Shown here piece after piece: positions 1-64,000 of a stretch of 64,000 nt of DNA (its first letter is position 1; each line of letters starts with the position of its first letter). Under the pieces are notes generated by a model, which was not told where the DNA came from, searched no databases, and saw only the letters and a list, made by a program, of their open reading frames with translations. The DNA is from a virus. The stretch lies in the IMG/VR virus record IMGVR_UViG_3300010413_000018, positions 76,729 to 140,728 of that record; one strand, written 5' to 3'. The position numbers were made by a program, and so were the translations under genes.

Positions 1-162
1 TCCAGCTAAAGTGTATAATGTGTCTCCTTGTTGCACGACTACTTTACGATTATCGTTGAATGCTTTATAGCGGAACGGAATACGGTCTGTTAGATAACTG
101 AGATCGTCGTCGTCAGTAGTACTCGTGGTAAACGTGTGCCGTGAAAATTGTTTTGGAGGCAT
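1..162 (-). CDS. LysM-domain tail/baseplate protein, N-terminal part (runs off the window)
   Basis: Hand translation from ATG at 162, which overlaps the upstream TAA: MPPKQFSRHTFTT...RKVVVQQGDTLYTLAG. VVxxGDTLxxLA is the start of a LysM motif; position follows the tube-like gene. Confidence 0.75.
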   Translation of the reverse strand, partial: MPPKQFSRHTFTTSTTDDDDLSYLTDRIPFRYKAFNDNRKVVVQQGDTLYTLAG

Positions 163-701
163 TAGGTACCCTCATCTTCAAGGCTCAATCCAGAGCCTAG
201 TCGCAAAACGTTGTCTTCAGCAACTTCGTCAAAGTGTAAGCGCACGTCGCGGATTTCTTCAAGATTTATACTGCAATTAAACTGTGTGGATCGACCTTCG
301 TGGTTGAACAGTTCATGGGTAATACTGGCGCTTCCCATTACGCACTTTAGCGAAAGCATTTTTGGCCAGTACAGTAAAAGAGTAGGCGCTCCGCCTCCGA
401 CAATATCGTTACTGATACTACGCGGATAAGCCCACGATAGTATCTGACGCCGCGCATAATGAATCTTTTCAAGTTCATCGCGTGTCATTGCGCGAAAAAA
501 CAACTCTAAGCTTATTTTAAAATTGGAAGTGTGAATGAAGTGAAGCTTTTCATGCGATTGGCCAGGCATGGCTAAGCGTGCCCAGTTTACTTCTATCTGC
601 TCTTGCAGCTTAGTCGGATTAAATTGCACTTCCAGTTCATCTCCGCTAATCAGGTTAGCCAAGATTAGCTTAGGAGGATTCTTTGTTACAGCATCCATCA
701 T
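162..701 (-). CDS. Tail tube initiator / CIS-tube-like protein
   Basis: VQFNPTKL...VNWARLAMPGQS motif typical of second tube proteins; directly after tape measure and before a LysM gene. Confidence 0.7.
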   Translation of the reverse strand: MMDAVTKNPPKLILANLISGDELEVQFNPTKLQEQIEVNWARLAMPGQSHEKLHFIHTSNFKISLELFFRAMTRDELEKIHYARRQILSWAYPRSISNDIVGGGAPTLLLYWPKMLSLKCVMGSASITHELFNHEGRSTQFNCSINLEEIRDVRLHFDEVAEDNVLRLGSGLSLEDEGT

Positions 702-3091
702 TCCTCCGCTACTGGTTGACCAGCGCGCGCTCGTTGACTGCGTTCAGCGCGAGCCACTGCTTCTCCAACGCGCGATCCATCAATATTCAACGTTACAATG
801 GTGGGTTTCTTTTCTATTGCCTTTTTAAGTTCAGCCAAAGCTTTGTCGCTAGTGTTTGCATTTTTCATTAAATTAGCGAGCATTGCTGTTGATTCAGTGA
901 CTGCTACACTTGGTGTTGGTGCAGTAGTGGATATGGGTGGAGCAATAATATTGCTGGCCGCTTTTCCTGGTGCTGGTGGTGCGTTTCCAATTTCATTTGG
1001 ATTAATTAGCGCGGCGCCTACACCACGTTGGGCAGTACGTGGAACTTCTGGTAGAAACGCATTAAACAATTTACCGAACGTGCTCTCACTAATTTTTTCA
1101 CCTATTTTGACTAGCCAATCCCACACTTCTTTTAGCACGTCGACAAATTTTGCGGTGCTTTCTTTAGCAATGATCATGTACTGCGCAAAGGTGTCTCCGA
1201 TGAATGATCCTATTTTTACTAACCACCCAAAAAACTCAATAAGTCCAGTAATTAACATTGCAATTCCGCTAAAAAAACTAGCGATAACGTATCCTATACC
1301 GGCACCTGCTTCGTTGAACCGGTCTGATGGAACTCCAGATATTCCGCCGATGCTAAACCCGAGTTCACTAAATGCTTCCATCAATCGACGAATAGCTTCG
1401 CCTAGCCCACCGAACACTGGCGAAAACGCTTCCATTGTTTGAGTGAAGCCTTGCTTAATGCCTTCAAAAAATCTTTTTATGCGATAAAAGATCATATAGA
1501 TGGTGATAACAAATTTACGGATACCTTTGTTTTCCGCTTTACTCATTTCTTTACTTATGGCTTCAGAAAACCCACCTTTACTAAATAAATCTGTTAGGCC
1601 ATTCCATAATAGCTTTATGCCATCAACAAAACGTTTCCACATATCGCCTAAACCGCCAATATTGTTGCGAATCATGTATGCGGCTAGGGCAACTGCTGCG
1701 GCAAAGCCGGCCAGGACTAAAGCCACTATTCCGGCTGCATACGCCATGGCTCCTAATACCATTACAAAGGTTGACATAAACGGTAGCAGAAGGGTTATTC
1801 CACCAGCGATAACGAGTGCGGTTCCCAGTACAACTGCTAGCGCTCCGACTGCGAGCACTAATCCTGCAATAAGCTTTTTAGTACCTTCTGGCAGAGCTTT
1901 AAAAAATCTAATTATTTTGTTTAAACCATCGAGCAGTACTGTGACTAATGGCTTTAGAACTTTAGCAAATGACTTTCCGAGTAGTACGCGAAAAGTTTTT
2001 ACACTGCCTGCTAGTAGTACTTTCTGGCCTTCCCACGTTTCCAGAAGTTTGGCCCGAAATTCAGCAGCGGCACCAGCTGCTTCTTTCATTTGTTTGCGTA
2101 AGTACGCGACGGCGTCTGCTCCTTTATATATTTTACCGGTGGCGTCTCTTATTCCAGTTTCCAGCTGTTTACTAATTCCGGCATATGCTGCTATACCAAA
2201 TCGTCCAAACAACTTTTGTGCTTTTTCTGCTTTTGCTGCAGCGTTTGGTATGCGCTTTTCTAGCTGCTCACTGGTATCCATCACGATGTCCATGAACGGT
2301 CTAAATTCTCCTTTGGCGTCGGTTACTGCTACGCCTATTTCTTTGAATTTTTTGGCATTCTTGGCCATGAATATTAATGCTGATGAAGTTGCGCTCGCGG
2401 CTACTGATGCGTCTACACCAGTGTTTTTAATAAGTCCTATGGAAGGCAGCATTTCGTCAATGGACTGCTTTGCTAAAACAGCACCGCGCGCTACCGTACC
2501 AAGAGCTAATTGTAAGTCGCCGGCTTGAAGCGCAGTTGCGTTTGAAATACGCAGTAATTTGTCCGTTGTGATGGTCGCTTGATCTGCTTCTAGCCCAAAG
2601 ATGCGTAGCGCTGAGGCGGTAGTTTGCGCTGCTTGCGCAACAGAAATTTGTCCGCCAGCCGCTAAGTCTAACGCAGGAACAAGGGTTTTAATTTGCTGTG
2701 CAGTATTAAAACCCATTGTACCGAGTACGGTTAAACCTTCAGCAGCTTGAGTAGGATCAAACTGTGTGGCAATACCTGCATCAATTGCAGCATTTTCCAG
2801 TAACTTCATTTCTGCAGCGGTCGCGCGCGATATAGCTCCAGCCTTCGCTAATTGCTGCTCAAAAGCTCCTGCTTCGTTGGCTAGGTTTAGCGCGCCACTT
2901 AACGTTGCCATGCCTGCACCGGCCGTAATTGCGCCAGTAGCGAGCATTACGAACCCACTTCCTACAGTCTTGGCTAGCTTTTTCGAATCGCCTTCAACTA
3001 AGCCAAATTGGCGGCGAATATTTTTCATGACGGGCGTAACTTGATCGCGCCCTTGGAAAACCATACCTAGTCCGAAGTTGTTTAAAGGCAT
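698..3091 (-). CDS. Tail tape measure protein (TP901-like)
   Basis: 797 aa, Ala/Gly rich, TQFDPTQAAEGL...LDLAAGG core, hydrophobic central segments; follows the tail chaperone. Confidence 0.93.
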   Translation of the reverse strand: MPLNNFGLGMVFQGRDQVTPVMKNIRRQFGLVEGDSKKLAKTVGSGFVMLATGAITAGAGMATLSGALNLANEAGAFEQQLAKAGAISRATAAEMKLLENAAIDAGIATQFDPTQAAEGLTVLGTMGFNTAQQIKTLVPALDLAAGGQISVAQAAQTTASALRIFGLEADQATITTDKLLRISNATALQAGDLQLALGTVARGAVLAKQSIDEMLPSIGLIKNTGVDASVAASATSSALIFMAKNAKKFKEIGVAVTDAKGEFRPFMDIVMDTSEQLEKRIPNAAAKAEKAQKLFGRFGIAAYAGISKQLETGIRDATGKIYKGADAVAYLRKQMKEAAGAAAEFRAKLLETWEGQKVLLAGSVKTFRVLLGKSFAKVLKPLVTVLLDGLNKIIRFFKALPEGTKKLIAGLVLAVGALAVVLGTALVIAGGITLLLPFMSTFVMVLGAMAYAAGIVALVLAGFAAAVALAAYMIRNNIGGLGDMWKRFVDGIKLLWNGLTDLFSKGGFSEAISKEMSKAENKGIRKFVITIYMIFYRIKRFFEGIKQGFTQTMEAFSPVFGGLGEAIRRLMEAFSELGFSIGGISGVPSDRFNEAGAGIGYVIASFFSGIAMLITGLIEFFGWLVKIGSFIGDTFAQYMIIAKESTAKFVDVLKEVWDWLVKIGEKISESTFGKLFNAFLPEVPRTAQRGVGAALINPNEIGNAPPAPGKAASNIIAPPISTTAPTPSVAVTESTAMLANLMKNANTSDKALAELKKAIEKKPTIVTLNIDGSRVGEAVARAERSQRARAGQPVAEE

Positions 3092-3101
3092 ACTCTTTAT
3101 T

Positions 3102-3398
3102 CTACTTCTTTTTTGTTGCTCGTGCGATCTCTGCTGCTTCGCGTCGGCGAGTATCGCCTAAACGTTCCGCCAAGCCGTCGATGTCGTTTAGATCTAAATT
3201 TAGCACTTCGGAGTAGGTTATGTTAAGGCCAGAACCTCCGTGTTGATGATAAATCAAATTAAAAATTATGTCGAGTTCTACGTCTTTATCGATAAATGGC
3301 ACAAGGCCAAAAATAAAGTCGTACGGATTACTGCCAGCGTCGCTGTTTAAGAGTTCTTCGAGTGACGCCGAGGTAGAAAGAACTCCGCTCCGAAAGGG
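3102..3398 (-). CDS. Tail assembly chaperone, -1 frameshift extension (GT-like)
   Basis: The -1 frame is open from the slippery heptamer C CCT TTC (3398-3392) through ORF 3102..3302. Confidence 0.8.
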   Translation of the reverse strand, partial: PFRSGVLSTSASLEELLNSDAGSNPYDFIFGLVPFIDKDVELDIIFNLIYHQHGGSGLNITYSEVLNLDLNDIDGLAERLGDTRRREAAEIARATKKK

Positions 3399-4090
3399 AG
3401 GTCTACCTCAAACGTATTCCCACAATGTGTGCACTCAATCTCAATAGTGGTTTCTAGACCACCATCTTGTTCGTCAAACGCATCGAGCATGTCGCGGTAC
3501 TTACTGAGTTCCAGTTCTTCGAGCCAAGCGCGTTTACGATTGGTGTCGATTCCTTCTATTTCAACAATGCGTAAGCTCAGCAGATCAAGCAAACGCTGTT
3601 CCTGTCCGCGTAAAAACTTTGCGGCTTTCCGTTCGTCTTTTCCAGTGGTCAGGCGGTAGCTTATTGTTTTACCGTCGATTTCAGCGGTTACGGGAGCGCC
3701 TGCTTTAAACTTGACTAAACTGTCTTCTGGTACTGGTTTAACGGGTAGGTCGTCAAAATCAATTTCCCAGCTAAAAGTTTCTTCACACGCTCGATTCGGG
3801 CAGGTTACTTTGAAACTGTATGGGTCGTTTGGATAAGTGGCTTGGCGTATTTGAATTAAAATATACAGGCGATCGGCCACCAGTACGTCGAGCCAGTTTG
3901 GGTTGCCTCTATCGTTCAGTTCATACGGTCCAGCATCGTCTGTTTGCAGCCAACACGCGTTCAAAAGGTTGTCGAACAGTTCGCCTGTTTTGGCTGCTTT
4001 TCTGTTGCCCAACAGATTCATTTCACGACCTTTTAAACCTCTAACGCGTCCAGATAAACCTGACGGACAAGTTATTGATTTTTCTGGCAT
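3347..4090 (-). CDS. Tail assembly chaperone (G-like, with Cys pairs reminiscent of T4 gp26/gp51)
   Basis: Between tube and tape measure; CPNRAC and CTHC motifs; slippery site near the 3' end. Confidence 0.8.
   Translation of the reverse strand: MPEKSITCPSGLSGRVRGLKGREMNLLGNRKAAKTGELFDNLLNACWLQTDDAGPYELNDRGNPNWLDVLVADRLYILIQIRQATYPNDPYSFKVTCPNRACEETFSWEIDFDDLPVKPVPEDSLVKFKAGAPVTAEIDGKTISYRLTTGKDERKAAKFLRGQEQRLLDLLSLRIVEIEGIDTNRKRAWLEELELSKYRDMLDAFDEQDGGLETTIEIECTHCGNTFEVDLPFGAEFFLPRRHSKNS
3392..3398 (-). other. Programmed -1 ribosomal frameshift site CCCTTTC
   Basis: X XXY YYZ heptamer in the correct phase (GAC CTC CCT TTC GGA). Confidence 0.8.
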
Positions 4091-4111
4091 AATGTCCTTC
4101 CTAACGCTAAT

Positions 4112-4133
4112 GCGGCACCACTAAGGGTGCCGC
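4112..4133 (-). terminator. GC-rich hairpin after tail tube gene (weak terminator or RNA stabiliser)
   Basis: GCGGCACC-actaag-GGTGCCGC perfect 8-bp stem; no strong U tract. Confidence 0.5.
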
Positions 4134-4159
4134 TTGTGGTTTCTTGAAGCGTATCGCGA

Positions 4160-4621
4160 TTACTGAACTAGGTCAAAGTAATCGTAAGTGAGAGTCACTG
4201 ACTCGATATTGTTTTCGTCAGCTTCGTTGTCCCAATCGCCGCCAGTAAACTTTACCGGCCAAGCGTTGGTAATTCGCCAACGGCGCAGTTCCGATCCGTC
4301 ACGATCTTGCTGCACAATATCGAGAGTGCGCTTGTAGTCGTCGTCGATCAAGCCAGCGTTAGCTGCCGCATCAGCGACTTGCTTTACCCAATCCCAAAAG
4401 TCGCGGTCATTTGTAGCACCGCGTTCGAGCGTGACGTCGGTAAACGACACCAAGCCAGGGCTTTTGTTGGGAATAAGCACTCCGCCTTCGCGGTGTTCAA
4501 CTTTGGCTATTTCCACCGACAACTCCGAACACGTCTTGAAAGCCGCGCTGGCTATGCTGTCGATTTCAACAACAAACTTAAACCGCTTATGGAATGATCT
4601 GGGATTTCCGATTACAGCCAT
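4160..4621 (-). CDS. Tail tube protein (T4 gp19-like)
   Basis: FKFVVEID...EHREGG...KSPG...DVTLERG...AWPVKF motifs; directly after sheath. Confidence 0.93.
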
Positions 4622-4635
4622 TGTTTAGCCTCCGT

Positions 4636-6900
4636 CTAACTGGTACCCGCTGCCAGCTCCTCGTCTAGGGCTCTGGTATCTTGCGAGAAGGTGAGTACGA
4701 TAAACTCGGCCGGCTTTTGAGTGGCCAGACCGATTCGAGCGTTTAGTTTGCCAGCAAATACTTCACTGGCAGGATTGAGCGCTTCGGACACGTCAACATA
4801 AAACGCCGTTGCCGGATCCGTAGAACGGAAAGCACCGACTTTCATTTGAGTGACCAAAAACGCGGTTATGGTTCTTGCTACGGTTGCGCGTAGTACGGCG
4901 TCGTTGTTCTTGTTGCGCGCGAACTCAAGGCCGGCTTTTACCGACTGCTCAATAAAAATAACTCCACGTCGTTCACTAACGCTCGGGAAGTTTCCGCCAC
5001 CTTTGAGTGTGCGCGCGCCGTCGATCGCTATGGGTTGACCGGAAAGCTTGGTAATCGGGTTGATGCGCTTCGGAAAAACTAGGTCTCTTCGCGCTTCTTC
5101 GATTACTTCGTCCGTTTCCAAGCCAATAACGCCCATCAGGCGTCCTTTTTCATTACTGGGAGGATCGTAAACGCCACCCACTCGGTCGCCGTCTGTGCGG
5201 GCATAACAGCCTGCAATGTGCCCACTGGGCGGGACGGTGATACTCGCAACGTTTCCGAATACGGTAGTGGAAGGATTGAGAACTTTCACTTGCGGCCAGT
5301 AAATAGCTGCAAACTCGGAAAGGTTCATCAGCGCTGCCGTAGTGTCGACGTACGTTATGATTCCGGAAGCGTCGAGACCGGCCGGAGGATCAAGCACTGC
5401 AAACATCGACATGTCGCGCGTTACCTCGCAGTAGGTAATCATAGCGTTATGCACCGCTGCCGTCGGCCGATCCGGAATGAACAGCACGCGAAGATCCAAC
5501 GTGGTGTCAAAGGAACGTATACCGGTTTTACCCGTTTCGTCACCAATGAAATCGTTGTCATCGATGCTGGTCAGCCCGTCGTCACCGCCAGTCAACGGAC
5601 CGTATGCCACCGGAGTAGCGCCAGGGCTATTTGCCGGTCGCGCCGCAGAGGCGTCAGTAGGATCAACGTCAAGGTCAACGACGGCTATATACTTGCTGCC
5701 GTTGTCTTCATCGTTGATTATAGTTTCGGCGTAGTCGTCATCGTTCGGATCCATGGTCAGATTGGGATAGCGCTCAACAATAACGCCACCGAACAACACG
5801 ACCAGATTGAAGCGTGCTGCTTCGCCGGAAGTGGCCGCGCTTATTAGAATAGTGATGCTGTTTCCGTACGTACCGTCGTACTTACCATTTACGGTCAGTG
5901 TGTCGACGGCTGCTCCGGAAGATCCGGTATGCACCGCGTTATCCAACCCAAGCTCATCATCGAGGGTTGAAGTGGCTTCGACTTGGATCGTACTGGTGGG
6001 TCCAGGTACGTTTCCGTCCGCAGCAACTTGAACTGCTCCGCCTACGTTAGTGACGACTACGTCAGTTACGTCAGCTTCTATAACAGTTTTTAGTTCCGCT
6101 ACAGTTACGGCGTCGATGTCACCTACATCACCGGTTCCTTGCACCTCAGTGGTGGAAAAACCGAGCGCGGTATTGGCTGTTCCGCCAGTAACCTGCACGT
6201 ACGAATCAGTGCCTTGAACATCGCTGTTAATGCGCGGGTCACCAGCATTTAGATCGGCGTAACCACCGCTCATCTTTGCATTAATCACTGCGATTACTTC
6301 CGCACCAGTCGCTGCCGCTATGTTAGCGAATTCAGACGTCAAGAACGTAATGGTTTGTTCTGATCCTTGGTCGATTTTAATCAACAAGGTTTGCCCATCG
6401 GACAACGCATAAGTCGGAGAGTTACTGGCCGTTAGTGTCGCGCGCGCGGCGTCTACCGTGGCCGTGTCCGTCGCTCCGCCGTCTACGCTAAAGTCTAGCG
6501 TTCCGCCTGGATTAAGCGCAAAAGGCTCGGTCGCAGTGCCAAGCACAATCCCAGCAGAAGCGGAAGCTACCGCTGTTTCCAGATTAAGCGTTGCCGCTAC
6601 ACTGGTCTTGGTGGCCGGAGTTGATACATCAGTGTAGTGAACGGTACGCGTAAAATACAGCACTTGCCCACCGTTTTCGAAAAAACCACGTACTGCTTGT
6701 GCCGCGTATCCATCCGCTATGTCACCGCCGAATACGTTCCTCCACTGAGCGAACGAAGTGCAAAGTGTCGCGGTTCCGATCGGTCCTTTTTCGGTAATAC
6801 CAACGCACGCTGCCGTAGCGGTTTGAACGCCAGTTATTGTACGAATCTGAGGTTCTTCCTCTTGTACAACGATTTTACTTGCTAAAAGTTCTGCACTCAT
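4636..6900 (-). CDS. Contractile tail sheath protein with large inserted domains
   Basis: N-terminal GITEKGPIG...FFENGG; C-terminal YWP...VPPSGHIAG...INPI...KPAEFI. Confidence 0.95.
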   Translation of the reverse strand: MSAELLASKIVVQEEEPQIRTITGVQTATAACVGITEKGPIGTATLCTSFAQWRNVFGGDIADGYAAQAVRGFFENGGQVLYFTRTVHYTDVSTPATKTSVAATLNLETAVASASAGIVLGTATEPFALNPGGTLDFSVDGGATDTATVDAARATLTASNSPTYALSDGQTLLIKIDQGSEQTITFLTSEFANIAAATGAEVIAVINAKMSGGYADLNAGDPRINSDVQGTDSYVQVTGGTANTALGFSTTEVQGTGDVGDIDAVTVAELKTVIEADVTDVVVTNVGGAVQVAADGNVPGPTSTIQVEATSTLDDELGLDNAVHTGSSGAAVDTLTVNGKYDGTYGNSITILISAATSGEAARFNLVVLFGGVIVERYPNLTMDPNDDDYAETIINDEDNGSKYIAVVDLDVDPTDASAARPANSPGATPVAYGPLTGGDDGLTSIDDNDFIGDETGKTGIRSFDTTLDLRVLFIPDRPTAAVHNAMITYCEVTRDMSMFAVLDPPAGLDASGIITYVDTTAALMNLSEFAAIYWPQVKVLNPSTTVFGNVASITVPPSGHIAGCYARTDGDRVGGVYDPPSNEKGRLMGVIGLETDEVIEEARRDLVFPKRINPITKLSGQPIAIDGARTLKGGGNFPSVSERRGVIFIEQSVKAGLEFARNKNNDAVLRATVARTITAFLVTQMKVGAFRSTDPATAFYVDVSEALNPASEVFAGKLNARIGLATQKPAEFIVLTFSQDTRALDEELAAGTS

Positions 6901-7295
6901 TCTTCTTTACCTCCGTCGTCGTCGGGAGTCGGGTTAGACGCTTCAGCTTGTAGTGCTTGCGCACGTTGCATTTTGCGAGTTCGCGGTGACCGCATTGTTG
7001 GGATTGCAATTTTTTCTTCTTGGCGAGTGACTGTAATCCTACCAGATTTCACCAAGTTTTTAATCTGGAGGCATCCTTCTATTTCAAGAGGAAGATCGCG
7101 CAGTATTCCACGTGCCGGTATTGTTAGCGATCCAGGAATCTTTCTTTGCACGAAACTTTGCTGTTTATTTCCATCGCGCTGGTCGGTGGTTTTTACCATT
7201 CTCTTTACCTGATAACCCCAGCGTTTCTTCCAGAACGCTGGATGATTCAGAATAAGAACGATTGCCCGTGCGGTCTTATTACAAATTGTTATCAT
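6897..7295 (-). CDS. Hypothetical protein (pre-sheath)
   Basis: Translationally coupled ORF in the neck-tail operon. Confidence 0.7.
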   Translation of the reverse strand: MITICNKTARAIVLILNHPAFWKKRWGYQVKRMVKTTDQRDGNKQQSFVQRKIPGSLTIPARGILRDLPLEIEGCLQIKNLVKSGRITVTRQEEKIAIPTMRSPRTRKMQRAQALQAEASNPTPDDDGGKEE

Positions 7296-8326
7296 TAAAT
7301 TCCTCCACTACCTTTTGGACTTGGTCCTGTCTTGTATGATGCGCCGAGTTGGTAGGAAGTCAAACGTACTCCTTCGTCGTTAGTGGACGCGGTTTTCCCA
7401 ATTACTTGATCATCAGGGAAACCGGTTAGATCTTGCATGTCGAATCCTCGTATTACAAATCTACCACTAAAAGCCCTAATGTTCGAATCGTTTGGTGTTT
7501 CAATGGCTTTTAAATCACCGTCCGGCATCAGGTCTATCTCATACTGTACCGTACCTTTTGACGAATCAGAAGGATCTCTTGCGAATTCAATGTATTTGTT
7601 GCGTTCAAAATAGCTGTATACTGCTGCCATTAAATTCAACAATTCCATCTTCAAGTCGGATACGCCAACAATTCCAAATTCCATGTCTACAGTGTAACCT
7701 ACTCTGCGCTTCAAGTATTCTCCTGCAGCCAGGCCTGCTTCGATTGGCGGTTGATTCTGTGAATAAAATCTATTCTCAACCAAATCTGGACCGATTAGTG
7801 CTATTCCTGGAAGTTCGGCCAATTCTGTAATGTTTAACAGATCTCCGGTGTCGCCGTCAAATTCTGTGTGAGTGGATACTGAAACATTTGGAATTGTTTG
7901 TAGTTTGAATTCGTGAATTATGGCGCGAATTATTCTTGCGAAATCGCTTTGAGTAGCTAGCTGAGCACGGGAATAAGTTAGTCCGTCTGATAGAATTACT
8001 TCTTCCCCAACAATTGGATCGCCATTATCGTCGAGGTTTCGTAAGGTTACATCTACTGTGCCTTCACCATAGTTGTTGGCTTTATCCACGGTTATTGGTG
8101 ACTTTGGCACAAGCACAAATAATCTGGTTGCGCTGACTACCGCGACTTCTGTTCCGTATGAAGTGCCAAATAAAATTTCAACAGTAGGGATAGGATCGGC
8201 AGCGGGTTCTGAAGTGGCAGGTGGAAGTGTTGGAACTTTAAAATTAGTTCCAGTAATTTCAATTAAAGTTTTACCTCCAGTAGGCACGCTGGGAGGAGAA
8301 ACGTCAGTGATAGTAGGTACTGCCAT
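7295..8326 (-). CDS. Probable tail terminator with N-terminal IPT/TIG Ig-like domain
   Basis: PTITDVSP...GGKTLIEITGTNF IPT motif; synteny upstream of sheath. Confidence 0.65.
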   Translation of the reverse strand: MAVPTITDVSPPSVPTGGKTLIEITGTNFKVPTLPPATSEPAADPIPTVEILFGTSYGTEVAVVSATRLFVLVPKSPITVDKANNYGEGTVDVTLRNLDDNGDPIVGEEVILSDGLTYSRAQLATQSDFARIIRAIIHEFKLQTIPNVSVSTHTEFDGDTGDLLNITELAELPGIALIGPDLVENRFYSQNQPPIEAGLAAGEYLKRRVGYTVDMEFGIVGVSDLKMELLNLMAAVYSYFERNKYIEFARDPSDSSKGTVQYEIDLMPDGDLKAIETPNDSNIRAFSGRFVIRGFDMQDLTGFPDDQVIGKTASTNDEGVRLTSYQLGASYKTGPSPKGSGGI

Positions 8327-8346
8327 AGCTTGATTATACCATACGA

Positions 8347-8991
8347 TTAAAATAACCCGACAGTTCCTTTTGAAATTTTGGCAATCCGTATTTTCATGTT
8401 TGCCAGTACGCGTTTACGGGTCATCTTGGCGTACACTGGTGCAATAAATGGACGTGCTGGAATTTGAATAACCATAACACCGCGCGCTAAGCCTCCCCCA
8501 GTTTTACGGCGCTTTCCCCCTTTTACCGTTGCGTTAAGTCCACCGCGCCGCATCATGGCGTAAAAATACTTTCGCATTTTTTCTGTGACTTTAATGACCA
8601 CAACGCGCCCTTCTTCGTGCACGCGCGCGATGTTGACTAAATCTTTTCCGTCGCTAGTCCGCGTTCCTCGCAGCACGCCAATAAAAATCTGATGCGAGCG
8701 TTCAACCAAGGCAATGTTTCGCCGTAAAGTAGCGGTACGAATTAACGCTTTACGGCCGGCGAAGCCTTCCGCGCGGCGTTTAGCGCGCGTCAATGGCGAC
8801 AGTTTTTTAAAACGCTTGCCTCCTGGTGCTTGTTTCGTAATTCCCTGCACTACTTGCTTGTGCCAAAAGCGCGCTTCTTGAAGTAAAGCGCGGCGCCAAA
8901 CCATATCAATTTTCTTTTGTCCGGCTGGTCCTAATGCATGACGAGCGCGCGCCCAGTCGCCAAATGGCTTAATGATTATTCCACTGCTCAT
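8347..8991 (-). CDS. Virion morphogenesis / tail completion protein (Mu gpG / P2 gpS-like)
   Basis: Basic protein with FKKLSPLT...KALIRTATL...IARVHEEG...IPARPFI motifs. Confidence 0.8.
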   Translation of the reverse strand: MSSGIIIKPFGDWARARHALGPAGQKKIDMVWRRALLQEARFWHKQVVQGITKQAPGGKRFKKLSPLTRAKRRAEGFAGRKALIRTATLRRNIALVERSHQIFIGVLRGTRTSDGKDLVNIARVHEEGRVVVIKVTEKMRKYFYAMMRRGGLNATVKGGKRRKTGGGLARGVMVIQIPARPFIAPVYAKMTRKRVLANMKIRIAKISKGTVGLF

Positions 8992-9503
8992 CCAGCACCG
9001 CGTACGCCAAGATCACGCGTTTCAAACGTAACCAGTAAAAGATTTCTTTGGAGGCTTGAAAGCCCAAAGCCGCGCGACTGTACTTGCGTCACGAACAACC
9101 CTGGAGGGTTGGGAATCTGCTCGATAAGTTCTTCGGTGAGATCGTGTTTAATGGCGTCTAGCCGATCGTTTACCCGTATCAGCGGTCTACCAGTAGCTGC
9201 TTCTACTAAGCCGGCATCTTCAAGATCGCGGTAGTGCATAATAACAGTAATTTGTGACGAAGGAGATCGTCCGTTCACCATCATTTCCAATTCTTCAAAA
9301 GTGCCTGGTTCTATTTGTGCTCTGCAGGTCACGATACTTTCTGATCGACTAATCGTACCGCGCCCCGAACCACTAGCTGGAGGCACCATTATCGGCTCAC
9401 GAAAATCTTCGTCGTAACCGCCGTCTGTAATAACCGCAGTCGCGTCAGTATCGAGCTGGGCTATATCCAACTTGAAAGGAAATATTAAACGCCCACGAGC
9501 CAT
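8988..9503 (-). CDS. Probable head closure / neck protein
   Basis: Synteny after adaptor; YDEDFREP motif. Confidence 0.55.
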   Translation of the reverse strand: MARGRLIFPFKLDIAQLDTDATAVITDGGYDEDFREPIMVPPASGSGRGTISRSESIVTCRAQIEPGTFEELEMMVNGRSPSSQITVIMHYRDLEDAGLVEAATGRPLIRVNDRLDAIKHDLTEELIEQIPNPPGLFVTQVQSRGFGLSSLQRNLLLVTFETRDLGVRGAG

Positions 9504-10576
9504 TACACTGACCTCAATCTAACGGGTGCGGAATACATTAGAAGAATGTTATCGATACGCGGATCGCCGGTAAACGGGCCAACGCCTTGGCGTCCTAACG
9601 ACACCGGATTCACAAAAGAAATGGATTGGTCACGGGTCTTTTGCGATGTTATTCTCCACCATGCTCCGGTGCGCTCATCAGTTGGGTCAGCAGTGTAAAG
9701 TGAGGGTAGTTCTCGCATTGCCATCATTTTAGCCGCATGCTGAATGGCAAGTGGCGTCATACCGGTGGCAGAACCGTCGTAGTCAGTGTATCCAAATACA
9801 CCTTCAACCGTGACGTTTAATTGTCCGCGCGGAAACCAAGTCAGCCCAAACTTAAACAGCAGGTCGTCATCAAACGGCTGACTTATTTCAAGGCGTGGGT
9901 TTTCGCGATCGTCCGGATTTGTTAGGCCTTGTGTAATGTGCCGATTATAAACGATTATTTCACTGGTTGAATACGATACACCATCAAGTTGCACATCAGT
10001 TATTGATATAATAGGTTGTTCCAGAAGGATAGCTGGAGTGCCGGATCCGTCTAAGTTGAAGGTTAAGGTTCGTGGTTCGAACCATCTTCCGGTGTACCGC
10101 TCGATATCTTTTGAGACGCGTTGAATAATCGTTTCGAGGTATGAGTCTGAGTATGAAGTTGGCACACCCTCGTCACGGAGATCTTGTACCGTACAGTACA
10201 TGGTTTCTGTGCCTGGTGACCCGGTCGATTCGACAAGAACTTCAAAATCTTCCTCGCCAGTTTGATACGACGACGTCGATTGATACTTCCATCTCCAATA
10301 GATGCGGTAAGTTCCGAGGTCAGCTGAAACGTCTGGCGTCCATCCTTGTCCTTCAGTGTTGTCGTAGGCATAGTAGGAACCCTCCGCGAAGCGTCCAGGA
10401 GCGCTTGTGACGTCTTCCCATCCAGTTACCGGAAATACCTGAGTGCCTGGTAAGCCTCCCTCGATATTGAAGATTTGGAACTCCACCAGATACATGTCGG
10501 TTTTAACATTGTTGATGCTGATGAACCAATTTATGTTATCGGTAGTGTTTTCTTGTCCGCGCGGTATGGATGGCAT
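9503..10576 (-). CDS. Head-tail adaptor with extra N-terminal beta domain
   Basis: YCTVQDLR...IERYTGRWF...FPRGQLNVTVEGVFGY...PLAIQHA motifs of gp6/gp15-like adaptors. Confidence 0.75.
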   Translation of the reverse strand: MPSIPRGQENTTDNINWFISINNVKTDMYLVEFQIFNIEGGLPGTQVFPVTGWEDVTSAPGRFAEGSYYAYDNTEGQGWTPDVSADLGTYRIYWRWKYQSTSSYQTGEEDFEVLVESTGSPGTETMYCTVQDLRDEGVPTSYSDSYLETIIQRVSKDIERYTGRWFEPRTLTFNLDGSGTPAILLEQPIISITDVQLDGVSYSTSEIIVYNRHITQGLTNPDDRENPRLEISQPFDDDLLFKFGLTWFPRGQLNVTVEGVFGYTDYDGSATGMTPLAIQHAAKMMAMRELPSLYTADPTDERTGAWWRITSQKTRDQSISFVNPVSLGRQGVGPFTGDPRIDNILLMYSAPVRLRSV

Positions 10577-10591
10577 AGTGAACCCTTTCTG

Positions 10592-10870
10592 TTATGGTAG
10601 CACACCGTCCGGATCGTATGGACTGCCAACTACTGGAATGTCACCGTAGAATGCTTGAATTCTAAAACCCGTTTTGGGAGCAACATTGAACTGGAACTCG
10701 GTGTCTGATATTTCAGTGATACCAAAATTATCGTCGTCTACCGGATAAATCAACCCATTGACCACACCGCGTAAAGTTCCTGCTAGATACGGAGTGGGTG
10801 TAGTAAAGTTACGGTTAACGCCATCGACGTCACCAGTAACATCAAAAATACCTGAACTTGCATCGCTCAC
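10592..10870 (-). CDS. Small virion-associated beta protein
   Basis: GDVDGVNRNFTT...FQFNVAP domain seen in virion proteins. Confidence 0.6.
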   Translation of the reverse strand: MSDASSGIFDVTGDVDGVNRNFTTPTPYLAGTLRGVVNGLIYPVDDDNFGITEISDTEFQFNVAPKTGFRIQAFYGDIPVVGSPYDPDGVLP

Positions 10871-11754
10871 ACTTTCATTCTACCACTTTGTTTAGCTTCA
10901 AACACTTTCTTGGCGTCTGCATAACCTAGTGTCATCAATTTGCGATTTTTACTGGGAGAAAAGTCTAGACTATCGCCAAGAGATTTTTCCGGTTGAACTA
11001 CCGTAATATCGACCCACCGCTTATCATAAGCGTTACCTAGGTTCGCCGCCAGTTCATTGTGCAATTCTGCTTTTCGCAGGTCATCGCGACTAATTTCGCT
11101 GCACATAATATCCAGTACTCTTGAAACTTGTTCTAAGATGCTGGGATTGTTTTCTTTTTGAAAGTCAACTTTTTGAGGCCCACATGTAACTACAATTATT
11201 TTAGTAGCACCTAAGTCGAAGGCGGATCGTAACGGTGTGATATTTCTCAAGCCACCGTCGCTGTAAATTATTTCTTTTATTTTAACCGGTGAAAAGAAAA
11301 TAGGGAAACTGCTCGATGCTTGAACACCTTGTACGATGTCCGGGCTTTTTTCATTCCACGTAGCGCATTCACCGTCATTTAACGAAACACCGGTAATACG
11401 CAGTAGCTTTCCGGAACTGCGCAGCCGATCTACGTTCAAGTGCTTGTGTAGTAAGTTCCGCACTGGTTCAGTGTTGTAAACGCTGCCTTTCCAAAAAGCG
11501 GGTAAATACCACAACAATCCCCAGCACCATTTTTTATAAATCCAACTAGTATCAAGCTTAAGCCAAAGCTTTTCTAACTCAACCAACCCTGCGTATTCTT
11601 TACCGTGGCTGAACTGAGCTAGAAAAGCTGAATTAATTGCTCCTACAGAAACGCCGCAGTAAGCATCAGGACGATAGCATTGGAGAATGTAGTCTAAAGC
11701 GCCTACTTCGTAGGCACCATTCGCTCCGCCACCTGATAGTACTACTGCTAGCAT
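10867..11754 (-). CDS. Patatin-like phospholipase
   Basis: LSGGGANGAY, GVSVG nucleophile elbow and DGG motifs all intact. Confidence 0.93.
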   Translation of the reverse strand: MLAVVLSGGGANGAYEVGALDYILQCYRPDAYCGVSVGAINSAFLAQFSHGKEYAGLVELEKLWLKLDTSWIYKKWCWGLLWYLPAFWKGSVYNTEPVRNLLHKHLNVDRLRSSGKLLRITGVSLNDGECATWNEKSPDIVQGVQASSSFPIFFSPVKIKEIIYSDGGLRNITPLRSAFDLGATKIIVVTCGPQKVDFQKENNPSILEQVSRVLDIMCSEISRDDLRKAELHNELAANLGNAYDKRWVDITVVQPEKSLGDSLDFSPSKNRKLMTLGYADAKKVFEAKQSGRMKV

Positions 11755-11792
11755 TTCCGCCTCCGTGTTAAATTGTGAGTTTACTTACAGTA

Positions 11793-13292
11793 CTAATTGT
11801 ATCCGCAAACTTCTTCGACGCCAGTGTATTGCGTGCAGGTTCCGCTTGTTGAAGTATCAAGCGAGCATGCCCACATATATTCAGGACTGGCTTGATCCGG
11901 CCACTGATTCAAGTTCATCGTTACTCCGTCGCCGGTTCCGTACACGTCGGTGGAGGCGTCGTGTAAGCTTACCCAAATACAAGTAGTTGTACTCCAATCT
12001 CCCCACAGTCCATTAGTAGCGTAGAACGAATTATTGCTGGAATCTACTGTAAGGTCTTTACCTTCGCGGTACATCTTATTGGTTTGTACCCATGATCGCG
12101 CGTGCCAACTTCCGGATGGTATATCAGTAATAGTTCCAGAAACGTAGCCACTCCATCCAATAAATGAAAACGCAATCGCTGACAAACTTGGGTCTCCACC
12201 TCCACCGTCTACTCCTGCATCTGGATCGGCGTCAGTAGTATCTTGTGCTTCACTGGAATACGTGCTTATTTCATCCCCATCATTAACGGCAGCTATTCGA
12301 TAAATGTACGTAGTACTCGCGCTCAGACTGACATCAGTATAATCAGTGGCTTCTGCGTCAGTAGTAGTGACAACAGAATACGAACCTCCTGATTCTTTTC
12401 GCTCTATTTGGTAACCATACTCGCCGCTTGACGTGTCGTTCCATTCTAAGTCAATGCTGGAACTAGACGTTGCGGTAGCTGATAATCCGGTTGGTTGGTT
12501 GAGTAATACCAATGGAATAAATTCAAAGTCGTCTATAACTACTTCTTGCCAAGACGCAGGATCGTTGCCGTCCACTAACCAAAAATTTAATCGTGCATAA
12601 ATTGGTTCAGTAGGGCATGGGTATACGCCATCACCGGTGCGTACTCCATCCGCAATGTAAACGCCATCTTTTATTGAACTAAAAGTAATCGATGAAGGCA
12701 TCCAACTAAACGAATGCTCGATGGCTCCAGTTCCAAACGTTTTTAAACTGTGGTCAGCCGTCGACGAGCTATCTAGCCAGGTTACATACCATAAATTGTA
12801 ATCCGGTGTTGAATCTCCCCAGTCACTTATTTCAATGTCAATCTCGTAATTATCGTACGCTGGCACGTCGTCATAAGTAAACATTCCAAACACTACGTTC
12901 GGATCAAATGAATCTGGAGATCCGTTAGGCCCATTGTTCACGGTATATTTATAAATTCCGCAACCACTCACTGGCGTTTTAATTGAAACTGCTCCGTAAT
13001 GGCTTAGGGCGGATTTGTAGTTCATTTTCATATGTAGACTGCCATATGCGTCGACCCATATGTCTTCTTCGTCGCCGCACCAATAGTTCGGGCCAGGACC
13101 GGCTGTGTTGCCTACTGAGCAGTAACCGCTTTTCACGTCCCACGTATAACCCGCAAAGTCAATGGTATCCAGCACTACTGCTGAAGACGTTTTACTTATT
13201 GGATCGTTTTGTGGTAACTGTGCGCAGCTATACACAATAGTTAGTGTCATGCTTATTATTAGCATAAGCAGTATTTTAGTTAGGTGTTTCAT
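11793..13292 (-). CDS. Lipoprotein with GH16-like domain and fibronectin type III domain
   Basis: Signal peptide ending IVYSC; EIDIE catalytic motif; PTGLSATATSSSSIDLEWND...YIYRIAAVN FN3. Confidence 0.8.
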   Translation of the reverse strand: MKHLTKILLMLIISMTLTIVYSCAQLPQNDPISKTSSAVVLDTIDFAGYTWDVKSGYCSVGNTAGPGPNYWCGDEEDIWVDAYGSLHMKMNYKSALSHYGAVSIKTPVSGCGIYKYTVNNGPNGSPDSFDPNVVFGMFTYDDVPAYDNYEIDIEISDWGDSTPDYNLWYVTWLDSSSTADHSLKTFGTGAIEHSFSWMPSSITFSSIKDGVYIADGVRTGDGVYPCPTEPIYARLNFWLVDGNDPASWQEVVIDDFEFIPLVLLNQPTGLSATATSSSSIDLEWNDTSSGEYGYQIERKESGGSYSVVTTTDAEATDYTDVSLSASTTYIYRIAAVNDGDEISTYSSEAQDTTDADPDAGVDGGGGDPSLSAIAFSFIGWSGYVSGTITDIPSGSWHARSWVQTNKMYREGKDLTVDSSNNSFYATNGLWGDWSTTTCIWVSLHDASTDVYGTGDGVTMNLNQWPDQASPEYMWACSLDTSTSGTCTQYTGVEEVCGYN

Positions 13293-13309
13293 ACTTCTCT
13301 CCGGTTGGG

Positions 13310-13867
13310 TTAACGGGTATCAATGATTGCGTTAACCTCGTCAATGGTTGTGGCAGCGTTAATTGCTACCTTCAAATTTGTGCCGATGTCTATCTTGCCT
13401 TTTAAAGTTCCTAAGCCAGTAGCGTAAAAAGCAAGCATTGTCGCGACGTCTTCAACGTCATAGTAGGTAGTGTCATCTTTTGACATCCAACGAATTGGAA
13501 ATGGAGCGTTGGCTCCTGCAATTACGCAACCCATAATACGCGCTTGGGATTCAACAGACGCGGAAAATTTAATTCCTTCAAATTCAAAACCTTCATCAAC
13601 TAGTTCGCGCGTGCGCTTATCAATTTCTTCGCGCCGTTGGACCTTTAAGTTTTCCAGTACTTGAGGATCATGCGCGGCTATTAATGCATCCAGAGTAGCG
13701 GTTTGCTCAACAGAAAGTTCGTCAGCAAACGTTAATACCAACGATAACCCATCTTTTGAAAAAGCAATTCCTGCTGGGTCTGGAATGGTTTCTTCTGCTT
13801 CTAGCTGATTCAGCAAAAACGTAAAGTTAATGGAGTCTTTTTCTATGCTATAACTTGTACTATACAT
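13310..13867 (-). CDS. DUF4376-like fibre-associated protein
   Basis: GFEFEG...SQARI...IRWMSKDDT...LKVAINAATTIDEVNAI pattern. Confidence 0.7.
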   Translation of the reverse strand: MYSTSYSIEKDSINFTFLLNQLEAEETIPDPAGIAFSKDGLSLVLTFADELSVEQTATLDALIAAHDPQVLENLKVQRREEIDKRTRELVDEGFEFEGIKFSASVESQARIMGCVIAGANAPFPIRWMSKDDTTYYDVEDVATMLAFYATGLGTLKGKIDIGTNLKVAINAATTIDEVNAIIDTR

Positions 13868-14609
13868 AACGCCGTACCTTCATGGAGCGCGCCTCGGCTA
13901 TTACTTTGCGCCCTCTGTATGCCCACCATCTCATGCTAATGATTTGTCCTACTTGTAAGTTTGGAATACCAGCATCGGTTTGTACTGCAACGTACGATTC
14001 TGCTTCAACAATACGCCGTGTTTCAGGTAACATTTCATCATCCACGTAAATTGCTACAAATACAGTTTCAGAACTTTTCAAGCATGCAAACTGTCCGTTG
14101 AATTCTACTTCATAATTACCCGCGATTTCAACAAGTTTTTCCATCCCATACATTAAGATCGGTTCTGTTGATTTAGTGTAAATCAATCCGGTTTCTACGA
14201 TGCGTTCTGGAGTAAAAATAATTGTGCCTGCTCCAACGAATATGACGTTAGATGATTTAACTTTCTTTTTTCGCCACCCGTCTTCACTATCTTCTACTAA
14301 AAAAATGTCGTCTTCGTCTACCAGTTCTTTTTCCGGTGCATCGTTGAAACTGTAAATACTAGCAGTGCTAACCACTGGCATTGCAACATTTAGCGATTCA
14401 TCTTGAGAAAGGTCACGCGAACCGTCATTTAAAATGCACTTCCCAGTTGTAATGTAAGCTTGTAATTGTGGATCCGCTTGAATCTCATACACTTTGTTGG
14501 TAGCAGTTAGGTCAACATCAACACCAGGTAAAAGCGTGCGGTTTTCTACGTTTAAATTGTCAATAGGAAGCGCAGCTGCCGTGACGTTTCGCACAATAAT
14601 AGTGGCCAC
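13860..14609 (-). CDS. Hypothetical virion/fibre protein
   Basis: Coupled ORF; DDIFLVEDSED...KKKVK fibre-type repeat; beta-rich C-terminus. Confidence 0.6.
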   Translation of the reverse strand: MATIIVRNVTAAALPIDNLNVENRTLLPGVDVDLTATNKVYEIQADPQLQAYITTGKCILNDGSRDLSQDESLNVAMPVVSTASIYSFNDAPEKELVDEDDIFLVEDSEDGWRKKKVKSSNVIFVGAGTIIFTPERIVETGLIYTKSTEPILMYGMEKLVEIAGNYEVEFNGQFACLKSSETVFVAIYVDDEMLPETRRIVEAESYVAVQTDAGIPNLQVGQIISMRWWAYRGRKVIAEARSMKVRRYV

Positions 14610-14610
14610 G

Positions 14611-15324
14611 TTACACCCTCCATCTTATTTCTAAATCCACGGATGCGTATTGAGTTGGGTTCCCTCCGGCTTTATTACGTACCGCGATTATGTCTCCTTG
14701 CTCAAAATCGCCATCAAGGTGATTATAGAAACCACTTATTTCGGTGGACGCGAGTTCAGCTATTGGATTGCCTGATGCTGTTACTTCAAACGTTGCAGCA
14801 ACAGGTGTGTCCCGCGTGTAATTTATTGAAACTACTGTTCCTTTATACTTGGCTGCGAGACCTCGTGTAGCTGACATTGCACGCCCATCACTGCCGCGAT
14901 AGTACGCACCCGCTGCCGTGACACCATTTCGTTCAGCGTGAAGTTGAAATGTAACTGTTGATAGCCACTTTCCACACACTATATCGTACTGCATTTCCAT
15001 GCCGATTAACGTGTTAAAGTATCGATCGCCATCTTCACCTTCTTCCGGATCCGCTTCAGAATCTGGGTAACGGCGAGAAGTGTGTTTGGGCGTTAAACCA
15101 GCGACTACTACTGCGGCTTTTTCTGCTTCTGTCATTTCTATAAAATAGGCGCTTGCAATTTTCTGGTAGCATAACAGCACGTTTTTTACTGGAGTGGCGC
15201 TCCAATCAAGTGGAACGATCGTATTTTCTGCCGGATCATAGTCGTTTAAAAAATCAGAAAAACCATACCGTAGCACGGCACCGGTTACAGTATGAATTAC
15301 AGCATTTCGATTATCAGTAGGCAT
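14611..15324 (-). CDS. Hypothetical virion/fibre protein
   Basis: DGDRYFNT fibre-type motif; coupled ORF. Confidence 0.6.
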   Translation of the reverse strand: MPTDNRNAVIHTVTGAVLRYGFSDFLNDYDPAENTIVPLDWSATPVKNVLLCYQKIASAYFIEMTEAEKAAVVVAGLTPKHTSRRYPDSEADPEEGEDGDRYFNTLIGMEMQYDIVCGKWLSTVTFQLHAERNGVTAAGAYYRGSDGRAMSATRGLAAKYKGTVVSINYTRDTPVAATFEVTASGNPIAELASTEISGFYNHLDGDFEQGDIIAVRNKAGGNPTQYASVDLEIRWRV

Positions 15325-16482
15325 TTAGCAAAAATCCCAAAATCCTTTTGCCCAAACTGTAAGAGCACAGCTTGCGCTGAAGTTAATGTATTGAATGTAG
15401 CGGGTGGTGGATGCCCAAATCTTAAATACTGCGGCAGAAGTTGCGCTGTTACCATTGGCTCCAGCATAAATGATAAATGGTGGATCGCCTTGCGACGAAT
15501 CTTTATTTCGCATCGCCGCGCTCTGATCATAATTCGCCGCCGTATAACGACACATTAAATAAACAAACAAGCCGGTTGGAGGAATACGAGCGCCAAGATA
15601 AATATCAGTCCATGAAGTCGCAGCACCGTTTGTTAGCATTTCAATATTGTCTTCATCTTCTTCATCGTACGAGCAGTAACGTTCTCGTCCTAGGTCGCTC
15701 TTGTAATCAAACATAAAAAAGTCGCTGCTACCATTGTTTATTACGCTGCCAATTCTACGGTATTTTGTGTACCCACTCGGTAACGTCGGTGATGTTGAGC
15801 TTAGGCTAAGCAAACCGGCATAAGTGGTGGTGGTCGGATTGTAAATCACGTAGATATAGTACCAATACCACGCGCCCTCACTACCCGTGTCGAGTCCATT
15901 GGCTCCAGATTGTGAAATGTCTACCGTTAGCGTAGATGTTAAAACCATATTAAACGTGTCGGCTTGATCGCGACATACACCTGCCTCAATATCGATTTGG
16001 TAAGCAGGATTTGACGCATTATTGTACGTCTTAAAGCCGTACATGTAGCCGGTCGGAAAAACAGTTTCCCCACCCCCAGCTCCTGGCGGTTCCGCCCAAT
16101 TACCATCAGCGCGTAAATAATTTGTAGTGCCTCCTCCTAGCTTCGGCAGTAAACCGTGGGCACTGGTTGAAGCATTAAGATCTGTATTGTCGTCGGCTGC
16201 AGCAAGATCATCAATTTTTATCGCGTCGCCACCGCCACTTTGATGGGTGGATGCATGAGCACTTACGTCTGCAGTTACATCGTCCCATGCGTCGTTCGCA
16301 TCATTGCGCCGGTATAATTTGTCTTCGTCAGATCGCCAGAACAATTCTTTAGCGGTAGGAGTGCCTGGAAAACTGGTACCGCTAGGAACAATCAGTGTTC
16401 CGCCGTTATCTCGATCAAAAATGTACTGGCCGGTTATTGTTCTAGGCGTTGAGCTGTCGATAACTATGTATGAAACTGGCAT
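15325..16482 (-). CDS. Fibre-like structural protein
   Basis: HASTHQSGGGD, GLLPKL...YLRADGNW, GANGLDTG and PTLPSGYT..RRIG motifs common in phage fibres. Confidence 0.7.
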   Translation of the reverse strand: MPVSYIVIDSSTPRTITGQYIFDRDNGGTLIVPSGTSFPGTPTAKELFWRSDEDKLYRRNDANDAWDDVTADVSAHASTHQSGGGDAIKIDDLAAADDNTDLNASTSAHGLLPKLGGGTTNYLRADGNWAEPPGAGGGETVFPTGYMYGFKTYNNASNPAYQIDIEAGVCRDQADTFNMVLTSTLTVDISQSGANGLDTGSEGAWYWYYIYVIYNPTTTTYAGLLSLSSTSPTLPSGYTKYRRIGSVINNGSSDFFMFDYKSDLGRERYCSYDEEDEDNIEMLTNGAATSWTDIYLGARIPPTGLFVYLMCRYTAANYDQSAAMRNKDSSQGDPPFIIYAGANGNSATSAAVFKIWASTTRYIQYINFSASCALTVWAKGFWDFC

Positions 16483-17106
16483 CTAACTTCTCACACAGGT
16501 GACTGATTGAATTTTTCCGCTACTGTAAGTGTATGTGTACGTAAGTGTTTCTACCAAAGTTCCTGCACCGTTATATTGCTTGGTCGTTTCTGTAGCAACA
16601 CGACCACTTGAATAAGTGTAATCGTACTCACGTATCTTTAAAGTTTTACCAGAATTTGTCCAAACAGTCACATTGCTGATTTCGTTGCCGTTGTAAGTGT
16701 ATTCTTCGTAGTAGTCTTCATCTAACTCATGCGCTAACGTGTCGAGGGTACGATGATTGTCTGCCGACAGTTTATCGGTTAGGTCGATTTCACTGCCGGC
16801 AGAATCCGGAATCCAGAATAACCCATCGTCGCCAGTCTTTTTGTAAAGACGCCCTTCACCGTCTGACGGATTGCCAGGCGCAGAAGTGTCTTCCAGCTCG
16901 ATATAACCATCAATACGGCTATCACCGAGCATATGCGCTAATGCGCTGGTTGAACCAATCTGAAGCTCCTCGCCAGCACCTAACGTTGAACCTATTACTA
17001 AGTCACCAGATGCTTGCTTTCTCTCGAACGCGTCTGCCTGCAAGGCCTCATCATTAGCTACTTGCGCCAGGAAACCGTCAGATCCGAGTATTAGTGCGAG
17101 TGCCAT
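16483..17106 (-). CDS. Structural protein; N-terminus paralogous to 18053..19924, YTY-repeat C-terminus
   Basis: Visual alignment; EYTYNGN / DYTYSSG / TYTYSSG repeats. Confidence 0.65.
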   Translation of the reverse strand: MALALILGSDGFLAQVANDEALQADAFERKQASGDLVIGSTLGAGEELQIGSTSALAHMLGDSRIDGYIELEDTSAPGNPSDGEGRLYKKTGDDGLFWIPDSAGSEIDLTDKLSADNHRTLDTLAHELDEDYYEEYTYNGNEISNVTVWTNSGKTLKIREYDYTYSSGRVATETTKQYNGAGTLVETLTYTYTYSSGKIQSVTCVRS

Positions 17107-18005
17107 TATTTGCCAATTTTAAACCTCTTCCCAACTTGTTCCGGTGCGTAACGGCAAATAACGACTTTGTCTTTCGCTAGAATGTTCGTGATCGCATACC
17201 CTTCAGGCAGCTGTGATTGCATCAAGTCGAGAACTTCGTTTACTGCTATTTCCATGTCCGCTTGCGCGGCTTGATAGCGTTCGTTGGCGCGTAGAGCTTG
17301 CGCTATTTCCATGTTCAGTCGACGTTGAGCTTCTTCTTTTGCTTTAGTGCGTATCGGATTGGCGATGTTTGCCATGGCCAATTCAGACGCTTGCACTTTG
17401 TACGCTTGCAAATCTGGAAGAGTTAGTTGGATGACTGGATTCTCGCCGTCATTTTGACCTTGTACCGCTTGCTTTGGGATTAACGGTTGAACGGTAGCTG
17501 GTTTATTTACAGCTACTGGTGAGGGTTGAATTGGAGGCGCAGCCGCTATTTTAGGCTGACCAGTCGGTGGTGACGGTGGTTTGACTTCAGCTTTGGGCTT
17601 TACAGCGCTCGCAATAGGCGTGATGTTGCCTATTTCCGCAGCTCTATTTGCCATTTCACGTCGTCTGGCACGTTCTTCCATTTCGCGCTTTTTTCTTTCT
17701 AGGCGCGCTTGCCGCGCTGCATCTCGATCATCGTCACCGTTTTCAGGTTCCGGAGGTTCACTCATCGGTTGAACAACTGGCTGAGCAACTTGCACAGGAG
17801 CGGGCTCTAAAGGTGTAAGTTGCTCAGCTATTGGTTGAGTGGGTTCCGGGTCTAACGCCGTTTGTTCGTCAGCAGCCGTATCCATTTGAAGTTGCGGCTC
17901 TTCTACTTTCTTTCTACGTGTGTACTTTCTCTTCGGCGCGGTAGACGTTTTAACACTCTTCTTTTTAGTTGTTGCTTTTTTAGTTCTGGCTTTCTTTTCT
18001 GGCAT
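17106..18005 (-). CDS. Hypothetical protein with basic and Pro-rich low-complexity N-terminus
   Basis: Good RBS (AAGGAAAGGA); coupled to the next gene. Confidence 0.7.
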   Translation of the reverse strand: MPEKKARTKKATTKKKSVKTSTAPKRKYTRRKKVEEPQLQMDTAADEQTALDPEPTQPIAEQLTPLEPAPVQVAQPVVQPMSEPPEPENGDDDRDAARQARLERKKREMEERARRREMANRAAEIGNITPIASAVKPKAEVKPPSPPTGQPKIAAAPPIQPSPVAVNKPATVQPLIPKQAVQGQNDGENPVIQLTLPDLQAYKVQASELAMANIANPIRTKAKEEAQRRLNMEIAQALRANERYQAAQADMEIAVNEVLDLMQSQLPEGYAITNILAKDKVVICRYAPEQVGKRFKIGK

Positions 18006-18052
18006 AACGGTCCTTTCCTTCCCTTTTGGAAACGTTATTTATGGGTTACTGA

Positions 18053-19924
18053 TTATCCACGAATGATCGTGGGTCCGGGATCCAAGAAGAACTGCGTGGA
18101 CGTAAAGGCCCAACCCAAACGCTTGAACGCATCTCCCGCATCCGACGGCGCCGAACCTAACGCAACCGGTCGGCCGGTTCCATCGGGTCCAAATAGAGCC
18201 GCAGCAGCGGTGAACGAAGCACCCGAGTCGGTAACCAAGCTGCCCGGCATGGCTATTTCCGCTCGAACCGTACCACCCGCGTCACCGGTTCCGCCCGTAA
18301 GCGCAATACCGATAAACTTCGAGTTGGTGTTCGCGTTGCCGTTCCATTGAGTGATCCGACCAGAAGTCGAAGACTGCGCCAAGCAGTCACCGGCCGTAAT
18401 CGTTACACCGTTTTCAATCGGCAGTTCTTGAGTCGCGCCAGTAGCAACAACCGAAGCCAACGCATTCAAAGCACCGATGATGCTCGTAATGCCTTCAAAA
18501 ACTTCGCCAGTGCCAGTCGCGTCGAGGGTACGATCGCCAGTTTGTGACAGCGTAATACCGCTGTTACCAACGTCGTCTAGTACTAGTTCGCCAGCTGCTG
18601 AATCCAAGCTGAGGTTTCCAGCCGAAGTCGAAATGGCTGAAGCAGCTCCGCCCGAGATGTCAAACCCACCAGCACCCGCGTTCAGGTCGAGCGCGATCGC
18701 GTTGAGTTCAACTTCAGTTGAGGAACCGTTACCAACAACGATGGTTCGCGCTGCAGCGCCAGTACCAATGTTGATGTTCTGTGCTACTGCGTCAGCGCCG
18801 ATGCTTATTGCTCCACCGGAACTTTCAATGGCGATAGCGCCAGTTGCGTCTATTTCGATGGTAGAAGCGTCTACGTCTAGCAGAGCCGCTGACGAAATTG
18901 CCAACGTTCCTAAAGTCGTGGTTGACAAAGTCAATCCAGCACTCGCAACCGTGAAATAGGAAGCTGCCGCAGCATCCAGCTCGATTCCGCCAGCTGCACT
19001 TACGTCTAACTTCCCAGCACCCGCTGCAGTGATCGCAACGTTCTGGCCGCTGGTCGGAGTAAGAGCAACCGCACCTGCACCGTCAACTACCATCACGCTG
19101 GAACCGCCGTCTTGCACGTCGAGAGCGTTGCCGCTTCCGCCGTTGTCGATTTCCACGCCAGTGCCAGTCGCGTTGGCACCCATGGTAACCTGCAAACCAA
19201 TACCACCAGTTGACGAAGTCGGAGTACGACTAACGGTCAACACGGTCGTGGTGTCACTATTGGTGTCGTTAGCGAAGTCGATGGTGCCTTCCGCCGACGT
19301 TACGTCGATGGTGCTACCTGCTTCGTACGCAGTTTGCAAAGTGTCCGCACCCGCTGCCGTAATGGCCGCGTCCAACTGGTCTAGTGCAGTCATCAGGTCG
19401 GTCGCTGTTACATTTGCTAGTAGCGATGGATCAACGCCTATTGAGTAGGCACCACAGTTTGTACCAGAGGCTGCCAAGTTATACGCTGCATTGTCTGGCC
19501 CATTGTCGTTGACGGCAACTAGCCACAACGCCGATAGGTAATCGGTTACCGAGCTACCTATTGAGACAAGACCAGCACCAAGAACAAGGTTTTCTTCCAA
19601 GTTCACAGTGTCGCCAGAACCCGAACCGAGATTGATCGTGTCGTCGCCGGAACCTAGGTTTACGTTACCATTCGCAGTAAACGTACCCGTTACGGTTTCG
19701 TTGGTTGATACGATTTCGGATCCGTCAACAGTCAGGTCACCCATGACGCGGACAAGTTCGCCGGACTTACCTAGTTGCAGTTCGTCGCCTGCTCCTAGGT
19801 TTGCACCGATCGTCATATCCGCGCCAGCAGTGCGCTGGCTAATTACGTTTACGTCAAGGTCGTCGCTAGTTCCTAGCTGTGCGACATACCCAGTGGTGGT
19901 ATCTAATTTTAATGCAATGGCCAT
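18053..19924 (-). CDS. Gly/Ala/Ser/Thr-rich head fibre or decoration protein with capsid-cement-like C-terminus
   Basis: 623 aa beta-rich; C-terminal ITAGDCL...FIGIA...RLGWAF domain. Confidence 0.65.
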   Translation of the reverse strand: MAIALKLDTTTGYVAQLGTSDDLDVNVISQRTAGADMTIGANLGAGDELQLGKSGELVRVMGDLTVDGSEIVSTNETVTGTFTANGNVNLGSGDDTINLGSGSGDTVNLEENLVLGAGLVSIGSSVTDYLSALWLVAVNDNGPDNAAYNLAASGTNCGAYSIGVDPSLLANVTATDLMTALDQLDAAITAAGADTLQTAYEAGSTIDVTSAEGTIDFANDTNSDTTTVLTVSRTPTSSTGGIGLQVTMGANATGTGVEIDNGGSGNALDVQDGGSSVMVVDGAGAVALTPTSGQNVAITAAGAGKLDVSAAGGIELDAAAASYFTVASAGLTLSTTTLGTLAISSAALLDVDASTIEIDATGAIAIESSGGAISIGADAVAQNINIGTGAAARTIVVGNGSSTEVELNAIALDLNAGAGGFDISGGAASAISTSAGNLSLDSAAGELVLDDVGNSGITLSQTGDRTLDATGTGEVFEGITSIIGALNALASVVATGATQELPIENGVTITAGDCLAQSSTSGRITQWNGNANTNSKFIGIALTGGTGDAGGTVRAEIAMPGSLVTDSGASFTAAAALFGPDGTGRPVALGSAPSDAGDAFKRLGWAFTSTQFFLDPGPTIIRG

Positions 19925-19960
19925 CTTTTACTTTCTCCTTAGTGTGTGCCTTGGTTAGGA

Positions 19961-20368
19961 TTAAACGCTATCGAAAATAGCATCCAGATCTACGTCGTAC
20001 TCAGTTTCGGTAGCGGTTACGTCTACGAATAGATGACCCGCTTCCCTTGTTGCTCCATTCCGTACCGTGTTTGTTGGTACGATGAAATTTTCAAGCATGC
20101 GCTGTGCCGTTTCGTTTTCAGTCTGCAGCACTTCTTCCGGTGATATTTGTATGATCGGGCATTTTGTACGTTCAAAGAACTTAAGGGTGTCGTCTTGAAT
20201 TCTATCAAACGCTACCCGAAATTGAAACTTTCCGTCGCGCATGAACGGTGCCGCTAAAGTTTCATTAAGCTGATACAGCTTAACGGGTATAGTGTCCGAC
20301 AATGACTGGTCTTCGACGAACACGCGGCGTTCTTTGTCCGACGCGATTTTTACTGGTAATTTTGCCAT
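19961..20368 (-). CDS. Hypothetical protein
   Basis: GAGG RBS; in operon. Confidence 0.7.
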   Translation of the reverse strand: MAKLPVKIASDKERRVFVEDQSLSDTIPVKLYQLNETLAAPFMRDGKFQFRVAFDRIQDDTLKFFERTKCPIIQISPEEVLQTENETAQRMLENFIVPTNTVRNGATREAGHLFVDVTATETEYDVDLDAIFDSV

Positions 20369-20375
20369 GAGTACC

Positions 20376-20963
20376 TCATAGGATTATTGGGTTGTCCGGA
20401 TCAAATAGTATAGTCGTAGCACTTAATACTTGACCAATTTTTTGAATTACTGTTCCTGGCGTAGTTGGTAAAGGTGGTGTTATTAATCCACCTGATACTC
20501 CTAAAAATAGATCATCGCCTGGCGTAAGTCCAGTAAACCCAGTAATTACTCCAAAGAACGCAAGCGTGGCAGTCGCCGTTGACGGCTTTTCAATTATTAC
20601 GCCTACCACCGGAGCAGTCGCCACGCTTGTGTTATCAGCGATGTTCGCTTCATTACTACCCGTCGCGTAAACTAGGTTACGGATTGCTGAAGAAACTGGA
20701 ACCGAAAACTGGCCTGAACTGGAAACGACTTTAGATGAATCACCTAGTGCGTTTAAAAGAGATTGGAGGGAAGTGACCGGATCGTCGTACCATTTACCAA
20801 ATCCGCTCCCGTAAAGAATGCGTTTAATTTGAGAGCGTAGCGCATTAAGATCATCGCGGAGACTTTCTGCATCGGTCTGAAGTGTTGAACCGGCCGGTTG
20901 ATTGTCCGTATAATCATCCGACCGGTTTACTTGTAACTCTTGATCGAGTAGCTGTTTGGCCAA
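20376..20963 (-). CDS. Capsid cement/decoration-like protein (DUF2190-like C-terminus)
   Basis: TTG start with AAGGAG RBS; GLTPGDDLFL...IQKIGQVLSATTI motif. Confidence 0.65.
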   Translation of the reverse strand: MAKQLLDQELQVNRSDDYTDNQPAGSTLQTDAESLRDDLNALRSQIKRILYGSGFGKWYDDPVTSLQSLLNALGDSSKVVSSSGQFSVPVSSAIRNLVYATGSNEANIADNTSVATAPVVGVIIEKPSTATATLAFFGVITGFTGLTPGDDLFLGVSGGLITPPLPTTPGTVIQKIGQVLSATTILFDPDNPIIL

Positions 20964-21042
20964 AATACCGCTCCTTGCTTTATAGTATCACGGATACGGT
21001 AGCCAGTCAGCGCGTTCCGCAAGCGAAATAAGGAGCGTGTGT

Positions 21043-21648
21043 TTAGCCAATACCCTTCGCCCGAAGTAGCTTTTTAAGAATACGGGGACTGTACTTTTCT
21101 GGAATACTTACGCCGCTATCTTCGCACAATTCAAGCAGTGCGGAAGGTGACATAGCATCCAAGTTTATGCTTTCGCGGTCTTCGTCGTTTTCTAGCTCAG
21201 TGTCGTCAACTTCCAACGCTTTATGCACTACGTCTTCCGTCATCACAACGTTGTTGTCTCGCATTACACCTTCTTTTTTCAAGTCAACGTCGGAAACGTC
21301 TTTGCCGAAATCAGCAAAATCACTCTTCTTTTGCTTCTTTGACTTCGGAGGGCGCACGGTCGGTTCCGGTAATGCTCCTTGAAATGCTAGTCCTTGAAGA
21401 CCGGCTGCTCGCATTGCGAGCGCAAGTTCTTCTCGTGCGGTTGCTCTGAACTGCTCTTCAGTCATTACGTCGAAGTATAGCGCCCCACTGTCCTGCTTTA
21501 AGTCAGCAATTTTTGCCGCGTTAGCAGGTTTCATTTGATACCATTCACCGGACACGAAAAGCTTATCGCCAACGGTCACACGTCGCGCCAATTGGCCTTG
21601 AGCCTTACTGTACGGTTTAATTCGCACATAACGTATTTCGTCTGACAT
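21043..21648 (-). CDS. Hypothetical protein with C-terminal Rho-N/HeH-like helical motif
   Basis: LDAMSPSALLELC...GVSIP; typical post-capsid position. Confidence 0.6.
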   Translation of the reverse strand: MSDEIRYVRIKPYSKAQGQLARRVTVGDKLFVSGEWYQMKPANAAKIADLKQDSGALYFDVMTEEQFRATAREELALAMRAAGLQGLAFQGALPEPTVRPPKSKKQKKSDFADFGKDVSDVDLKKEGVMRDNNVVMTEDVVHKALEVDDTELENDEDRESINLDAMSPSALLELCEDSGVSIPEKYSPRILKKLLRAKGIG

Positions 21649-21676
21649 AATAATACCTATCCTTCCCTAGTAAGCA

Positions 21677-21700
21677 CCATCCCCGAATTAACGGGGATGG
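21677..21700 (-). terminator. Hairpin after capsid/decoration genes
   Basis: CCATCCCCG-aattaa-CGGGGATGG perfect 9-bp stem. Confidence 0.65.
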
Positions 21701-21733
21701 CGGTGGTTTTGTTAGTCTACTTCGTTCGGAGGC

Positions 21734-22060
21734 CTATTGACACCATACCGAAATTTCAATACCGGTATGACCGGATACGTCGGTTCCGTTAGCCACTTGC
21801 GCTCCAACGGCGCCGTTGGTCGACGCAGCGTACGCGCGTAGCACGCCGCTGGAGTCAACTTTCACGAAGCGAAGAACGGTTCCGTTGTCGGATCCAACAG
21901 TCTCGGAATACTTAACGGTTCCGCCATCAAGTTGATCCGAAACGTCGTAGCCATCCGGATTCGGGTACGAACTGTCCAGGTCGACGTTGAGTTTAACCCA
22001 GTAACCCGGAGCTTTGGTCGTCCGATGGGACTTTGCATTGCTATTGATCGTGATTGCCAT
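21734..22060 (-). CDS. Probable head decoration protein
   Basis: Directly after the capsid gene; LDSSYP..G...QVANGTDVS pattern. Confidence 0.6.
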   Translation of the reverse strand: MAITINSNAKSHRTTKAPGYWVKLNVDLDSSYPNPDGYDVSDQLDGGTVKYSETVGSDNGTVLRFVKVDSSGVLRAYAASTNGAVGAQVANGTDVSGHTGIEISVWCQ

Positions 22061-22104
22061 GATGTTCTCCTAAACCAAAAGGTTAGTGTTATGCTCGGGA
22101 CTGA

Positions 22105-23043
22105 TTAGACAGCCTGGATGCCCGTGGTTTTGACGACGGCCGGCTCGTGCGCAAATTTGAAATCTACGCGAGCGGTCACGACCATAATCCATACACCAGC
22201 GGAAATATCTTTGTCGGTTTCGACGCGAATATTGCGCCACACGCCAAACAGCATGTTGGCCGGATCCAGCAGAAGCATTACGGTTTCGTTCGTGCCTGCG
22301 CCCAAGTTGATCGGGAAAACTGGAACGCCTTCAACCGGAATGCCTTCGAACCCACGAGTCATCGCGCCGACAACATGCTCGTCGCCTAGCGGAGTTGCGC
22401 GATCGCCTAGTTCTTCGTGGTAGTCGATGACGGATTCGTCAGCGGTGTAGAAACGCAGTGCGCGCCGATCTTGTCGGAACTCACTCGGCATGGTCTTTAG
22501 CGCGCCCTTACAGATGGGGCGATCCAAAGTGGCGGTTCCGCCCAAAGACACGTTCGTGGACGCTTGCTTGATAAACCCATTGAGGGTTACCAACAACGTG
22601 TCGGAGCTGGTCGTGTCGCCGTTGAAAGCCAAGTCTTCGAGGTCCAACGAAATCCGTTCCGCCAAGGTTTCTTGTACGGTCGTCTCGAAGTTACCACGCT
22701 CGATGGAATCTTCGAGAGCTTCAAACGAGACGCGAGTTTCCGCCTTTACGAGCTGAGCATCCAGTTCGATCTTGTCGGTGTCGGGTCGGGCTCGGTTAGC
22801 TTCGGATAGCGCCGTATTCTCGTAACCCTTCCGGAGCGCGCGCGATCCATATCGGATCTTCTCGCGGAGTTCCTTCGGAGCTTTCATCGAGACGTACGTC
22901 ATCTTCGGCATAACGACTGCCTTGTCGATCGCTAGACGAATGAAACGATCAAGCTGTGCTGAGTTGAGGAGGCCTCCGGGTGCAAGTTGAGCCAACGCGA
23001 AGTCCGCCTTTTCTATGATGGTTCGATTTTCTTCCATGGACAT
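22105..23043 (-). CDS. Major capsid protein (HK97 fold)
   Basis: GGLLNSAQLDRFI...EALEDSIE...DLEDLAFNGD...TARVDF; after scaffold; AAGGAG RBS. Confidence 0.92.
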   Translation of the reverse strand: MSMEENRTIIEKADFALAQLAPGGLLNSAQLDRFIRLAIDKAVVMPKMTYVSMKAPKELREKIRYGSRALRKGYENTALSEANRARPDTDKIELDAQLVKAETRVSFEALEDSIERGNFETTVQETLAERISLDLEDLAFNGDTTSSDTLLVTLNGFIKQASTNVSLGGTATLDRPICKGALKTMPSEFRQDRRALRFYTADESVIDYHEELGDRATPLGDEHVVGAMTRGFEGIPVEGVPVFPINLGAGTNETVMLLLDPANMLFGVWRNIRVETDKDISAGVWIMVVTARVDFKFAHEPAVVKTTGIQAV

Positions 23044-23081
23044 GAGTTGTTACTCCTTGTGTGTTAAGTCACCAGTATCGC

Positions 23082-24422
23082 TTAGTAAATCCACTTATTT
23101 GGTCTGTCATTGGAACGCGAGTCCGGTGACACCTTACCCGCTCCCACTTCTTCTTGCCGAGACGCCGGAGCTTCCGGAGTTTTTAGCAAGCTCGAAATTT
23201 GTTTTTCCATGCTCTCCATGCGTTTCATCACAGGAGCAAGAATGTTGGTTGGATCGTCTTTCATAGCGTCCGCAACTGACTTATCTTCTGGAGACCCGCC
23301 AGTGCCAATGCTACCGATCGCGTTAGGCTTCTGTTCGTTGTTGGCTAGAATTTCATCAGCGCTTTTTTGAGCCACATCGGCCGGACTGATTTCTTCAACC
23401 AGTGCGCTGAGAGTTTTGATGGCGCCGCGCAACGTTGCCAAACGCTTAGAACTCATCTTCGCGCCCTTTTTGGCTACGGCAGTAATAAGCCCAGAAACGT
23501 ACTCAGCGGATTTGGAGAGTATTTCACTGTCGCTTTCGTCGATGTCCCCTACGACATCTTTATCCGCCGAAGCTTCATCTTTCTTTTCGGTCGCAGCCGG
23601 CTCTTGCGCTGTAGGCTTATCTTCCGGTTTGGCGTCTTCTTTCTTTTCGGTCGCAGCCGGTTCAGCCGGAGTTTCTTCTTTCTTCTCAGTGGCTGCTGGA
23701 GCTGCATCTTCTTTCTTGTCTTCCGGCTTTACGTCTTCTTTCTTCTCGGCCGGAGTAGCTTCTTCCTGCTTGGGCATAAGCACTTTTACGGCGTCCAATA
23801 GCTTTTGAAGCTTCTTGGCGTTTTCTTCTGTCGGTTCCGCGTTCTTATCAACGCCAAACAATCGACCCATGATGTCTGCAACCTCGTCCGGTCCGCCTGC
23901 TTCAGCGATCTCAGCCATAATAGCTGCCATTGCCTTTAGCTTATCCGAAGCTTCCGTTCCTAGCGCAGAAATAGGATCTCCCTTTTCGACTTCGTTCGGA
24001 AACTTAACGAGCAGGTCGTTCAGTTGCACGACGATGTCTTTGATCTCAACTGCTGCTTCACCGGGCATGGGCTTTTCGCTGGCTTCGGTGGTCTCTTCCG
24101 CTTTGCTGATTGCTTCATTGAGATTGACGAGTTTTTCCAGAGCTGCGGTAAGCGCGTTATCCATTTCTTGCCGCGCGGCAGCCGGAATCTTTTTGGTGAA
24201 CAGTGCGGGCATAGTATGTACTCCCTTTTCTTGTTTTACAGTTATAAACCTTCGCTTATTCGCAGCACGATCTACAAGAGATACTTCTTCCGGAAGTATA
24301 TCATGTAGGCGAAACCTTGCATCTGGGTCAACCTTTAAAATAAAATTTATTGCTCTTAGCCAAGCTTCTTTATTTTGCGGTTTTGCCATGTTTTGACTCT
24401 TATCTCTAAGTAAACCATTCAA
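23082..24422 (-). CDS. Scaffolding protein with N-terminal protease-like EVSLVDRAAN segment; probable internal start at 24212
   Basis: Acidic, helical, low complexity; between protease and capsid; GGGAG RBS before ATG 24212. Confidence 0.8.
   Translation of the reverse strand: MNGLLRDKSQNMAKPQNKEAWLRAINFILKVDPDARFRLHDILPEEVSLVDRAANKRRFITVKQEKGVHTMPALFTKKIPAAARQEMDNALTAALEKLVNLNEAISKAEETTEASEKPMPGEAAVEIKDIVVQLNDLLVKFPNEVEKGDPISALGTEASDKLKAMAAIMAEIAEAGGPDEVADIMGRLFGVDKNAEPTEENAKKLQKLLDAVKVLMPKQEEATPAEKKEDVKPEDKKEDAAPAATEKKEETPAEPAATEKKEDAKPEDKPTAQEPAATEKKDEASADKDVVGDIDESDSEILSKSAEYVSGLITAVAKKGAKMSSKRLATLRGAIKTLSALVEEISPADVAQKSADEILANNEQKPNAIGSIGTGGSPEDKSVADAMKDDPTNILAPVMKRMESMEKQISSLLKTPEAPASRQEEVGAGKVSPDSRSNDRPNKWIY
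23570..23765 (-). repeat. Imperfect coding tandem repeats (PAATEKKE / KPEDKKE)
   Basis: TTCTTTTCGGTCGCAGCCGG occurs at 23581 and 23641, with related units nearby. Confidence 0.85.
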
Positions 24423-24428
24423 TTAAGT

Positions 24429-25826
24429 TTAGCGCAAGCTTTCTCTGATAGCAGTTCCGCCAATTGAGAATCCAGTAAAAACGCCTGTTTTGACCGAATC
24501 CCATAGTTTATCATCGATAACGCGTACCGCCATTAGCCAAGTTCCTACTGGAAGAGTCTCGCCACCATGCACTTCTTCCGTCTTAGTGACGTAAGTTTCC
24601 AGTACGCGCACGCCGTCAATAGGCTGGCCAGCGTGCATTAGTTTGAATACGCCGCTTGATTTTTCCATATAAGCGTGTGCGGCTTTTTTCACTTCGTCTG
24701 CGCTGTAAATTTCACCTTGAGAGTCTACCTCATCAGGCACCAATACTACGCCAAAAACAAAACGTTCGTCTTTAGCTCCACCGGTATCCTCTGAGCTGTC
24801 AGCTTTTAGAATGCGCACCGCAGCACCTTCACTTTTATTAACGCTTTTTTCCGCGTTTTCAAGCATACGCCGCGCTTTATCTTGCAATTTCTTTTGCGCC
24901 GCAGCATCAAAACCCGGTATCTTTGCTTGAGGAATACGGGCTATTGCGTTACGAAGGTGAGGAAGATCGACTTTACCGTTCTGATCTTTTACTGGAAAAT
25001 GCCGTAGGCTTCTTGGCGTAGTTTTTCCTTCTCCATCTTTTTTACCACCGGACTCAATCAGCAAAAATGAGCTGTCTGGTAAGTTATTAATAAACGCGGC
25101 AGACCATACGGCTTTTTCTGTTGCATCCGCACTTTTAGTTGGCATCAAGCCGCGTTCTTTTAGTTCTTGCACGATCAGACCGTGTGCGTGTTGAATCTTG
25201 CCTATTTCCGCACTCGGTAGCTCGTCGTCTGAAACCATATCGATAAGGCTACCGCGTAGTAGCAATAACTCTTCATACGGCGCGTTTTTGATGTCCAGTA
25301 TTTCTGGATTATTAATAAAAGCTTGTGGGTCTACCATCGGATCGGCAGCGTCTACTGCTAGGTCTACTGAAGATCCGTGCTTTTTCAACACAACAGGAAT
25401 CGGAAAAGCTTGCACCAAGCTGAATGGAATGTAGTAGAATTTTTCTACGTCTTCGAATTCACCACGGTTCTTACTGCACACGCTATTGTCTACTTGCTCG
25501 ACAAACTGCTCAACGTTAGTACTACACACTGGTGCGCCTTGCTGCACAATTCCGTACGCAATAGGAGAACCATCTGACGCCATTAAAACTTGCTGTTCAC
25601 CAATCTTTGAAATTTGTGGACGTTGGGAAAACAAGCCAGCGCTTTTTTCTGCCAATAAGCGCTGTAGAATAAAAGCTGGCGACTCTACTTTCACAGTGGG
25701 CATAATCCCGCTGGGCAATTCTACTTTCCGACTACGGCGTTCTTTTTCTTTTCCGCCTTTACCGCCACAACGTTTTTCATCGAGAATACGCTTTGCTTCA
25801 AGTAGAATTTGTTCTTTTGTCGCCAT
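24429..25826 (-). CDS. XkdF-type prohead serine protease with long N-terminal extension
   Basis: ERFVFGVVLVPDEVDSQG...KAAHAY...LMH...GTWLM...TGFSIGG; start refined to the ATG just after the upstream stop. Confidence 0.9.
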   Translation of the reverse strand: MATKEQILLEAKRILDEKRCGGKGGKEKERRSRKVELPSGIMPTVKVESPAFILQRLLAEKSAGLFSQRPQISKIGEQQVLMASDGSPIAYGIVQQGAPVCSTNVEQFVEQVDNSVCSKNRGEFEDVEKFYYIPFSLVQAFPIPVVLKKHGSSVDLAVDAADPMVDPQAFINNPEILDIKNAPYEELLLLRGSLIDMVSDDELPSAEIGKIQHAHGLIVQELKERGLMPTKSADATEKAVWSAAFINNLPDSSFLLIESGGKKDGEGKTTPRSLRHFPVKDQNGKVDLPHLRNAIARIPQAKIPGFDAAAQKKLQDKARRMLENAEKSVNKSEGAAVRILKADSSEDTGGAKDERFVFGVVLVPDEVDSQGEIYSADEVKKAAHAYMEKSSGVFKLMHAGQPIDGVRVLETYVTKTEEVHGGETLPVGTWLMAVRVIDDKLWDSVKTGVFTGFSIGGTAIRESLR

Positions 25827-25831
25827 TGTAA

Positions 25832-26176
25832 TTAAACTTTCTGGATTCCCCAGCTGGCACGTTCCGTTGGAGGCGGTTCCCAATGACCCGTATCTAACTT
25901 AGTGCGTAAAGCCACGGGTAGCATGTCGAGCGCTCGGGTAATAGAGTACTTCATGTCACCACGCATGACCATGAATAAATCATAGCACATGTTGGTGCGT
26001 TGTTTAATTTCTCCCCGAGTTGGATTTGTCGCCAACGAGATGATTTTGCTTTGTAGTCGGCCGGCATCTGTCGCGAACGACTTCGCTACTGCATCGACGC
26101 AAGCTTTGGTGAAGCGCGCTAATTCCTGCTGGTTTAGCATACTTTCGAGTATTTCTTTTTTTGATTTCACGATCAT
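25832..26176 (-). CDS. Hypothetical protein
   Basis: ORF fills the gap in the head operon. Confidence 0.65.
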   Translation of the reverse strand: MIVKSKKEILESMLNQQELARFTKACVDAVAKSFATDAGRLQSKIISLATNPTRGEIKQRTNMCYDLFMVMRGDMKYSITRALDMLPVALRTKLDTGHWEPPPTERASWGIQKV

Positions 26177-26215
26177 GCGTCTAATTTACCGTGTTCAAAA
26201 AGATACGTCCAATTT

Positions 26216-27493
26216 TTATACGACTGGAACCGTAATGCACCGACATAAACCGTGCGCCGGAGGAGTCTGTGTCGCATTGGTTGACAAGAAATCTTTGACT
26301 GTTTTAAATGATCCGCGTTGATCTTCTTGCCCTACAGCGCTTCGAATTACATCCGCAATTTTAGTACCTAACGGGCCACCACGTTCTTTTGGCGCAACGT
26401 AAATTGCTCCGCCTTGTTCACGGAACCAAGCCTGTTCTTCCATCAAACCTTTTTCCGGATCTGAAGGTTGTTCAGCGGCGTCAAATTGCGCGAGCGCGCC
26501 ATCCACCGGTATTTTTGTTCCGTGTAAAAACCGACAGATATTACATGTCGCACCATCGAGTACTGCTTCCCACTCAAGAAATTCAATGCCTGCGTCTCGG
26601 TATCCGGTGAGTTGTCCGTAGCTGCTTGCGCGTCCAAGCGTCACGTTAGCCAGCATTCTAAAGTACGCTTCAGACCGATTTGTTATTCTTTGCGCTAGCG
26701 CTCCGTGTAGGTCTTTACCTATTAAGCGATCGTCAAATCCTCTTCGTAATCCTCTGGCAATAATCGCGCGTGCGTCCCGTTCCGCCCAACTGTTTGCCCG
26801 GCGACCGTAGTCTCCTTTGATAAAAAACGGCATGTTGCCAGCGATGCGTTTAATAGCCGCACGATCTGGACGAGCTAGATCGGTGGCAATGTGCAGCACA
26901 CTGGCACGTCGTGAGGCTGCACCGGTTTCCAATAAAGTGACTCCCGCTTTTGTCGTCGCTGCCGTCATACCAGATCCAGCACCGATGCTCGCCGCTGCCG
27001 CGCGCGTTTCCGCTACTACCGCGTCAATTTGTGCCTCTGAAAGATTGGACCAATTAATCGCTAATGAATCTAACGCTTCGTCAAGGTAGGCTGCTTCTTC
27101 ACCGCGCGCCGCTTTCAGTAAGTTGCTTTGAAGCTTCGCTGCTATTACTGCGCGATCGGCCGGCTTTAGTGGGTCGAGCTTCTTGGCTACTTTTACCCGT
27201 TTTGTTACGAATGGCCAATACCATAATCCGGAGCGTAATCGCATCGCACCGTGTAGCGTAATCACCGTGCCTTGGCTTTTATAGGCACCAATTTCCGCGC
27301 GCAGTTCTGCTTCTTGTAAGTTTTTACAGCGTATTAATCGACGCTGCTGTGGATAATAAATTGCTACCGCACAGCAGTCGTGTAATGTTGGAGGATCAAA
27401 CGCGAGTGCTTCCACTGGAAGTCGCTTAATAATTTTCCAAGGTGGACCAATAACCCCATCAGGGTAGTCTACCGTCGGGATGTGGTTGCACAT
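26216..27493 (-). CDS. Minor head protein (Mu gpF / SPP1 gp7 family)
   Basis: WEAVLDGATCNICRFLHG and PPAHGLCRCITVP motifs; start refined. Confidence 0.9.
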   Translation of the reverse strand: MCNHIPTVDYPDGVIGPPWKIIKRLPVEALAFDPPTLHDCCAVAIYYPQQRRLIRCKNLQEAELRAEIGAYKSQGTVITLHGAMRLRSGLWYWPFVTKRVKVAKKLDPLKPADRAVIAAKLQSNLLKAARGEEAAYLDEALDSLAINWSNLSEAQIDAVVAETRAAAASIGAGSGMTAATTKAGVTLLETGAASRRASVLHIATDLARPDRAAIKRIAGNMPFFIKGDYGRRANSWAERDARAIIARGLRRGFDDRLIGKDLHGALAQRITNRSEAYFRMLANVTLGRASSYGQLTGYRDAGIEFLEWEAVLDGATCNICRFLHGTKIPVDGALAQFDAAEQPSDPEKGLMEEQAWFREQGGAIYVAPKERGGPLGTKIADVIRSAVGQEDQRGSFKTVKDFLSTNATQTPPAHGLCRCITVPVV

Positions 27494-27494
27494 G

Positions 27495-27884
27495 CTACCG
27501 CTTAATAACTCTTTCTCCGCCAGTGACGCGAACCTTCGCGCTTGTGGTTCCACCCAAAGTTAGTGCGGTTACGCGAAACGCAGTCACGTGTCCGTTGATT
27601 TCTACCGTCCCTTCGGCGCCTTTCGCTAATACGATCGGAGTAAGCGCAGTCCATTGAACTCCGCTTGCCATTTGAAGCTGAATCAGCGGTTCAACCGTTA
27701 AGGTTGGGCTGGTTGGCGTACCGCCTACAAATTCACAGTACACGCGTACCTTTTTCCAAATACGGCCGTCGAAAATATCCGCATCACTGGAAGGTTCCCA
27801 AGCGGCTGCGTCGGCTGCCGTTAGGGTGTCACGCACTATTGCGGTGCCGCTTTCACCCATCAATTTGCTGTAAGCGTTATCCAT
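27495..27884 (-). CDS. Hypothetical beta-rich protein
   Basis: GAGG RBS; coupled to portal. Confidence 0.7.
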   Translation of the reverse strand: MDNAYSKLMGESGTAIVRDTLTAADAAAWEPSSDADIFDGRIWKKVRVYCEFVGGTPTSPTLTVEPLIQLQMASGVQWTALTPIVLAKGAEGTVEINGHVTAFRVTALTLGGTTSAKVRVTGGERVIKR

Positions 27885-27885
27885 G

Positions 27886-29622
27886 TTAATCCTCGTTTGA
27901 TTGTTGGTGTTCTTCTTCCACGGCAGCGCGCATTGTGCGAACTGCTACCTGCCTCAGTGCTTTCACTGCACGATCTTGATCTTCCGCAAGAGTGCGCGCT
28001 TCGTCTGCCATTATGTCAAGGTCAGAGTTTTCGTCGCGTTCATCAGTTGGATTAGCAAGCTGATGCCCGGCTAGGGTTAGTTCAAGCGGTTGCTTCGCCC
28101 AATCGTACGGAAGCGCTGGGATGGTCATTCCAAGAGCGTCAGCGAGAATGGCGCGCGCTTCGTTGATCGTCAACACGTTGACTTTTACCAAACGTTCCAT
28201 CACTTCAGAAACTATGTCTGGGTCTCGGGTGCGATTACCCGCTGACTTAAACTTCCAAAGCATGATGCCCAGTTCCGGAAGAATCTTACGATTTATGAAT
28301 GCGTCAAATTCTTTACGTTCCGGTTCGAACACTTGTTCTTCAGCGAAGCGCAAGCTAGCCATCGCCGTGCTTTTATTGAAATCTCGTACGTCTCCGCGCA
28401 TCAAACGTGGTAGCCTAAACGCAGAACCTATCTTATCGATGTTGCGTTCATCGTACGTTTGAAATTGACCGTCGTTCAGTTGAGTTTCTGTTAATGGTTT
28501 AAACTCAATTTTTGGTGCTGCTGCAACGCCTGAAAGTTGCTGTGCATCAGAAACGTTTGCTTCAAGAATTAGAATTTTGTGAAAGTTGCGTCGACCCTTA
28601 ATTTGATCGCGAATGTAAGTTTCAATTTTTGAATGGTCATCTTTACCGAGGCGACCACCTTGCACAAGAATAGCCAACGGCGGAATAGTCTTATTTTCGA
28701 AATAGTCGAAGTTGACTTCATCAGCGGCGCGCGATCCTAATGCGGCAAGCAACACGCCTACCCAACGCGGCATACCGTAAGCTTCGCCAGGGCGCGGTAG
28801 TTTAAAGTGCAGCATTTCAGTAGCCGGCTTATCGTTCTCTGCTTTGTTAGCCTCAAACTCATCCATGTCCTTGTATACGTTTCCGGTCTTACGCGATACT
28901 ACCCGAGGGTCGCCAAACTCTTTAAAATAAACCGCCGTTCGGCTAATCACTTGAACGTAGCGCCTAAAAAAGCGGTATTGTACGATGGTTTCAGTTTGAA
29001 GTGGGCCGGACGGAACTTCATCTTCAACAGCGATAGGATCTTTATCTTGCTTGGTTAGGCGAACGTGTGTCGCCGGCACTAGCAAAGCGCGAGAAACTTT
29101 TCCTTCTTTGTTGCGAAGAATCTCCCAATACGCGTTGCCGATTGTCTCAAGATGCTGGCGTGTTTGGCGCCGTAGCGACGTGAATGACCCTTCCGGATTG
29201 ATGTACTCTAAAAAGTTGCGTAGCATTAATTCTTCAAACCGCGCGCGCGTCCGTAGGCTTTTCATCTCTTCTTCAACTTCATCATCAGACGGCATGTTTT
29301 CCAGTTCGCCAGTTTTCAGCCACATTGCTTCCCGCACCTTTTCGTGCACTTCGTCGCTTTCAAAGTCAAAGACTGGTTCTAAACGGTAGCCTAACCCGTC
29401 GATATTGGTCGAGTACGATTCGATATTTTGGTTGAGCGCACTGCTGTTTTCAACAATACGCATCAGCTTTAGTGGATCGTACGGTGGCATCAGCAAATTG
29501 TCGCTTGCTACTAAATCGCGTAGCGTGTTGCTGGTGTCATCCTGTAATGACGCTGGTTGTTCAGTGGCGCCTGCTTCGGCGACGGTTGCTTTAAAAATTG
29601 TAACTTTTTCTCTATTGTCCAT
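27886..29622 (-). CDS. Portal protein (PBSX-like)
   Basis: PPYDP...IGNAYWEILRN...EMLHFK...YGMPRW...YFEN..IP...AFRLP motifs; after TerL. Confidence 0.93.
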   Translation of the reverse strand: MDNREKVTIFKATVAEAGATEQPASLQDDTSNTLRDLVASDNLLMPPYDPLKLMRIVENSSALNQNIESYSTNIDGLGYRLEPVFDFESDEVHEKVREAMWLKTGELENMPSDDEVEEEMKSLRTRARFEELMLRNFLEYINPEGSFTSLRRQTRQHLETIGNAYWEILRNKEGKVSRALLVPATHVRLTKQDKDPIAVEDEVPSGPLQTETIVQYRFFRRYVQVISRTAVYFKEFGDPRVVSRKTGNVYKDMDEFEANKAENDKPATEMLHFKLPRPGEAYGMPRWVGVLLAALGSRAADEVNFDYFENKTIPPLAILVQGGRLGKDDHSKIETYIRDQIKGRRNFHKILILEANVSDAQQLSGVAAAPKIEFKPLTETQLNDGQFQTYDERNIDKIGSAFRLPRLMRGDVRDFNKSTAMASLRFAEEQVFEPERKEFDAFINRKILPELGIMLWKFKSAGNRTRDPDIVSEVMERLVKVNVLTINEARAILADALGMTIPALPYDWAKQPLELTLAGHQLANPTDERDENSDLDIMADEARTLAEDQDRAVKALRQVAVRTMRAAVEEEHQQSNED

Positions 29623-29623
29623 A

Positions 29624-32377
29624 TTACCCTACCGTTTGGACGCCAATACTATTATGAGCGCCAGCTACTCTACGCGCCAGTTCTCGCGCAAACCAGCTCG
29701 CCATCAAACGATCGCCTGTGTGTGCTTTTGGATCATAGTACAGCATTTCTTCAATCCATAGCCTAATTTGTGGGTCGGTTGCTTCTTTACCTTTACTAGG
29801 AATAATCCATCGGTGATTAGCAAATTCAGTAGCTAGAGCTTCAATACCGAACGTGGGATTAGCCTTGTTTTTTCCAGTGGTGAACGGCACTAACGGGATC
29901 AATTCTGGCCCTTGCTCTAGCACAAACTGAAGAATAAAGTCTTGGGCATTGTGCACTATAAAATCTTCAACGGTAAAACTTTCGTCTTCTTCTACAACTA
30001 AATTGTATACTGTTTGGTTGCATTGTGTGTAAGGATCTTGTTCGATACTTGGGACTTTAGCCCAAGCATGCCCATCTTCAAATAGTAGTTGGCCTCTATG
30101 GTCTTTGTATCCTTTAATTTTGTCTTGTTCCCACCACGTATGCCAATGTATGCGTTCAACGTCTAAAGTCATCTGCTGTTTTAATTTTTTTGTAGCGCTG
30201 CGGCTCATTAATAAATTATAAATTTGGTTTCTGTTGATGACTCTACCTTCAATAATTGATGGTTGCGCGCCTCTTCTACCAATGCGTAAAGATGTTGACA
30301 GCTCAGCTTCTGATAAGGTAGTGCGGGCAAACAGCATCCAATTGCGAGAAATGCTAGTTCCGCGCATAACAAATGATGGATGATTTGTTGTTTTGTTTAT
30401 AACACTAATATTACCATCCCCTAATAACCATCCACGTACGATAGCTAGTCTAAGTTCTAACGGCCATCCTAGCCATTTTATAGGCAAACATTTTTTAGTA
30501 CCAACCCCACATTTTAACGCATCAGCTAATGCGGCACTGTTGGCAATTACGCGTAGGGTGCTTGGTGTTGAACCAACTGTTACGCGTACTTTGCAGCCAA
30601 TTTTTTCTTGCACAGTTTGTTGTATAAATTGAGCTAGATGTTGTTCTTTACTGGATAAAGTCCATGTTACTTGGCTTCGTGTCGTATGTCCTTCAGCCAT
30701 AAATAATCCAAGCACAACCGCAAAGTTTTCATCTATAACAATGCGTTTTGAGCAATCTCTGGTCGTTTTTCTTAATATAATTTGTGCTTTTTTCTTTGGC
30801 CATTTAGGCACCGCAATAGCTGTGTAAGCCGCTTTATCGCGAAATCCATAACTAATCCATTGTGCTTTTCCAGTTGGGCGATGCTTTCCTACATCTGGGT
30901 TTTTATAAGAACCTTTTATCCGTCCAGCTTCACGCATATAAAACCAGTGATTGGGTGTAGTTTCAACTGGTAGGCAACCTTTTCCTTGAGCAGTTACTTT
31001 TGTACGAGATTGGCCTTTTATAAGATCTTTTACTGCTCTCCAGCGATTATTATGGGTCCAAACTAATTCACCAATTTTAATATTTTCTATAGGCTTATAA
31101 CCGGTTTTTGTTAGCACTAAGGTACCTTCAGGAAAACAAGAATTGTTCTCGACGCACACTATGCTACCAAACCGACGGTGTACGTTTATAATCTTAGCCA
31201 CTATTTCCGGTCCGGTCCATTTCCCAGCTTGGACTTCTACCACTTGACGAAAGTTGTTCGGATGCAAAAAGATAGTGAATATTACCGTTTCATCAGCGCT
31301 CGCGTTGCGTTGAACCCCTAAGTCAACACCGGTTAAAAAGCCACCTTCTACACCTTCCGTTAGTTTGGCAATTGCTTCGACAATTTCAATACGTTCGTCT
31401 ACTTCTTCAACTTCGTCCAGCCAACTAGCAGGGGCAAGGTCTGGATGGTAAGCATAAAATTCTGACGCGGTAGTAGCGGTGCAGCATTTATCCCCAGCCT
31501 CTAAACACGCATCCATCCATTCTTGCTTGAATCGCGATTCTGAATCATCCCGCGCTTTACACATCATCTGCCGCGCAAATTCAGTTGGTCCAAGTTCAAC
31601 GCGCTTTCTGGTAATACGATCTTGCGGCCAAGCTTCCGGCCATGCAGCGGCACCCTTTGAGTCTATTAACGGAAATCGCATGGTGTGCCAAACTGCGGTT
31701 TGTTTTTCAAATCGGTGCAACATATCGTCCGGATGCCACGCGGTACCAATAATAATCACGCGTGCATGTCGTGTTAAAGTACCAACTATAGTTGCATGAT
31801 ACCAGTCATACAAATCACGCCGTTGTGACGGATTCATTGTATTTTCAAAGCTTAGAATATCGTCCAAAATGGCCAAGTCGATACGTGCGCCGAGAACCTG
31901 TCCGTGGACACCGATTGCTTGTACTGAAGGATCTCTTTTCGGGCGTTCCGATCGTACGGTAATAGCCGATGAAGTCCACGGTTCTCCAGGTATCAAACGT
32001 GGAAAAATTAACCGTAGCATTTCATTGGTTTCAATATAGTTAGCAATGTTCCGTACGATTTTTTCCGCTTGTCTGAAAGTGTTCGAGATTATTGCTATTC
32101 TTATGTCTGGATTTTTTCCCAGCTCGAATAACGGCCGGCCGACTGCCATTTGGGTCGTTTTACCAGATTCGCGATGTGCGTAAAGTAGTACTCGGTCGTG
32201 AATGTCGCAGGCTTCATGCCATATTTCATGGCATGGTGCTTGAATAACGGTGTTCCCGGAAAACTCATCTTTCAAAACTAACTCAAGAAAGGTATTAATT
32301 TCAGACCGTGCAGTAACTATGCGCGCTTGTCTGGCACGTTCAGCGATTGTGAATTGGTCGGTTTGGTTTTTTTCCAT
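29624..32377 (-). CDS. terL: Terminase large subunit, intein-containing
   Basis: Walker A (HRESGKTT), GARIDLAILDD Walker B, IGTAWHPDD, nuclease GVDLG and GDRLMASWFA. Confidence 0.95.
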   Translation of the reverse strand: MEKNQTDQFTIAERARQARIVTARSEINTFLELVLKDEFSGNTVIQAPCHEIWHEACDIHDRVLLYAHRESGKTTQMAVGRPLFELGKNPDIRIAIISNTFRQAEKIVRNIANYIETNEMLRLIFPRLIPGEPWTSSAITVRSERPKRDPSVQAIGVHGQVLGARIDLAILDDILSFENTMNPSQRRDLYDWYHATIVGTLTRHARVIIIGTAWHPDDMLHRFEKQTAVWHTMRFPLIDSKGAAAWPEAWPQDRITRKRVELGPTEFARQMMCKARDDSESRFKQEWMDACLEAGDKCCTATTASEFYAYHPDLAPASWLDEVEEVDERIEIVEAIAKLTEGVEGGFLTGVDLGVQRNASADETVIFTIFLHPNNFRQVVEVQAGKWTGPEIVAKIINVHRRFGSIVCVENNSCFPEGTLVLTKTGYKPIENIKIGELVWTHNNRWRAVKDLIKGQSRTKVTAQGKGCLPVETTPNHWFYMREAGRIKGSYKNPDVGKHRPTGKAQWISYGFRDKAAYTAIAVPKWPKKKAQIILRKTTRDCSKRIVIDENFAVVLGLFMAEGHTTRSQVTWTLSSKEQHLAQFIQQTVQEKIGCKVRVTVGSTPSTLRVIANSAALADALKCGVGTKKCLPIKWLGWPLELRLAIVRGWLLGDGNISVINKTTNHPSFVMRGTSISRNWMLFARTTLSEAELSTSLRIGRRGAQPSIIEGRVINRNQIYNLLMSRSATKKLKQQMTLDVERIHWHTWWEQDKIKGYKDHRGQLLFEDGHAWAKVPSIEQDPYTQCNQTVYNLVVEEDESFTVEDFIVHNAQDFILQFVLEQGPELIPLVPFTTGKNKANPTFGIEALATEFANHRWIIPSKGKEATDPQIRLWIEEMLYYDPKAHTGDRLMASWFARELARRVAGAHNSIGVQTVG
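29948..31138 (-). mobile_element. Intein (397 aa) with LAGLIDADG-type homing endonuclease
   Basis: Starts CFPEGTLVLT; block B TTPNHWF; LGLFMAEG and VRGWLLGDG; ends VYNLVV...FIVHN; visibly more AT-rich than its flanks. Confidence 0.93.
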
Positions 32378-32421
32378 GCTCAATTTTAGCCTGATTTGCC
32401 CAGATCTGCTATTTTATCACT
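32378..32421. promoter_or_regulatory. Putative divergent promoters for terL and the plus-strand island
   Basis: TAAAAT 5 nt before the terL ATG (minus); TGcTATTTT 6 nt before ATG 32422 (plus). Confidence 0.45.
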
Positions 32422-32790
32422 ATGGCACACAATATCAAAAAAGTTAACCAATGCCTACGTACCCTCAAAACCTTGATCCAAGCGGCGCCGCGCAATTCAC
32501 AGCACACTTTGTATTTGCTTTGGGATGTCGCATATTACGCCTACCTTGCAGCAAAACGTGAAAAAAACGTTGAAGCTGAAATGCTCGCGGTAGCTTCCCA
32601 TCTTGAAAAATTGGTTGGTGATTTACGGGATTGTGGAGTCGCTATTTCCAACGAACCTTTCATACTGAACGTTATTAGTGAACTTCATGATCGTTACGAT
32701 CCACCGCCAGTCGAAATTAAATATGAGCCGGCAGCGCCAACTTTTCGCATGGGTCCAGCTGGCGCACCACGGATTAAAAATGGACGCTGA
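32422..32790 (+). CDS. Hypothetical helical protein
   Basis: First of four overlapping plus-strand ORFs; no competing minus-strand gene. Confidence 0.7.
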   Translation: MAHNIKKVNQCLRTLKTLIQAAPRNSQHTLYLLWDVAYYAYLAAKREKNVEAEMLAVASHLEKLVGDLRDCGVAISNEPFILNVISELHDRYDPPPVEIKYEPAAPTFRMGPAGAPRIKNGR

Positions 32791-33079
32791 ATTAGCTTTT
32801 TCATATGCTGAAAAAATTGATCTCGCGCTCGGAAATCTTCACAATATTGGGGTAAAAGTAAATCTACAGCAAACACGTCGCGCATATTTAGACACTAAGC
32901 GATCCTTTCAAACAGCGCGGTGTGAACGTCGACGCCGACGAAATTTTACAAAAAATCTAGAAGCTTTTGTATTAACCAGTAAGAAGCTATGCGAACTCGC
33001 AGAAAAAGCCGGAGAGCACCCAGAGATTCCGTTAAGCGTAAAAGCGTCTATCAATGCTATGGACGCCGCATTGAAATAG
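32780..33079 (+). CDS. Hypothetical helical protein
   Basis: ATG overlaps the end of the previous gene. Confidence 0.65.
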   Translation: MDAELAFSYAEKIDLALGNLHNIGVKVNLQQTRRAYLDTKRSFQTARCERRRRRNFTKNLEAFVLTSKKLCELAEKAGEHPEIPLSVKASINAMDAALK

Positions 33080-33417
33080 CCGGCCGAGACATTCGCAGTA
33101 TTGTGGGTAACGTATTGCAAAAAGCAAACCGTTGCATCCACACCAGTTCACCTCGCACGCACATTGAAAGCATCAGCAGTTTGTCTGCATTTATTGTTTC
33201 GTTGCTCAAACAAGAAGAGCTTTCTTCTAAAGATTTTGATCGGTTACAGCGCGGTATGAAGCTTATACTAGAGCACGCCGATGCAATTTTTCACGATGAA
33301 TGCTGGGGTGCGCCGGTTAATTCTATGATTGAATTTACTGAAGCAATGGTTTTGCTACGAAAAGAAATCGATATAATTGAAACTTCACGAAAACTTTTAG
33401 AGGAAGTGGTTTTGTAG
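32989..33417 (+). CDS. Hypothetical helical protein (TAxxL-tail group); true start probably later
   Basis: C-terminus EIDIIETSRKLL. Confidence 0.6.
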   Translation: MRTRRKSRRAPRDSVKRKSVYQCYGRRIEIAGRDIRSIVGNVLQKANRCIHTSSPRTHIESISSLSAFIVSLLKQEELSSKDFDRLQRGMKLILEHADAIFHDECWGAPVNSMIEFTEAMVLLRKEIDIIETSRKLLEEVVL

Positions 33418-33752
33418 TGCAACTTTTAGAATTTCAAGCTGCAAATGCCGTCAACCCCCATATTGATAATATGCTGCGCTTAATGAACAGCATGTGTATT
33501 GCAATGCAAAAAGCTCCCAGCGTTAGCTTATTAAAATTAAAGCGCGCGGCTATTCTACGAGTACTTGATACCGAAACGTGTGTTTGTCCTGGTGTTTTTA
33601 AATTTCGAGAATTTGCGCACGTCGCCAGCGGTTTAATTGCTGCAGCCGGGCACAGTGCGGATCCTAGCTGGGCACCACTAGTGCGCCGATTCAATGCAGA
33701 GATTGAATTATACGAAACCGCGTTAGCGTTGGTACGAGAAACGGTTGTATAA
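33417..33752 (+). CDS. Hypothetical helical protein (TAxxL-tail group)
   Basis: GTG overlaps the upstream TAG; C-terminus EIELYETALALV. Confidence 0.65.
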   Translation: MQLLEFQAANAVNPHIDNMLRLMNSMCIAMQKAPSVSLLKLKRAAILRVLDTETCVCPGVFKFREFAHVASGLIAAAGHSADPSWAPLVRRFNAEIELYETALALVRETVV

Positions 33753-34424
33753 ATCACTTAAGCACAGCTGTAGAGCTTCGAGAATGCTGTCTTGATTTAA
33801 GTGAGAGCTGGAGTTGCGGTATTCAATGGGAATTTCGATGTACGACAATTTACTCGCTAGCGCTCGCGCGCGCACTTCGCTTTGATAGTAATGGCCTTCA
33901 GCTTTAAAACTATGCTGATGGGTATGAAGTAAAGCTCCACGCGTATATCCTATGAAACCACTAGTTGCGTCCTTGAATTTAGATCTGTGGCAAAAATTAA
34001 AAAGCCAGGTTCCAAGCTTACTGAGCCAGTAGCGTTTTCTGGATCCTAGATACGATCCGTGATACAAGCGTTCGCCAAATACAATATCCACGTTGGTGTG
34101 TTTTGCCATTCGTATGAAACGCGGTATTTCTGTTGGATCATGACTACCGCCAGCATCCATTTCAATAATAAAATCCACATTATCATGCAACGCGGCTAGT
34201 AAACCGGTCGAATAAACTGCGGGCAGTCCACGCCGAGTTGGAGGCACATTAATTACTATTGCTCCAGCTTCACGCGCTACTTCCGCTGTGTTATCTACGC
34301 TTGTATCGTTGCAGACGTAAACACAGTCTGCATGCTTAAGCGCTTCTTTTACTATTGCCCCTATACTTAACTCTTCGTCCCGACACGGTATTACTACCGC
34401 ACAATACGCGTTGGATGAAATCAT
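33723..34424 (-). CDS. Glycosyltransferase family 2 (DPM1-like)
   Basis: VVIPCRDEE, NDTSVDNT, MDAGGSH and DATSGF motifs. Confidence 0.9.
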   Translation of the reverse strand: MISSNAYCAVVIPCRDEELSIGAIVKEALKHADCVYVCNDTSVDNTAEVAREAGAIVINVPPTRRGLPAVYSTGLLAALHDNVDFIIEMDAGGSHDPTEIPRFIRMAKHTNVDIVFGERLYHGSYLGSRKRYWLSKLGTWLFNFCHRSKFKDATSGFIGYTRGALLHTHQHSFKAEGHYYQSEVRARALASKLSYIEIPIEYRNSSSHLNQDSILEALQLCLSDLYNRFSYQR

Positions 34425-35497
34425 TTGAGGTTCCTTATTGCTTCTTTAAGGGTAATACCTTGCTTGAATCTTGTGATGTTAGTGATCATATTCCAATGCC
34501 GTTTAACGGCTGCCATACGCGCGTCTGACGATAGCTTTAATAAGGCATCAAATTGTTCTTTGAATTCAACCGTTGAAACTACAATCAGATCAGAACAACC
34601 TGTAGCTTCTAAAGTGGTCTTTACACTGGGCTGGATAAAGTTGCTGTATAAAACTGGTAGTCCAGCGCGCCCATTTTCAAAGAAGCGCTCCGCAACAAAA
34701 TCGTTTTTGGCGTAAGCCGGATCCGTCATGTACAGTGTGCATAAATACTTGTTCAAGAGTGAAGCTACCGCGTCTTCCCGCACGCGCCCTTTAAAAGTTA
34801 TGTTGGGGGCGCGTAACTGCACACGACTTCGCCGACTCCACTGACCGTAAATGTCCACCGGAATACCGGTGCCTTTAAACCAGCGGGTTAACTCTTTCAT
34901 TCTACCTGGACGGTCAGACCCAAAGTACGCGACTTTGGGTATTGGATCTAAATGCACTTCTTGGCGACGTCGTTCTAATTCAACCAGTTCAAAGAAGCAC
35001 TGACAGTGGGTGTAATTCACTTCACCGTAGCCAGAACTCTTACTCTTGCTGGCGCGCACTAACCGTTCGTCGACTTGAGTCATTAAAACCCAGTCCTTAT
35101 TCAGCATTGGATCGGGCAGTGCCTTTCCTTTGATTGGACTGGGTTGAAACATGAACGGTAAAGCTACGTCCCATTGGGCGTAAACTGCCTTTCCAGAGTA
35201 GGTCGATAGTAACTGGTACGTTCGCTCGTATCCTGGAAACATTGCGTTCGACGGACCGGTTAGGATGAACGCTAGGTCAAAGTCTTGGATACTGGGAATC
35301 GACGGGATGTACGCAGTAATTCCAGACCCTGGACGCTTCAAGCTACAAGCTGTCGCTTTAGTGGCCTGGTCTACGACAAAAACATCGCCCAGTTCGGCCA
35401 AATACTTAATCACGAAGCTTGTTATAGTACCACCACCAACCGCGCTTTCGATGTCAGTTTGGAGCGGTAGTCCGTATCTCCATAAAGCGATCTTCAC
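34421..35497 (-). CDS. GT-B glycosyltransferase resembling T4 DNA beta-glucosyltransferase
   Basis: YFGSDRPGR...DIYGQW...FKGRV...MTDPAYAKNDFVAERFFE parallels the T4 BGT motifs YGGSFRSGQR...FTGKI...IGDKNYNDNFITLRVWE as recalled. Confidence 0.7.
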   Translation of the reverse strand: MKIALWRYGLPLQTDIESAVGGGTITSFVIKYLAELGDVFVVDQATKATACSLKRPGSGITAYIPSIPSIQDFDLAFILTGPSNAMFPGYERTYQLLSTYSGKAVYAQWDVALPFMFQPSPIKGKALPDPMLNKDWVLMTQVDERLVRASKSKSSGYGEVNYTHCQCFFELVELERRRQEVHLDPIPKVAYFGSDRPGRMKELTRWFKGTGIPVDIYGQWSRRSRVQLRAPNITFKGRVREDAVASLLNKYLCTLYMTDPAYAKNDFVAERFFENGRAGLPVLYSNFIQPSVKTTLEATGCSDLIVVSTVEFKEQFDALLKLSSDARMAAVKRHWNMITNITRFKQGITLKEAIRNLK

Positions 35498-35500
35498 CGG

Positions 35501-36757
35501 CTACTCCTTAGTTGGATCGTATTCGTAAACAACGTTGCCGTTATCATCCAGTTTAACCGGTTTCATGATACCGCCAAAAAGAGTGTACGGTGCTTGGCCC
35601 ATGCGTGGATGATTCCATAGCCAGCGCATGTATTCGAACATCGACATGTCGGCGTATTTTGATCGGTTAGTAGCGGATCCGGTATTAAACCCTTCGGCTT
35701 GGCGGAACAAAAAATCTTTAAGATGCTCCATTTCGCCGGACACTTCGTCCCAACGTACTGACCCGTTTTTCTTGCACTTCAATAGCGCAACAGTAAATTG
35801 ACCTTGGCTGTAATTCCAATCAGGCGGAAGTCCGCAACACGATCCGTTATGGCAACGCTCTTTGAAGTGCGCGTCTGAAACGTAAAAACGAATGCCGGCC
35901 AAGTTGGCCGCCTTTTCCATCTGATCAACGAACGGTCGTTTTAGGTTGCGATTCAAGCGTAGATAGCCACTGCCCAACGAATATTTTTTGTAAAAATCGG
36001 TGTAGTCAAAACCGGCTTGTGCCGAAATTATTGGCAAACGTTTTTGCAGTAATACCGCGCGCGTTTCATAACAGAAAAACTCAGTACTCATAGCAGTCGC
36101 ACCTGCTTCACCGGCTAGCCGAATTAATTCTGTATGAGTTGGGTCAGTAATTCCAATCATGAATGGACGCAACCTAAGAGTGGCACCACCACAGTCGAGT
36201 TTGGCTATCTTTTCAATAGCCTTCAACCGCTCTTTTGGAGTAGGAACGCCGCGCTCAATAACTCTGGCTTTGCGTTCATCCAGCGTTATAATGCTGACTT
36301 TTACGTTCCAGTTCTTTTGGCCGCGAAACAAATCGGTGTAGCGTTCATCGTCAAGCCACCATGTCCCTTTCGTGGAAAAGCACAGCGGATAGTTCAACTC
36401 TTTGAAAAACTGGAGCAGTTCGAGGCCTACTCCGTGCTTCTTTTCAAACCAGCAAAATGGATCGGATAACCCTCCCCATTGCATTACTTTACGTGCGTCG
36501 ACGTATTTACGAAATTGTCCGAGTCCGCGATTTACTTTTTCGTTCAAGAAAATCGCTTTTACCTTTTCAATGTTTACCGGTCTGACTTCACCGGCTCCAT
36601 ACGCTTCTTTACCACCACCGACTGAACGGCGGTAAGAAGCGAAGCAGTACAAGCATCCAAAGCTACAGTTGGAATACTGGTCAAACGTCATCGGCATTGA
36701 ACAGTCAGCTACCTCAGCAGACCAGCGTGGAGAAGGATAAAACTTACCGCACGCCAT
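35501..36757 (-). CDS. Radical SAM enzyme (spore photoproduct lyase-like)
   Basis: CSFGCLYC motif, GGLSDPF, STKG, VSIITLD...IERGVPTPKERL, LRLRPF; extra C-terminal CHNGSCCG. Confidence 0.9.
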   Translation of the reverse strand: MACGKFYPSPRWSAEVADCSMPMTFDQYSNCSFGCLYCFASYRRSVGGGKEAYGAGEVRPVNIEKVKAIFLNEKVNRGLGQFRKYVDARKVMQWGGLSDPFCWFEKKHGVGLELLQFFKELNYPLCFSTKGTWWLDDERYTDLFRGQKNWNVKVSIITLDERKARVIERGVPTPKERLKAIEKIAKLDCGGATLRLRPFMIGITDPTHTELIRLAGEAGATAMSTEFFCYETRAVLLQKRLPIISAQAGFDYTDFYKKYSLGSGYLRLNRNLKRPFVDQMEKAANLAGIRFYVSDAHFKERCHNGSCCGLPPDWNYSQGQFTVALLKCKKNGSVRWDEVSGEMEHLKDFLFRQAEGFNTGSATNRSKYADMSMFEYMRWLWNHPRMGQAPYTLFGGIMKPVKLDDNGNVVYEYDPTKE

Positions 36758-36759
36758 GA

Positions 36760-37419
36760 TTAATTCTTCCCCAGTATTTCTGAAGCCATGTACATGGTTT
36801 TATGACCGTCGATTCCTAAGTAATCGACGATCTCTTGGCGCTCTTCTTCCGACGTGTACACGATGATAAAACTTTGCGTGCGGTTGTCTTCGCCTTCAAT
36901 AGGTGGAGGCGGTAGCGCGTCCGGAATACCGGGATCTTCGAAGTCGTCCAGCATACCTTCAAGCACGTCTTCGTGAATACCGGTTAGGCTCAAATCAAAC
37001 TGAGAATCGTCCAACATGGTGACGATTTCTTTCAACATGTCTTGATCAAGGTGTGCTAATTCTGGGATGGTATTGTCGGCTACTAAATCAGCCAACTCTG
37101 CTCGTTCATCGGCATAGTCTTGGTAGTCAACAGGTACCGATGACATACCTAACCGTTCAGCTGCCATTAAACGACCATGTCCACGAATTATAAAGCCGGA
37201 AAGTTTGCTTACAGTGATAGGTGAGCGCCATCCATTGCCTTGAAACACTTTGGCTAGCGCGGTTACCTGATGGTCTGGGTGTACGTTTGGATTCTTTGGG
37301 TGAGGTTTCATTTCACCAATGGGTACCAACTCGTCGTGCCCACAGTAAATTTTAATTCCATCTACTTCAGCTTGTTTAACAATCGGATCGCTAGTTTCTG
37401 TTTTCTTAGATTTGCCCAT
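36760..37419 (-). CDS. ParB/Srx N-terminal domain protein
   Basis: HPKNPNVH...GWRSPI...IIRGHGRLMAA...LVADN. Confidence 0.9.
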   Translation of the reverse strand: MGKSKKTETSDPIVKQAEVDGIKIYCGHDELVPIGEMKPHPKNPNVHPDHQVTALAKVFQGNGWRSPITVSKLSGFIIRGHGRLMAAERLGMSSVPVDYQDYADERAELADLVADNTIPELAHLDQDMLKEIVTMLDDSQFDLSLTGIHEDVLEGMLDDFEDPGIPDALPPPPIEGEDNRTQSFIIVYTSEEERQEIVDYLGIDGHKTMYMASEILGKN

Positions 37420-37651
37420 TTTCCCTCATCCTTGTAAAGACTTCTTCTACCATTTTTCGGGTTACGAAGTCGTTATCAATTTTTGTATTGCCGTACGCAA
37501 AGCTTTTCATCTGTGCGTCGCGTTCTTCTGACGTCATGGTTATCTTTTTACTTTTGTGAAGTAACCAACGAAAGCGCATGCTGGAGGCATAGCGTGAAAC
37601 TGGTATTGTTGGAATGGTTGCCTCTTGCATAATCCTTCCTTTCTTACGCAA
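37406..37651 (-). CDS. Hypothetical protein
   Basis: EERDAQMKSFAYGN; probable start MQEA after an AAGGA RBS. Confidence 0.65.
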   Translation of the reverse strand: MRKKGRIMQEATIPTIPVSRYASSMRFRWLLHKSKKITMTSEERDAQMKSFAYGNTKIDNDFVTRKMVEEVFTRMRENGQI

Positions 37652-37750
37652 GCTTAATGTAAAAATACTAAGTAGTAAAATTTACGAATACTGGTTATTT
37701 AAAAATAAGCTAAGCAGATTGGTGGTTTGATTAGTCTGGTCAGTGAGCTG

Positions 37751-38137
37751 TTACTCCTCTTCTTCGTCCTCCAAAACGAAGTCTTCTTCGCAATGCGGGC
37801 AAACGTACACGACGTTTTCGCCTTCGATCGCTTCGACGCAAACGTCTTCACCGCAATGAGGACACTCATACATGTCGCACTCTTCTTCTTCTTCTTCTTC
37901 TTCTTCGTCTTCTTCATCTTCTTCCATGACGAACTCTTCGCCACAGTGCGGACACTTGTAGCACTCTTCTTCTTCTTCTTCGTCCATGTCTTCGTCGTAC
38001 GCTTCGTACGCTAGTTGAAGGTAAAACGCTGAGTTCAGCGTCCAGCCTTCCAGTTCCATTTCATCGTGGCACCAACCGTACTCATCGTCGTAGTACCAAC
38101 CGCAGCTCTCAAGATATTCCATTCTTTCTTCCGGCAT
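37751..38137 (-). CDS. Extremely acidic protein with three CPHC motifs
   Basis: AGGAG RBS; poly-Glu tracts encoded by GAA runs. Confidence 0.8.
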   Translation of the reverse strand: MPEERMEYLESCGWYYDDEYGWCHDEMELEGWTLNSAFYLQLAYEAYDEDMDEEEEEECYKCPHCGEEFVMEEDEEDEEEEEEEEECDMYECPHCGEDVCVEAIEGENVVYVCPHCEEDFVLEDEEEE

Positions 38138-38374
38138 TGTTATCTCCTGTGTGTGTTGTGGGTCAAAGTAAAGATCGCTGCTACTGCGTTAGATATAAGG
38201 AAAACGGGTAAAGTGTTGAAATCATATCGTAATACGGTAGCCGCGAACATCAGTAGAATTTAGTATCCCATCGAGGTGCGACTATCGTCAATACTTTTTA
38301 CAGCCATCCCGCGTATCCTCAAAGATCCTCAACACATACGGATCAAGATTTAAACTTGATGTCGCAATTTGCGA

Positions 38375-39703
38375 TTAGCCGTCCAAGTGAATCTTATAAA
38401 ACCAAGTCATTCCGCGCTTTTCCGTGACGCCGAATGTTACTTGCTTGGGTGATGTACCGAGACCCATACGTTTCAGTACATACTGGTCGTCTGACTTAAA
38501 CGTGCCGTTTGTTATGATTTCCAGGTTTCCAACTTCAAAATTCGTTATGTGGTGGAAATGTCCAAGAATAAAATAACTGAACGGCGCTGACGTCAGCCGG
38601 TTGATAGCATGCTCAGGCGTCATGCCTTCTTCTTTTACCGCGTTGATAATTCCAGAAACCAATTCGCGCTTCATTGATTCAACGGCGTGCATTTTTAGGG
38701 CGCGGTTAGTGATACCGTAAATTGGTGTAGCCAAATATGACGGTATGTGGTCGCCGTGCTGAAGCAGAAAGTAATACCCTTTCACGTCAACGATCTGATA
38801 GTGACTTTGCGTTTCGATATTAAACTCAAGATTGGGAATGTCCTTCAATAGCGCGGAAACATGCCGCATGCTGATGACGTCCCAGTTCGTTGAGTACGCG
38901 GAGTCCCGACCGGCCGGCGAACCGTGGTTGCCGTAAATCACGTGAACGTATACGTGCTCGTAAAAGTTGCAGAACGTCAACAGCATTTTACACACTGCTG
39001 GTGCGAATATTTCGAAGATCTGCTTATCAACTGAGCATTCAAACTCATCCATGTTGACGTTCTTATTGACCTTCTCGCCGTTTACAAGATCGCCTAGCAT
39101 GAAAATGTGTAGCTCGCGAATGGGACGCCGTAAGCTATGGATTTGGCCCAGCTCGATGACCTTTCGCGTGAATATGTCGACGCGTTTAGCAAACACGCGA
39201 CTATTAAACGATTTTGTCAAAACACCTGGATGCGCGTCTGAAAAAAGTGCGACTTGAGATTCATCAGATACCGGCTTAGTTGTGAAGTCAGGTATGTGTA
39301 CCAGTTCTTTGATGTTGGGGATTGAGTGTGTAAATTCAACCTGACGCGAAATAGCTGCCGCGTACAATTCGTCTCGCTTTTGTTTCTTCGGCTTTTCAAA
39401 ATCACGCACCGACATTTCCACCATGATGGTGTCTTGGCGTTTGTTTTTGACCTTGGAGTATTTCAACCCTTTACCGCGCTGAAGGCTTTTTGCAGTGCGT
39501 TGACCAGGGCGCCTAAACGGTAAGTAACCTTTTTGACGCCATGCGTTTAACGCCGCTTTATTTATACCAAACTTCTCAGCGATCTGGGCTTTTGTCTCGG
39601 TGCCCTCCCACATTTCCCGCAATGCTTTCCACTCTACCTCGCTCTTCCCCCAATTCTCTGGAACCTGTCCGTCTTTATGTTCAAGGTTACTTTCTTCAGG
39701 CAT
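38375..39703 (-). CDS. Calcineurin-like metallophosphoesterase with N-terminal HTH
   Basis: SDAH, GDLVNG, GNHG, QHGD and GHFH motifs; KAQIAEKFGINKAALNAW HTH; GGAGG RBS. Confidence 0.88.
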   Translation of the reverse strand: MPEESNLEHKDGQVPENWGKSEVEWKALREMWEGTETKAQIAEKFGINKAALNAWRQKGYLPFRRPGQRTAKSLQRGKGLKYSKVKNKRQDTIMVEMSVRDFEKPKKQKRDELYAAAISRQVEFTHSIPNIKELVHIPDFTTKPVSDESQVALFSDAHPGVLTKSFNSRVFAKRVDIFTRKVIELGQIHSLRRPIRELHIFMLGDLVNGEKVNKNVNMDEFECSVDKQIFEIFAPAVCKMLLTFCNFYEHVYVHVIYGNHGSPAGRDSAYSTNWDVISMRHVSALLKDIPNLEFNIETQSHYQIVDVKGYYFLLQHGDHIPSYLATPIYGITNRALKMHAVESMKRELVSGIINAVKEEGMTPEHAINRLTSAPFSYFILGHFHHITNFEVGNLEIITNGTFKSDDQYVLKRMGLGTSPKQVTFGVTEKRGMTWFYKIHLDG

Positions 39704-39920
39704 TAATCACCTCCGCGCTAAATGGACACACCTATTTACCTAACAGCAGATCTGTCCAACATTCGCGTACATTGTTTTTGGAAAGAGCAAGAAGAACGAT
39801 CGTTGACGAGATCTTCCGGCTCAGTGTATTAGTCATATGAACCTTTTACTAAAAAAGTCGTTCATCTGACAAATTATGCGCCAAAAGGTGCAGCCCGACA
39901 ACTTTTTATCAGCAAATTCC

Positions 39921-40286
39921 CTACAGAAGTAACATTAAAGCTGGAGTAATTTCATGCAAGCGTCGCATTGAAATATTGTAGCAATTGACGTAATGCTTCT
40001 CTTTGAAAAAAGTGCATAAGCAACTAGCGCTTTCTTCAAGCTCTGAAACCGCTTCAAGCGCTTGATCTATGCTGCCCGGCATTAAACGCATACGGCGCTT
40101 AATTCTACTTTCATGAAATTGAAATACACGCCGATCGTACTCATCGAAATCATGCGCGCAGTACAACCAAATAGAATCATAAAGTTGCTTCGCAACAGCA
40201 CAAGTTGCAAGCTTGTAATACTTTTCCGAACCAACTTCAATTTTAATTGGCATCTTTATAAAACGATAGGCCAAGCTCGCTACCAC
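39921..40286 (-). CDS. Hypothetical helical protein (TAxxL-tail group, divergent)
   Basis: C-terminus LHEITPALMLLL. Confidence 0.55.
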   Translation of the reverse strand: MVASLAYRFIKMPIKIEVGSEKYYKLATCAVAKQLYDSIWLYCAHDFDEYDRRVFQFHESRIKRRMRLMPGSIDQALEAVSELEESASCLCTFFKEKHYVNCYNISMRRLHEITPALMLLL

Positions 40287-40334
40287 CTGGCCTATCTATC
40301 CCCAGAAGCAAACTTTATCTCGTTATCACTACAG

Positions 40335-40889
40335 TCACGGTTTTGCCGTGATAGTTACTGCTTTTCCGCTAGCTCGATATACGCGATTCTTTTCGTAGTC
40401 TACTTTTACCGGATAAGGAAATACTGTGACTCGCGTTTCAACGTAGTGCGGTTCAAGCGCGCCTCCAGGTCCTGTACAAATAACCCATGTAGCCGATGTA
40501 TTCTTTGATGAGTATACTCCGTTAGGTTCTGGTTGTTCTATCACTGCTGCTCCAACGTTATGCTCAGCGTAACCGACTTTTAAGGGATTAGTTAAACTGG
40601 TATCGTATGGAAGACCAAAGCCTAGGCTGGGACAGTCAAACTCAATTGTTCCTAACGCGGAACGCCATACTGAATGCGTCGCTACCATTTGATTTCGAAG
40701 ACCATAAAGCTTGATCACAAGTTCGCGTTCCAACGACCAGTCAAACACTGGTATCGGCTGCCGCTTGGAATACTGTTGCATCTGCTGTTCAGCTGTCCGG
40801 CGATCTTTTACTTCTTGATCTTGCTCATGCGCTGGAAAACATGCGGTCAGCGCAAACGCGGATATTAGTATTATGATAAGGTTTTTCAT
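40335..40889 (-). CDS. Lipoprotein
   Basis: MKNLIIILISAFALTAC lipobox; EQPEPNGVY motif; start refined. Confidence 0.8.
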   Translation of the reverse strand: MKNLIIILISAFALTACFPAHEQDQEVKDRRTAEQQMQQYSKRQPIPVFDWSLERELVIKLYGLRNQMVATHSVWRSALGTIEFDCPSLGFGLPYDTSLTNPLKVGYAEHNVGAAVIEQPEPNGVYSSKNTSATWVICTGPGGALEPHYVETRVTVFPYPVKVDYEKNRVYRASGKAVTITAKP

Positions 40890-40890
40890 G

Positions 40891-41208
40891 TTACTTTCTG
40901 CTTTCTGCTGCATCGCGCAGCACTTCAATAGAAGCGCGTTGCGCCTCCAAGGTTGATCGTTCATCGTCACTTATGTTTGGGTTTGATAGTTTGGTGCGGA
41001 TTTGTGCTAGTTGTGCGTCGAACGTGGACAGCTCGGATTCGCGTGCTTCCTTGTACTGGAAACTGTTCTTGTAGATAACGCGCTCAGCCACGGTATGGCC
41101 AAACATACCAACGTATTGGCATGTTCCAACGACAGCTCCCGTCGCTACCAATAGTAGTAAAATCCAAAACCACCAACCGGCGAATAGCCGTTTTTCAGGG
41201 TCAACCAT
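40891..41208 (-). CDS. Membrane-anchored coiled-coil protein
   Basis: N-terminal transmembrane segment, helical C-terminus. Confidence 0.75.
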
Positions 41209-41827
41209 TTCGTTTGTCCTTCCTTTGTATTTTGTTTATTAGTTGTAATATATCTCGTGCTTTCAAATTATCTCGAAGCATCGAGCAAAAAAGTTCGCCT
41301 TGTTCAATGGCGTCGTCTAGTGCTACGTGCGTGTGCTTGTGGTTTGGATTAAACCATTCCTTCGGCATTTTCTTTTTTACTGTTTTTCTAAACGTCTTAC
41401 CCAGCACCGCCATAGCGTACGACTTAACGTCAAGAGCAGAAAAGCCAAACGGCGATCCTCCCGTAAACATCACTAGATACCAGTACACGAACATGAAGTC
41501 GTACGTTGCTGGATATCCGACAAAAACCGGTTTACCGCCCAGTTCTTCAACCCATTTACGGTATTCCCGCATTACAATAAGCGGCGCGCGCGTATTCATA
41601 CGGCACGCTTCCCAAGCGCTCGGGTTCTTTTCCCAAAATTCACTCATTGTAACTGGGTCTGCTTCAGCATCCGGTAAAGTGTCAAGGTTGGCGGAATACA
41701 CTGCTAGCAGCTCGCGTTCAGCCGAGTATGCGGCAGAAGCTAAACTCAGCATAGAATTCACACCAGGCAACGGTCCGTCTGATTCTATGTCGGTGCTTAT
41801 GTAAATCTCTTGGTATTTGTCTACCAT
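41201..41827 (-). CDS. DEDDh 3'-5' exonuclease (Rv2179c-like)
   Basis: [18 protein letters not shown] and HVALDDA motifs. Confidence 0.88.
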
Positions 41828-42072
41828 TCTTGGTTCTCCACCGGATCGCCGATAATGAGCTTCTTTTTCTTATTGAACCAAGCAACAAAAAATCGTATCG
41901 CTTGGCCTCCCATCTTGTCTACAAACTCATCGGTAAGCTCGACGCGTGCGTACACTTTACGAAAACGATCGTACGCAGTGGCCGACGGAACCACCCAGCG
42001 GCCACTTTTCTTCATCGGTAAAACTACTTTAACCGTAAAGCACTCTTTTACTGCGTACGGCGTTACACTCAT
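41821..42072 (-). CDS. Hypothetical protein
   Basis: Overlapping coupled ORF. Confidence 0.65.
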
Positions 42073-42707
42073 AGCGTAGTAATCCTCTTTTGAATTTCAA
42101 CCTGAGCTGCATGGGGGCTAGCTTCTTTCCAAATTAATGGATTACCGTGTGACGCGAGTACGTCAAAGTTGCCTTGATAAGCGTGAAGTAAACCGTGAAC
42201 GAGCGGTTCACCATGCAGCATTAGGCATTTGCATTGGCTGCTACGAATAGTGATCATCGTCCAGGCCTTACCGTAAAAGCGAGTGTGGCACTTGCTAATA
42301 AACGCGTCTGTCGCATCAACATAGTCCTGGCCGCGAGCGCGTTTTAGCCGGACTTTAAATAAAATATCAAATAACCTATCGTTTATTATATTAACAACAA
42401 TATTGCGCTGTCTCTCCATTAAAGGCCTTAACAGATTTCGCTCATACAGGACGTCGTGAACTACATTGTTGATTTTGCAGCAGTGCTGAGCGACCATCGG
42501 ACCGTTATACGGTAAAAGTCCAACAGTTTCATCAGCCACTACGATCGCTCTCATGTAACGCGCGCCGTTGATCTGTATGGTGGCTCCCCACTTACGACCT
42601 TCCGGAAGTTCTAGATTACCACCAACGTAGATCCAGAGCTTTTTCGAGACCCACCAAAAAATGCAAGCTAAGCTTGCGGTAAAAGCTATGGCAGTAAATG
42701 TGAGCAT
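42069..42707 (-). CDS. Membrane-anchored zincin-like paralogue lacking the catalytic Glu
   Basis: N-terminal TM; GEPLVHGLLHAY...H..P.IW. Confidence 0.65.
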   Translation of the reverse strand: MLTFTAIAFTASLACIFWWVSKKLWIYVGGNLELPEGRKWGATIQINGARYMRAIVVADETVGLLPYNGPMVAQHCCKINNVVHDVLYERNLLRPLMERQRNIVVNIINDRLFDILFKVRLKRARGQDYVDATDAFISKCHTRFYGKAWTMITIRSSQCKCLMLHGEPLVHGLLHAYQGNFDVLASHGNPLIWKEASPHAAQVEIQKRITTL

Positions 42708-42710
42708 GAT

Positions 42711-43346
42711 CTATAAACCTTCGTTGTACGTTTTAGCAAAGTCAAGGATGGCTAGTTTAGCCCGACCTTGTGCGGTTGTTTCAAATCCTCCGGCAGCGAT
42801 CCATACTCGTTTATCTGAATGATCGGTGGAATCTGCAATGTAGTCGTCTAGGTACGCGTGGCAAGCTTCATGAATCAATGGTTCACCGGATAAAATCATA
42901 ATGTCGATGCATTGTTCACGAATAACCGCACGCGGAATTGGAGTGCCCCAAAAATACTTTCCACACCGAGTGATGTAAGCTGCGGCGTGCTTAGCGTACT
43001 CAATATATTTTTTACCCATTGATTGATTGAACTCGTCGTCTGTCAAAAAGTGTACGGCGAATTCCCGGCACTTATTAAAGACATCGGCGTTGTACAGACC
43101 GTCTTCAGTAAATTCAGCGCGTATAGCGACATGTACTTTATGACAAAATCGCGCTAGCTGCCAGCGATCTTTGGTGTAGCGGACGTTTTTACTAATGATA
43201 AGGTGAAGCTTCATTGTCCCTTCGGTGTAAGTGTACCGATCGCCGTCCGGAAACTTAATCTTTCCACCGCGTACGATGAGTATGATGGCGAACACAATAA
43301 GCGCGACGCCGACTAGTGCTAACGTTATTATTGCTCCTATTGGCAT
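42711..43346 (-). CDS. Membrane-anchored putative zinc metallopeptidase (HExxH)
   Basis: N-terminal TM; GEPLIHEACHAY...DHSDKRVW; AGGAGG RBS. Confidence 0.7.
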   Translation of the reverse strand: MPIGAIITLALVGVALIVFAIILIVRGGKIKFPDGDRYTYTEGTMKLHLIISKNVRYTKDRWQLARFCHKVHVAIRAEFTEDGLYNADVFNKCREFAVHFLTDDEFNQSMGKKYIEYAKHAAAYITRCGKYFWGTPIPRAVIREQCIDIMILSGEPLIHEACHAYLDDYIADSTDHSDKRVWIAAGGFETTAQGRAKLAILDFAKTYNEGL

Positions 43347-43546
43347 TGTAACCTCCTAATGGTTTACTTGTTCACTTGGTTAATATTCAAAAGCAAAAAC
43401 TTTATACTTTAAAAGTGAAACGCCTGACAAAAAATCATCAGGCGTCTCGTACGTAATGCGGCTTTTTGTTGGTAGTAATGGCGGGAAGTGATCCCGTTAA
43501 GACTATAGTACTCATATGCTCCATTTTTGCAAATTTTTAGCAAACG

Positions 43547-44185
43547 TTATTGTTGGATCGGGTGAACAAATAATTCTAAGTCAACATCGCCGAGTGCGTT
43601 GGCGTTCCTTACGCGCACAGTGTCAGTGCTACTACCAAACATTAAGCGAATCCCGTACGCCGAGTTAAATGTCGCTTTTCCTACTTTAGAGTAGTAGATA
43701 GTTGAAAATAAGTCGTAAATTAATTTTAAATGTTCCGGATTTAAAATGATTCCGGATTCGTTCAAACTGCACGGCAACGGCGCAATTTCTTCAGAGGGTA
43801 AACGGGCTGCCCAAAACCGTTGAGATGGTGTGGAATACTCGTACACTTTTCCCATTACAGTAAATTGCACATACCGCTCTGTCACCATCACTTGAGTTGG
43901 CAGATCGCACGCTTTACGCAACGCAGGTAAAAGTTTGTGTAAAGACTTTGCTGCAATAGAAAATTCTACTGGTGGAACGTGTGTAGTGCGCACTGTACAA
44001 ATTGCCGTCAAGCGTGAACTATAAGCGGTAGCCTTGATGTATTCATCAGTAGCGTAAACGTATACGCTAGGCGACGACGTAGCTACACTTTTTTTACCGG
44101 CGACCCGCTGTACTTGAAACAAGTCAAATAATTGTTCGGATGACAGCTCAAATTTAACTGGGTAAACTGCAGGCCAATTCATCAC
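43547..44185 (-). CDS. Hypothetical protein, possibly divergent sliding-clamp-like
   Basis: ATAYSSRLTA, FSIAAKSL and ILNPEHL loosely echo beta-clamp motifs. Confidence 0.4.
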   Translation of the reverse strand: MMNWPAVYPVKFELSSEQLFDLFQVQRVAGKKSVATSSPSVYVYATDEYIKATAYSSRLTAICTVRTTHVPPVEFSIAAKSLHKLLPALRKACDLPTQVMVTERYVQFTVMGKVYEYSTPSQRFWAARLPSEEIAPLPCSLNESGIILNPEHLKLIYDLFSTIYYSKVGKATFNSAYGIRLMFGSSTDTVRVRNANALGDVDLELFVHPIQQ

Positions 44186-44415
44186 ATGTCCTTCAGGTAA
44201 AACTTTTCGTCTAAGACCACCGCTTCACCACGATGGCCTGCCAAAGTAGGCGCGTCAGCCGGAAACTTAAGCCGTAATATGATTCTACGCGACGTTTGCT
44301 TAGAGAACCTCTCGGCTGACAAAATGGACTTCCAGGCGCGCACTGGCGGAAGGATGTAACCAACCGCCAGGAACTTCGCCAATTTTTTACGTGTTGTGAC
44401 GTGGTACACTACCAT
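44182..44415 (-). CDS. Hypothetical protein
   Basis: VYHVTT N-terminus; coupled ORF. Confidence 0.65.
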   Translation of the reverse strand: MVVYHVTTRKKLAKFLAVGYILPPVRAWKSILSAERFSKQTSRRIILRLKFPADAPTLAGHRGEAVVLDEKFYLKDM

Positions 44416-45102
44416 TTACTGCCACCGCTTCATAACGGACGGCTCGCCGTGCATTGACCAAACTTCGCCTTTGGGTCCAACGAGATCCATGGCTATTTTG
44501 ACGCCTAGTTCGCGCGCCACATCAACCGGATATTCCGCCTTACCCATGTACGCAACTCTACGAGTGTTGAAAGGCTGGTCGCCAGTGTCATACCGGCCGG
44601 TATATATGCGAACGCGTGCTACATAACCAGTGGTTTTGTTGATGATTTCGTTGCGTACAATCACAACTTCCGCCGTTTCAGACGGAGACACTGCTTTTTG
44701 GTATGAAACACAGAGATCGCGCGCGGTAGCTAGCGTCGCCCCAGTGCGTTCGCGGTACATTCTGATCGCCTTGATTACCGCGTTGTTTTTGATAGTTTTC
44801 TTTTCTTCTTCGGTCAAACCAAACTTGTCGCGGCAGCGATCACACACGCACTTTGAAATTGACAGGCCATGTCCAGTGCGCTCGCGGTACGATTTGATCG
44901 CGGCTACATGCCGGCCGCCTTCGATAAGTTTGCGCTCTTCTTCAGTGACAGCTGGTGGATTCAAGTAATCCATTACGACTGCGAGCGCGGTTTCCCGGCC
45001 AACGCCAACGCGATCTTCATATGCTCCGATCGCGGCTTGTGCTTTTTCTTCAGCCAGTAGGTCTTTTTCGTTTTGGTTTAGTGCTACTCGATACTCTTCC
45101 AT
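44416..45102 (-). CDS. Protein with two ribosomal bL12 C-terminal-like repeats
   Basis: VAAIKSYRERTGHGLSISK and IKAIRMYRERTGATLATAR; GGAGG RBS. Confidence 0.7.
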   Translation of the reverse strand: MEEYRVALNQNEKDLLAEEKAQAAIGAYEDRVGVGRETALAVVMDYLNPPAVTEEERKLIEGGRHVAAIKSYRERTGHGLSISKCVCDRCRDKFGLTEEEKKTIKNNAVIKAIRMYRERTGATLATARDLCVSYQKAVSPSETAEVVIVRNEIINKTTGYVARVRIYTGRYDTGDQPFNTRRVAYMGKAEYPVDVARELGVKIAMDLVGPKGEVWSMHGEPSVMKRWQ

Positions 45103-45164
45103 GTTGTCCCTCCAAACGTAAATAAAGTGTTGTTTCTTTTCCTTAGCGCTTAGTAAACAAAAAT

Positions 45165-45395
45165 TTATTTTCTTTGCTTAGGCGGTTCCCAGTCTTCACA
45201 CATCAACCGGGCAACGTACTGCTTGCTGTGCTTGAAGCAGCGTATTACCGAGTTTTTAGGTAATACGTACATTAGCCTACAAGAAAAGCATGTTTTATGC
45301 TTCGGATTGTGGCTGCAGCCTTCTTCGTGCTCAACCGCGCTACGCGGATCATCAAACTCTTTACCGCAAAAGCCGCATCGATAAATTGTGATCAC
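45165..45395 (-). CDS. Small zinc-finger protein
   Basis: YRCGFCGKEF...HEEGC..NP; CFSC. Confidence 0.7.
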   Translation of the reverse strand: MITIYRCGFCGKEFDDPRSAVEHEEGCSHNPKHKTCFSCRLMYVLPKNSVIRCFKHSKQYVARLMCEDWEPPKQRK

Positions 45396-45619
45396 TTCAG
45401 CTCTCCTTTACCGTACTTCTCCCACCAGTCCGGGCTCGTTTCACGTAACGCGAGTAGGTCGCTTTCAGTTACGTTGACGCGGATTCGCCAGTACTTATTA
45501 CCTTCGCCATCAAGGATTTTCCAATCGATAGCCGTGCCCATTAAAGTGGCTTGGCCTTCGCTCAACAGTTCTTCAATTTGATCTTGGGAAAGCGGTTTTT
45601 GTTGATATTTGTCACGCAT
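45392..45619 (-). CDS. Hypothetical protein (predicted leaderless)
   Basis: ATG 7 nt downstream of the -10 of the conserved promoter. Confidence 0.65.
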   Translation of the reverse strand: MRDKYQQKPLSQDQIEELLSEGQATLMGTAIDWKILDGEGNKYWRIRVNVTESDLLALRETSPDWWEKYGKGELK

Positions 45620-45626
45620 AAGATTC

Positions 45627-45673
45627 AGTATAACGGAAACCGGTAAGAATGCAAATAAAAAGTAAACGTGCAA
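45627..45673 (-). promoter_or_regulatory. Conserved promoter, copy 1
   Basis: TTGCA-cgt-TTACTTTTTATTTGCA-N17-TATACT. Confidence 0.8.
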
Positions 45674-45678
45674 GTAAA

Positions 45679-45864
45679 CTACTGTAAACTACGCTTCAAT
45701 TTAAAAATATTCGCATCAGAAACATATCCTTGCTCAGTAGCTAACAACGCATAGGCTACAGCTAATTCTTCATCAACTTGACCAGTGTTTCCGCACAACG
45801 CACAAGTTCTTCCAAAATCTGCGTGTTTACTTAACCATTCACACTCTGGACACTTTACTTGCAT
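45679..45864 (-). CDS. Zinc-knuckle variable-loop family member
   Basis: CPEC-12aa-CALCGNTGQVDEELAVAYALL. Confidence 0.8.
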   Translation of the reverse strand: MQVKCPECEWLSKHADFGRTCALCGNTGQVDEELAVAYALLATEQGYVSDANIFKLKRSLQ

Positions 45865-46695
45865 TTACAGTTTTCTGTATTCCGGCTCAAACTCAGCAAG
45901 ACGCGCGCGCATGATCGTCACCGCATCCGGATTGTTATCCACCATCACAAACTGGCGTCCAAGCCGGCCGGCTGCTTCACCGAATGAACCACTGCCGGCA
46001 AAGAAGTCGAGCAGCAGTTCGCCGGGATTGGAGTGCACTTTGACGATTCTGTTCAATATTCCCAACGGTTTCTGGGTAGCGTAACCGGTTTTCTCTTTGC
46101 CGTTAGTAGCTACGATCGTGTGCCACCAACAGTCGGTCAGCGTCTTACCGCGCGCGGCTTTTTCCGGGCCAACCATTTCCGGAGCCATGTACGGTATGCG
46201 CTCAATCTCGTTATAATGGAACGTGTATGAGCGCGGATTCTTGGCATACCAAAGGATTGTGTCATGCTTCGCCGACCAACGTGTCTTTGAGCGTGCGCCG
46301 TAGTCGTAAGCCCAAACTATTTCGTTGATGAAGGACGGCCGGCCGAAGATTTCGTCCAGCATGATCTTACAGTAGTGCACTTCGCGATAGTCCATGTGAA
46401 GAAATAAGCTTCCAGTCGGTTTCAAAACTCGGAACGCTTCCGCTAAGCGCACCCGAATAAACGCGTGGAAGTTGAAGAACGTGTCGTTGTAACCTACACT
46501 CGGCCGTTTTTTCGTTTTGTAGCGGCGCCCTCCGAAACCTATACGATCGCCTTGAGCGTCTTTTTCCACCGCGATCCGGTTACGTTGCTGCTTCTTACCG
46601 GTGTTGAACGGTGGATCAACGTAAATCAAATCCACCGATCCGTCCGGCAGTGACTTTAAAAAACGTAAGTTATCGCCGAGCACAATCGCGTTCAT
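45865..46695 (-). CDS. DNA amino-methyltransferase (m6A/m4C, beta class)
   Basis: DPPF motif IV before DFFAGSG motif I; YATQKP. Confidence 0.93.
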   Translation of the reverse strand: MNAIVLGDNLRFLKSLPDGSVDLIYVDPPFNTGKKQQRNRIAVEKDAQGDRIGFGGRRYKTKKRPSVGYNDTFFNFHAFIRVRLAEAFRVLKPTGSLFLHMDYREVHYCKIMLDEIFGRPSFINEIVWAYDYGARSKTRWSAKHDTILWYAKNPRSYTFHYNEIERIPYMAPEMVGPEKAARGKTLTDCWWHTIVATNGKEKTGYATQKPLGILNRIVKVHSNPGELLLDFFAGSGSFGEAAGRLGRQFVMVDNNPDAVTIMRARLAEFEPEYRKL

Positions 46696-46958
46696 TATTC
46701 ACCTGGACGTCGTGAAGTTGGATCATTGCGTGGGCCACCGCGATCAGAGTTAGCACGTTGTTTTTTATTTTCAACAATGCACTCAAGTTGCGCTTCGTCA
46801 AACCATTGCGCTTCTATTGGTTTTCCTTCATGCAGGCCTTTAGGTTGTACTCCATAACGATTGCAGCCGTACAACCAGTGTGTAACAGCTATGACAATCC
46901 CTTCAAACCCACTTAAAGTGTCTTTAACATGGCTACCTAATTTAATTTCTGCCGACAC
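46695..46958 (-). CDS. Conserved phage hypothetical protein (SH3-like)
   Basis: LGSHVKDTLSGFEG...WLYGC...WFDE. Confidence 0.75.
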   Translation of the reverse strand: MSAEIKLGSHVKDTLSGFEGIVIAVTHWLYGCNRYGVQPKGLHEGKPIEAQWFDEAQLECIVENKKQRANSDRGGPRNDPTSRRPGE

Positions 46959-46991
46959 AGTTAGTATTTTCCTTTCTGTTTGATAGGCGGT

Positions 46992-47213
46992 TCAGTGACT
47001 GTATTCACACCCGTCGCAGGATGATTTACAGCACGCTTGCTTTTCCATGATCGGCGCTGAGCATAAGCCGAGCTTCATAGGTTTTTCACAAATAATTTCT
47101 TGAATTCGAGGCAATACTGTTGGATCGCCAGGTTCCGCGAAGTACACTAAACGTGAAATGGCTTCGAGTTTTGCTTTATCTGTTCGCATTACAAAGATCC
47201 TTCGACCGGACAC
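46992..47213 (-). CDS. Hypothetical protein with Cys-rich C-terminus
   Basis: CCKSSCDGC; probable start MRTDK. Confidence 0.55.
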   Translation of the reverse strand: MSGRRIFVMRTDKAKLEAISRLVYFAEPGDPTVLPRIQEIICEKPMKLGLCSAPIMEKQACCKSSCDGCEYSH

Positions 47214-47509
47214 GTATCTGTGTACCGCTGTTCGAGCATAGCGGTGTACGCTTCAACGCGCGCGGTATGCAAGCCTAGCTCAATGCAGTAAAGGTCGTAC
47301 ACCGCGCCTTCGTTAGCAGGGTCGCAGTAGTAAGTACGCTGTTGCCGTGCGGCCAGCAACACGTTGTACCATTCAACGTACTCATTGTACGCGGCTTGTT
47401 TGTCGCCTGGAATGCAGATCGGTTCTTTGTACGGAATTCCGCCGTACGTAATGCTGGATCCGCAACCTATCAGCAACGCAAATAAAAGTATCCACAACCA
47501 ATGTTTCAT
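47189..47509 (-). CDS. Lipoprotein
   Basis: MKHWLWILLFALLIGC lipobox; GGAGG RBS. Confidence 0.75.
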   Translation of the reverse strand: MKHWLWILLFALLIGCGSSITYGGIPYKEPICIPGDKQAAYNEYVEWYNVLLAARQQRTYYCDPANEGAVYDLYCIELGLHTARVEAYTAMLEQRYTDTCPVEGSL

Positions 47510-47536
47510 CGTAACCTCCGTTACTTGGTTAATGCT

Positions 47537-47758
47537 CTATTCGTTTTTATTTGAAGCGCAATCTTCCCAATCAATAGAGTGAAGTTCGTTTGATTCTGCA
47601 GCAGACAGATAACCTTGTGAGTTTTGTAAGAGTTGATAAGCAGCAGCCTTTTCCGGTGTAACGCCTTTACCGAAACAGGTGCCGCAAATGTTGTGTGGCT
47701 TTTTTGCATCCGGATGGAACCCGCAATACGAGCACGGCACGTACTTAGGCTTCTTCAT
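47537..47758 (-). CDS. Zinc-knuckle variable-loop family member
   Basis: CSYC-12aa-CGTCFGKGVTPEKAAAYQLL. Confidence 0.8.
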   Translation of the reverse strand: MKKPKYVPCSYCGFHPDAKKPHNICGTCFGKGVTPEKAAAYQLLQNSQGYLSAAESNELHSIDWEDCASNKNE

Positions 47759-47889
47759 ATCAGTGTCATCAGCTTGAAGACAAAATGTTTAAAAAACATT
47801 CCGAATAATGTGATCACAATAATGGCGAACATTAAAGCCGGCCACCTACTGTGCTCGTCTTCGTATCTGTGGTTTGATTCGTCACTCAC
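47755..47889 (-). CDS. 44-aa membrane peptide (not in ORF track)
   Basis: Hand translation MSDESNHRYEDEHSRWPALMFAIIVITLFGMFFKHFVFKLMTLI; overlaps both neighbours in coupled fashion. Confidence 0.55.
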   Translation of the reverse strand: MSDESNHRYEDEHSRWPALMFAIIVITLFGMFFKHFVFKLMTLI

Positions 47890-48139
47890 AGGAACCCTCC
47901 AAACGTTTGATGCTGGCTTCAAAGGTGTCTACCTTTTTTCCTAAACGCACGAACTTTCCAGCGGTAGTTCTGATAGCCGGATTGCGTGCTATTACAGAAA
48001 CGTCGCGCGCTCCTGTTAATAGCTTATTAAACAAAATGCGCATAGCTTTCACTTCATCAATGGTGAACGTAGTGGCTAAACCGGTTAGGCGTTGATTCAT
48101 GTTTCTCCTAGTACCATAAAAATGGTGATATTTCGACAA
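47882..48139 (-). CDS. Hypothetical protein
   Basis: AGGAG RBS before internal MNQR start. Confidence 0.65.
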   Translation of the reverse strand: MSKYHHFYGTRRNMNQRLTGLATTFTIDEVKAMRILFNKLLTGARDVSVIARNPAIRTTAGKFVRLGKKVDTFEASIKRLEGSCE

Positions 48140-48542
48140 GACGGTGAAGGTTACGAATATCCTCTTCCGCCCATTCTGTTTCTAAGCGATCGGATTCTGC
48201 TCCAGCGACTATGAATGCGTCATGACCGGGATGGCTTTCATCCAATCCAATAAATTCAACTTCATCATCACTGCCTTCAATAGGTTTAAAAATCATTTCT
48301 GGTACGTCTTCTTCTTGAATGTCGTCTAGCGGATCGTGGCGTTTAGGGCGCTCTTCAACCCACCATTTATACAGCGCTGTCATTTCCTCCCACACTTTAA
48401 GGTGTGGTTCCGTTGCCTTCCAGTCTATTTTTTCAGCGTCGCCTTCCATAAATTCCACCAAGCACTGGAACGCACCATGTAAAATCAACTCGCGCGGTTC
48501 GCAGTAACCGTCTTCAAGATCTTTCAAAACTATAGTCTGCAT
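48108..48542 (-). CDS. Hypothetical protein
   Basis: GAGG RBS; ILHGAFQCLVEF...LYKWW pattern. Confidence 0.7.
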   Translation of the reverse strand: MQTIVLKDLEDGYCEPRELILHGAFQCLVEFMEGDAEKIDWKATEPHLKVWEEMTALYKWWVEERPKRHDPLDDIQEEDVPEMIFKPIEGSDDEVEFIGLDESHPGHDAFIVAGAESDRLETEWAEEDIRNLHRLVEISPFLWY

Positions 48543-48550
48543 AATAACCT

Positions 48551-48988
48551 CTAATCAGGCGCTACAAGGGCAAACGCCGTTTGAAAAAATTCAATACTGT
48601 CCAACAATTCTTGCTGATGTCGTCTAATTAAACTGCCTGGCACCGCGAACTCGCACAACGTGGCTAGTGCTAACACTTGATACTGGGACATTTTCATTAT
48701 CCCAAATTGCGCCGACCAACGCGTTGACTGGTGCGACTGGGTGTACATCGCGTGAGCAATCATAAAAGCGTCAATACTGCAAGCAGGCTGTTCGCGTAAT
48801 GTGTGCATTCTTTTTTCTGTAAAGCGCGGCGCCAACTTATTTCGATATTTCCGTGGAAACTTAAACGCGGAACCGCGTACTAAAGCCTGTATTTGGCGAT
48901 CAATAACTATGATGCTTTTCCATCCAGCAGTATGCGGGTACGGGCTAGACATTAGGCGCTCCAGCTGCTTTGTATACGATTTACCCAT
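48551..48988 (-). CDS. Hypothetical helical protein (TAxxL-tail group)
   Basis: C-terminus SIEFFQTAFALV. Confidence 0.65.
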   Translation of the reverse strand: MGKSYTKQLERLMSSPYPHTAGWKSIIVIDRQIQALVRGSAFKFPRKYRNKLAPRFTEKRMHTLREQPACSIDAFMIAHAMYTQSHQSTRWSAQFGIMKMSQYQVLALATLCEFAVPGSLIRRHQQELLDSIEFFQTAFALVAPD

Positions 48989-48994
48989 ATTTGG

Positions 48995-49078
48995 TTAATA
49001 CCTCAATCGTCAGATTTTTGTAAACTATCGATAGATTATCGAAAGTTTTTTGTCAAAATACTGCGCGGCGCCTATTAA
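48995..49078. promoter_or_regulatory. Divergent promoter pair with central palindrome
   Basis: Plus: TTGTCA-N17-TATTAA-N6-ATG. Minus: TTACAA-N17-TATTAA-N6-ATG. CTATCGATAG palindrome at 49025-49034. Confidence 0.65.
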
Positions 49079-49084
49079 TAATTC

Positions 49085-49333
49085 ATGGTCAAAAAGTTTG
49101 AAGAAGAGCACACCGTATGTCCAATGTGCGGAGCGACTGGTGCGATTATTGCTCCGGTGATGCCTGGCTACGGCGATGAATGGTTTTCCGGAACGTGTCC
49201 GCTGTGCGACGATAACAAATTCATCAGTCACGACTTAGCCACCGCGTATTTACTGCTGGCGGATAACTTAGACCAGATACCGGCTGAATGGCGCGTGCGT
49301 AAGCTTAAGAAGGAGTTGGACTCGGCTAAGTAA
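49085..49333 (+). CDS. Zinc-knuckle variable-loop family member (only plus-strand copy)
   Basis: CPMC-22aa-CPLCDDNKFISHDLATAYLLL. Confidence 0.8.
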   Translation: MVKKFEEEHTVCPMCGATGAIIAPVMPGYGDEWFSGTCPLCDDNKFISHDLATAYLLLADNLDQIPAEWRVRKLKKELDSAK

Positions 49334-49748
49334 CAGTATGCTGGTCCAACCATTCCCACCTTAAGCACATAGCGGTTGTGATCATATTAACGGTTTCTTG
49401 ATATTGCGAACCTAACAAGCGTATCGGCGTATCAGGTAGCGCTAGCGCTTCTAATGAGTTTAATAAAATGCTGAGATTTAAAAAGCCTATGTACAGTTCT
49501 GCGATGCTAGACGTTGAATAACGCAACGCATCAATCACTCTACGTAAGCGATCGCACGCTGTCGACCCGTTTTCGGTAGAATTTGCATATAATCCAGTGG
49601 ACGGCTTATCTGGGTCAATGTCTAAAAAATGTGATTCACGAATCAACTGTTCGATGCTTTGACAAATCACGTTACCAATAACATAAATGTGCTGTTGGTT
49701 TAATGGAGTTAGCGGGAAACTGACACTAATAATGGGTGGCGTGTCCAT
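49326..49748 (-). CDS. Hypothetical helical protein (TAxxL-tail group)
   Basis: C-terminus TVNMITTAMCLR. Confidence 0.6.
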   Translation of the reverse strand: MDTPPIISVSFPLTPLNQQHIYVIGNVICQSIEQLIRESHFLDIDPDKPSTGLYANSTENGSTACDRLRRVIDALRYSTSSIAELYIGFLNLSILLNSLEALALPDTPIRLLGSQYQETVNMITTAMCLRWEWLDQHTVT

Positions 49749-49752
49749 CTAG

Positions 49753-49980
49753 CTACTCTAAAAGATAAATAACCCACATCACGTACAAGCAAAAAGCAAA
49801 TAGTAGCGCGCATTCAACCTTGACGCCGTAATGAAAATACATTGAAACGCGGCGCCACCAGTTGGTCGGAGTTTTTAACAGATCGGATACCAAGCCAATC
49901 AAAGGTAGCACCATGCTAAATAAAATGACGTAAAACCAACGGTCTTGCATCCACATGATAAAAGTAGCTGGATCTTCCAT
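49753..49980 (-). CDS. Small two-TM membrane protein
   Basis: Two hydrophobic segments. Confidence 0.65.
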   Translation of the reverse strand: MEDPATFIMWMQDRWFYVILFSMVLPLIGLVSDLLKTPTNWWRRVSMYFHYGVKVECALLFAFCLYVMWVIYLLE

Positions 49981-50429
49981 TAACCAATTTCCTTTTCCAT
50001 TAGTAGCGCAAGCGTTGTTTGTAGTAAAGAAAACTCTTTTTCCATCAACGCGCGCTGCTGTTTAAAATATGATGTCTTACATGCAAGCTGACAAATCGTA
50101 GTATACGCTTTGTAGTAGCAACTCAACCTATGCTCCAGTCTTTGCATGGTAAGACAAAAGTCAAAGTTACGTTCTTGTAGCACCCGTATTGACACACTGA
50201 AAGCGTCTTGGTCAAAGCGCTCCTTAAAATTTCTCATTACAGTGTAATCCGGCTTTTGAACAACTTTAAAATCTTGCAGGTGCTTAGGATACGTGCAGGT
50301 TGATAAAGTGCACCAAACCGCATCCACTAGAGTTTCCAATAATGATTGCAATTCCTTCAGACTAGTGTTAGGCAGTTGCTCAGGTATACGATACGTGAAA
50401 TCAGTCTTCGTTTTCATAGTAAGGTACAA
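49980..50429 (-). CDS. Hypothetical helical protein (TAxxL-tail group)
   Basis: C-terminus EFSLLQTTLALL. Confidence 0.6.
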   Translation of the reverse strand: MYLTMKTKTDFTYRIPEQLPNTSLKELQSLLETLVDAVWCTLSTCTYPKHLQDFKVVQKPDYTVMRNFKERFDQDAFSVSIRVLQERNFDFCLTMQRLEHRLSCYYKAYTTICQLACKTSYFKQQRALMEKEFSLLQTTLALLMEKEIG

Positions 50430-50853
50430 TCGGATTAGGTATTTGTCGCTTAAGAGTTAACGAGGCTAGTTTAACTCCCGCTTCCCAATCTTCCGGTCCG
50501 CCATCAGAGCTAACTTCTAGCCAATCACCGAGTAGTTCAGCGGCTACCGCTAAGCACGCTACCACTGCCACGTCGTAAGGTTTGCAAGCAGTTTTACAAA
50601 ACATAAATCCTTTGGTATAGGATTTTTGTAACGCCGCGCTACTGAACATAAACGTTTCATGTGCGTCGTCTAACAATCCGTTGAATCGCACTAAGGTATC
50701 GCTTAATTCTGGCTCTCCGGTTCCATCAAAACCGGCTAGCAAAAGCCCACACGCTTTGACAATTTTTGCCATGTCGCGCAACGTTTGCACGTAATTCTTG
50801 TGCTTTACCAATACGAACATAGGATTATGCTCCCAATAATGCGTGTATCCCAC
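50401..50853 (-). CDS. Conserved phage protein (MGYTHYW type)
   Basis: MGYTHYW...FNG...HETF...FCKTA.KPYD...VSSDG. Confidence 0.8.
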   Translation of the reverse strand: MGYTHYWEHNPMFVLVKHKNYVQTLRDMAKIVKACGLLLAGFDGTGEPELSDTLVRFNGLLDDAHETFMFSSAALQKSYTKGFMFCKTACKPYDVAVVACLAVAAELLGDWLEVSSDGGPEDWEAGVKLASLTLKRQIPNPIVPYYENED

Positions 50854-51200
50854 TACTCTACCTCCTTCAACAAGCGCTCGATCTCAACGCGCTCTTCTCG
50901 CCAAAGGTTGTAAAATATTCTTACCGGTTGAATAAGCGAAGGTTCGCCATGCTTAAGAAAAGAATCCAAGAACAGCTCAAACACGCGAATCCACTTAAAC
51001 GCTTTTTCACTGTCGTCCGGAGGAATGGAAATTGATACCGCTTCAAGCCAACAGTAGCCGGCCTGGCACCCAGTGTTAAAATTGTTCCATACCGCTTTAG
51101 AAAAAGCCTCCGGATTAACGGCGCGGTACGCCATGTCCGCAAGTTTTTGCACACGATCCCAAATAGGTTCGATCTTTTGTTGGTATTCGTTGAGTTCCAT
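50853..51200 (-). CDS. Hypothetical protein
   Basis: GAGG RBS; coupled ORF. Confidence 0.65.
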   Translation of the reverse strand: MELNEYQQKIEPIWDRVQKLADMAYRAVNPEAFSKAVWNNFNTGCQAGYCWLEAVSISIPPDDSEKAFKWIRVFELFLDSFLKHGEPSLIQPVRIFYNLWREERVEIERLLKEVE

Positions 51201-51206
51201 ACTTCC

Positions 51207-51476
51207 TCACTTCACATAGATCGTATTACTCGCTAAGTTGTTATTAACATTTTTATGCACACAATAAATTGGCTCAATCCAGTATCGCAATTCACCAGTA
51301 GCATCAACGACATATGGCAAGGATAATTGCATTTCGCCCCGTGAATTAATACCAATAGCAAATTCGCGGTAAGTGACGGTGGATCCTTCGTAGCATTCTT
51401 TAACCCAAGCGGTTAATTCTACTTTGAGAACGTCCACCTTTTCACACAATACGTTATGCTGAATGTACACTGTCAT
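51207..51476 (-). CDS. Hypothetical protein
   Basis: ATGA overlap with the upstream gene. Confidence 0.6.
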   Translation of the reverse strand: MTVYIQHNVLCEKVDVLKVELTAWVKECYEGSTVTYREFAIGINSRGEMQLSLPYVVDATGELRYWIEPIYCVHKNVNNNLASNTIYVK

Positions 51477-51682
51477 GGCGCTGGCCTGTTTTTTCGTTTC
51501 ATTTCTTCGTAGTGTTCATCAACGAAATCACGCGTTTTATTAGTTCTGCACTGACCACATTTATGCTTTTCTCCGTCAAAGAAACGATTTCCGTGCTTCC
51601 AATATCGGCATTCTTTATTGTTACACGTATCACACTGTACTTTACTGGATAAACTGGTACGCCTTTCGTTGGTAGGAAACAT
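51473..51682 (-). CDS. Small Cys-rich protein
   Basis: CDTC...C...CGQC. Confidence 0.6.
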   Translation of the reverse strand: MFPTNERRTSLSSKVQCDTCNNKECRYWKHGNRFFDGEKHKCGQCRTNKTRDFVDEHYEEMKRKNRPAP

Positions 51683-51699
51683 TACGGCGTCGCTCGCTT

Positions 51700-52170
51700 T
51701 CAGTTGGCATTGGCTACTGCGGTGAACTCTTGAACTTCAGTATTACGTAGAAGACGTTGACGCTTTTCGGATTCACGCCGCGCGCGCTTCAATACTGAGC
51801 TAGCAGTTTGCTGCGCTGGGGTAAGCACACTGAACGGCATCTTCGCCAAGCTACGCTGAATGCCACGTATAATGCTTGACGAATCAGTACCGATCATTCC
51901 GACGTTCAATATACGTGTAGTTCCGGTGCGCTCTTTACGCTCTAACCGGCCGTATGCGGTACGCCGCGCGGAACTCTTCCGATGATGTTCCACCACTGGG
52001 CGGTTGGCGAATTCTTTTGTCTTCTCCACCCGATTAATGGCTACCGCGTAGCGCACATGACAAGTCCCTACAAAGTACCACGCCAACGTCACGACCCTAC
52101 GTGGGTCTTTAGGATCGGGAATGTATGCGTATCGAACGCGTTCCGGTGTTACTTGATCTTCCGCTTCCAT
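51700..52170 (-). CDS. Hypothetical protein
   Basis: AGGAG RBS. Confidence 0.7.
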   Translation of the reverse strand: MEAEDQVTPERVRYAYIPDPKDPRRVVTLAWYFVGTCHVRYAVAINRVEKTKEFANRPVVEHHRKSSARRTAYGRLERKERTGTTRILNVGMIGTDSSSIIRGIQRSLAKMPFSVLTPAQQTASSVLKRARRESEKRQRLLRNTEVQEFTAVANAN

Positions 52171-52205
52171 GTATTGCTCCTGGTTTATTGGTTAATAACT
52201 CTAAA

Positions 52206-52727
52206 CTAAGCGTTATCCGACCAGCGGTCCCGCCTAAACAAATTATCCATCTTGTGGTGAAAAAGCTTCAGGCAAGCCGGGCACATCAAAAACGCTTTAT
52301 ACGTCTTCCCGTTAACTACCGCTTGCACTTGATGCTTGGCCTTTTCGTAACCGCACACTTCACACACACCGTTGTACTTTGTAAGGTCTAAGCACAGCAC
52401 GTCGGAATCCACAGTGCGCTCGAAACCGTGGGCTAAGTAAAAACGAAACTGCGAATCGGAGTCGTTATCGTAACCTCCGGGAGTAACGAGGAGCACTTCA
52501 CCGCCAACCTGCATAATCGCCAATATGAGGCGTTCCAGCAGTGCCCCTCCCAATCCCTTATTTCTTTCTTCCTTTGGGTTTACCAGTACCCGATTGACCC
52601 ACCATTCGGCGCCTATTCGCGAAGCTTCGGCGCAAGCGCGTAAAGATGACTCAAATACTGCCGCGCTGCAATGTTCAGGCGTAGCAGTAGTCCGGATCTT
52701 TTTAAGAATTTCGTCTGAAGGTTTCAT
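52206..52727 (-). CDS. GNAT acetyltransferase with C-terminal zinc finger
   Basis: VNRVLV...ERNKGLGGALL...FYLAHGF; CEVC...CPAC. Confidence 0.85.
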   Translation of the reverse strand: MKPSDEILKKIRTTATPEHCSAAVFESSLRACAEASRIGAEWWVNRVLVNPKEERNKGLGGALLERLILAIMQVGGEVLLVTPGGYDNDSDSQFRFYLAHGFERTVDSDVLCLDLTKYNGVCEVCGYEKAKHQVQAVVNGKTYKAFLMCPACLKLFHHKMDNLFRRDRWSDNA

Positions 52728-52774
52728 CGTCTCCTGAATTGCTTATACCGGTTTTTTTCATTTTTTGTAAATTC

Positions 52775-52990
52775 TCAACTTATTTTCGGATACCAATTCA
52801 ACTCGAAAAGTAACGCCTTTACGTCCCGCCAATAAATTAATCCTTTATCGTTAAACCTAAGAATGTACGCGGCAGCGACAAACTCAGGTACGACGCATCC
52901 GTCTTCACAAAGTGCGCAACCAACCTTAATATTTCGCTTGCCAGATCGATGATCAATACAGCACGGACACTGCACCAACTTTACTTCCAT
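52775..52990 (-). CDS. Zinc-knuckle variable-loop family member
   Basis: CPCC-13aa-CALCEDGCVVPEFVAAAYILRF. Confidence 0.8.
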   Translation of the reverse strand: MEVKLVQCPCCIDHRSGKRNIKVGCALCEDGCVVPEFVAAAYILRFNDKGLIYWRDVKALLFELNWYPKIS

Positions 52991-52992
52991 AA

Positions 52993-53274
52993 CTACGGCC
53001 GATCATTGCGCGGCAGCTGAAATCCTTGTTGCCGTAGTTTACGACACGCTAGGAACGGCAACTCAACCAGCCCAAGTATTTGGTAAGCTCCGGCTAATTC
53101 TACGGTTACAGAGCCAATTCCACCACATAGCGGGCACATCTTTGTCTTGTATCCAGTCGTTACGCCACGCTTTGTAATACCGTACTTTCTGATCTCAATG
53201 TTCTGCGATAGGTGTGCGAATACGCGCCCACTACCACAGCAAGCCGGGCACTCAACCCGCTTTTTGTGCTTCAT
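52993..53274 (-). CDS. Zinc-knuckle variable-loop family member
   Basis: Start MKHKK; CPAC...CPLCGGIGSVTVELAGAYQIL. Confidence 0.8.
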   Translation of the reverse strand: MKHKKRVECPACCGSGRVFAHLSQNIEIRKYGITKRGVTTGYKTKMCPLCGGIGSVTVELAGAYQILGLVELPFLACRKLRQQGFQLPRNDRP

Positions 53275-53590
53275 TTTCCATCTCCAGAAGTTCATTGATC
53301 GCATCCCAATGAGGTAGCTCTTCAATATTAACAATAACGCTGTCGTGAATGCCCATGACTTGTGGCGGATAGTTCGGGTAGAAAAGAAAAAACGCGATAC
53401 GCGTTTGCTCGTGAACTGTTTTTTGATTTTGACACAATGGACAATCGTTGTGGTAATTATGAAAACGCTTGGCACAGCGATCTAAACAATATGTATCATT
53501 ACAGAAACCTTTTCTACTAATGCCAGATAACGGATAGCGTAATATAAAACCGGTTCCGCCACATAACGGGCACTGCACTTGTTTACTCAT
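53252..53590 (-). CDS. Zinc-knuckle variable-loop family member (extra Cys/His in loop)
   Basis: Start MSKQ; CPLC...CPLCQNQKTVHEQTRIAFFLFYP. Confidence 0.8.
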   Translation of the reverse strand: MSKQVQCPLCGGTGFILRYPLSGISRKGFCNDTYCLDRCAKRFHNYHNDCPLCQNQKTVHEQTRIAFFLFYPNYPPQVMGIHDSVIVNIEELPHWDAINELLEMENEAQKAG

Positions 53591-53861
53591 CACCCGATCC
53601 CAATGCAATTATTGTTTCAACGTCCTTGAGCGAAACTGGGTCCATGTACAAACTGCGGTAGTGCTCAGCAGGAAACTGAAGGCAAAAAGCCGTAGCTACG
53701 GATGACGGAACGCACTGATTGCCGCTGCACAACGGACAGTCAACGTGCTGCACCATTCTACTGGCCCAACGTGAAAACTTAAATCGAGTTGCCTCATCGT
53801 TTACTGGCATTACAAATCCTTTACCTGCGCACATCGGGCATACGCTTTTAAACTGACGCAT
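53583..53861 (-). CDS. Zinc-knuckle variable-loop family member
   Basis: Start MRQF; CPMC...CPLCSGNQCVPSSVATAFCLQFP. Confidence 0.8.
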   Translation of the reverse strand: MRQFKSVCPMCAGKGFVMPVNDEATRFKFSRWASRMVQHVDCPLCSGNQCVPSSVATAFCLQFPAEHYRSLYMDPVSLKDVETIIALGSGDE

Positions 53862-53865
53862 TTTC

Positions 53866-53988
53866 TTACGCAAACGGGCAGTCATCAGATCGCGGACACG
53901 TTAGGCAGTCAGCGATGTCTACCTCTTCATCCCAGCCGTCAGTTTCACACGCGTAGCGTTCTTCCGAATTACGTTGGTCTTGATCCAC
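53866..53988 (-). CDS. 40-aa acidic four-Cys peptide (not in ORF track)
   Basis: AAGGAG RBS + GTG; MDQDQRNSEERYACETDGWDEEVDIADCLTCPRSDDCPFA. Confidence 0.65.
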   Translation of the reverse strand: MDQDQRNSEERYACETDGWDEEVDIADCLTCPRSDDCPFA

Positions 53989-54013
53989 AGTTATCTCCTT
54001 GCTGAGCGCGCCG

Positions 54014-54607
54014 CTAGAACGCAACGCGCGCTTTCATTTTATTGATCTCGTCGCGTACGGTTTGTTCGCGATCGGCCTCTACCTCAATGCGGTGCATTTC
54101 CGCTTCCGCTTCGTCAACCGTAATTGAAAGCCGACCGTACGGCACATGCATCATAACCGCGCAGTCAGGCCCAAAACCAGTCTCGACGCTCTCGGGAACT
54201 GTAAGCTTACGACCACAGCGCGCACATCGGCCTTCGTGCCAGAACTCAACCTTATTTAGGTTAGAGCCTTCACCTTGAAGTTGATGCAAAAACCAACGGA
54301 TCGCTTTCACGCTAGGCGCCGTATCTCCTACGCGTGACTTACGACCGTGGTTGTACTGAAGGCCGGATCGCTTCGGGAATACCTGACCGAGGTACTGGTA
54401 GCCGGTTTCGTTGTCGGATCCGCTAAGTACCTTGATAAAAATCACGTCGAAGTCGGTGTTGCCGTCAGACAACTGCTCCTTAGGCGTGCTGAACTTGTAG
54501 GTGAAGCGTGTGCCGCTGCTGGTGGAAACTAGCGTAAAAGTCGATTTTCCGCCCATTACGACACTGCGCATAATGGATTTACTGGTTATTTGCTTTCGGT
54601 GCTCCAT
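54014..54607 (-). CDS. DUF6011-domain protein
   Basis: CARCGRKLTVPESVETGFGPDC; FTLVS..SGTRFTYK and VLSGSDNE N-terminal motifs. Confidence 0.85.
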   Translation of the reverse strand: MEHRKQITSKSIMRSVVMGGKSTFTLVSTSSGTRFTYKFSTPKEQLSDGNTDFDVIFIKVLSGSDNETGYQYLGQVFPKRSGLQYNHGRKSRVGDTAPSVKAIRWFLHQLQGEGSNLNKVEFWHEGRCARCGRKLTVPESVETGFGPDCAVMMHVPYGRLSITVDEAEAEMHRIEVEADREQTVRDEINKMKARVAF

Positions 54608-54879
54608 TTTACCCCTTCCTCTTCTGACGCTAGAACCTCAAGATTACGCGCTGGGGCTTTTACCGCTGCAAAAGTGCCCCACAATAGCTTTCCTTGAAAC
54701 TGTAACGCGTATTCAATTCTATACGAAACTCTGTTAATGCCCGGCTTACCGCGCGCCGTTAGCTCGCGTAAAATAGTGCGAGCAATTTTTCCTTTATAGC
54801 GTACTAATGTATGCCTCGGTAAGTTTAGAATCTGGTCTACAGTGGCTATTTCATAGTGTTCTCTAAAGTTGTTGTGCAT
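54586..54879 (-). CDS. Hypothetical protein (predicted leaderless)
   Basis: ATG 6 nt after TATAAT. Confidence 0.7.
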   Translation of the reverse strand: MHNNFREHYEIATVDQILNLPRHTLVRYKGKIARTILRELTARGKPGINRVSYRIEYALQFQGKLLWGTFAAVKAPARNLEVLASEEEGVKWSTESK

Positions 54880-54885
54880 ACTTTT

Positions 54886-54932
54886 ATTATAGCTCCATTC
54901 CGTAATAGTGCAAATAAAAAGTAACGTTGCAA
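54886..54932 (-). promoter_or_regulatory. Conserved promoter, copy 2
   Basis: TTGCA-acg-TTACTTTTTATTTGCA-N17-TATAAT. Confidence 0.85.
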
Positions 54933-54963
54933 ATAAAATAGCGTAAGTTATCGGTTTCCCTTA

Positions 54964-55110
54964 TTAAATTCCTTTCTAAACCGGGCAACTTTGGAGTATT
55001 CAAGCAACCTTGTAATTCTGGTATACCGGTTTACCAGTAATAGGGTTCTTACCTGCATCACGTAAATAACCGCGCCCTTCACACAGCTCGCATTTTACAA
55101 GTCTACTCAT
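54964..55110 (-). pseudogene. Decayed zinc-knuckle family copy
   Basis: MSRLVKCELCEGRGYLRDAGKNPITGKPVYQNYKVA*ILQSCPV*KGI* in one frame. Confidence 0.7.
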
Positions 55111-55375
55111 GCAACGCCGTATTATAGCTAAGCCGCAGTTCAGTTACTGCTTTGTACTCAGCAACGTGTAAATCACCAAACATCAGCGTGAAGGCTGCAC
55201 TCAAGTCTACCGTAACAAGTCCTGCACCGTAGCAAAGTGGGCAGCGCATTGAATCGCCATTGATATATGCCCAATGTATAATACGTATTATCTCACTGAA
55301 AGCCCCCAGAATGATCCTCCGCTTACCGCGACAAAGCGGACAACGTTCTCTATGATGTTTTCTACGCGCTGCCAT
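55103..55375 (-). CDS. Zinc-knuckle variable-loop family member
   Basis: Start MAARR; CPLC...CPLCYGAGLVTVDLSAAFTLMFG. Confidence 0.8.
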   Translation of the reverse strand: MAARRKHHRERCPLCRGKRRIILGAFSEIIRIIHWAYINGDSMRCPLCYGAGLVTVDLSAAFTLMFGDLHVAEYKAVTELRLSYNTALHE

Positions 55376-55376
55376 C

Positions 55377-55667
55377 TTACATACGCTTAATATCGACAAT
55401 ATCTTCCACAGTAGGCAGTTCATCAATTTCTGCTTCTGGACAGTAGTTAGGAAACATCAACGTGAACGCTACCGCCCAACGTTCCAAGACTTTGCGCGTA
55501 CCGTTACAAAGTGGACAATGCGCTGTAATCAAACGAAAATCCGGATTACGCATAGGTCTAAAATAATGATACGTAATGTCTGCAGTAAACGCACGCATAT
55601 GCCCCATTGGAACAACAGCTTGAAACGCACACATCGGACACCCACACTTTGGTTGCTTACGTTTCAT
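55377..55667 (-). CDS. Zinc-knuckle variable-loop family member
   Basis: CPMC...CPLCNGTRKVLERWAVAFTLMFP. Confidence 0.8.
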   Translation of the reverse strand: MKRKQPKCGCPMCAFQAVVPMGHMRAFTADITYHYFRPMRNPDFRLITAHCPLCNGTRKVLERWAVAFTLMFPNYCPEAEIDELPTVEDIVDIKRM

Positions 55668-56056
55668 TATGCTTCAATCAAGTCTTGGCGAGGGTCGCCG
55701 CCGTATTCATCACACAGGGCTACGACTGCTGAGCCGTGCTTTTTTAACGCTGCTTTAAACCGTGAATTCCGATCGGCTTCTGAAGTTAATTCTTGCTGTT
55801 CACCAACAGCAGCCCAATCTAGTAATGCCGACATCACCGGAGAATTGTCAAACGTGCCAAACCTAAGCGTATATTGGCACGCATTGTACACGCGACGGGT
55901 ATCCCGTAGCGTTAGCTCTATCTTACAGCTATCTTGCGGTGTTTGATCGCCTTGTGCGGATTGATCCATTATAAGGGCTAAAATATAGCCCAACTCGTAA
56001 ACTGATTTTCTTGCGTTGTCTTTACTCATGATTTCCTTTCTTGCGCTTTTGCGCAT
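55667..56056 (-). CDS. Hypothetical protein
   Basis: Probable start MSKDN after AAGGA. Confidence 0.65.
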   Translation of the reverse strand: MRKSARKEIMSKDNARKSVYELGYILALIMDQSAQGDQTPQDSCKIELTLRDTRRVYNACQYTLRFGTFDNSPVMSALLDWAAVGEQQELTSEADRNSRFKAALKKHGSAVVALCDEYGGDPRQDLIEA

Positions 56057-56310
56057 TGAAGTACTGCTTCCACTTCATTGTCTGCTACCATTGTATAACC
56101 AGACGAACTGTAGCCATAACCAAAATCCGGCCGGATTAAGAAAAACGCGGTATGCAACTCAATGCTTACCGATTGATGCCCATCGCACAACACACAATTA
56201 AGCACTTCCCAAGAGCCGCAAGCCGTATTGTTGATTATGTATCCGGTGTTTGGCACTCGTACAACTAACCCGGTTCCGAGGCACAATGGACATGTAAGCT
56301 TATCGCTCAT
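56026..56310 (-). CDS. Zinc-knuckle variable-loop family member
   Basis: Start MSDK; CPLC...CVLCDGHQSVSIELHTAFFLIRP. Confidence 0.8.
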   Translation of the reverse strand: MSDKLTCPLCLGTGLVVRVPNTGYIINNTACGSWEVLNCVLCDGHQSVSIELHTAFFLIRPDFGYGYSSSGYTMVADNEVEAVLQCAKAQERKS

Positions 56311-56409
56311 ATTGACAGCCACGCTACCAAAAGTAGTAGCCCTAAAAAGCAACTAACTATAACGACTTCGTTGTACATCAGCGAAAATAAGATCCTTCCT
56401 TATTAGCGT

Positions 56410-56733
56410 TTACGGTTCATTTTGAAAACAACCAAACGCGCGCGCTTGCTTCAGCTTATACGCACCTATTGACCTAACGTCTCCGTTCCGCAGCCGCGTT
56501 CCAAAAGCAGGTTCCAACAATAAAAACGCCGCTGATACAGTCTCCAGCACTTTTCCCATTCCATTACACAGCGGACAAACTATCACCATCCAAGAACCGC
56601 GCGCCACTAAAAGGCTGGTGTACTCACCTAGCGGTTTGTAGCGATCTCGATTGCCAAATAAAACAACTTCCTGCGTATTGCACATTGGACAGCGCACTAA
56701 TTCTGTTGATGTTGGCATGCTTATTTTATTCAT
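56410..56733 (-). CDS. Zinc-knuckle variable-loop family member
   Basis: CPMC...CPLCNGMGKVLETVSAAFLLLEP. Confidence 0.8.
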   Translation of the reverse strand: MNKISMPTSTELVRCPMCNTQEVVLFGNRDRYKPLGEYTSLLVARGSWMVIVCPLCNGMGKVLETVSAAFLLLEPAFGTRLRNGDVRSIGAYKLKQARAFGCFQNEP

Positions 56734-56746
56734 GGTTACTTAATAC

Positions 56747-57073
56747 TCACTGATTAAAACTTTTGAGAAGCATTTTAATATCGCGCATACGTGGAATGTT
56801 TGTATCCCAAACCGTGGAATCCCCATCATCACGATAGTCAGGAAATAATAAGCTCAGCGCGGTAGCGATCGCAGAACTCGTGACTTTCACTCCATGACAC
56901 AAAGGACACTTCACCGTCATTTCCCAGCTCATTGTAGTTCCAGCACGACCGTCTAAATATGCGTCATTAGGATCTTCTGTGGTTACAATATTTGGATGGT
57001 TAGGATCTGGCGTTTGTACCACTCCGTGACCAAAGCACAATGGGCACGTTACTTTTGACACATGCGCCCCCAT
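56747..57073 (-). CDS. Zinc-knuckle variable-loop family member
   Basis: CPLC...CPLCHGVKVTSSAIATALSLLFP. Confidence 0.8.
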   Translation of the reverse strand: MGAHVSKVTCPLCFGHGVVQTPDPNHPNIVTTEDPNDAYLDGRAGTTMSWEMTVKCPLCHGVKVTSSAIATALSLLFPDYRDDGDSTVWDTNIPRMRDIKMLLKSFNQ

Positions 57074-57633
57074 TCTTCAAATAGGCTAGCTATAGTAGAC
57101 TGCGTCGGCCAGAACTTTCCAAGTATCGCCGTATACGCGGTTATATGCTGTGTGTAATCAGGATGCATTAATTGAAAAATTGAAGACAGCTCAACTTCAA
57201 CTTCACCGCTACTGTCGCACAACGGGCAATCAACGAACTCTTCCCAATAGCACACGTGACTGTTAGTGCCGTCATAGTAGTCGCCAGGCGAAAACTCCCC
57301 AGCCGATATGCTAACCGGTTTAGTGTTTTCTTTTGGAGTCCGCACTGAGCAGTTTCCAAAGCAAAGTGGACATGTGACTTTATTTTGCATGGCGCTTGCA
57401 TGGCGCATATTAAAATTAAACTGTAAAATATTCTTTGTCTTCAAGATTAAAACATGGCCAAACCGCAGTACAAACGCCACGTACTTTTCTTCTGATAGTA
57501 AACCAGTTCCGTTGCATAGTATGCACTTTACGCTGCCAATGTTACTGGCTTGGCTCACGCGAACCACATACTTTTTAAATGGAGCTATTAGTTTAGTCCC
57601 AGCGCACATGGGACAAGTTACGCGCTTATCCAT
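57049..57633 (-). CDS. Zinc-knuckle family, two units fused in frame
   Basis: CPMC...CILC...YVAFVLRFG then MQNKVTCPLC...CPLC...LSSIFQLMHP; internal ATG at 57390. Confidence 0.8.
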   Translation of the reverse strand: MDKRVTCPMCAGTKLIAPFKKYVVRVSQASNIGSVKCILCNGTGLLSEEKYVAFVLRFGHVLILKTKNILQFNFNMRHASAMQNKVTCPLCFGNCSVRTPKENTKPVSISAGEFSPGDYYDGTNSHVCYWEEFVDCPLCDSSGEVEVELSSIFQLMHPDYTQHITAYTAILGKFWPTQSTIASLFEEWGRMCQK

Positions 57634-57866
57634 TTAGATGTATCCCGTTGCAACTGTTTAAGTGCTATCACGTCAATAATCCACTCATCGCCAAACCACA
57701 AAATGTAAGCACTGTGATGTTCCACGCTTATTACACCAGCACTGCCACACAACAAACATGGAAGCGTACCTTTTTGACTGCCGGCAACAGTGCGAACAAT
57801 GTTATGCCCAAACGGTATTACTTTCTTAGTACCATCACACATCGGGCACCGCACTTTTCCTTTCAT
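57618..57866 (-). CDS. Zinc-knuckle variable-loop family member
   Basis: CPMC...CLLCGSAGVISVEHHSAYILWFG. Confidence 0.8.
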   Translation of the reverse strand: MKGKVRCPMCDGTKKVIPFGHNIVRTVAGSQKGTLPCLLCGSAGVISVEHHSAYILWFGDEWIIDVIALKQLQRDTSKWISA

Positions 57867-58057
57867 GACCGGTCCTTATAAACGTGAGGGCGCGCGATCC
57901 GATCTCTGCGTTCTAAGTCTTCCCAATCATACTCCGGTGATGGAAGCTCGCGCTTTATCTGTTGAATTAATTCTGCAGTGTGCCGTAGATTGCTGCAACT
58001 ACGACATTGGCAATCCGGCCAGTCTATAGTACGCTCAACCACCATAGCGCTCCCCAT
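57863..58057 (-). CDS. Hypothetical protein (start uncertain)
   Basis: CQCRSC motif; stop overlaps the next ATG. Confidence 0.45.
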   Translation of the reverse strand: MGSAMVVERTIDWPDCQCRSCSNLRHTAELIQQIKRELPSPEYDWEDLERRDRIARPHVYKDRS

Positions 58058-58134
58058 ACAACCGCGATCTCAATAAGACCAACTGCCAGCACTACCCAAT
58101 CTATTTGTGTGTCAACTTCAAATTGAATTTTCAT
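58024..58134 (-). CDS. 36-aa membrane peptide (not in ORF track)
   Basis: ATGA overlap, GGAGG RBS; MKIQFEVDTQIDWVVLAVGLIEIAVVWGALWWLSVL. Confidence 0.55.
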   Translation of the reverse strand: MKIQFEVDTQIDWVVLAVGLIEIAVVWGALWWLSVL

Positions 58135-58436
58135 CTTCTGGCCTCCATCGCATTGATCACAACTTCCATAGTTATAGGTATATGTTCTCGTCTATACAGA
58201 TCATAGCCGTAATTTGGTGCTAACAAACGAAACGCGATCTCTACTACGCGCTTAACCATATTGGTTCCAGCACATAACGGACAACTCACGCACGGCCAAC
58301 CAATTGTGTTTCTGCTCTTACCAGGTGAATCAAAAATTGTCGATAAAATATATTGACTCTGCGGTCCAATCCGAACATGCCCTAACCCATTACACATAGG
58401 GCACTGAACTAACTTATTTTCATATTCTTCTGTCAT
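58131..58436 (-). CDS. Zinc-knuckle variable-loop family member
   Basis: CPMC...CPLCAGTNMVKRVVEIAFRLLAP. Confidence 0.8.
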   Translation of the reverse strand: MTEEYENKLVQCPMCNGLGHVRIGPQSQYILSTIFDSPGKSRNTIGWPCVSCPLCAGTNMVKRVVEIAFRLLAPNYGYDLYRREHIPITMEVVINAMEARR

Positions 58437-59032
58437 TGAATAACTCGCAGCTTAGGCCAAGTTTCTAACCACCGCTTATCACGGATCCGCGCCTCAAATA
58501 TGTTGCGCTCTTTTATTACACACTCCAATTCGAGCGCCCAAAGCGACTCCAGCCCGTAGCCGGTTATGATCATCAACCCAGTTTTATCCAGCCTGCAGGC
58601 AACCGCAGTAGCCTTGTCCACCCACGTTGTAATAGCATGGCCCATGTTACGATAAGGATTCCGGTTCAAAAATCTGTGAGCGCGCGCTTGATTTATTACT
58701 TCCCAATTAACCGTGGGTTCTATTGCAACCAGCTTATCCTGAAAATACTCGTCATAGTACGGCTGAACGCGGTTTACGTCAAACCACACTACATCCACGT
58801 CGTTCAACGGCGTGCGCACCTTGTAACCGTGCAGATGATCCCACACCAAGTTTCTAATTATACCGCCTCCAATGTAAAACGCTGGATTTAACTCCTTTAT
58901 TGCTTCTAAGCACCGAACGCACAACGGGTCGTTCAAAATAAGCCTAGCCGTCTTTTCAAATAAACACTTCACGCTAAGTACTCCGGATGTATTCAACGTC
59001 TTTGGGAGTAGGTAAATCCCAAGTCGGTGCAA
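58433..59032 (-). CDS. Nucleotidyltransferase (NTP_transf_6 / DUF925 type); start uncertain
   Basis: IGGGIIRNLVWD...NDVDVVWFD...WEVINQARAH...KRWLETWPKL. Confidence 0.85.
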   Translation of the reverse strand: MHRLGIYLLPKTLNTSGVLSVKCLFEKTARLILNDPLCVRCLEAIKELNPAFYIGGGIIRNLVWDHLHGYKVRTPLNDVDVVWFDVNRVQPYYDEYFQDKLVAIEPTVNWEVINQARAHRFLNRNPYRNMGHAITTWVDKATAVACRLDKTGLMIITGYGLESLWALELECVIKERNIFEARIRDKRWLETWPKLRVIQ

Positions 59033-59096
59033 AAGTGATACGTAGGAAACGCTGTTTGAAGCTTAACGACAAACTGATTTAGGGTAGTCATAGCGT

Positions 59097-59894
59097 TTAA
59101 ACGTTGTACTTGGTTTTACCTTGTGCGACGATTGCGTATTTACTGAACGTCTTAGTAAAAACTCGATCCAGTAATGGTCGATCGTGGTCAGTGTAGCTAT
59201 TAACAAAACGGTCAGATCCGTTAATAAAACGCTGTGCTTTTTTAGGCTTAACGCCGTGCACCCGTTTAAACTCAGCGGCTACTTTTACTCCGAACGAAGA
59301 CCAATGGCGGCGAGCTTGCTTCGCAGTAAATCCACGCGACAGTAAATACCCGCTGATATCAACCAAACGCGTGCTTATTTGAGGGTCGTCACCGCTTACT
59401 AACGCAGCAGAATGTAACGCGTAGTTCTGGCAAAACTCCGGGCTTAGCGCGCCAGATTTACAAGCATCTTGAATTATTTTGTTCGCGTAGAACTGCCCCA
59501 ACATAAAATCCTTACGGTCATTAGCCAGAGCACTCGTGTCGGTAGTTGGTTTAATAAAATGATTGCGCAGCACAGTAGCGCACTCGCACTGATACCGTGC
59601 TAGCTTAGGCTTCAACGCGGAGTTTACTTTGTTGGCCGAAATTGTAGCAAGCCACATCGGTAGCGCGTCGAGGTCGATCATCACATTTTTGTACTGTTTT
59701 CCGTCAGTTCCAGTCGCGGTCATTTTGACCGTAACTGCCCAAGGTGCTGCTTGAAGCTTGCGGCGTTGTACGTCCGAATCAATCCCCAACGCCTTACACA
59801 CGCGCCGGACGCTGACGTAGATCTTACCGTCGACGTGTTGGGCTACTTCAAGACTGTCACCGTAAAAATCAAACTTAGTAATTTCATTGCTCAT
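59097..59894 (-). CDS. Phage antirepressor (P22 Ant N-terminal domain)
   Basis: FDFYGD...VSVRRVCKALGID...LPMWLATI...YQCEC. Confidence 0.88.
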   Translation of the reverse strand: MSNEITKFDFYGDSLEVAQHVDGKIYVSVRRVCKALGIDSDVQRRKLQAAPWAVTVKMTATGTDGKQYKNVMIDLDALPMWLATISANKVNSALKPKLARYQCECATVLRNHFIKPTTDTSALANDRKDFMLGQFYANKIIQDACKSGALSPEFCQNYALHSAALVSGDDPQISTRLVDISGYLLSRGFTAKQARRHWSSFGVKVAAEFKRVHGVKPKKAQRFINGSDRFVNSYTDHDRPLLDRVFTKTFSKYAIVAQGKTKYNV

Positions 59895-59920
59895 AAGATA
59901 GTCCCTTTCCTGTAATTAGC

Positions 59921-60187
59921 TTATGGGCGCTTTGAAAAACTTTTGCGTAGCTCAGTAATTAAATCGTACGCGATCGCCATCCAGTCTTCGCAGCCGTAGA
60001 GCAATAAATACGCGGCGTTCTGTTCGTCGGTGACCAACGTCTTCCCGTAACAAAGCGGACAGCGCATCACTCGGTTACCCCAAATTCTGCTCAAGTGAAC
60101 AAGACGCTCGTAAGTATCCGGTTCAGTCGTGGTACACACCGTCCCGATTCCGTCACATACCGGGCACCGCACGCTAGGCTTACCCAT
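59921..60187 (-). CDS. Zinc-knuckle variable-loop family member
   Basis: CPVC...CPLCYGKTLVTDEQNAAYLLLYG. Confidence 0.8.
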   Translation of the reverse strand: MGKPSVRCPVCDGIGTVCTTTEPDTYERLVHLSRIWGNRVMRCPLCYGKTLVTDEQNAAYLLLYGCEDWMAIAYDLITELRKSFSKRP

Positions 60188-60464
60188 GACGTAGCCGCTC
60201 TGACGCCGCTGACACTTTGTCGTACACGCTCTGGGCCAACGCGGCGCGCTCTTCGTACAGCTCAGCCAGTTCTAGCAGTTTGCCGGCGAAATCCGGCACT
60301 GTAGTCGTCGCCGCGCGATACCGGCGATCTTCGGCCGTACTGGCGAAACAACGCGGCTCAGTGGCTAAATATCGGTGTACAGCGCTAGGCGTGGCGTAGC
60401 CGCGCGCGCGAGCGGTACGGACCGTGGCACGTAAGTATTCAAGTTCTTCTTTTGAGTATTTCAT
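60180..60464 (-). CDS. Hypothetical protein
   Basis: AGGA RBS; coupled ORF. Confidence 0.65.
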   Translation of the reverse strand: MKYSKEELEYLRATVRTARARGYATPSAVHRYLATEPRCFASTAEDRRYRAATTTVPDFAGKLLELAELYEERAALAQSVYDKVSAASERLRHG

Positions 60465-60477
60465 GTCCTACCCCTTT

Positions 60478-60789
60478 TTACGCGTTTTTGATAATGTCGT
60501 TGGCGATCTCTACGCCGCGTAAAAACGCCTCACGCTCGCTGTCGAGCATATAACCCGGAGGAGTTATAAGCGCGTCGACGTTGCCGTGCTTATTGTAAGC
60601 GCGGAGCGTGGTTTGCATGCCGTCACGCTGGGCTGTCCAGATGCGCGCGGTAGCGCGAGAATTCGCGCTATTGCATTTGGCGAGTTCAATGATCATGTTC
60701 TGTTGGTGGTCGATCAAGTATTGGATCCGTTCTACTATTTTGGCGTCGGATTTTACTGTCGCGATTCTGATTTCTGCGTTGTTGTCCAT
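60478..60789 (-). CDS. Hypothetical protein (predicted leaderless)
   Basis: ATG (MDNN) 6 nt after TATGCT. Confidence 0.65.
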   Translation of the reverse strand: MDNNAEIRIATVKSDAKIVERIQYLIDHQQNMIIELAKCNSANSRATARIWTAQRDGMQTTLRAYNKHGNVDALITPPGYMLDSEREAFLRGVEIANDIIKNA

Positions 60790-60795
60790 ATTTAT

Positions 60796-60842
60796 AGCAT
60801 AGCGCCTTTTAGGTAGAATGCAAATAAAAAGTAACAGTGCAA
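60796..60842 (-). promoter_or_regulatory. Conserved promoter, copy 3
   Basis: TTGCA-ctg-TTACTTTTTATTTGCA-N17-TATGCT. Confidence 0.8.
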
Positions 60843-60860
60843 GAAATAAAACTTGCTGGG

Positions 60861-61145
60861 CTACAGCCAATCAAGCTGCTTCATGCCGCCGTATAATTGC
60901 CTACCACGATCAGAATCTTCATCTTCAGGAGGTCCGATCATCAGAATAAAGCCAACGTACTTTTCCGAGCTGATCTTTTTAGCGCCTTTACATAACGTAC
61001 AAGGGTTTACTGGTTTATCGCGCGGTAGGCGCTCGTACTTATCCAACGGTTCGTACATGGGGCGCCCTTTGGAGTTTTTGCCTACGAAGACTAAAACTCC
61101 TCGGCCATAGCACATTGGGCACCGTACTTTGCGTTGTCTAGGCAT
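60861..61145 (-). CDS. Zinc-knuckle variable-loop family member
   Basis: CPMC...CTLCKGAKKISSEKYVGFILMIG. Confidence 0.8.
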   Translation of the reverse strand: MPRQRKVRCPMCYGRGVLVFVGKNSKGRPMYEPLDKYERLPRDKPVNPCTLCKGAKKISSEKYVGFILMIGPPEDEDSDRGRQLYGGMKQLDWL

Positions 61146-61151
61146 ATGTGC

Positions 61152-62138
61152 TTATCCGTGGCGCTTCGCTATTCGGTCTAAAAAGGCGCGCTTATACTTA
61201 CGATATTCTGGTAGCTTGAGTGCGCCTTCTAGGCTAATTGCTTCACAGTCACTACGCCTAGACCCAAAATTAGCATCGTAATGAGCAGCAATCACATACC
61301 CATGATACGCTGGGTCACCAATAACTCCGACTGCCTTGTATTTTTCTCGCACCGTTTCTACGTGCGTGTGAACAATATCTGCAATATCATGTAGCATTAA
61401 TAATTCGGTATACCGCGTAAACGGAGGTAACGAAGTGGTAAGGTCAAACCCGTCTTCTTCCCGTAAGCTTACCACTAAACGAGACGCTATTTCTAACTCG
61501 GTAGTGGGTGGGGATAACCGGCGAAGCGCTTCCAACGTTTTGTAAAACTTTTTATCAAGGCGTATTGCACGCCTTTCCGCTAAACGCTCTTCTTCTAAAC
61601 GCACCTTATTCGCTTGCGCTTCACGCCGTAGCGCCAATGTTTCTTTTTGAATGGCTAAGCGTTCATCAGTGGAGTTACTGCTATTTTGTAAAGAATAGGA
61701 TCCACCGCTGAAAATCACCGGCAGTACGTCGGTCACCAGCCAACGGCGCATCGCGACGCCTAGCGGTTGTTGGGTCTTTAGACAAACCATTAGCATACCG
61801 GAGTAAGTGAGAACGGTTAGATTCGGAGTGTTCTTAGAAATCGCCGGCCTCCACTCCTCACCACTAGAGGCTGATACGGCCTCCACTCCATTATTTTCCG
61901 CTAAAAACGTCTGAATCTCCCGACCGTATAGAACACGATAATCACCACCGGTATTTTCGCGTTCCCACTTAATAAAATCCTTTCCCCATTTACTAGAGTC
62001 CGCGATTCTATTTGCGACGTGGCGTTTGTCTGAATACCCCAAACGCGCGCTCACGTCTTGGGCGATCCACACCGGTTGATTATCCCACTTGTAGTGCTGG
62101 AGTTGTTTGCCTTCAAATAATGTTATGTCAGCTTTCAT
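61152..62138 (-). CDS. BRO-N domain DNA-binding / antirepressor protein
   Basis: PVWIAQDVSARLGY...VLTYSGMLM...MRRWLVTDVLP.I..GGSY; start refined to MKADI. Confidence 0.85.
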   Translation of the reverse strand: MKADITLFEGKQLQHYKWDNQPVWIAQDVSARLGYSDKRHVANRIADSSKWGKDFIKWERENTGGDYRVLYGREIQTFLAENNGVEAVSASSGEEWRPAISKNTPNLTVLTYSGMLMVCLKTQQPLGVAMRRWLVTDVLPVIFSGGSYSLQNSSNSTDERLAIQKETLALRREAQANKVRLEEERLAERRAIRLDKKFYKTLEALRRLSPPTTELEIASRLVVSLREEDGFDLTTSLPPFTRYTELLMLHDIADIVHTHVETVREKYKAVGVIGDPAYHGYVIAAHYDANFGSRRSDCEAISLEGALKLPEYRKYKRAFLDRIAKRHG

Positions 62139-62157
62139 AATAAGCTTTACTTTCTTT

Positions 62158-62586
62158 TTATTGTCGAACAGCAATAACTTCAAACACCGAAGTGCAGCTA
62201 TTACCAAATTCATCACGCAGTTGCATTTCTGCGGCGCCTTCAAGTCGACTGCCGGAATTATTAGTTTGGTCTGTTACCACTTCCCAAGCGCGCGCGTACG
62301 CTATTCCATTAACGAGATAGTAGCAAGTTCCAGATTTTACTAATGAGCAATAGTTATTAGACCAGTGCACATAAGTGACTTCGCAGTTTACTTCTGGCGT
62401 TGGATCTCCTATTACACTAACCGACGTTAAACTTTCGGCTGAGCTTTCCACTTGGCACCCATCATCAATTGGAATTAACTCCAACTGGTAGGCACCAGCG
62501 CGATCTTCTGGATCGCACGATACGACTTCAGCGGTGCACGCTCCTAAAAGCGTAAATAAAAGTATTCCTAAAATTAATTTCTGCAT
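62158..62586 (-). CDS. Cys-rich lipoprotein
   Basis: MQKLILGILLFTLLGAC lipobox. Confidence 0.75.
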   Translation of the reverse strand: MQKLILGILLFTLLGACTAEVVSCDPEDRAGAYQLELIPIDDGCQVESSAESLTSVSVIGDPTPEVNCEVTYVHWSNNYCSLVKSGTCYYLVNGIAYARAWEVVTDQTNNSGSRLEGAAEMQLRDEFGNSCTSVFEVIAVRQ

Positions 62587-62640
62587 TGTTATTTTCCTTT
62601 CCTAAATAGTAAATGTGCTTTCTTGAAAAGTTTTGTGCTG

Positions 62641-63021
62641 TTATCCGCTTAGGGCTTTGCGCAGTACCACCATTGCCTTTATCGTTAGCGCTCCATTTCC
62701 GCCAGCTAGAACGTACGCAGTGCACAGATCGGGTATTACTCGCCCCGTACCTTTACACAGCGGACAAGGACAAGGGACGGCGTAATAGTTTCCCATCCAT
62801 ATACGGTCTTTGTTAACCCACCCGCCGTATTTATCAACCATTTTGACAACTGGTAGGATGCGCTTTTCAAATTCTTTATTGATTTGTTGATTGGACTCCT
62901 CCCATGCCATGATTCTCAATTCCCTAGCCACGTATTCTGCAGTCCACCTATAACACGCGGGACATGTTACGCTGGCTTCGACTTGTGGTTTTTGGGCTTT
63001 CGGCTTGTGGACGTCGGGCAT
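62641..63021 (-). CDS. Zinc-knuckle variable-loop family member (longest loop, 62 aa)
   Basis: CPAC...CPLCKGTGRVIPDLCTAYVLAGG. Confidence 0.8.
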   Translation of the reverse strand: MPDVHKPKAQKPQVEASVTCPACYRWTAEYVARELRIMAWEESNQQINKEFEKRILPVVKMVDKYGGWVNKDRIWMGNYYAVPCPCPLCKGTGRVIPDLCTAYVLAGGNGALTIKAMVVLRKALSG

Positions 63022-63195
63022 ATTTTCTTAATGGGCGATTCTCGAAAAATTTAGCGCAAATTTTAAAATAGCCGATCACGAGTTTCGAAAAATTGCGCCA
63101 GTTTTTTGGAAAACCAGGACGCTCCACCTACATCGGCTAAATTGTACGTTTTTCCCCTCTCCAAATTGCCTACATATACCTACAGCTAATAGCTG

Positions 63196-63227
63196 TCGTC
63201 TAGTCGTCTAGGCGTCTAGTCGTCTAG
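63196..63227. repeat. Four tandem 8-bp repeats (T/G)CGTCTAG
   Basis: TCGTCTAG TCGTCTAG GCGTCTAG TCGTCTAG read directly. Confidence 0.9.
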
Positions 63228-63593
63228 GAGGTGGAGCGCGGTACTGAGGTAATCGTAGTCGCGCTGCAAGTCAGCCCATAATTGGTGGAGGGCAGGCGAC
63301 TGTTTAGCGTCGATGATCTCGCACAAGCGCACTACTATTTCCCGTACGCTAGGCAACTCAACGGAAAGCATGAACCACGGCGACACGTTCTCTACGTCAG
63401 GATCATACCTACTAGCCAGCGTAGTGCCTTGCCTACACAATTCTTTTATCCAATACTGGTCCATATCGCGGTACTTCTTAGCACGCCATACGCTATTCCG
63501 TAATGACTTACACAATCGACCCAGCCGTTGGGTATACTGTTGAGTCATCTCTACTGGGTGGTTAGGGTCAGGCATGGGGGCGCCGTCTTTCAT
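63216..63593 (-). CDS. Hypothetical helical protein (TAxxL-tail group)
   Basis: Start MKDGA by ATGA overlap; C-terminus DYDYLSTALHLL. Confidence 0.6.
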   Translation of the reverse strand: MKDGAPMPDPNHPVEMTQQYTQRLGRLCKSLRNSVWRAKKYRDMDQYWIKELCRQGTTLASRYDPDVENVSPWFMLSVELPSVREIVVRLCEIIDAKQSPALHQLWADLQRDYDYLSTALHLLDD

Positions 63594-63633
63594 TTGTTGA
63601 GGGTACATAGTGGGCAGGGTTGGTGTTGCAAGA

Positions 63634-63873
63634 TTACTGCTCCTTATGTAATACGTCGTACCGCAACTGCTGTAGGCGCCTGACAATATTGTGGTGCTTA
63701 CGGTAAGTCCCGTTAGCGGTAAACAATATCTCATTTTTAATCAGCCAATAAGCCGTGTCCAACGCAGTGGGCACGTAACGTTCGCCTTTACATAATGGGC
63801 ATCGGGATCTTATGTTGACGAGTACGTAATAGTCCACGCCGCTACCACCACACCACGGGCACTTACTCTTCAT
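63634..63873 (-). CDS. Zinc-knuckle variable-loop family member
   Basis: CPWC-16aa-CPLCKGERYVPTALDTAYWLI. Confidence 0.8.
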   Translation of the reverse strand: MKSKCPWCGGSGVDYYVLVNIRSRCPLCKGERYVPTALDTAYWLIKNEILFTANGTYRKHHNIVRRLQQLRYDVLHKEQ

Positions 63874-64000
63874 GACCCATCACCTCAGCCCTCAGCTTAC
63901 GTATAGCGCGCTCCAGCTCCCATGGGTCTTGGGTATTAATGAGGTTTTTACTCAAAGCGTCCACTGATAGCATAAAGGCTGACTCAAGCTCCACGGTTAC
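63863..64000 (-). CDS. C-terminal part of a further zinc-knuckle family member (starts beyond the window)
   Basis: Hand translation VTVELESAFMLSV...AIRKLRAEVMGHEE* matches the family helix. Confidence 0.65.
   Translation of the reverse strand, partial: VTVELESAFMLSVDALSKNLINTQDPWELERAIRKLRAEVMGHEE

Follow-up and report, generated by a model that had tools for sequence, protein, structure and literature searches.

The closest published precedent for the locus described here comes from Bacillus phage G, in which a zinc ribbon has undergone a lineage-specific expansion to about 35 copies (Iyer et al. 2021, PMC7824862). Our family was likened by description to the phage G ribbon (YP_009015343.1), as both genomes encode dozens of small paralogous zinc ribbons (58 genes here). 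However, it differs in having about 60 copies in 141 kb, in the insert borne by its ribbon, in a helix that also occurs on a second group of proteins, and in a host that is probably a member of the Myxococcota.

A second point of comparison is anti-TRAP (RtpA) of Bacillus (PF15777, NF058604; PDB 2bx9), which resembles our family in that two CxxC pairs build a zinc ribbon, strands pair over a short stretch and an amphipathic helix follows in nearly the same register, the order of ribbon and helix being that reported for anti-TRAP (PMC11255114). Anti-TRAP itself is present in single copy; its 53-aa chains form a trimer that inhibits TRAP, and it has a short loop but lacks a second helix, whereas the members described here lie in a putative phage early region. 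The cysteine-rich domain of DnaJ (PF00684) and BSD2 have similar CxxCxGxG-like knuckles and gave the best HMM and Foldseek matches, over about 40 residues. Unlike DnaJ, each family domain has one predicted zinc site rather than two, and two CxxC motifs rather than four CxxCxGxG repeats.

Phage modules of comparable organization are known as well. SPO1 Gp53 is a phage adaptor of ClpCP encoded in a host-takeover module (PMC6873191), and the hyperplastic regions of T4-type phages contain repeated early-promoter cassettes (PMC2839356). The resemblance to these modules lies in a cluster of small, here putatively early, genes led by repeated promoters of the host type and in gene gain and loss between strains; that to Gp53 would be one of role. 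To our knowledge, dozens of paralogs built on one scaffold and sharing a helix have not been described for either module. Paralog families of such size are rare in phages, and myxobacterial phages have barely been studied.

Family genes in the window and in the whole genome

The window, a stretch of 64,000 nucleotides (positions 76,729 to 140,728 of IMG/VR record IMGVR_UViG_3300010413_000018), belongs to a 140.7-kb myovirus genome with a CheckV completeness of 100%. An initial annotation of the window had described about 20 small zinc-knuckle proteins with a constant scaffold and a hypervariable loop between two CxxC pairs. All 19 genes that it listed are intact open reading frames with ATG starts (61-194 aa, 20 domains in total), including a gene with two domains at 57049-57633, and both the partial copy at the edge (63863-64000) and the short remnant (55000-55110) are present. 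The decayed copy that it also mentioned had no confident match, the nearest candidate (51473-51682) having two CxxC motifs without the helix (E 1.5). The true ATGs of the genes with left coordinates 52993, 53252, 53583, 55103 and 56026 are probably at 53274, 53590, 53861, 55375 and 56310, respectively. The family features, in window coordinates and with loop lengths in residues, are as follows.

45679 to 45864, minus strand: family gene, 61 aa, loop 12
47537 to 47758, minus strand: family gene, 73 aa, loop 12, CSxC as first knuckle
49085 to 49333, plus strand: family gene, 82 aa, loop 22; AlphaFold pLDDT 88
52775 to 52990, minus strand: family gene, 71 aa, loop 13
52993 to 53274, minus strand: family gene, 93 aa, loop 34
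53252 to 53590, minus strand: family gene, 112 aa, loop 39
53583 to 53861, minus strand: family gene, 92 aa, loop 30
55000 to 55110, minus strand: 36-aa remnant, product of a 439-bp deletion truncating two copies that are both intact in strain L021
55103 to 55375, minus strand: family gene, 90 aa, loop 29
55377 to 55667, minus strand: family gene, 96 aa, loop 37
56026 to 56310, minus strand: family gene, 94 aa, loop 28, common to the ortholog in phage L028; AlphaFold pLDDT 86
56410 to 56733, minus strand: family gene, 107 aa, loop 34; an extra family gene (326 bp) lies just upstream in strain L021
56747 to 57073, minus strand: family gene, 108 aa, loop 42
57049 to 57633, minus strand: two-domain family gene, 194 aa, loops 26 and 44
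57618 to 57866, minus strand: family gene, 82 aa, loop 26
58131 to 58436, minus strand: family gene, 101 aa, loop 36
59921 to 60187, minus strand: family gene, 88 aa, loop 31; strain L071 has a truncated version
60861 to 61145, minus strand: family gene, 94 aa, loop 36; missing in strain L071
62641 to 63021, minus strand: family gene, 126 aa, loop 62; mosaic allele in strain L071
63634 to 63873, minus strand: family gene, 79 aa, loop 16
63863 to 64000, minus strand: partial family copy, helix and tail only, ending at the contig end; E 0.06

The earlier count of about 20 thus holds for the window (19 genes, 20 domains) but not for the genome, which has about 60 members: 57 complete domains and 58 family genes, occupying 10.6% of its length. 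An HMM built from 17 window copies only recovered about 40 more copies outside the window. Since nearly all of these matches had E < 0.01, whereas the best match of the same HMM to reversed decoys had E 1.0, the family is not a product of chance. Similar arrays are present in related phages, with 140 distinct domains seen. The arrays of L018/L019 and L028/L030 hold 13 and 21 distinct domains, and family members account for 11 of 13 genes in L077 and 6 of 18 in L078. Remoter relatives, with capsid proteins about 70% identical, have 0-2 family copies in the parts seen, which are fragments.

Proteins 44-69% identical to the tail sheath occur in genomes that mostly carry a Myxococcota or Deltaproteobacteria label, and judged from sequence the host is probably a member of the Myxococcota (myxobacteria). 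No family matches were found in 18 mostly Myxococcota genomes holding a related tail sheath (incomplete MAGs, searched with no positive control). A tblastn search with one family member found no match in 50,697 phage records, degenerate DNA patterns of the family returned only chance loci from viral and metagenome collections, and no cultured phage close to the virus was found. The family is not described in the literature searched. It is an undescribed family of predicted zinc ribbons that is present across a phage lineage.

Domain architecture and structure models

Each domain is predicted to be a four-Cys zinc ribbon bearing the loop, which is followed by a conserved helix and then by a variable second helix. 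Loop lengths in the window range from 12 to 62 aa, as the initial annotation had stated, and across the family from 5 to 62 unrelated residues. The consensus that it gave was correct for the four cysteines, which are strict, but the remainder is looser: xGxG follows the first CxxC in 9 of 20, CPLC is found in 13, the glutamate in 9, A[FY]xL in 16 and x[FY][GP] in 8. Also strict is the distance between the second CxxC and the alanine, at 12 residues in 47 of 57 domains, 11 in nine and 13 in one, and the helix motif V-[PST]-x-E-L-A-[AT]-A-[YF]-x-L-L keeps a fixed register. The possibility that this helix is a ribosome-binding-site artefact was ruled out, as it lies at least 21 codons before the stop in the zinc family.

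In both AlphaFold models, of the 49085 and 56026 proteins, a zinc ribbon like that of anti-TRAP is combined with two helices, and the loop forms an extended hairpin (elements in the 49085 model: E9-11, E20-23, E34-37, E46-48, H49-62). The single fold with a protruding loop that had been anticipated is borne out by these two models, which share the same secondary-structure elements despite unrelated loops. Also in line with the initial annotation, none of the Pfam, PHROG and PADLOC families fits. Searches of Pfam, PHROGs, NCBIfam and PADLOC returned generic CxxC matches only and nothing above the curated cut-off where one is given, PADLOC models matching 0 of the 57 members. Only DnaJ and UvrA knuckles were found at E < 1e-3 in a PDB sequence search, Foldseek against PDB and BFVD gave no match at E <= 1e-3, the best VIA-align Z scores were 3.6 and 3.5, values that point neither to a new fold nor to a different one, and ESM Atlas matches were to unnamed clusters only.

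The members were rejected as DnaJ fragments. The J domain (PF00226), whose absence had been noted for the window, is unmatched genome-wide (CheckV 100%; controls detected in 12 of 14), and PF00684 reached at best 20.4 bits among ten window members against a cut-off of 32.7. Anti-TRAP raises a different question, namely whether the helices form homo- or mixed bundles that display several loops and are joined by the second group. Strands, hairpin and helix come in the same order as in anti-TRAP, in which the C-terminal helices assemble into a bundle of three (PMC11255114). The NCBIfam model RtpA recognises 2 of 57 members (best E 7e-6), and anti-TRAP is one of the top-ranking Foldseek matches (E 0.2). 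We nevertheless consider such oligomers very improbable: the whole-chain match appears poor (Foldseek rmsd 8.9, within 8-9 A; VIA Z 2.3, rmsd 4.7, 43 aligned), the ten members tested against PF15777 all fell below the Pfam cut-off (maximum 19.7 bits against 32), and the extra helix of the family, absent from anti-TRAP, could cover the bundle face.

Promoters and the putative early region

Runs of family genes are preceded by repeated sigma70-like promoter cassettes, each with a doubled TTGCA, a 17-bp spacer and TATACT, and with an ATG a few bases downstream. There are about 14 similar promoters, three of which are listed here.

45624 to 45687, minus strand: sigma70-like promoter cassette (doubled TTGCA, 17-bp spacer, TATACT)
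54883 to 54946, minus strand: promoter cassette upstream of four family genes (52775-53861)
60793 to 60856, minus strand: promoter cassette that precedes the family run 55000-60187

The contig of strain L071 bridges the contig ends and joins the two arrays into one region, which we infer to be the early region. Early genes of this kind might encode regulators that bind DNA, RNA or RNA polymerase, either as specific transcription factors or as structural DNA-binding proteins. This has been proposed for the zinc ribbons of Bacillus phage G (PMC7824862), many of our members have basic N-termini, and Q antiterminators are weakly matched in their zinc region (phrog_127, best E 8e-4; Q-lambda Foldseek E ~3). 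Against it, the proteins have no helix-turn-helix, the median net charge is +1 (loop +1), the 5-62 loop residues are unrelated, and sixty regulators are hard to square with about 14 similar promoters, so that we regard this role as quite unlikely. Q-type antiterminators as such were rejected, as only profile positions 114-162 of 253 match and the similarity is not full-length.

Sequence variation and turnover

The paralogs are old, with a median identity of 24% and a maximum of 43%, which rules out recent tandem amplification. In a self-BLAST, the only match linking two family genes covered 59 bp at 78%, and near-identical pairs were absent. A diversity-generating retroelement was likewise rejected, as the genome has no reverse transcriptase (no PF00078 match) and no template repeat. 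In a tree of 125 domains, mostly unresolved, copies do not group by genome. Mean pairwise identity is highest in the scaffold (38%); the tail (18%) varies about as much as the loop (14%), which is not the only variable part.

The continuous hypervariability that had been suggested for the loop was not supported. Several loops are conserved across different phages, which makes them paralog-specific, and their retention between orthologs suggests that they carry specific information: six cross-genome ortholog pairs scored z > 9 among 3,828 pairs, with loops kept. In other ortholog pairs the tail is kept and the loop changed. In strain polymorphisms, no significant difference was seen between the loop and scaffold plus tail (p 0.7). 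In strain L071, the allele of the 62641 gene has a diverged loop between identical flanks and is a mosaic with a recombined loop.

Near-identical strains (98% identity) differ by gain and loss of whole genes, and deletions and truncations are frequent. Amino-acid-changing polymorphisms between strains are in excess in the family (29:13) relative to neighbouring genes (48:61; p 0.007), a pattern compatible with both relaxed and diversifying selection. These observations, together with the few copies in distant relatives, are what would be expected if a compact and stable mini-fold had multiplied by mostly neutral birth and death, with few copies useful at any time. Such an expansion appears unlikely, however, given that 57 intact domains have kept all four cysteines and the fixed linker although their median identity is 24%, that subfamily loops or tails are kept between phages with almost no DNA similarity, and that the cost is 10.6% of the genome.

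A second group of proteins with the same helix

The conserved helix motif also forms the end of at least 14 non-zinc helical proteins in the same arrays. Those in the window, including one outside the array, are as follows.

33417 to 33752, plus strand: second-group protein, non-zinc, helical, ends in the motif; outside the array
48551 to 48988, minus strand: second-group protein, non-zinc, helical, ends in the helix motif
49326 to 49748, minus strand: doubtful second-group member, weak motif
49980 to 50429, minus strand: second-group protein, non-zinc, helical, weaker terminal motif
63216 to 63602, minus strand: second-group protein, non-zinc, helical, ends in the helix motif; start uncertain

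The background rate of the motif is 1-2.5% per gene. In hold-out loci, fetched after the group was recognised, the motif occurred in 3 of 17 non-family genes (p 0.0007-0.008), values that are optimistic because the group was chosen by motif and a looser pattern, which caught two of the three genes, was written at test time. Other zinc domains likewise carry the helix, behind long inserts (L080:15443, L071:1446). Comparison of the profiles of the zinc family and the second group gave a 13-column match only, with a probability of 3%.

The same helix on unrelated non-zinc proteins is what a shared docking handle would predict. Alternatively, each copy could be a stand-alone stoichiometric inhibitor or decoy with a host target of its own, bound through loop and tail, with the helix serving only as structural core and having no common partner. 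The number of copies, the putative early location, the paralog-specific loops and the turnover fit this equally well, and the second helix, which follows the conserved one in both models, could pack together with it. A purely structural helix would not, however, predict the same register at the end of non-zinc proteins and appended to other zinc domains, and we consider stand-alone inhibitors possible but doubtful.

Discussion

We tentatively propose, at a probability of roughly 40%, that these genes form an old, lineage-wide repertoire of small two-ended binders, made early and all docking on one partner through the helix that they share, in a phage whose host is probably a member of the Myxococcota. 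Expression would start early in infection, from the repeated promoters of the host-sigma70 type. Loop and tail, which are specific to each paralog, would direct the members to different host proteins, most plausibly ones that act in defence or regulation, while the conserved helix would be a portable handle. With one common partner for the helix, each member would work like an adaptor; that partner would most likely be a host Clp-type protease/chaperone or RNA polymerase, and may be a phage hub.

The adaptor reading is supported by the copy number, the promoters, the related arrays, the shared fold, the kept loops, the mosaic allele, the gene turnover and the presence of the helix on non-zinc proteins and on other zinc domains, and SPO1 Gp53 provides a precedent. 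The median net charge, which is unlike that of typical nucleic-acid binders, was counted in favour of a binder. On the other side, the helix could be conserved only as the core of a small fold, and both the low copy number in fragments of distant relatives and the short profile match between the two groups count against the adaptor reading, as do the strain polymorphisms, which relaxed selection could explain and in which the loop does not stand out. A further, speculative step, which we think rather doubtful, is a counterpart, in a bacterial virus, of the F-box or SOCS-box systems of eukaryotic viruses, in which one short helix, present on both protein groups, would plug many substrate-binding heads into one host machine (such as a protease or chaperone), giving a recombining library to remove or redirect myxobacterial defence proteins.

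Turnover of the family is directly visible between strains as gene gain, deletion and loop recombination, and the small size of the proteins makes simultaneous screening of all members feasible. If the helix is only structural, the family would still be an undescribed, lineage-wide candidate anti-defence library. If it docks on one partner, the family would amount to a modular system of adaptors in a bacterial virus; it would also point to many host targets in myxobacteria and would provide a natural small zinc scaffold that tolerates inserts of 5-62 residues.

Family domains and their arrangement in the genome

The virus record is 140,728 bp long, the window being its final 64 kb, and CheckV estimates it to be complete. 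Its genes for terminase, portal, capsid, tail sheath and tube, DNA polymerase and helicases identify it as a myovirus. All 19 family genes (20 domains) that the initial annotation listed in the window were recovered, with loops of 12-62 residues as it had reported. Trained on just 17 of the window copies, an HMM retrieved approximately 40 further copies outside the window (best match in a reversed-decoy control, E 1.0). Complete domains number 57 in the genome: 20 window copies, 36 at contig positions C1:4.0-18.5 kb and a single outlier at C1:27.5 kb. Two variants, one remnant and one edge fragment come in addition, and 58 family genes occupy 10.6% of the genome. The consensus first proposed held for the four cysteines and proved looser elsewhere: the strict features are these cysteines and the spacing between the second CxxC and the alanine of the helix, which is 12 residues in 47 of the 57 domains, 11 in nine and 13 in one. 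A 69-aa protein at window 51473-51682 has two CxxC pairs without the family helix (63% identical to its counterpart in phage L018) and is possibly the decayed copy mentioned in that annotation.

A contig from another strain, L071, covers C1:1204 down to C1:1, continues for approximately 1.6 kb and resumes at C1:140,600. Since it bridges the ends of the record, the latter is a circular permutation and the two arrays make up one region. The stretch absent between the ends carries a tRNA-Glu(TTC), a fused family member and a gene of the second, non-zinc group (L071:2172-2245 and 1446-2806). Family genes are tightly packed: stop and start codons frequently overlap, and a clear Shine-Dalgarno sequence is often lacking. 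Two antirepressor-like genes (P22_AR_N; weak Bro-N) also lie inside the array, at window 59097-59894 and 61152-62243, the latter missing in L071.

Other genes interspersed in the array (window coordinates)
45865-46695, DNA methylase (PF01555)
52206-52727, weak GNAT match
54014-54607, DUF6011 gene
58433-59032, nucleotidyltransferase (PF06042)

Several features were observed elsewhere. The 919-aa terminase large subunit (window 29624-32383) contains an endonuclease match that is probably an intein. An ATPase (phrog_1297) adjoins a 503-aa protein (phrog_1314) at C1:56399-60972 (L003/L004); the pair may form a chaperone-like module and is a candidate phage hub. Outside the window, repeat-rich stretches flank a two-gene operon (2184-3366) at C1:826-3932 (L001); the locus may resemble the published VIPR systems, which use GGY/NN guides (10.64898/2026.04.26.720920). 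Window 37751-38188 encodes a highly acidic protein that falls outside the family; it contains poly-Glu runs as well as several CPxC units.

Arrays in other phages

Searching 1.84 billion representatives with a profile returned approximately 30 full-length homologs from other genomes, together with strain variants, and every homolog traced to DNA sits within an array. Distinct domains collected from all sources number 140.

Family content of arrays in other phages
L018/L019, 13 distinct domains
L028/L030, 21 distinct domains
L020, 3 domains within 944 bp
L077, 11 of 13 genes
L078, 6 of 18 genes

The L078 array also contains an RlaP nucleotidyltransferase. L018, L019 and L028 have non-family neighbours in common with this phage (34-63% identity), at almost no DNA similarity. 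More distant, high-GC relatives carry 0-2 copies in the fragments seen. GC content is 45-51% in this phage and its array-bearing relatives and 64-70% in the loci checked of relatives with an approximately 70% identical capsid (L023-L027, G001 and G003). The family did not turn up in 18 bacterial genomes carrying the related sheath, incomplete MAGs searched without a positive control.

Predicted fold

AlphaFold models of copies 49085 and 56026 (pLDDT 88 and 86) have the same order of elements: a strand and a knuckle come first, the loop then forms an extended hairpin, and the second knuckle, another strand and helices 1 and 2 follow. The models thus favor the single fold with a protruding loop that had been anticipated. 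This order matches that described for anti-TRAP (PMC11255114), the family having one helix more. Weak matches to anti-TRAP and DnaJ knuckles recurred; none reached the Pfam cut-off, no characterised family fitted, and a J domain is absent from the genome, in line with the initial annotation. As modelled, the family is built on an anti-TRAP-like scaffold, yet belongs to neither the anti-TRAP nor the DnaJ family, and its domains probably bind zinc. The whole-chain structural match to anti-TRAP was poor, and assembly into anti-TRAP-like bundles is improbable.

Divergence and strain turnover

The paralogs are old, their identity having a median of 24% and a maximum of 43%; a poorly resolved tree did not cluster copies by genome. 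Mean pairwise identity is 38% for the scaffold minus its cysteines, 18% for the tail and 14% for the loop. The scaffold is therefore more conserved, as claimed at the outset, but the loop is not the sole variable part: there are two variable surfaces. Among orthologs from different phages, loops are kept in C1:16629 with L028:4710 and P0285, and in window 56026 with L028:6372, whereas L028:9276 and L077:3443 keep the tail and differ in the loop.

Strain L021, 98.4% identical to this phage, carries one extra family gene; in addition, two copies are intact in L021 at the place of the window's 439-bp deletion and remnant. L071 lacks approximately 2.6 kb, including one family copy and part of another, and has an additional copy in the gap between the record's ends. 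Its allele of 62641 is a mosaic, strongly diverged in the first knuckle and loop and identical in the flanks, which suggests homologous recombination with a diverged relative. Neither a reverse transcriptase nor a template repeat is present in the genome. Point polymorphisms gave a pN/pS of 1.1 in loops versus 0.21 in neighbouring genes (11:3 vs 48:61, p 0.02). With the mosaic gene left out, the whole family was enriched in amino-acid changes (29:13, p 0.007) and loops were indistinguishable from scaffold plus tail (p 0.7), which lends no support to the initially proposed diversified loop on a constant framework. Relaxed and diversifying selection both fit this pattern; near-neutral birth and death of copies is an unlikely account of the family.

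A helix shared with non-zinc proteins

The arrays also contain non-zinc proteins, 100-180 residues long, that terminate in hydrophobic-[ED]-[TSG]-A-hydrophobic-x-L-L, in the register of the family helix. This genome has five or six of them, and L018 and L028 have six; another, at C1:27730, immediately follows the outlying family gene. In later-fetched loci, 3 of 17 non-family genes ended in the motif (one by the strict pattern, two by a looser one written at test time) against a background expectation of 1-2.5% per gene (p 0.0007-0.008), the group itself having been selected by the motif. The helix is also attached to other zinc domains past long inserts (L080:15443, L071:1446). The bodies of the second group are weakly alike, and profile comparison with the family aligned 13 columns at a probability of 3%. 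Alternatively, though less probably, each family member acts on its own as an inhibitor or decoy, and the helix is purely structural.

Putative promoters and host

Approximately 14 promoter-like cassettes occur in the genome, 12 of them in or next to the joined array region. Each has a doubled TTGCA, a 17-bp spacer, a TATAAT-like box and an ATG about 6-7 bases past the -10 box.

Promoter-like cassettes with repeated sequence (window coordinates)
45624-45687
54883-54946
60793-60856

Because they recur around the arrays, the family may be expressed early by host sigma70, and the short distance from -10 box to ATG suggests leaderless early mRNAs. Proteins 44-69% identical to the tail sheath occur in genomes labelled mostly Myxococcota or Deltaproteobacteria. 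A search found no close cultured phage, and we infer a probable Myxococcota host from these sheath relatives.

Novelty and proposed role

Expansion of this kind is known, a small zinc ribbon in Bacillus phage G having reached about 35 copies (PMC7824862) compared with 57 complete domains here. The initial annotation named no described phage family of such architecture and copy number. The literature searched yielded nothing on this family, on its dense packing into a 141-kb genome, on its recombination between strains or on the helix that it shares with the second group. A regulatory role on nucleic acids or polymerase, which has been proposed for the phage G ribbons, seems rather unlikely, the median net charge of the family being just +1. 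Phage adaptors exist, as SPO1 Gp53, an adaptor-like protein of ClpCP, illustrates (PMC6873191). Our preferred reading, still tentative at a probability of roughly 0.4, is that these proteins are early two-ended binders with a common docking helix: made early in infection, they would dock through the conserved helix on one partner common to all members, while the loop and tail of each would select its host target.
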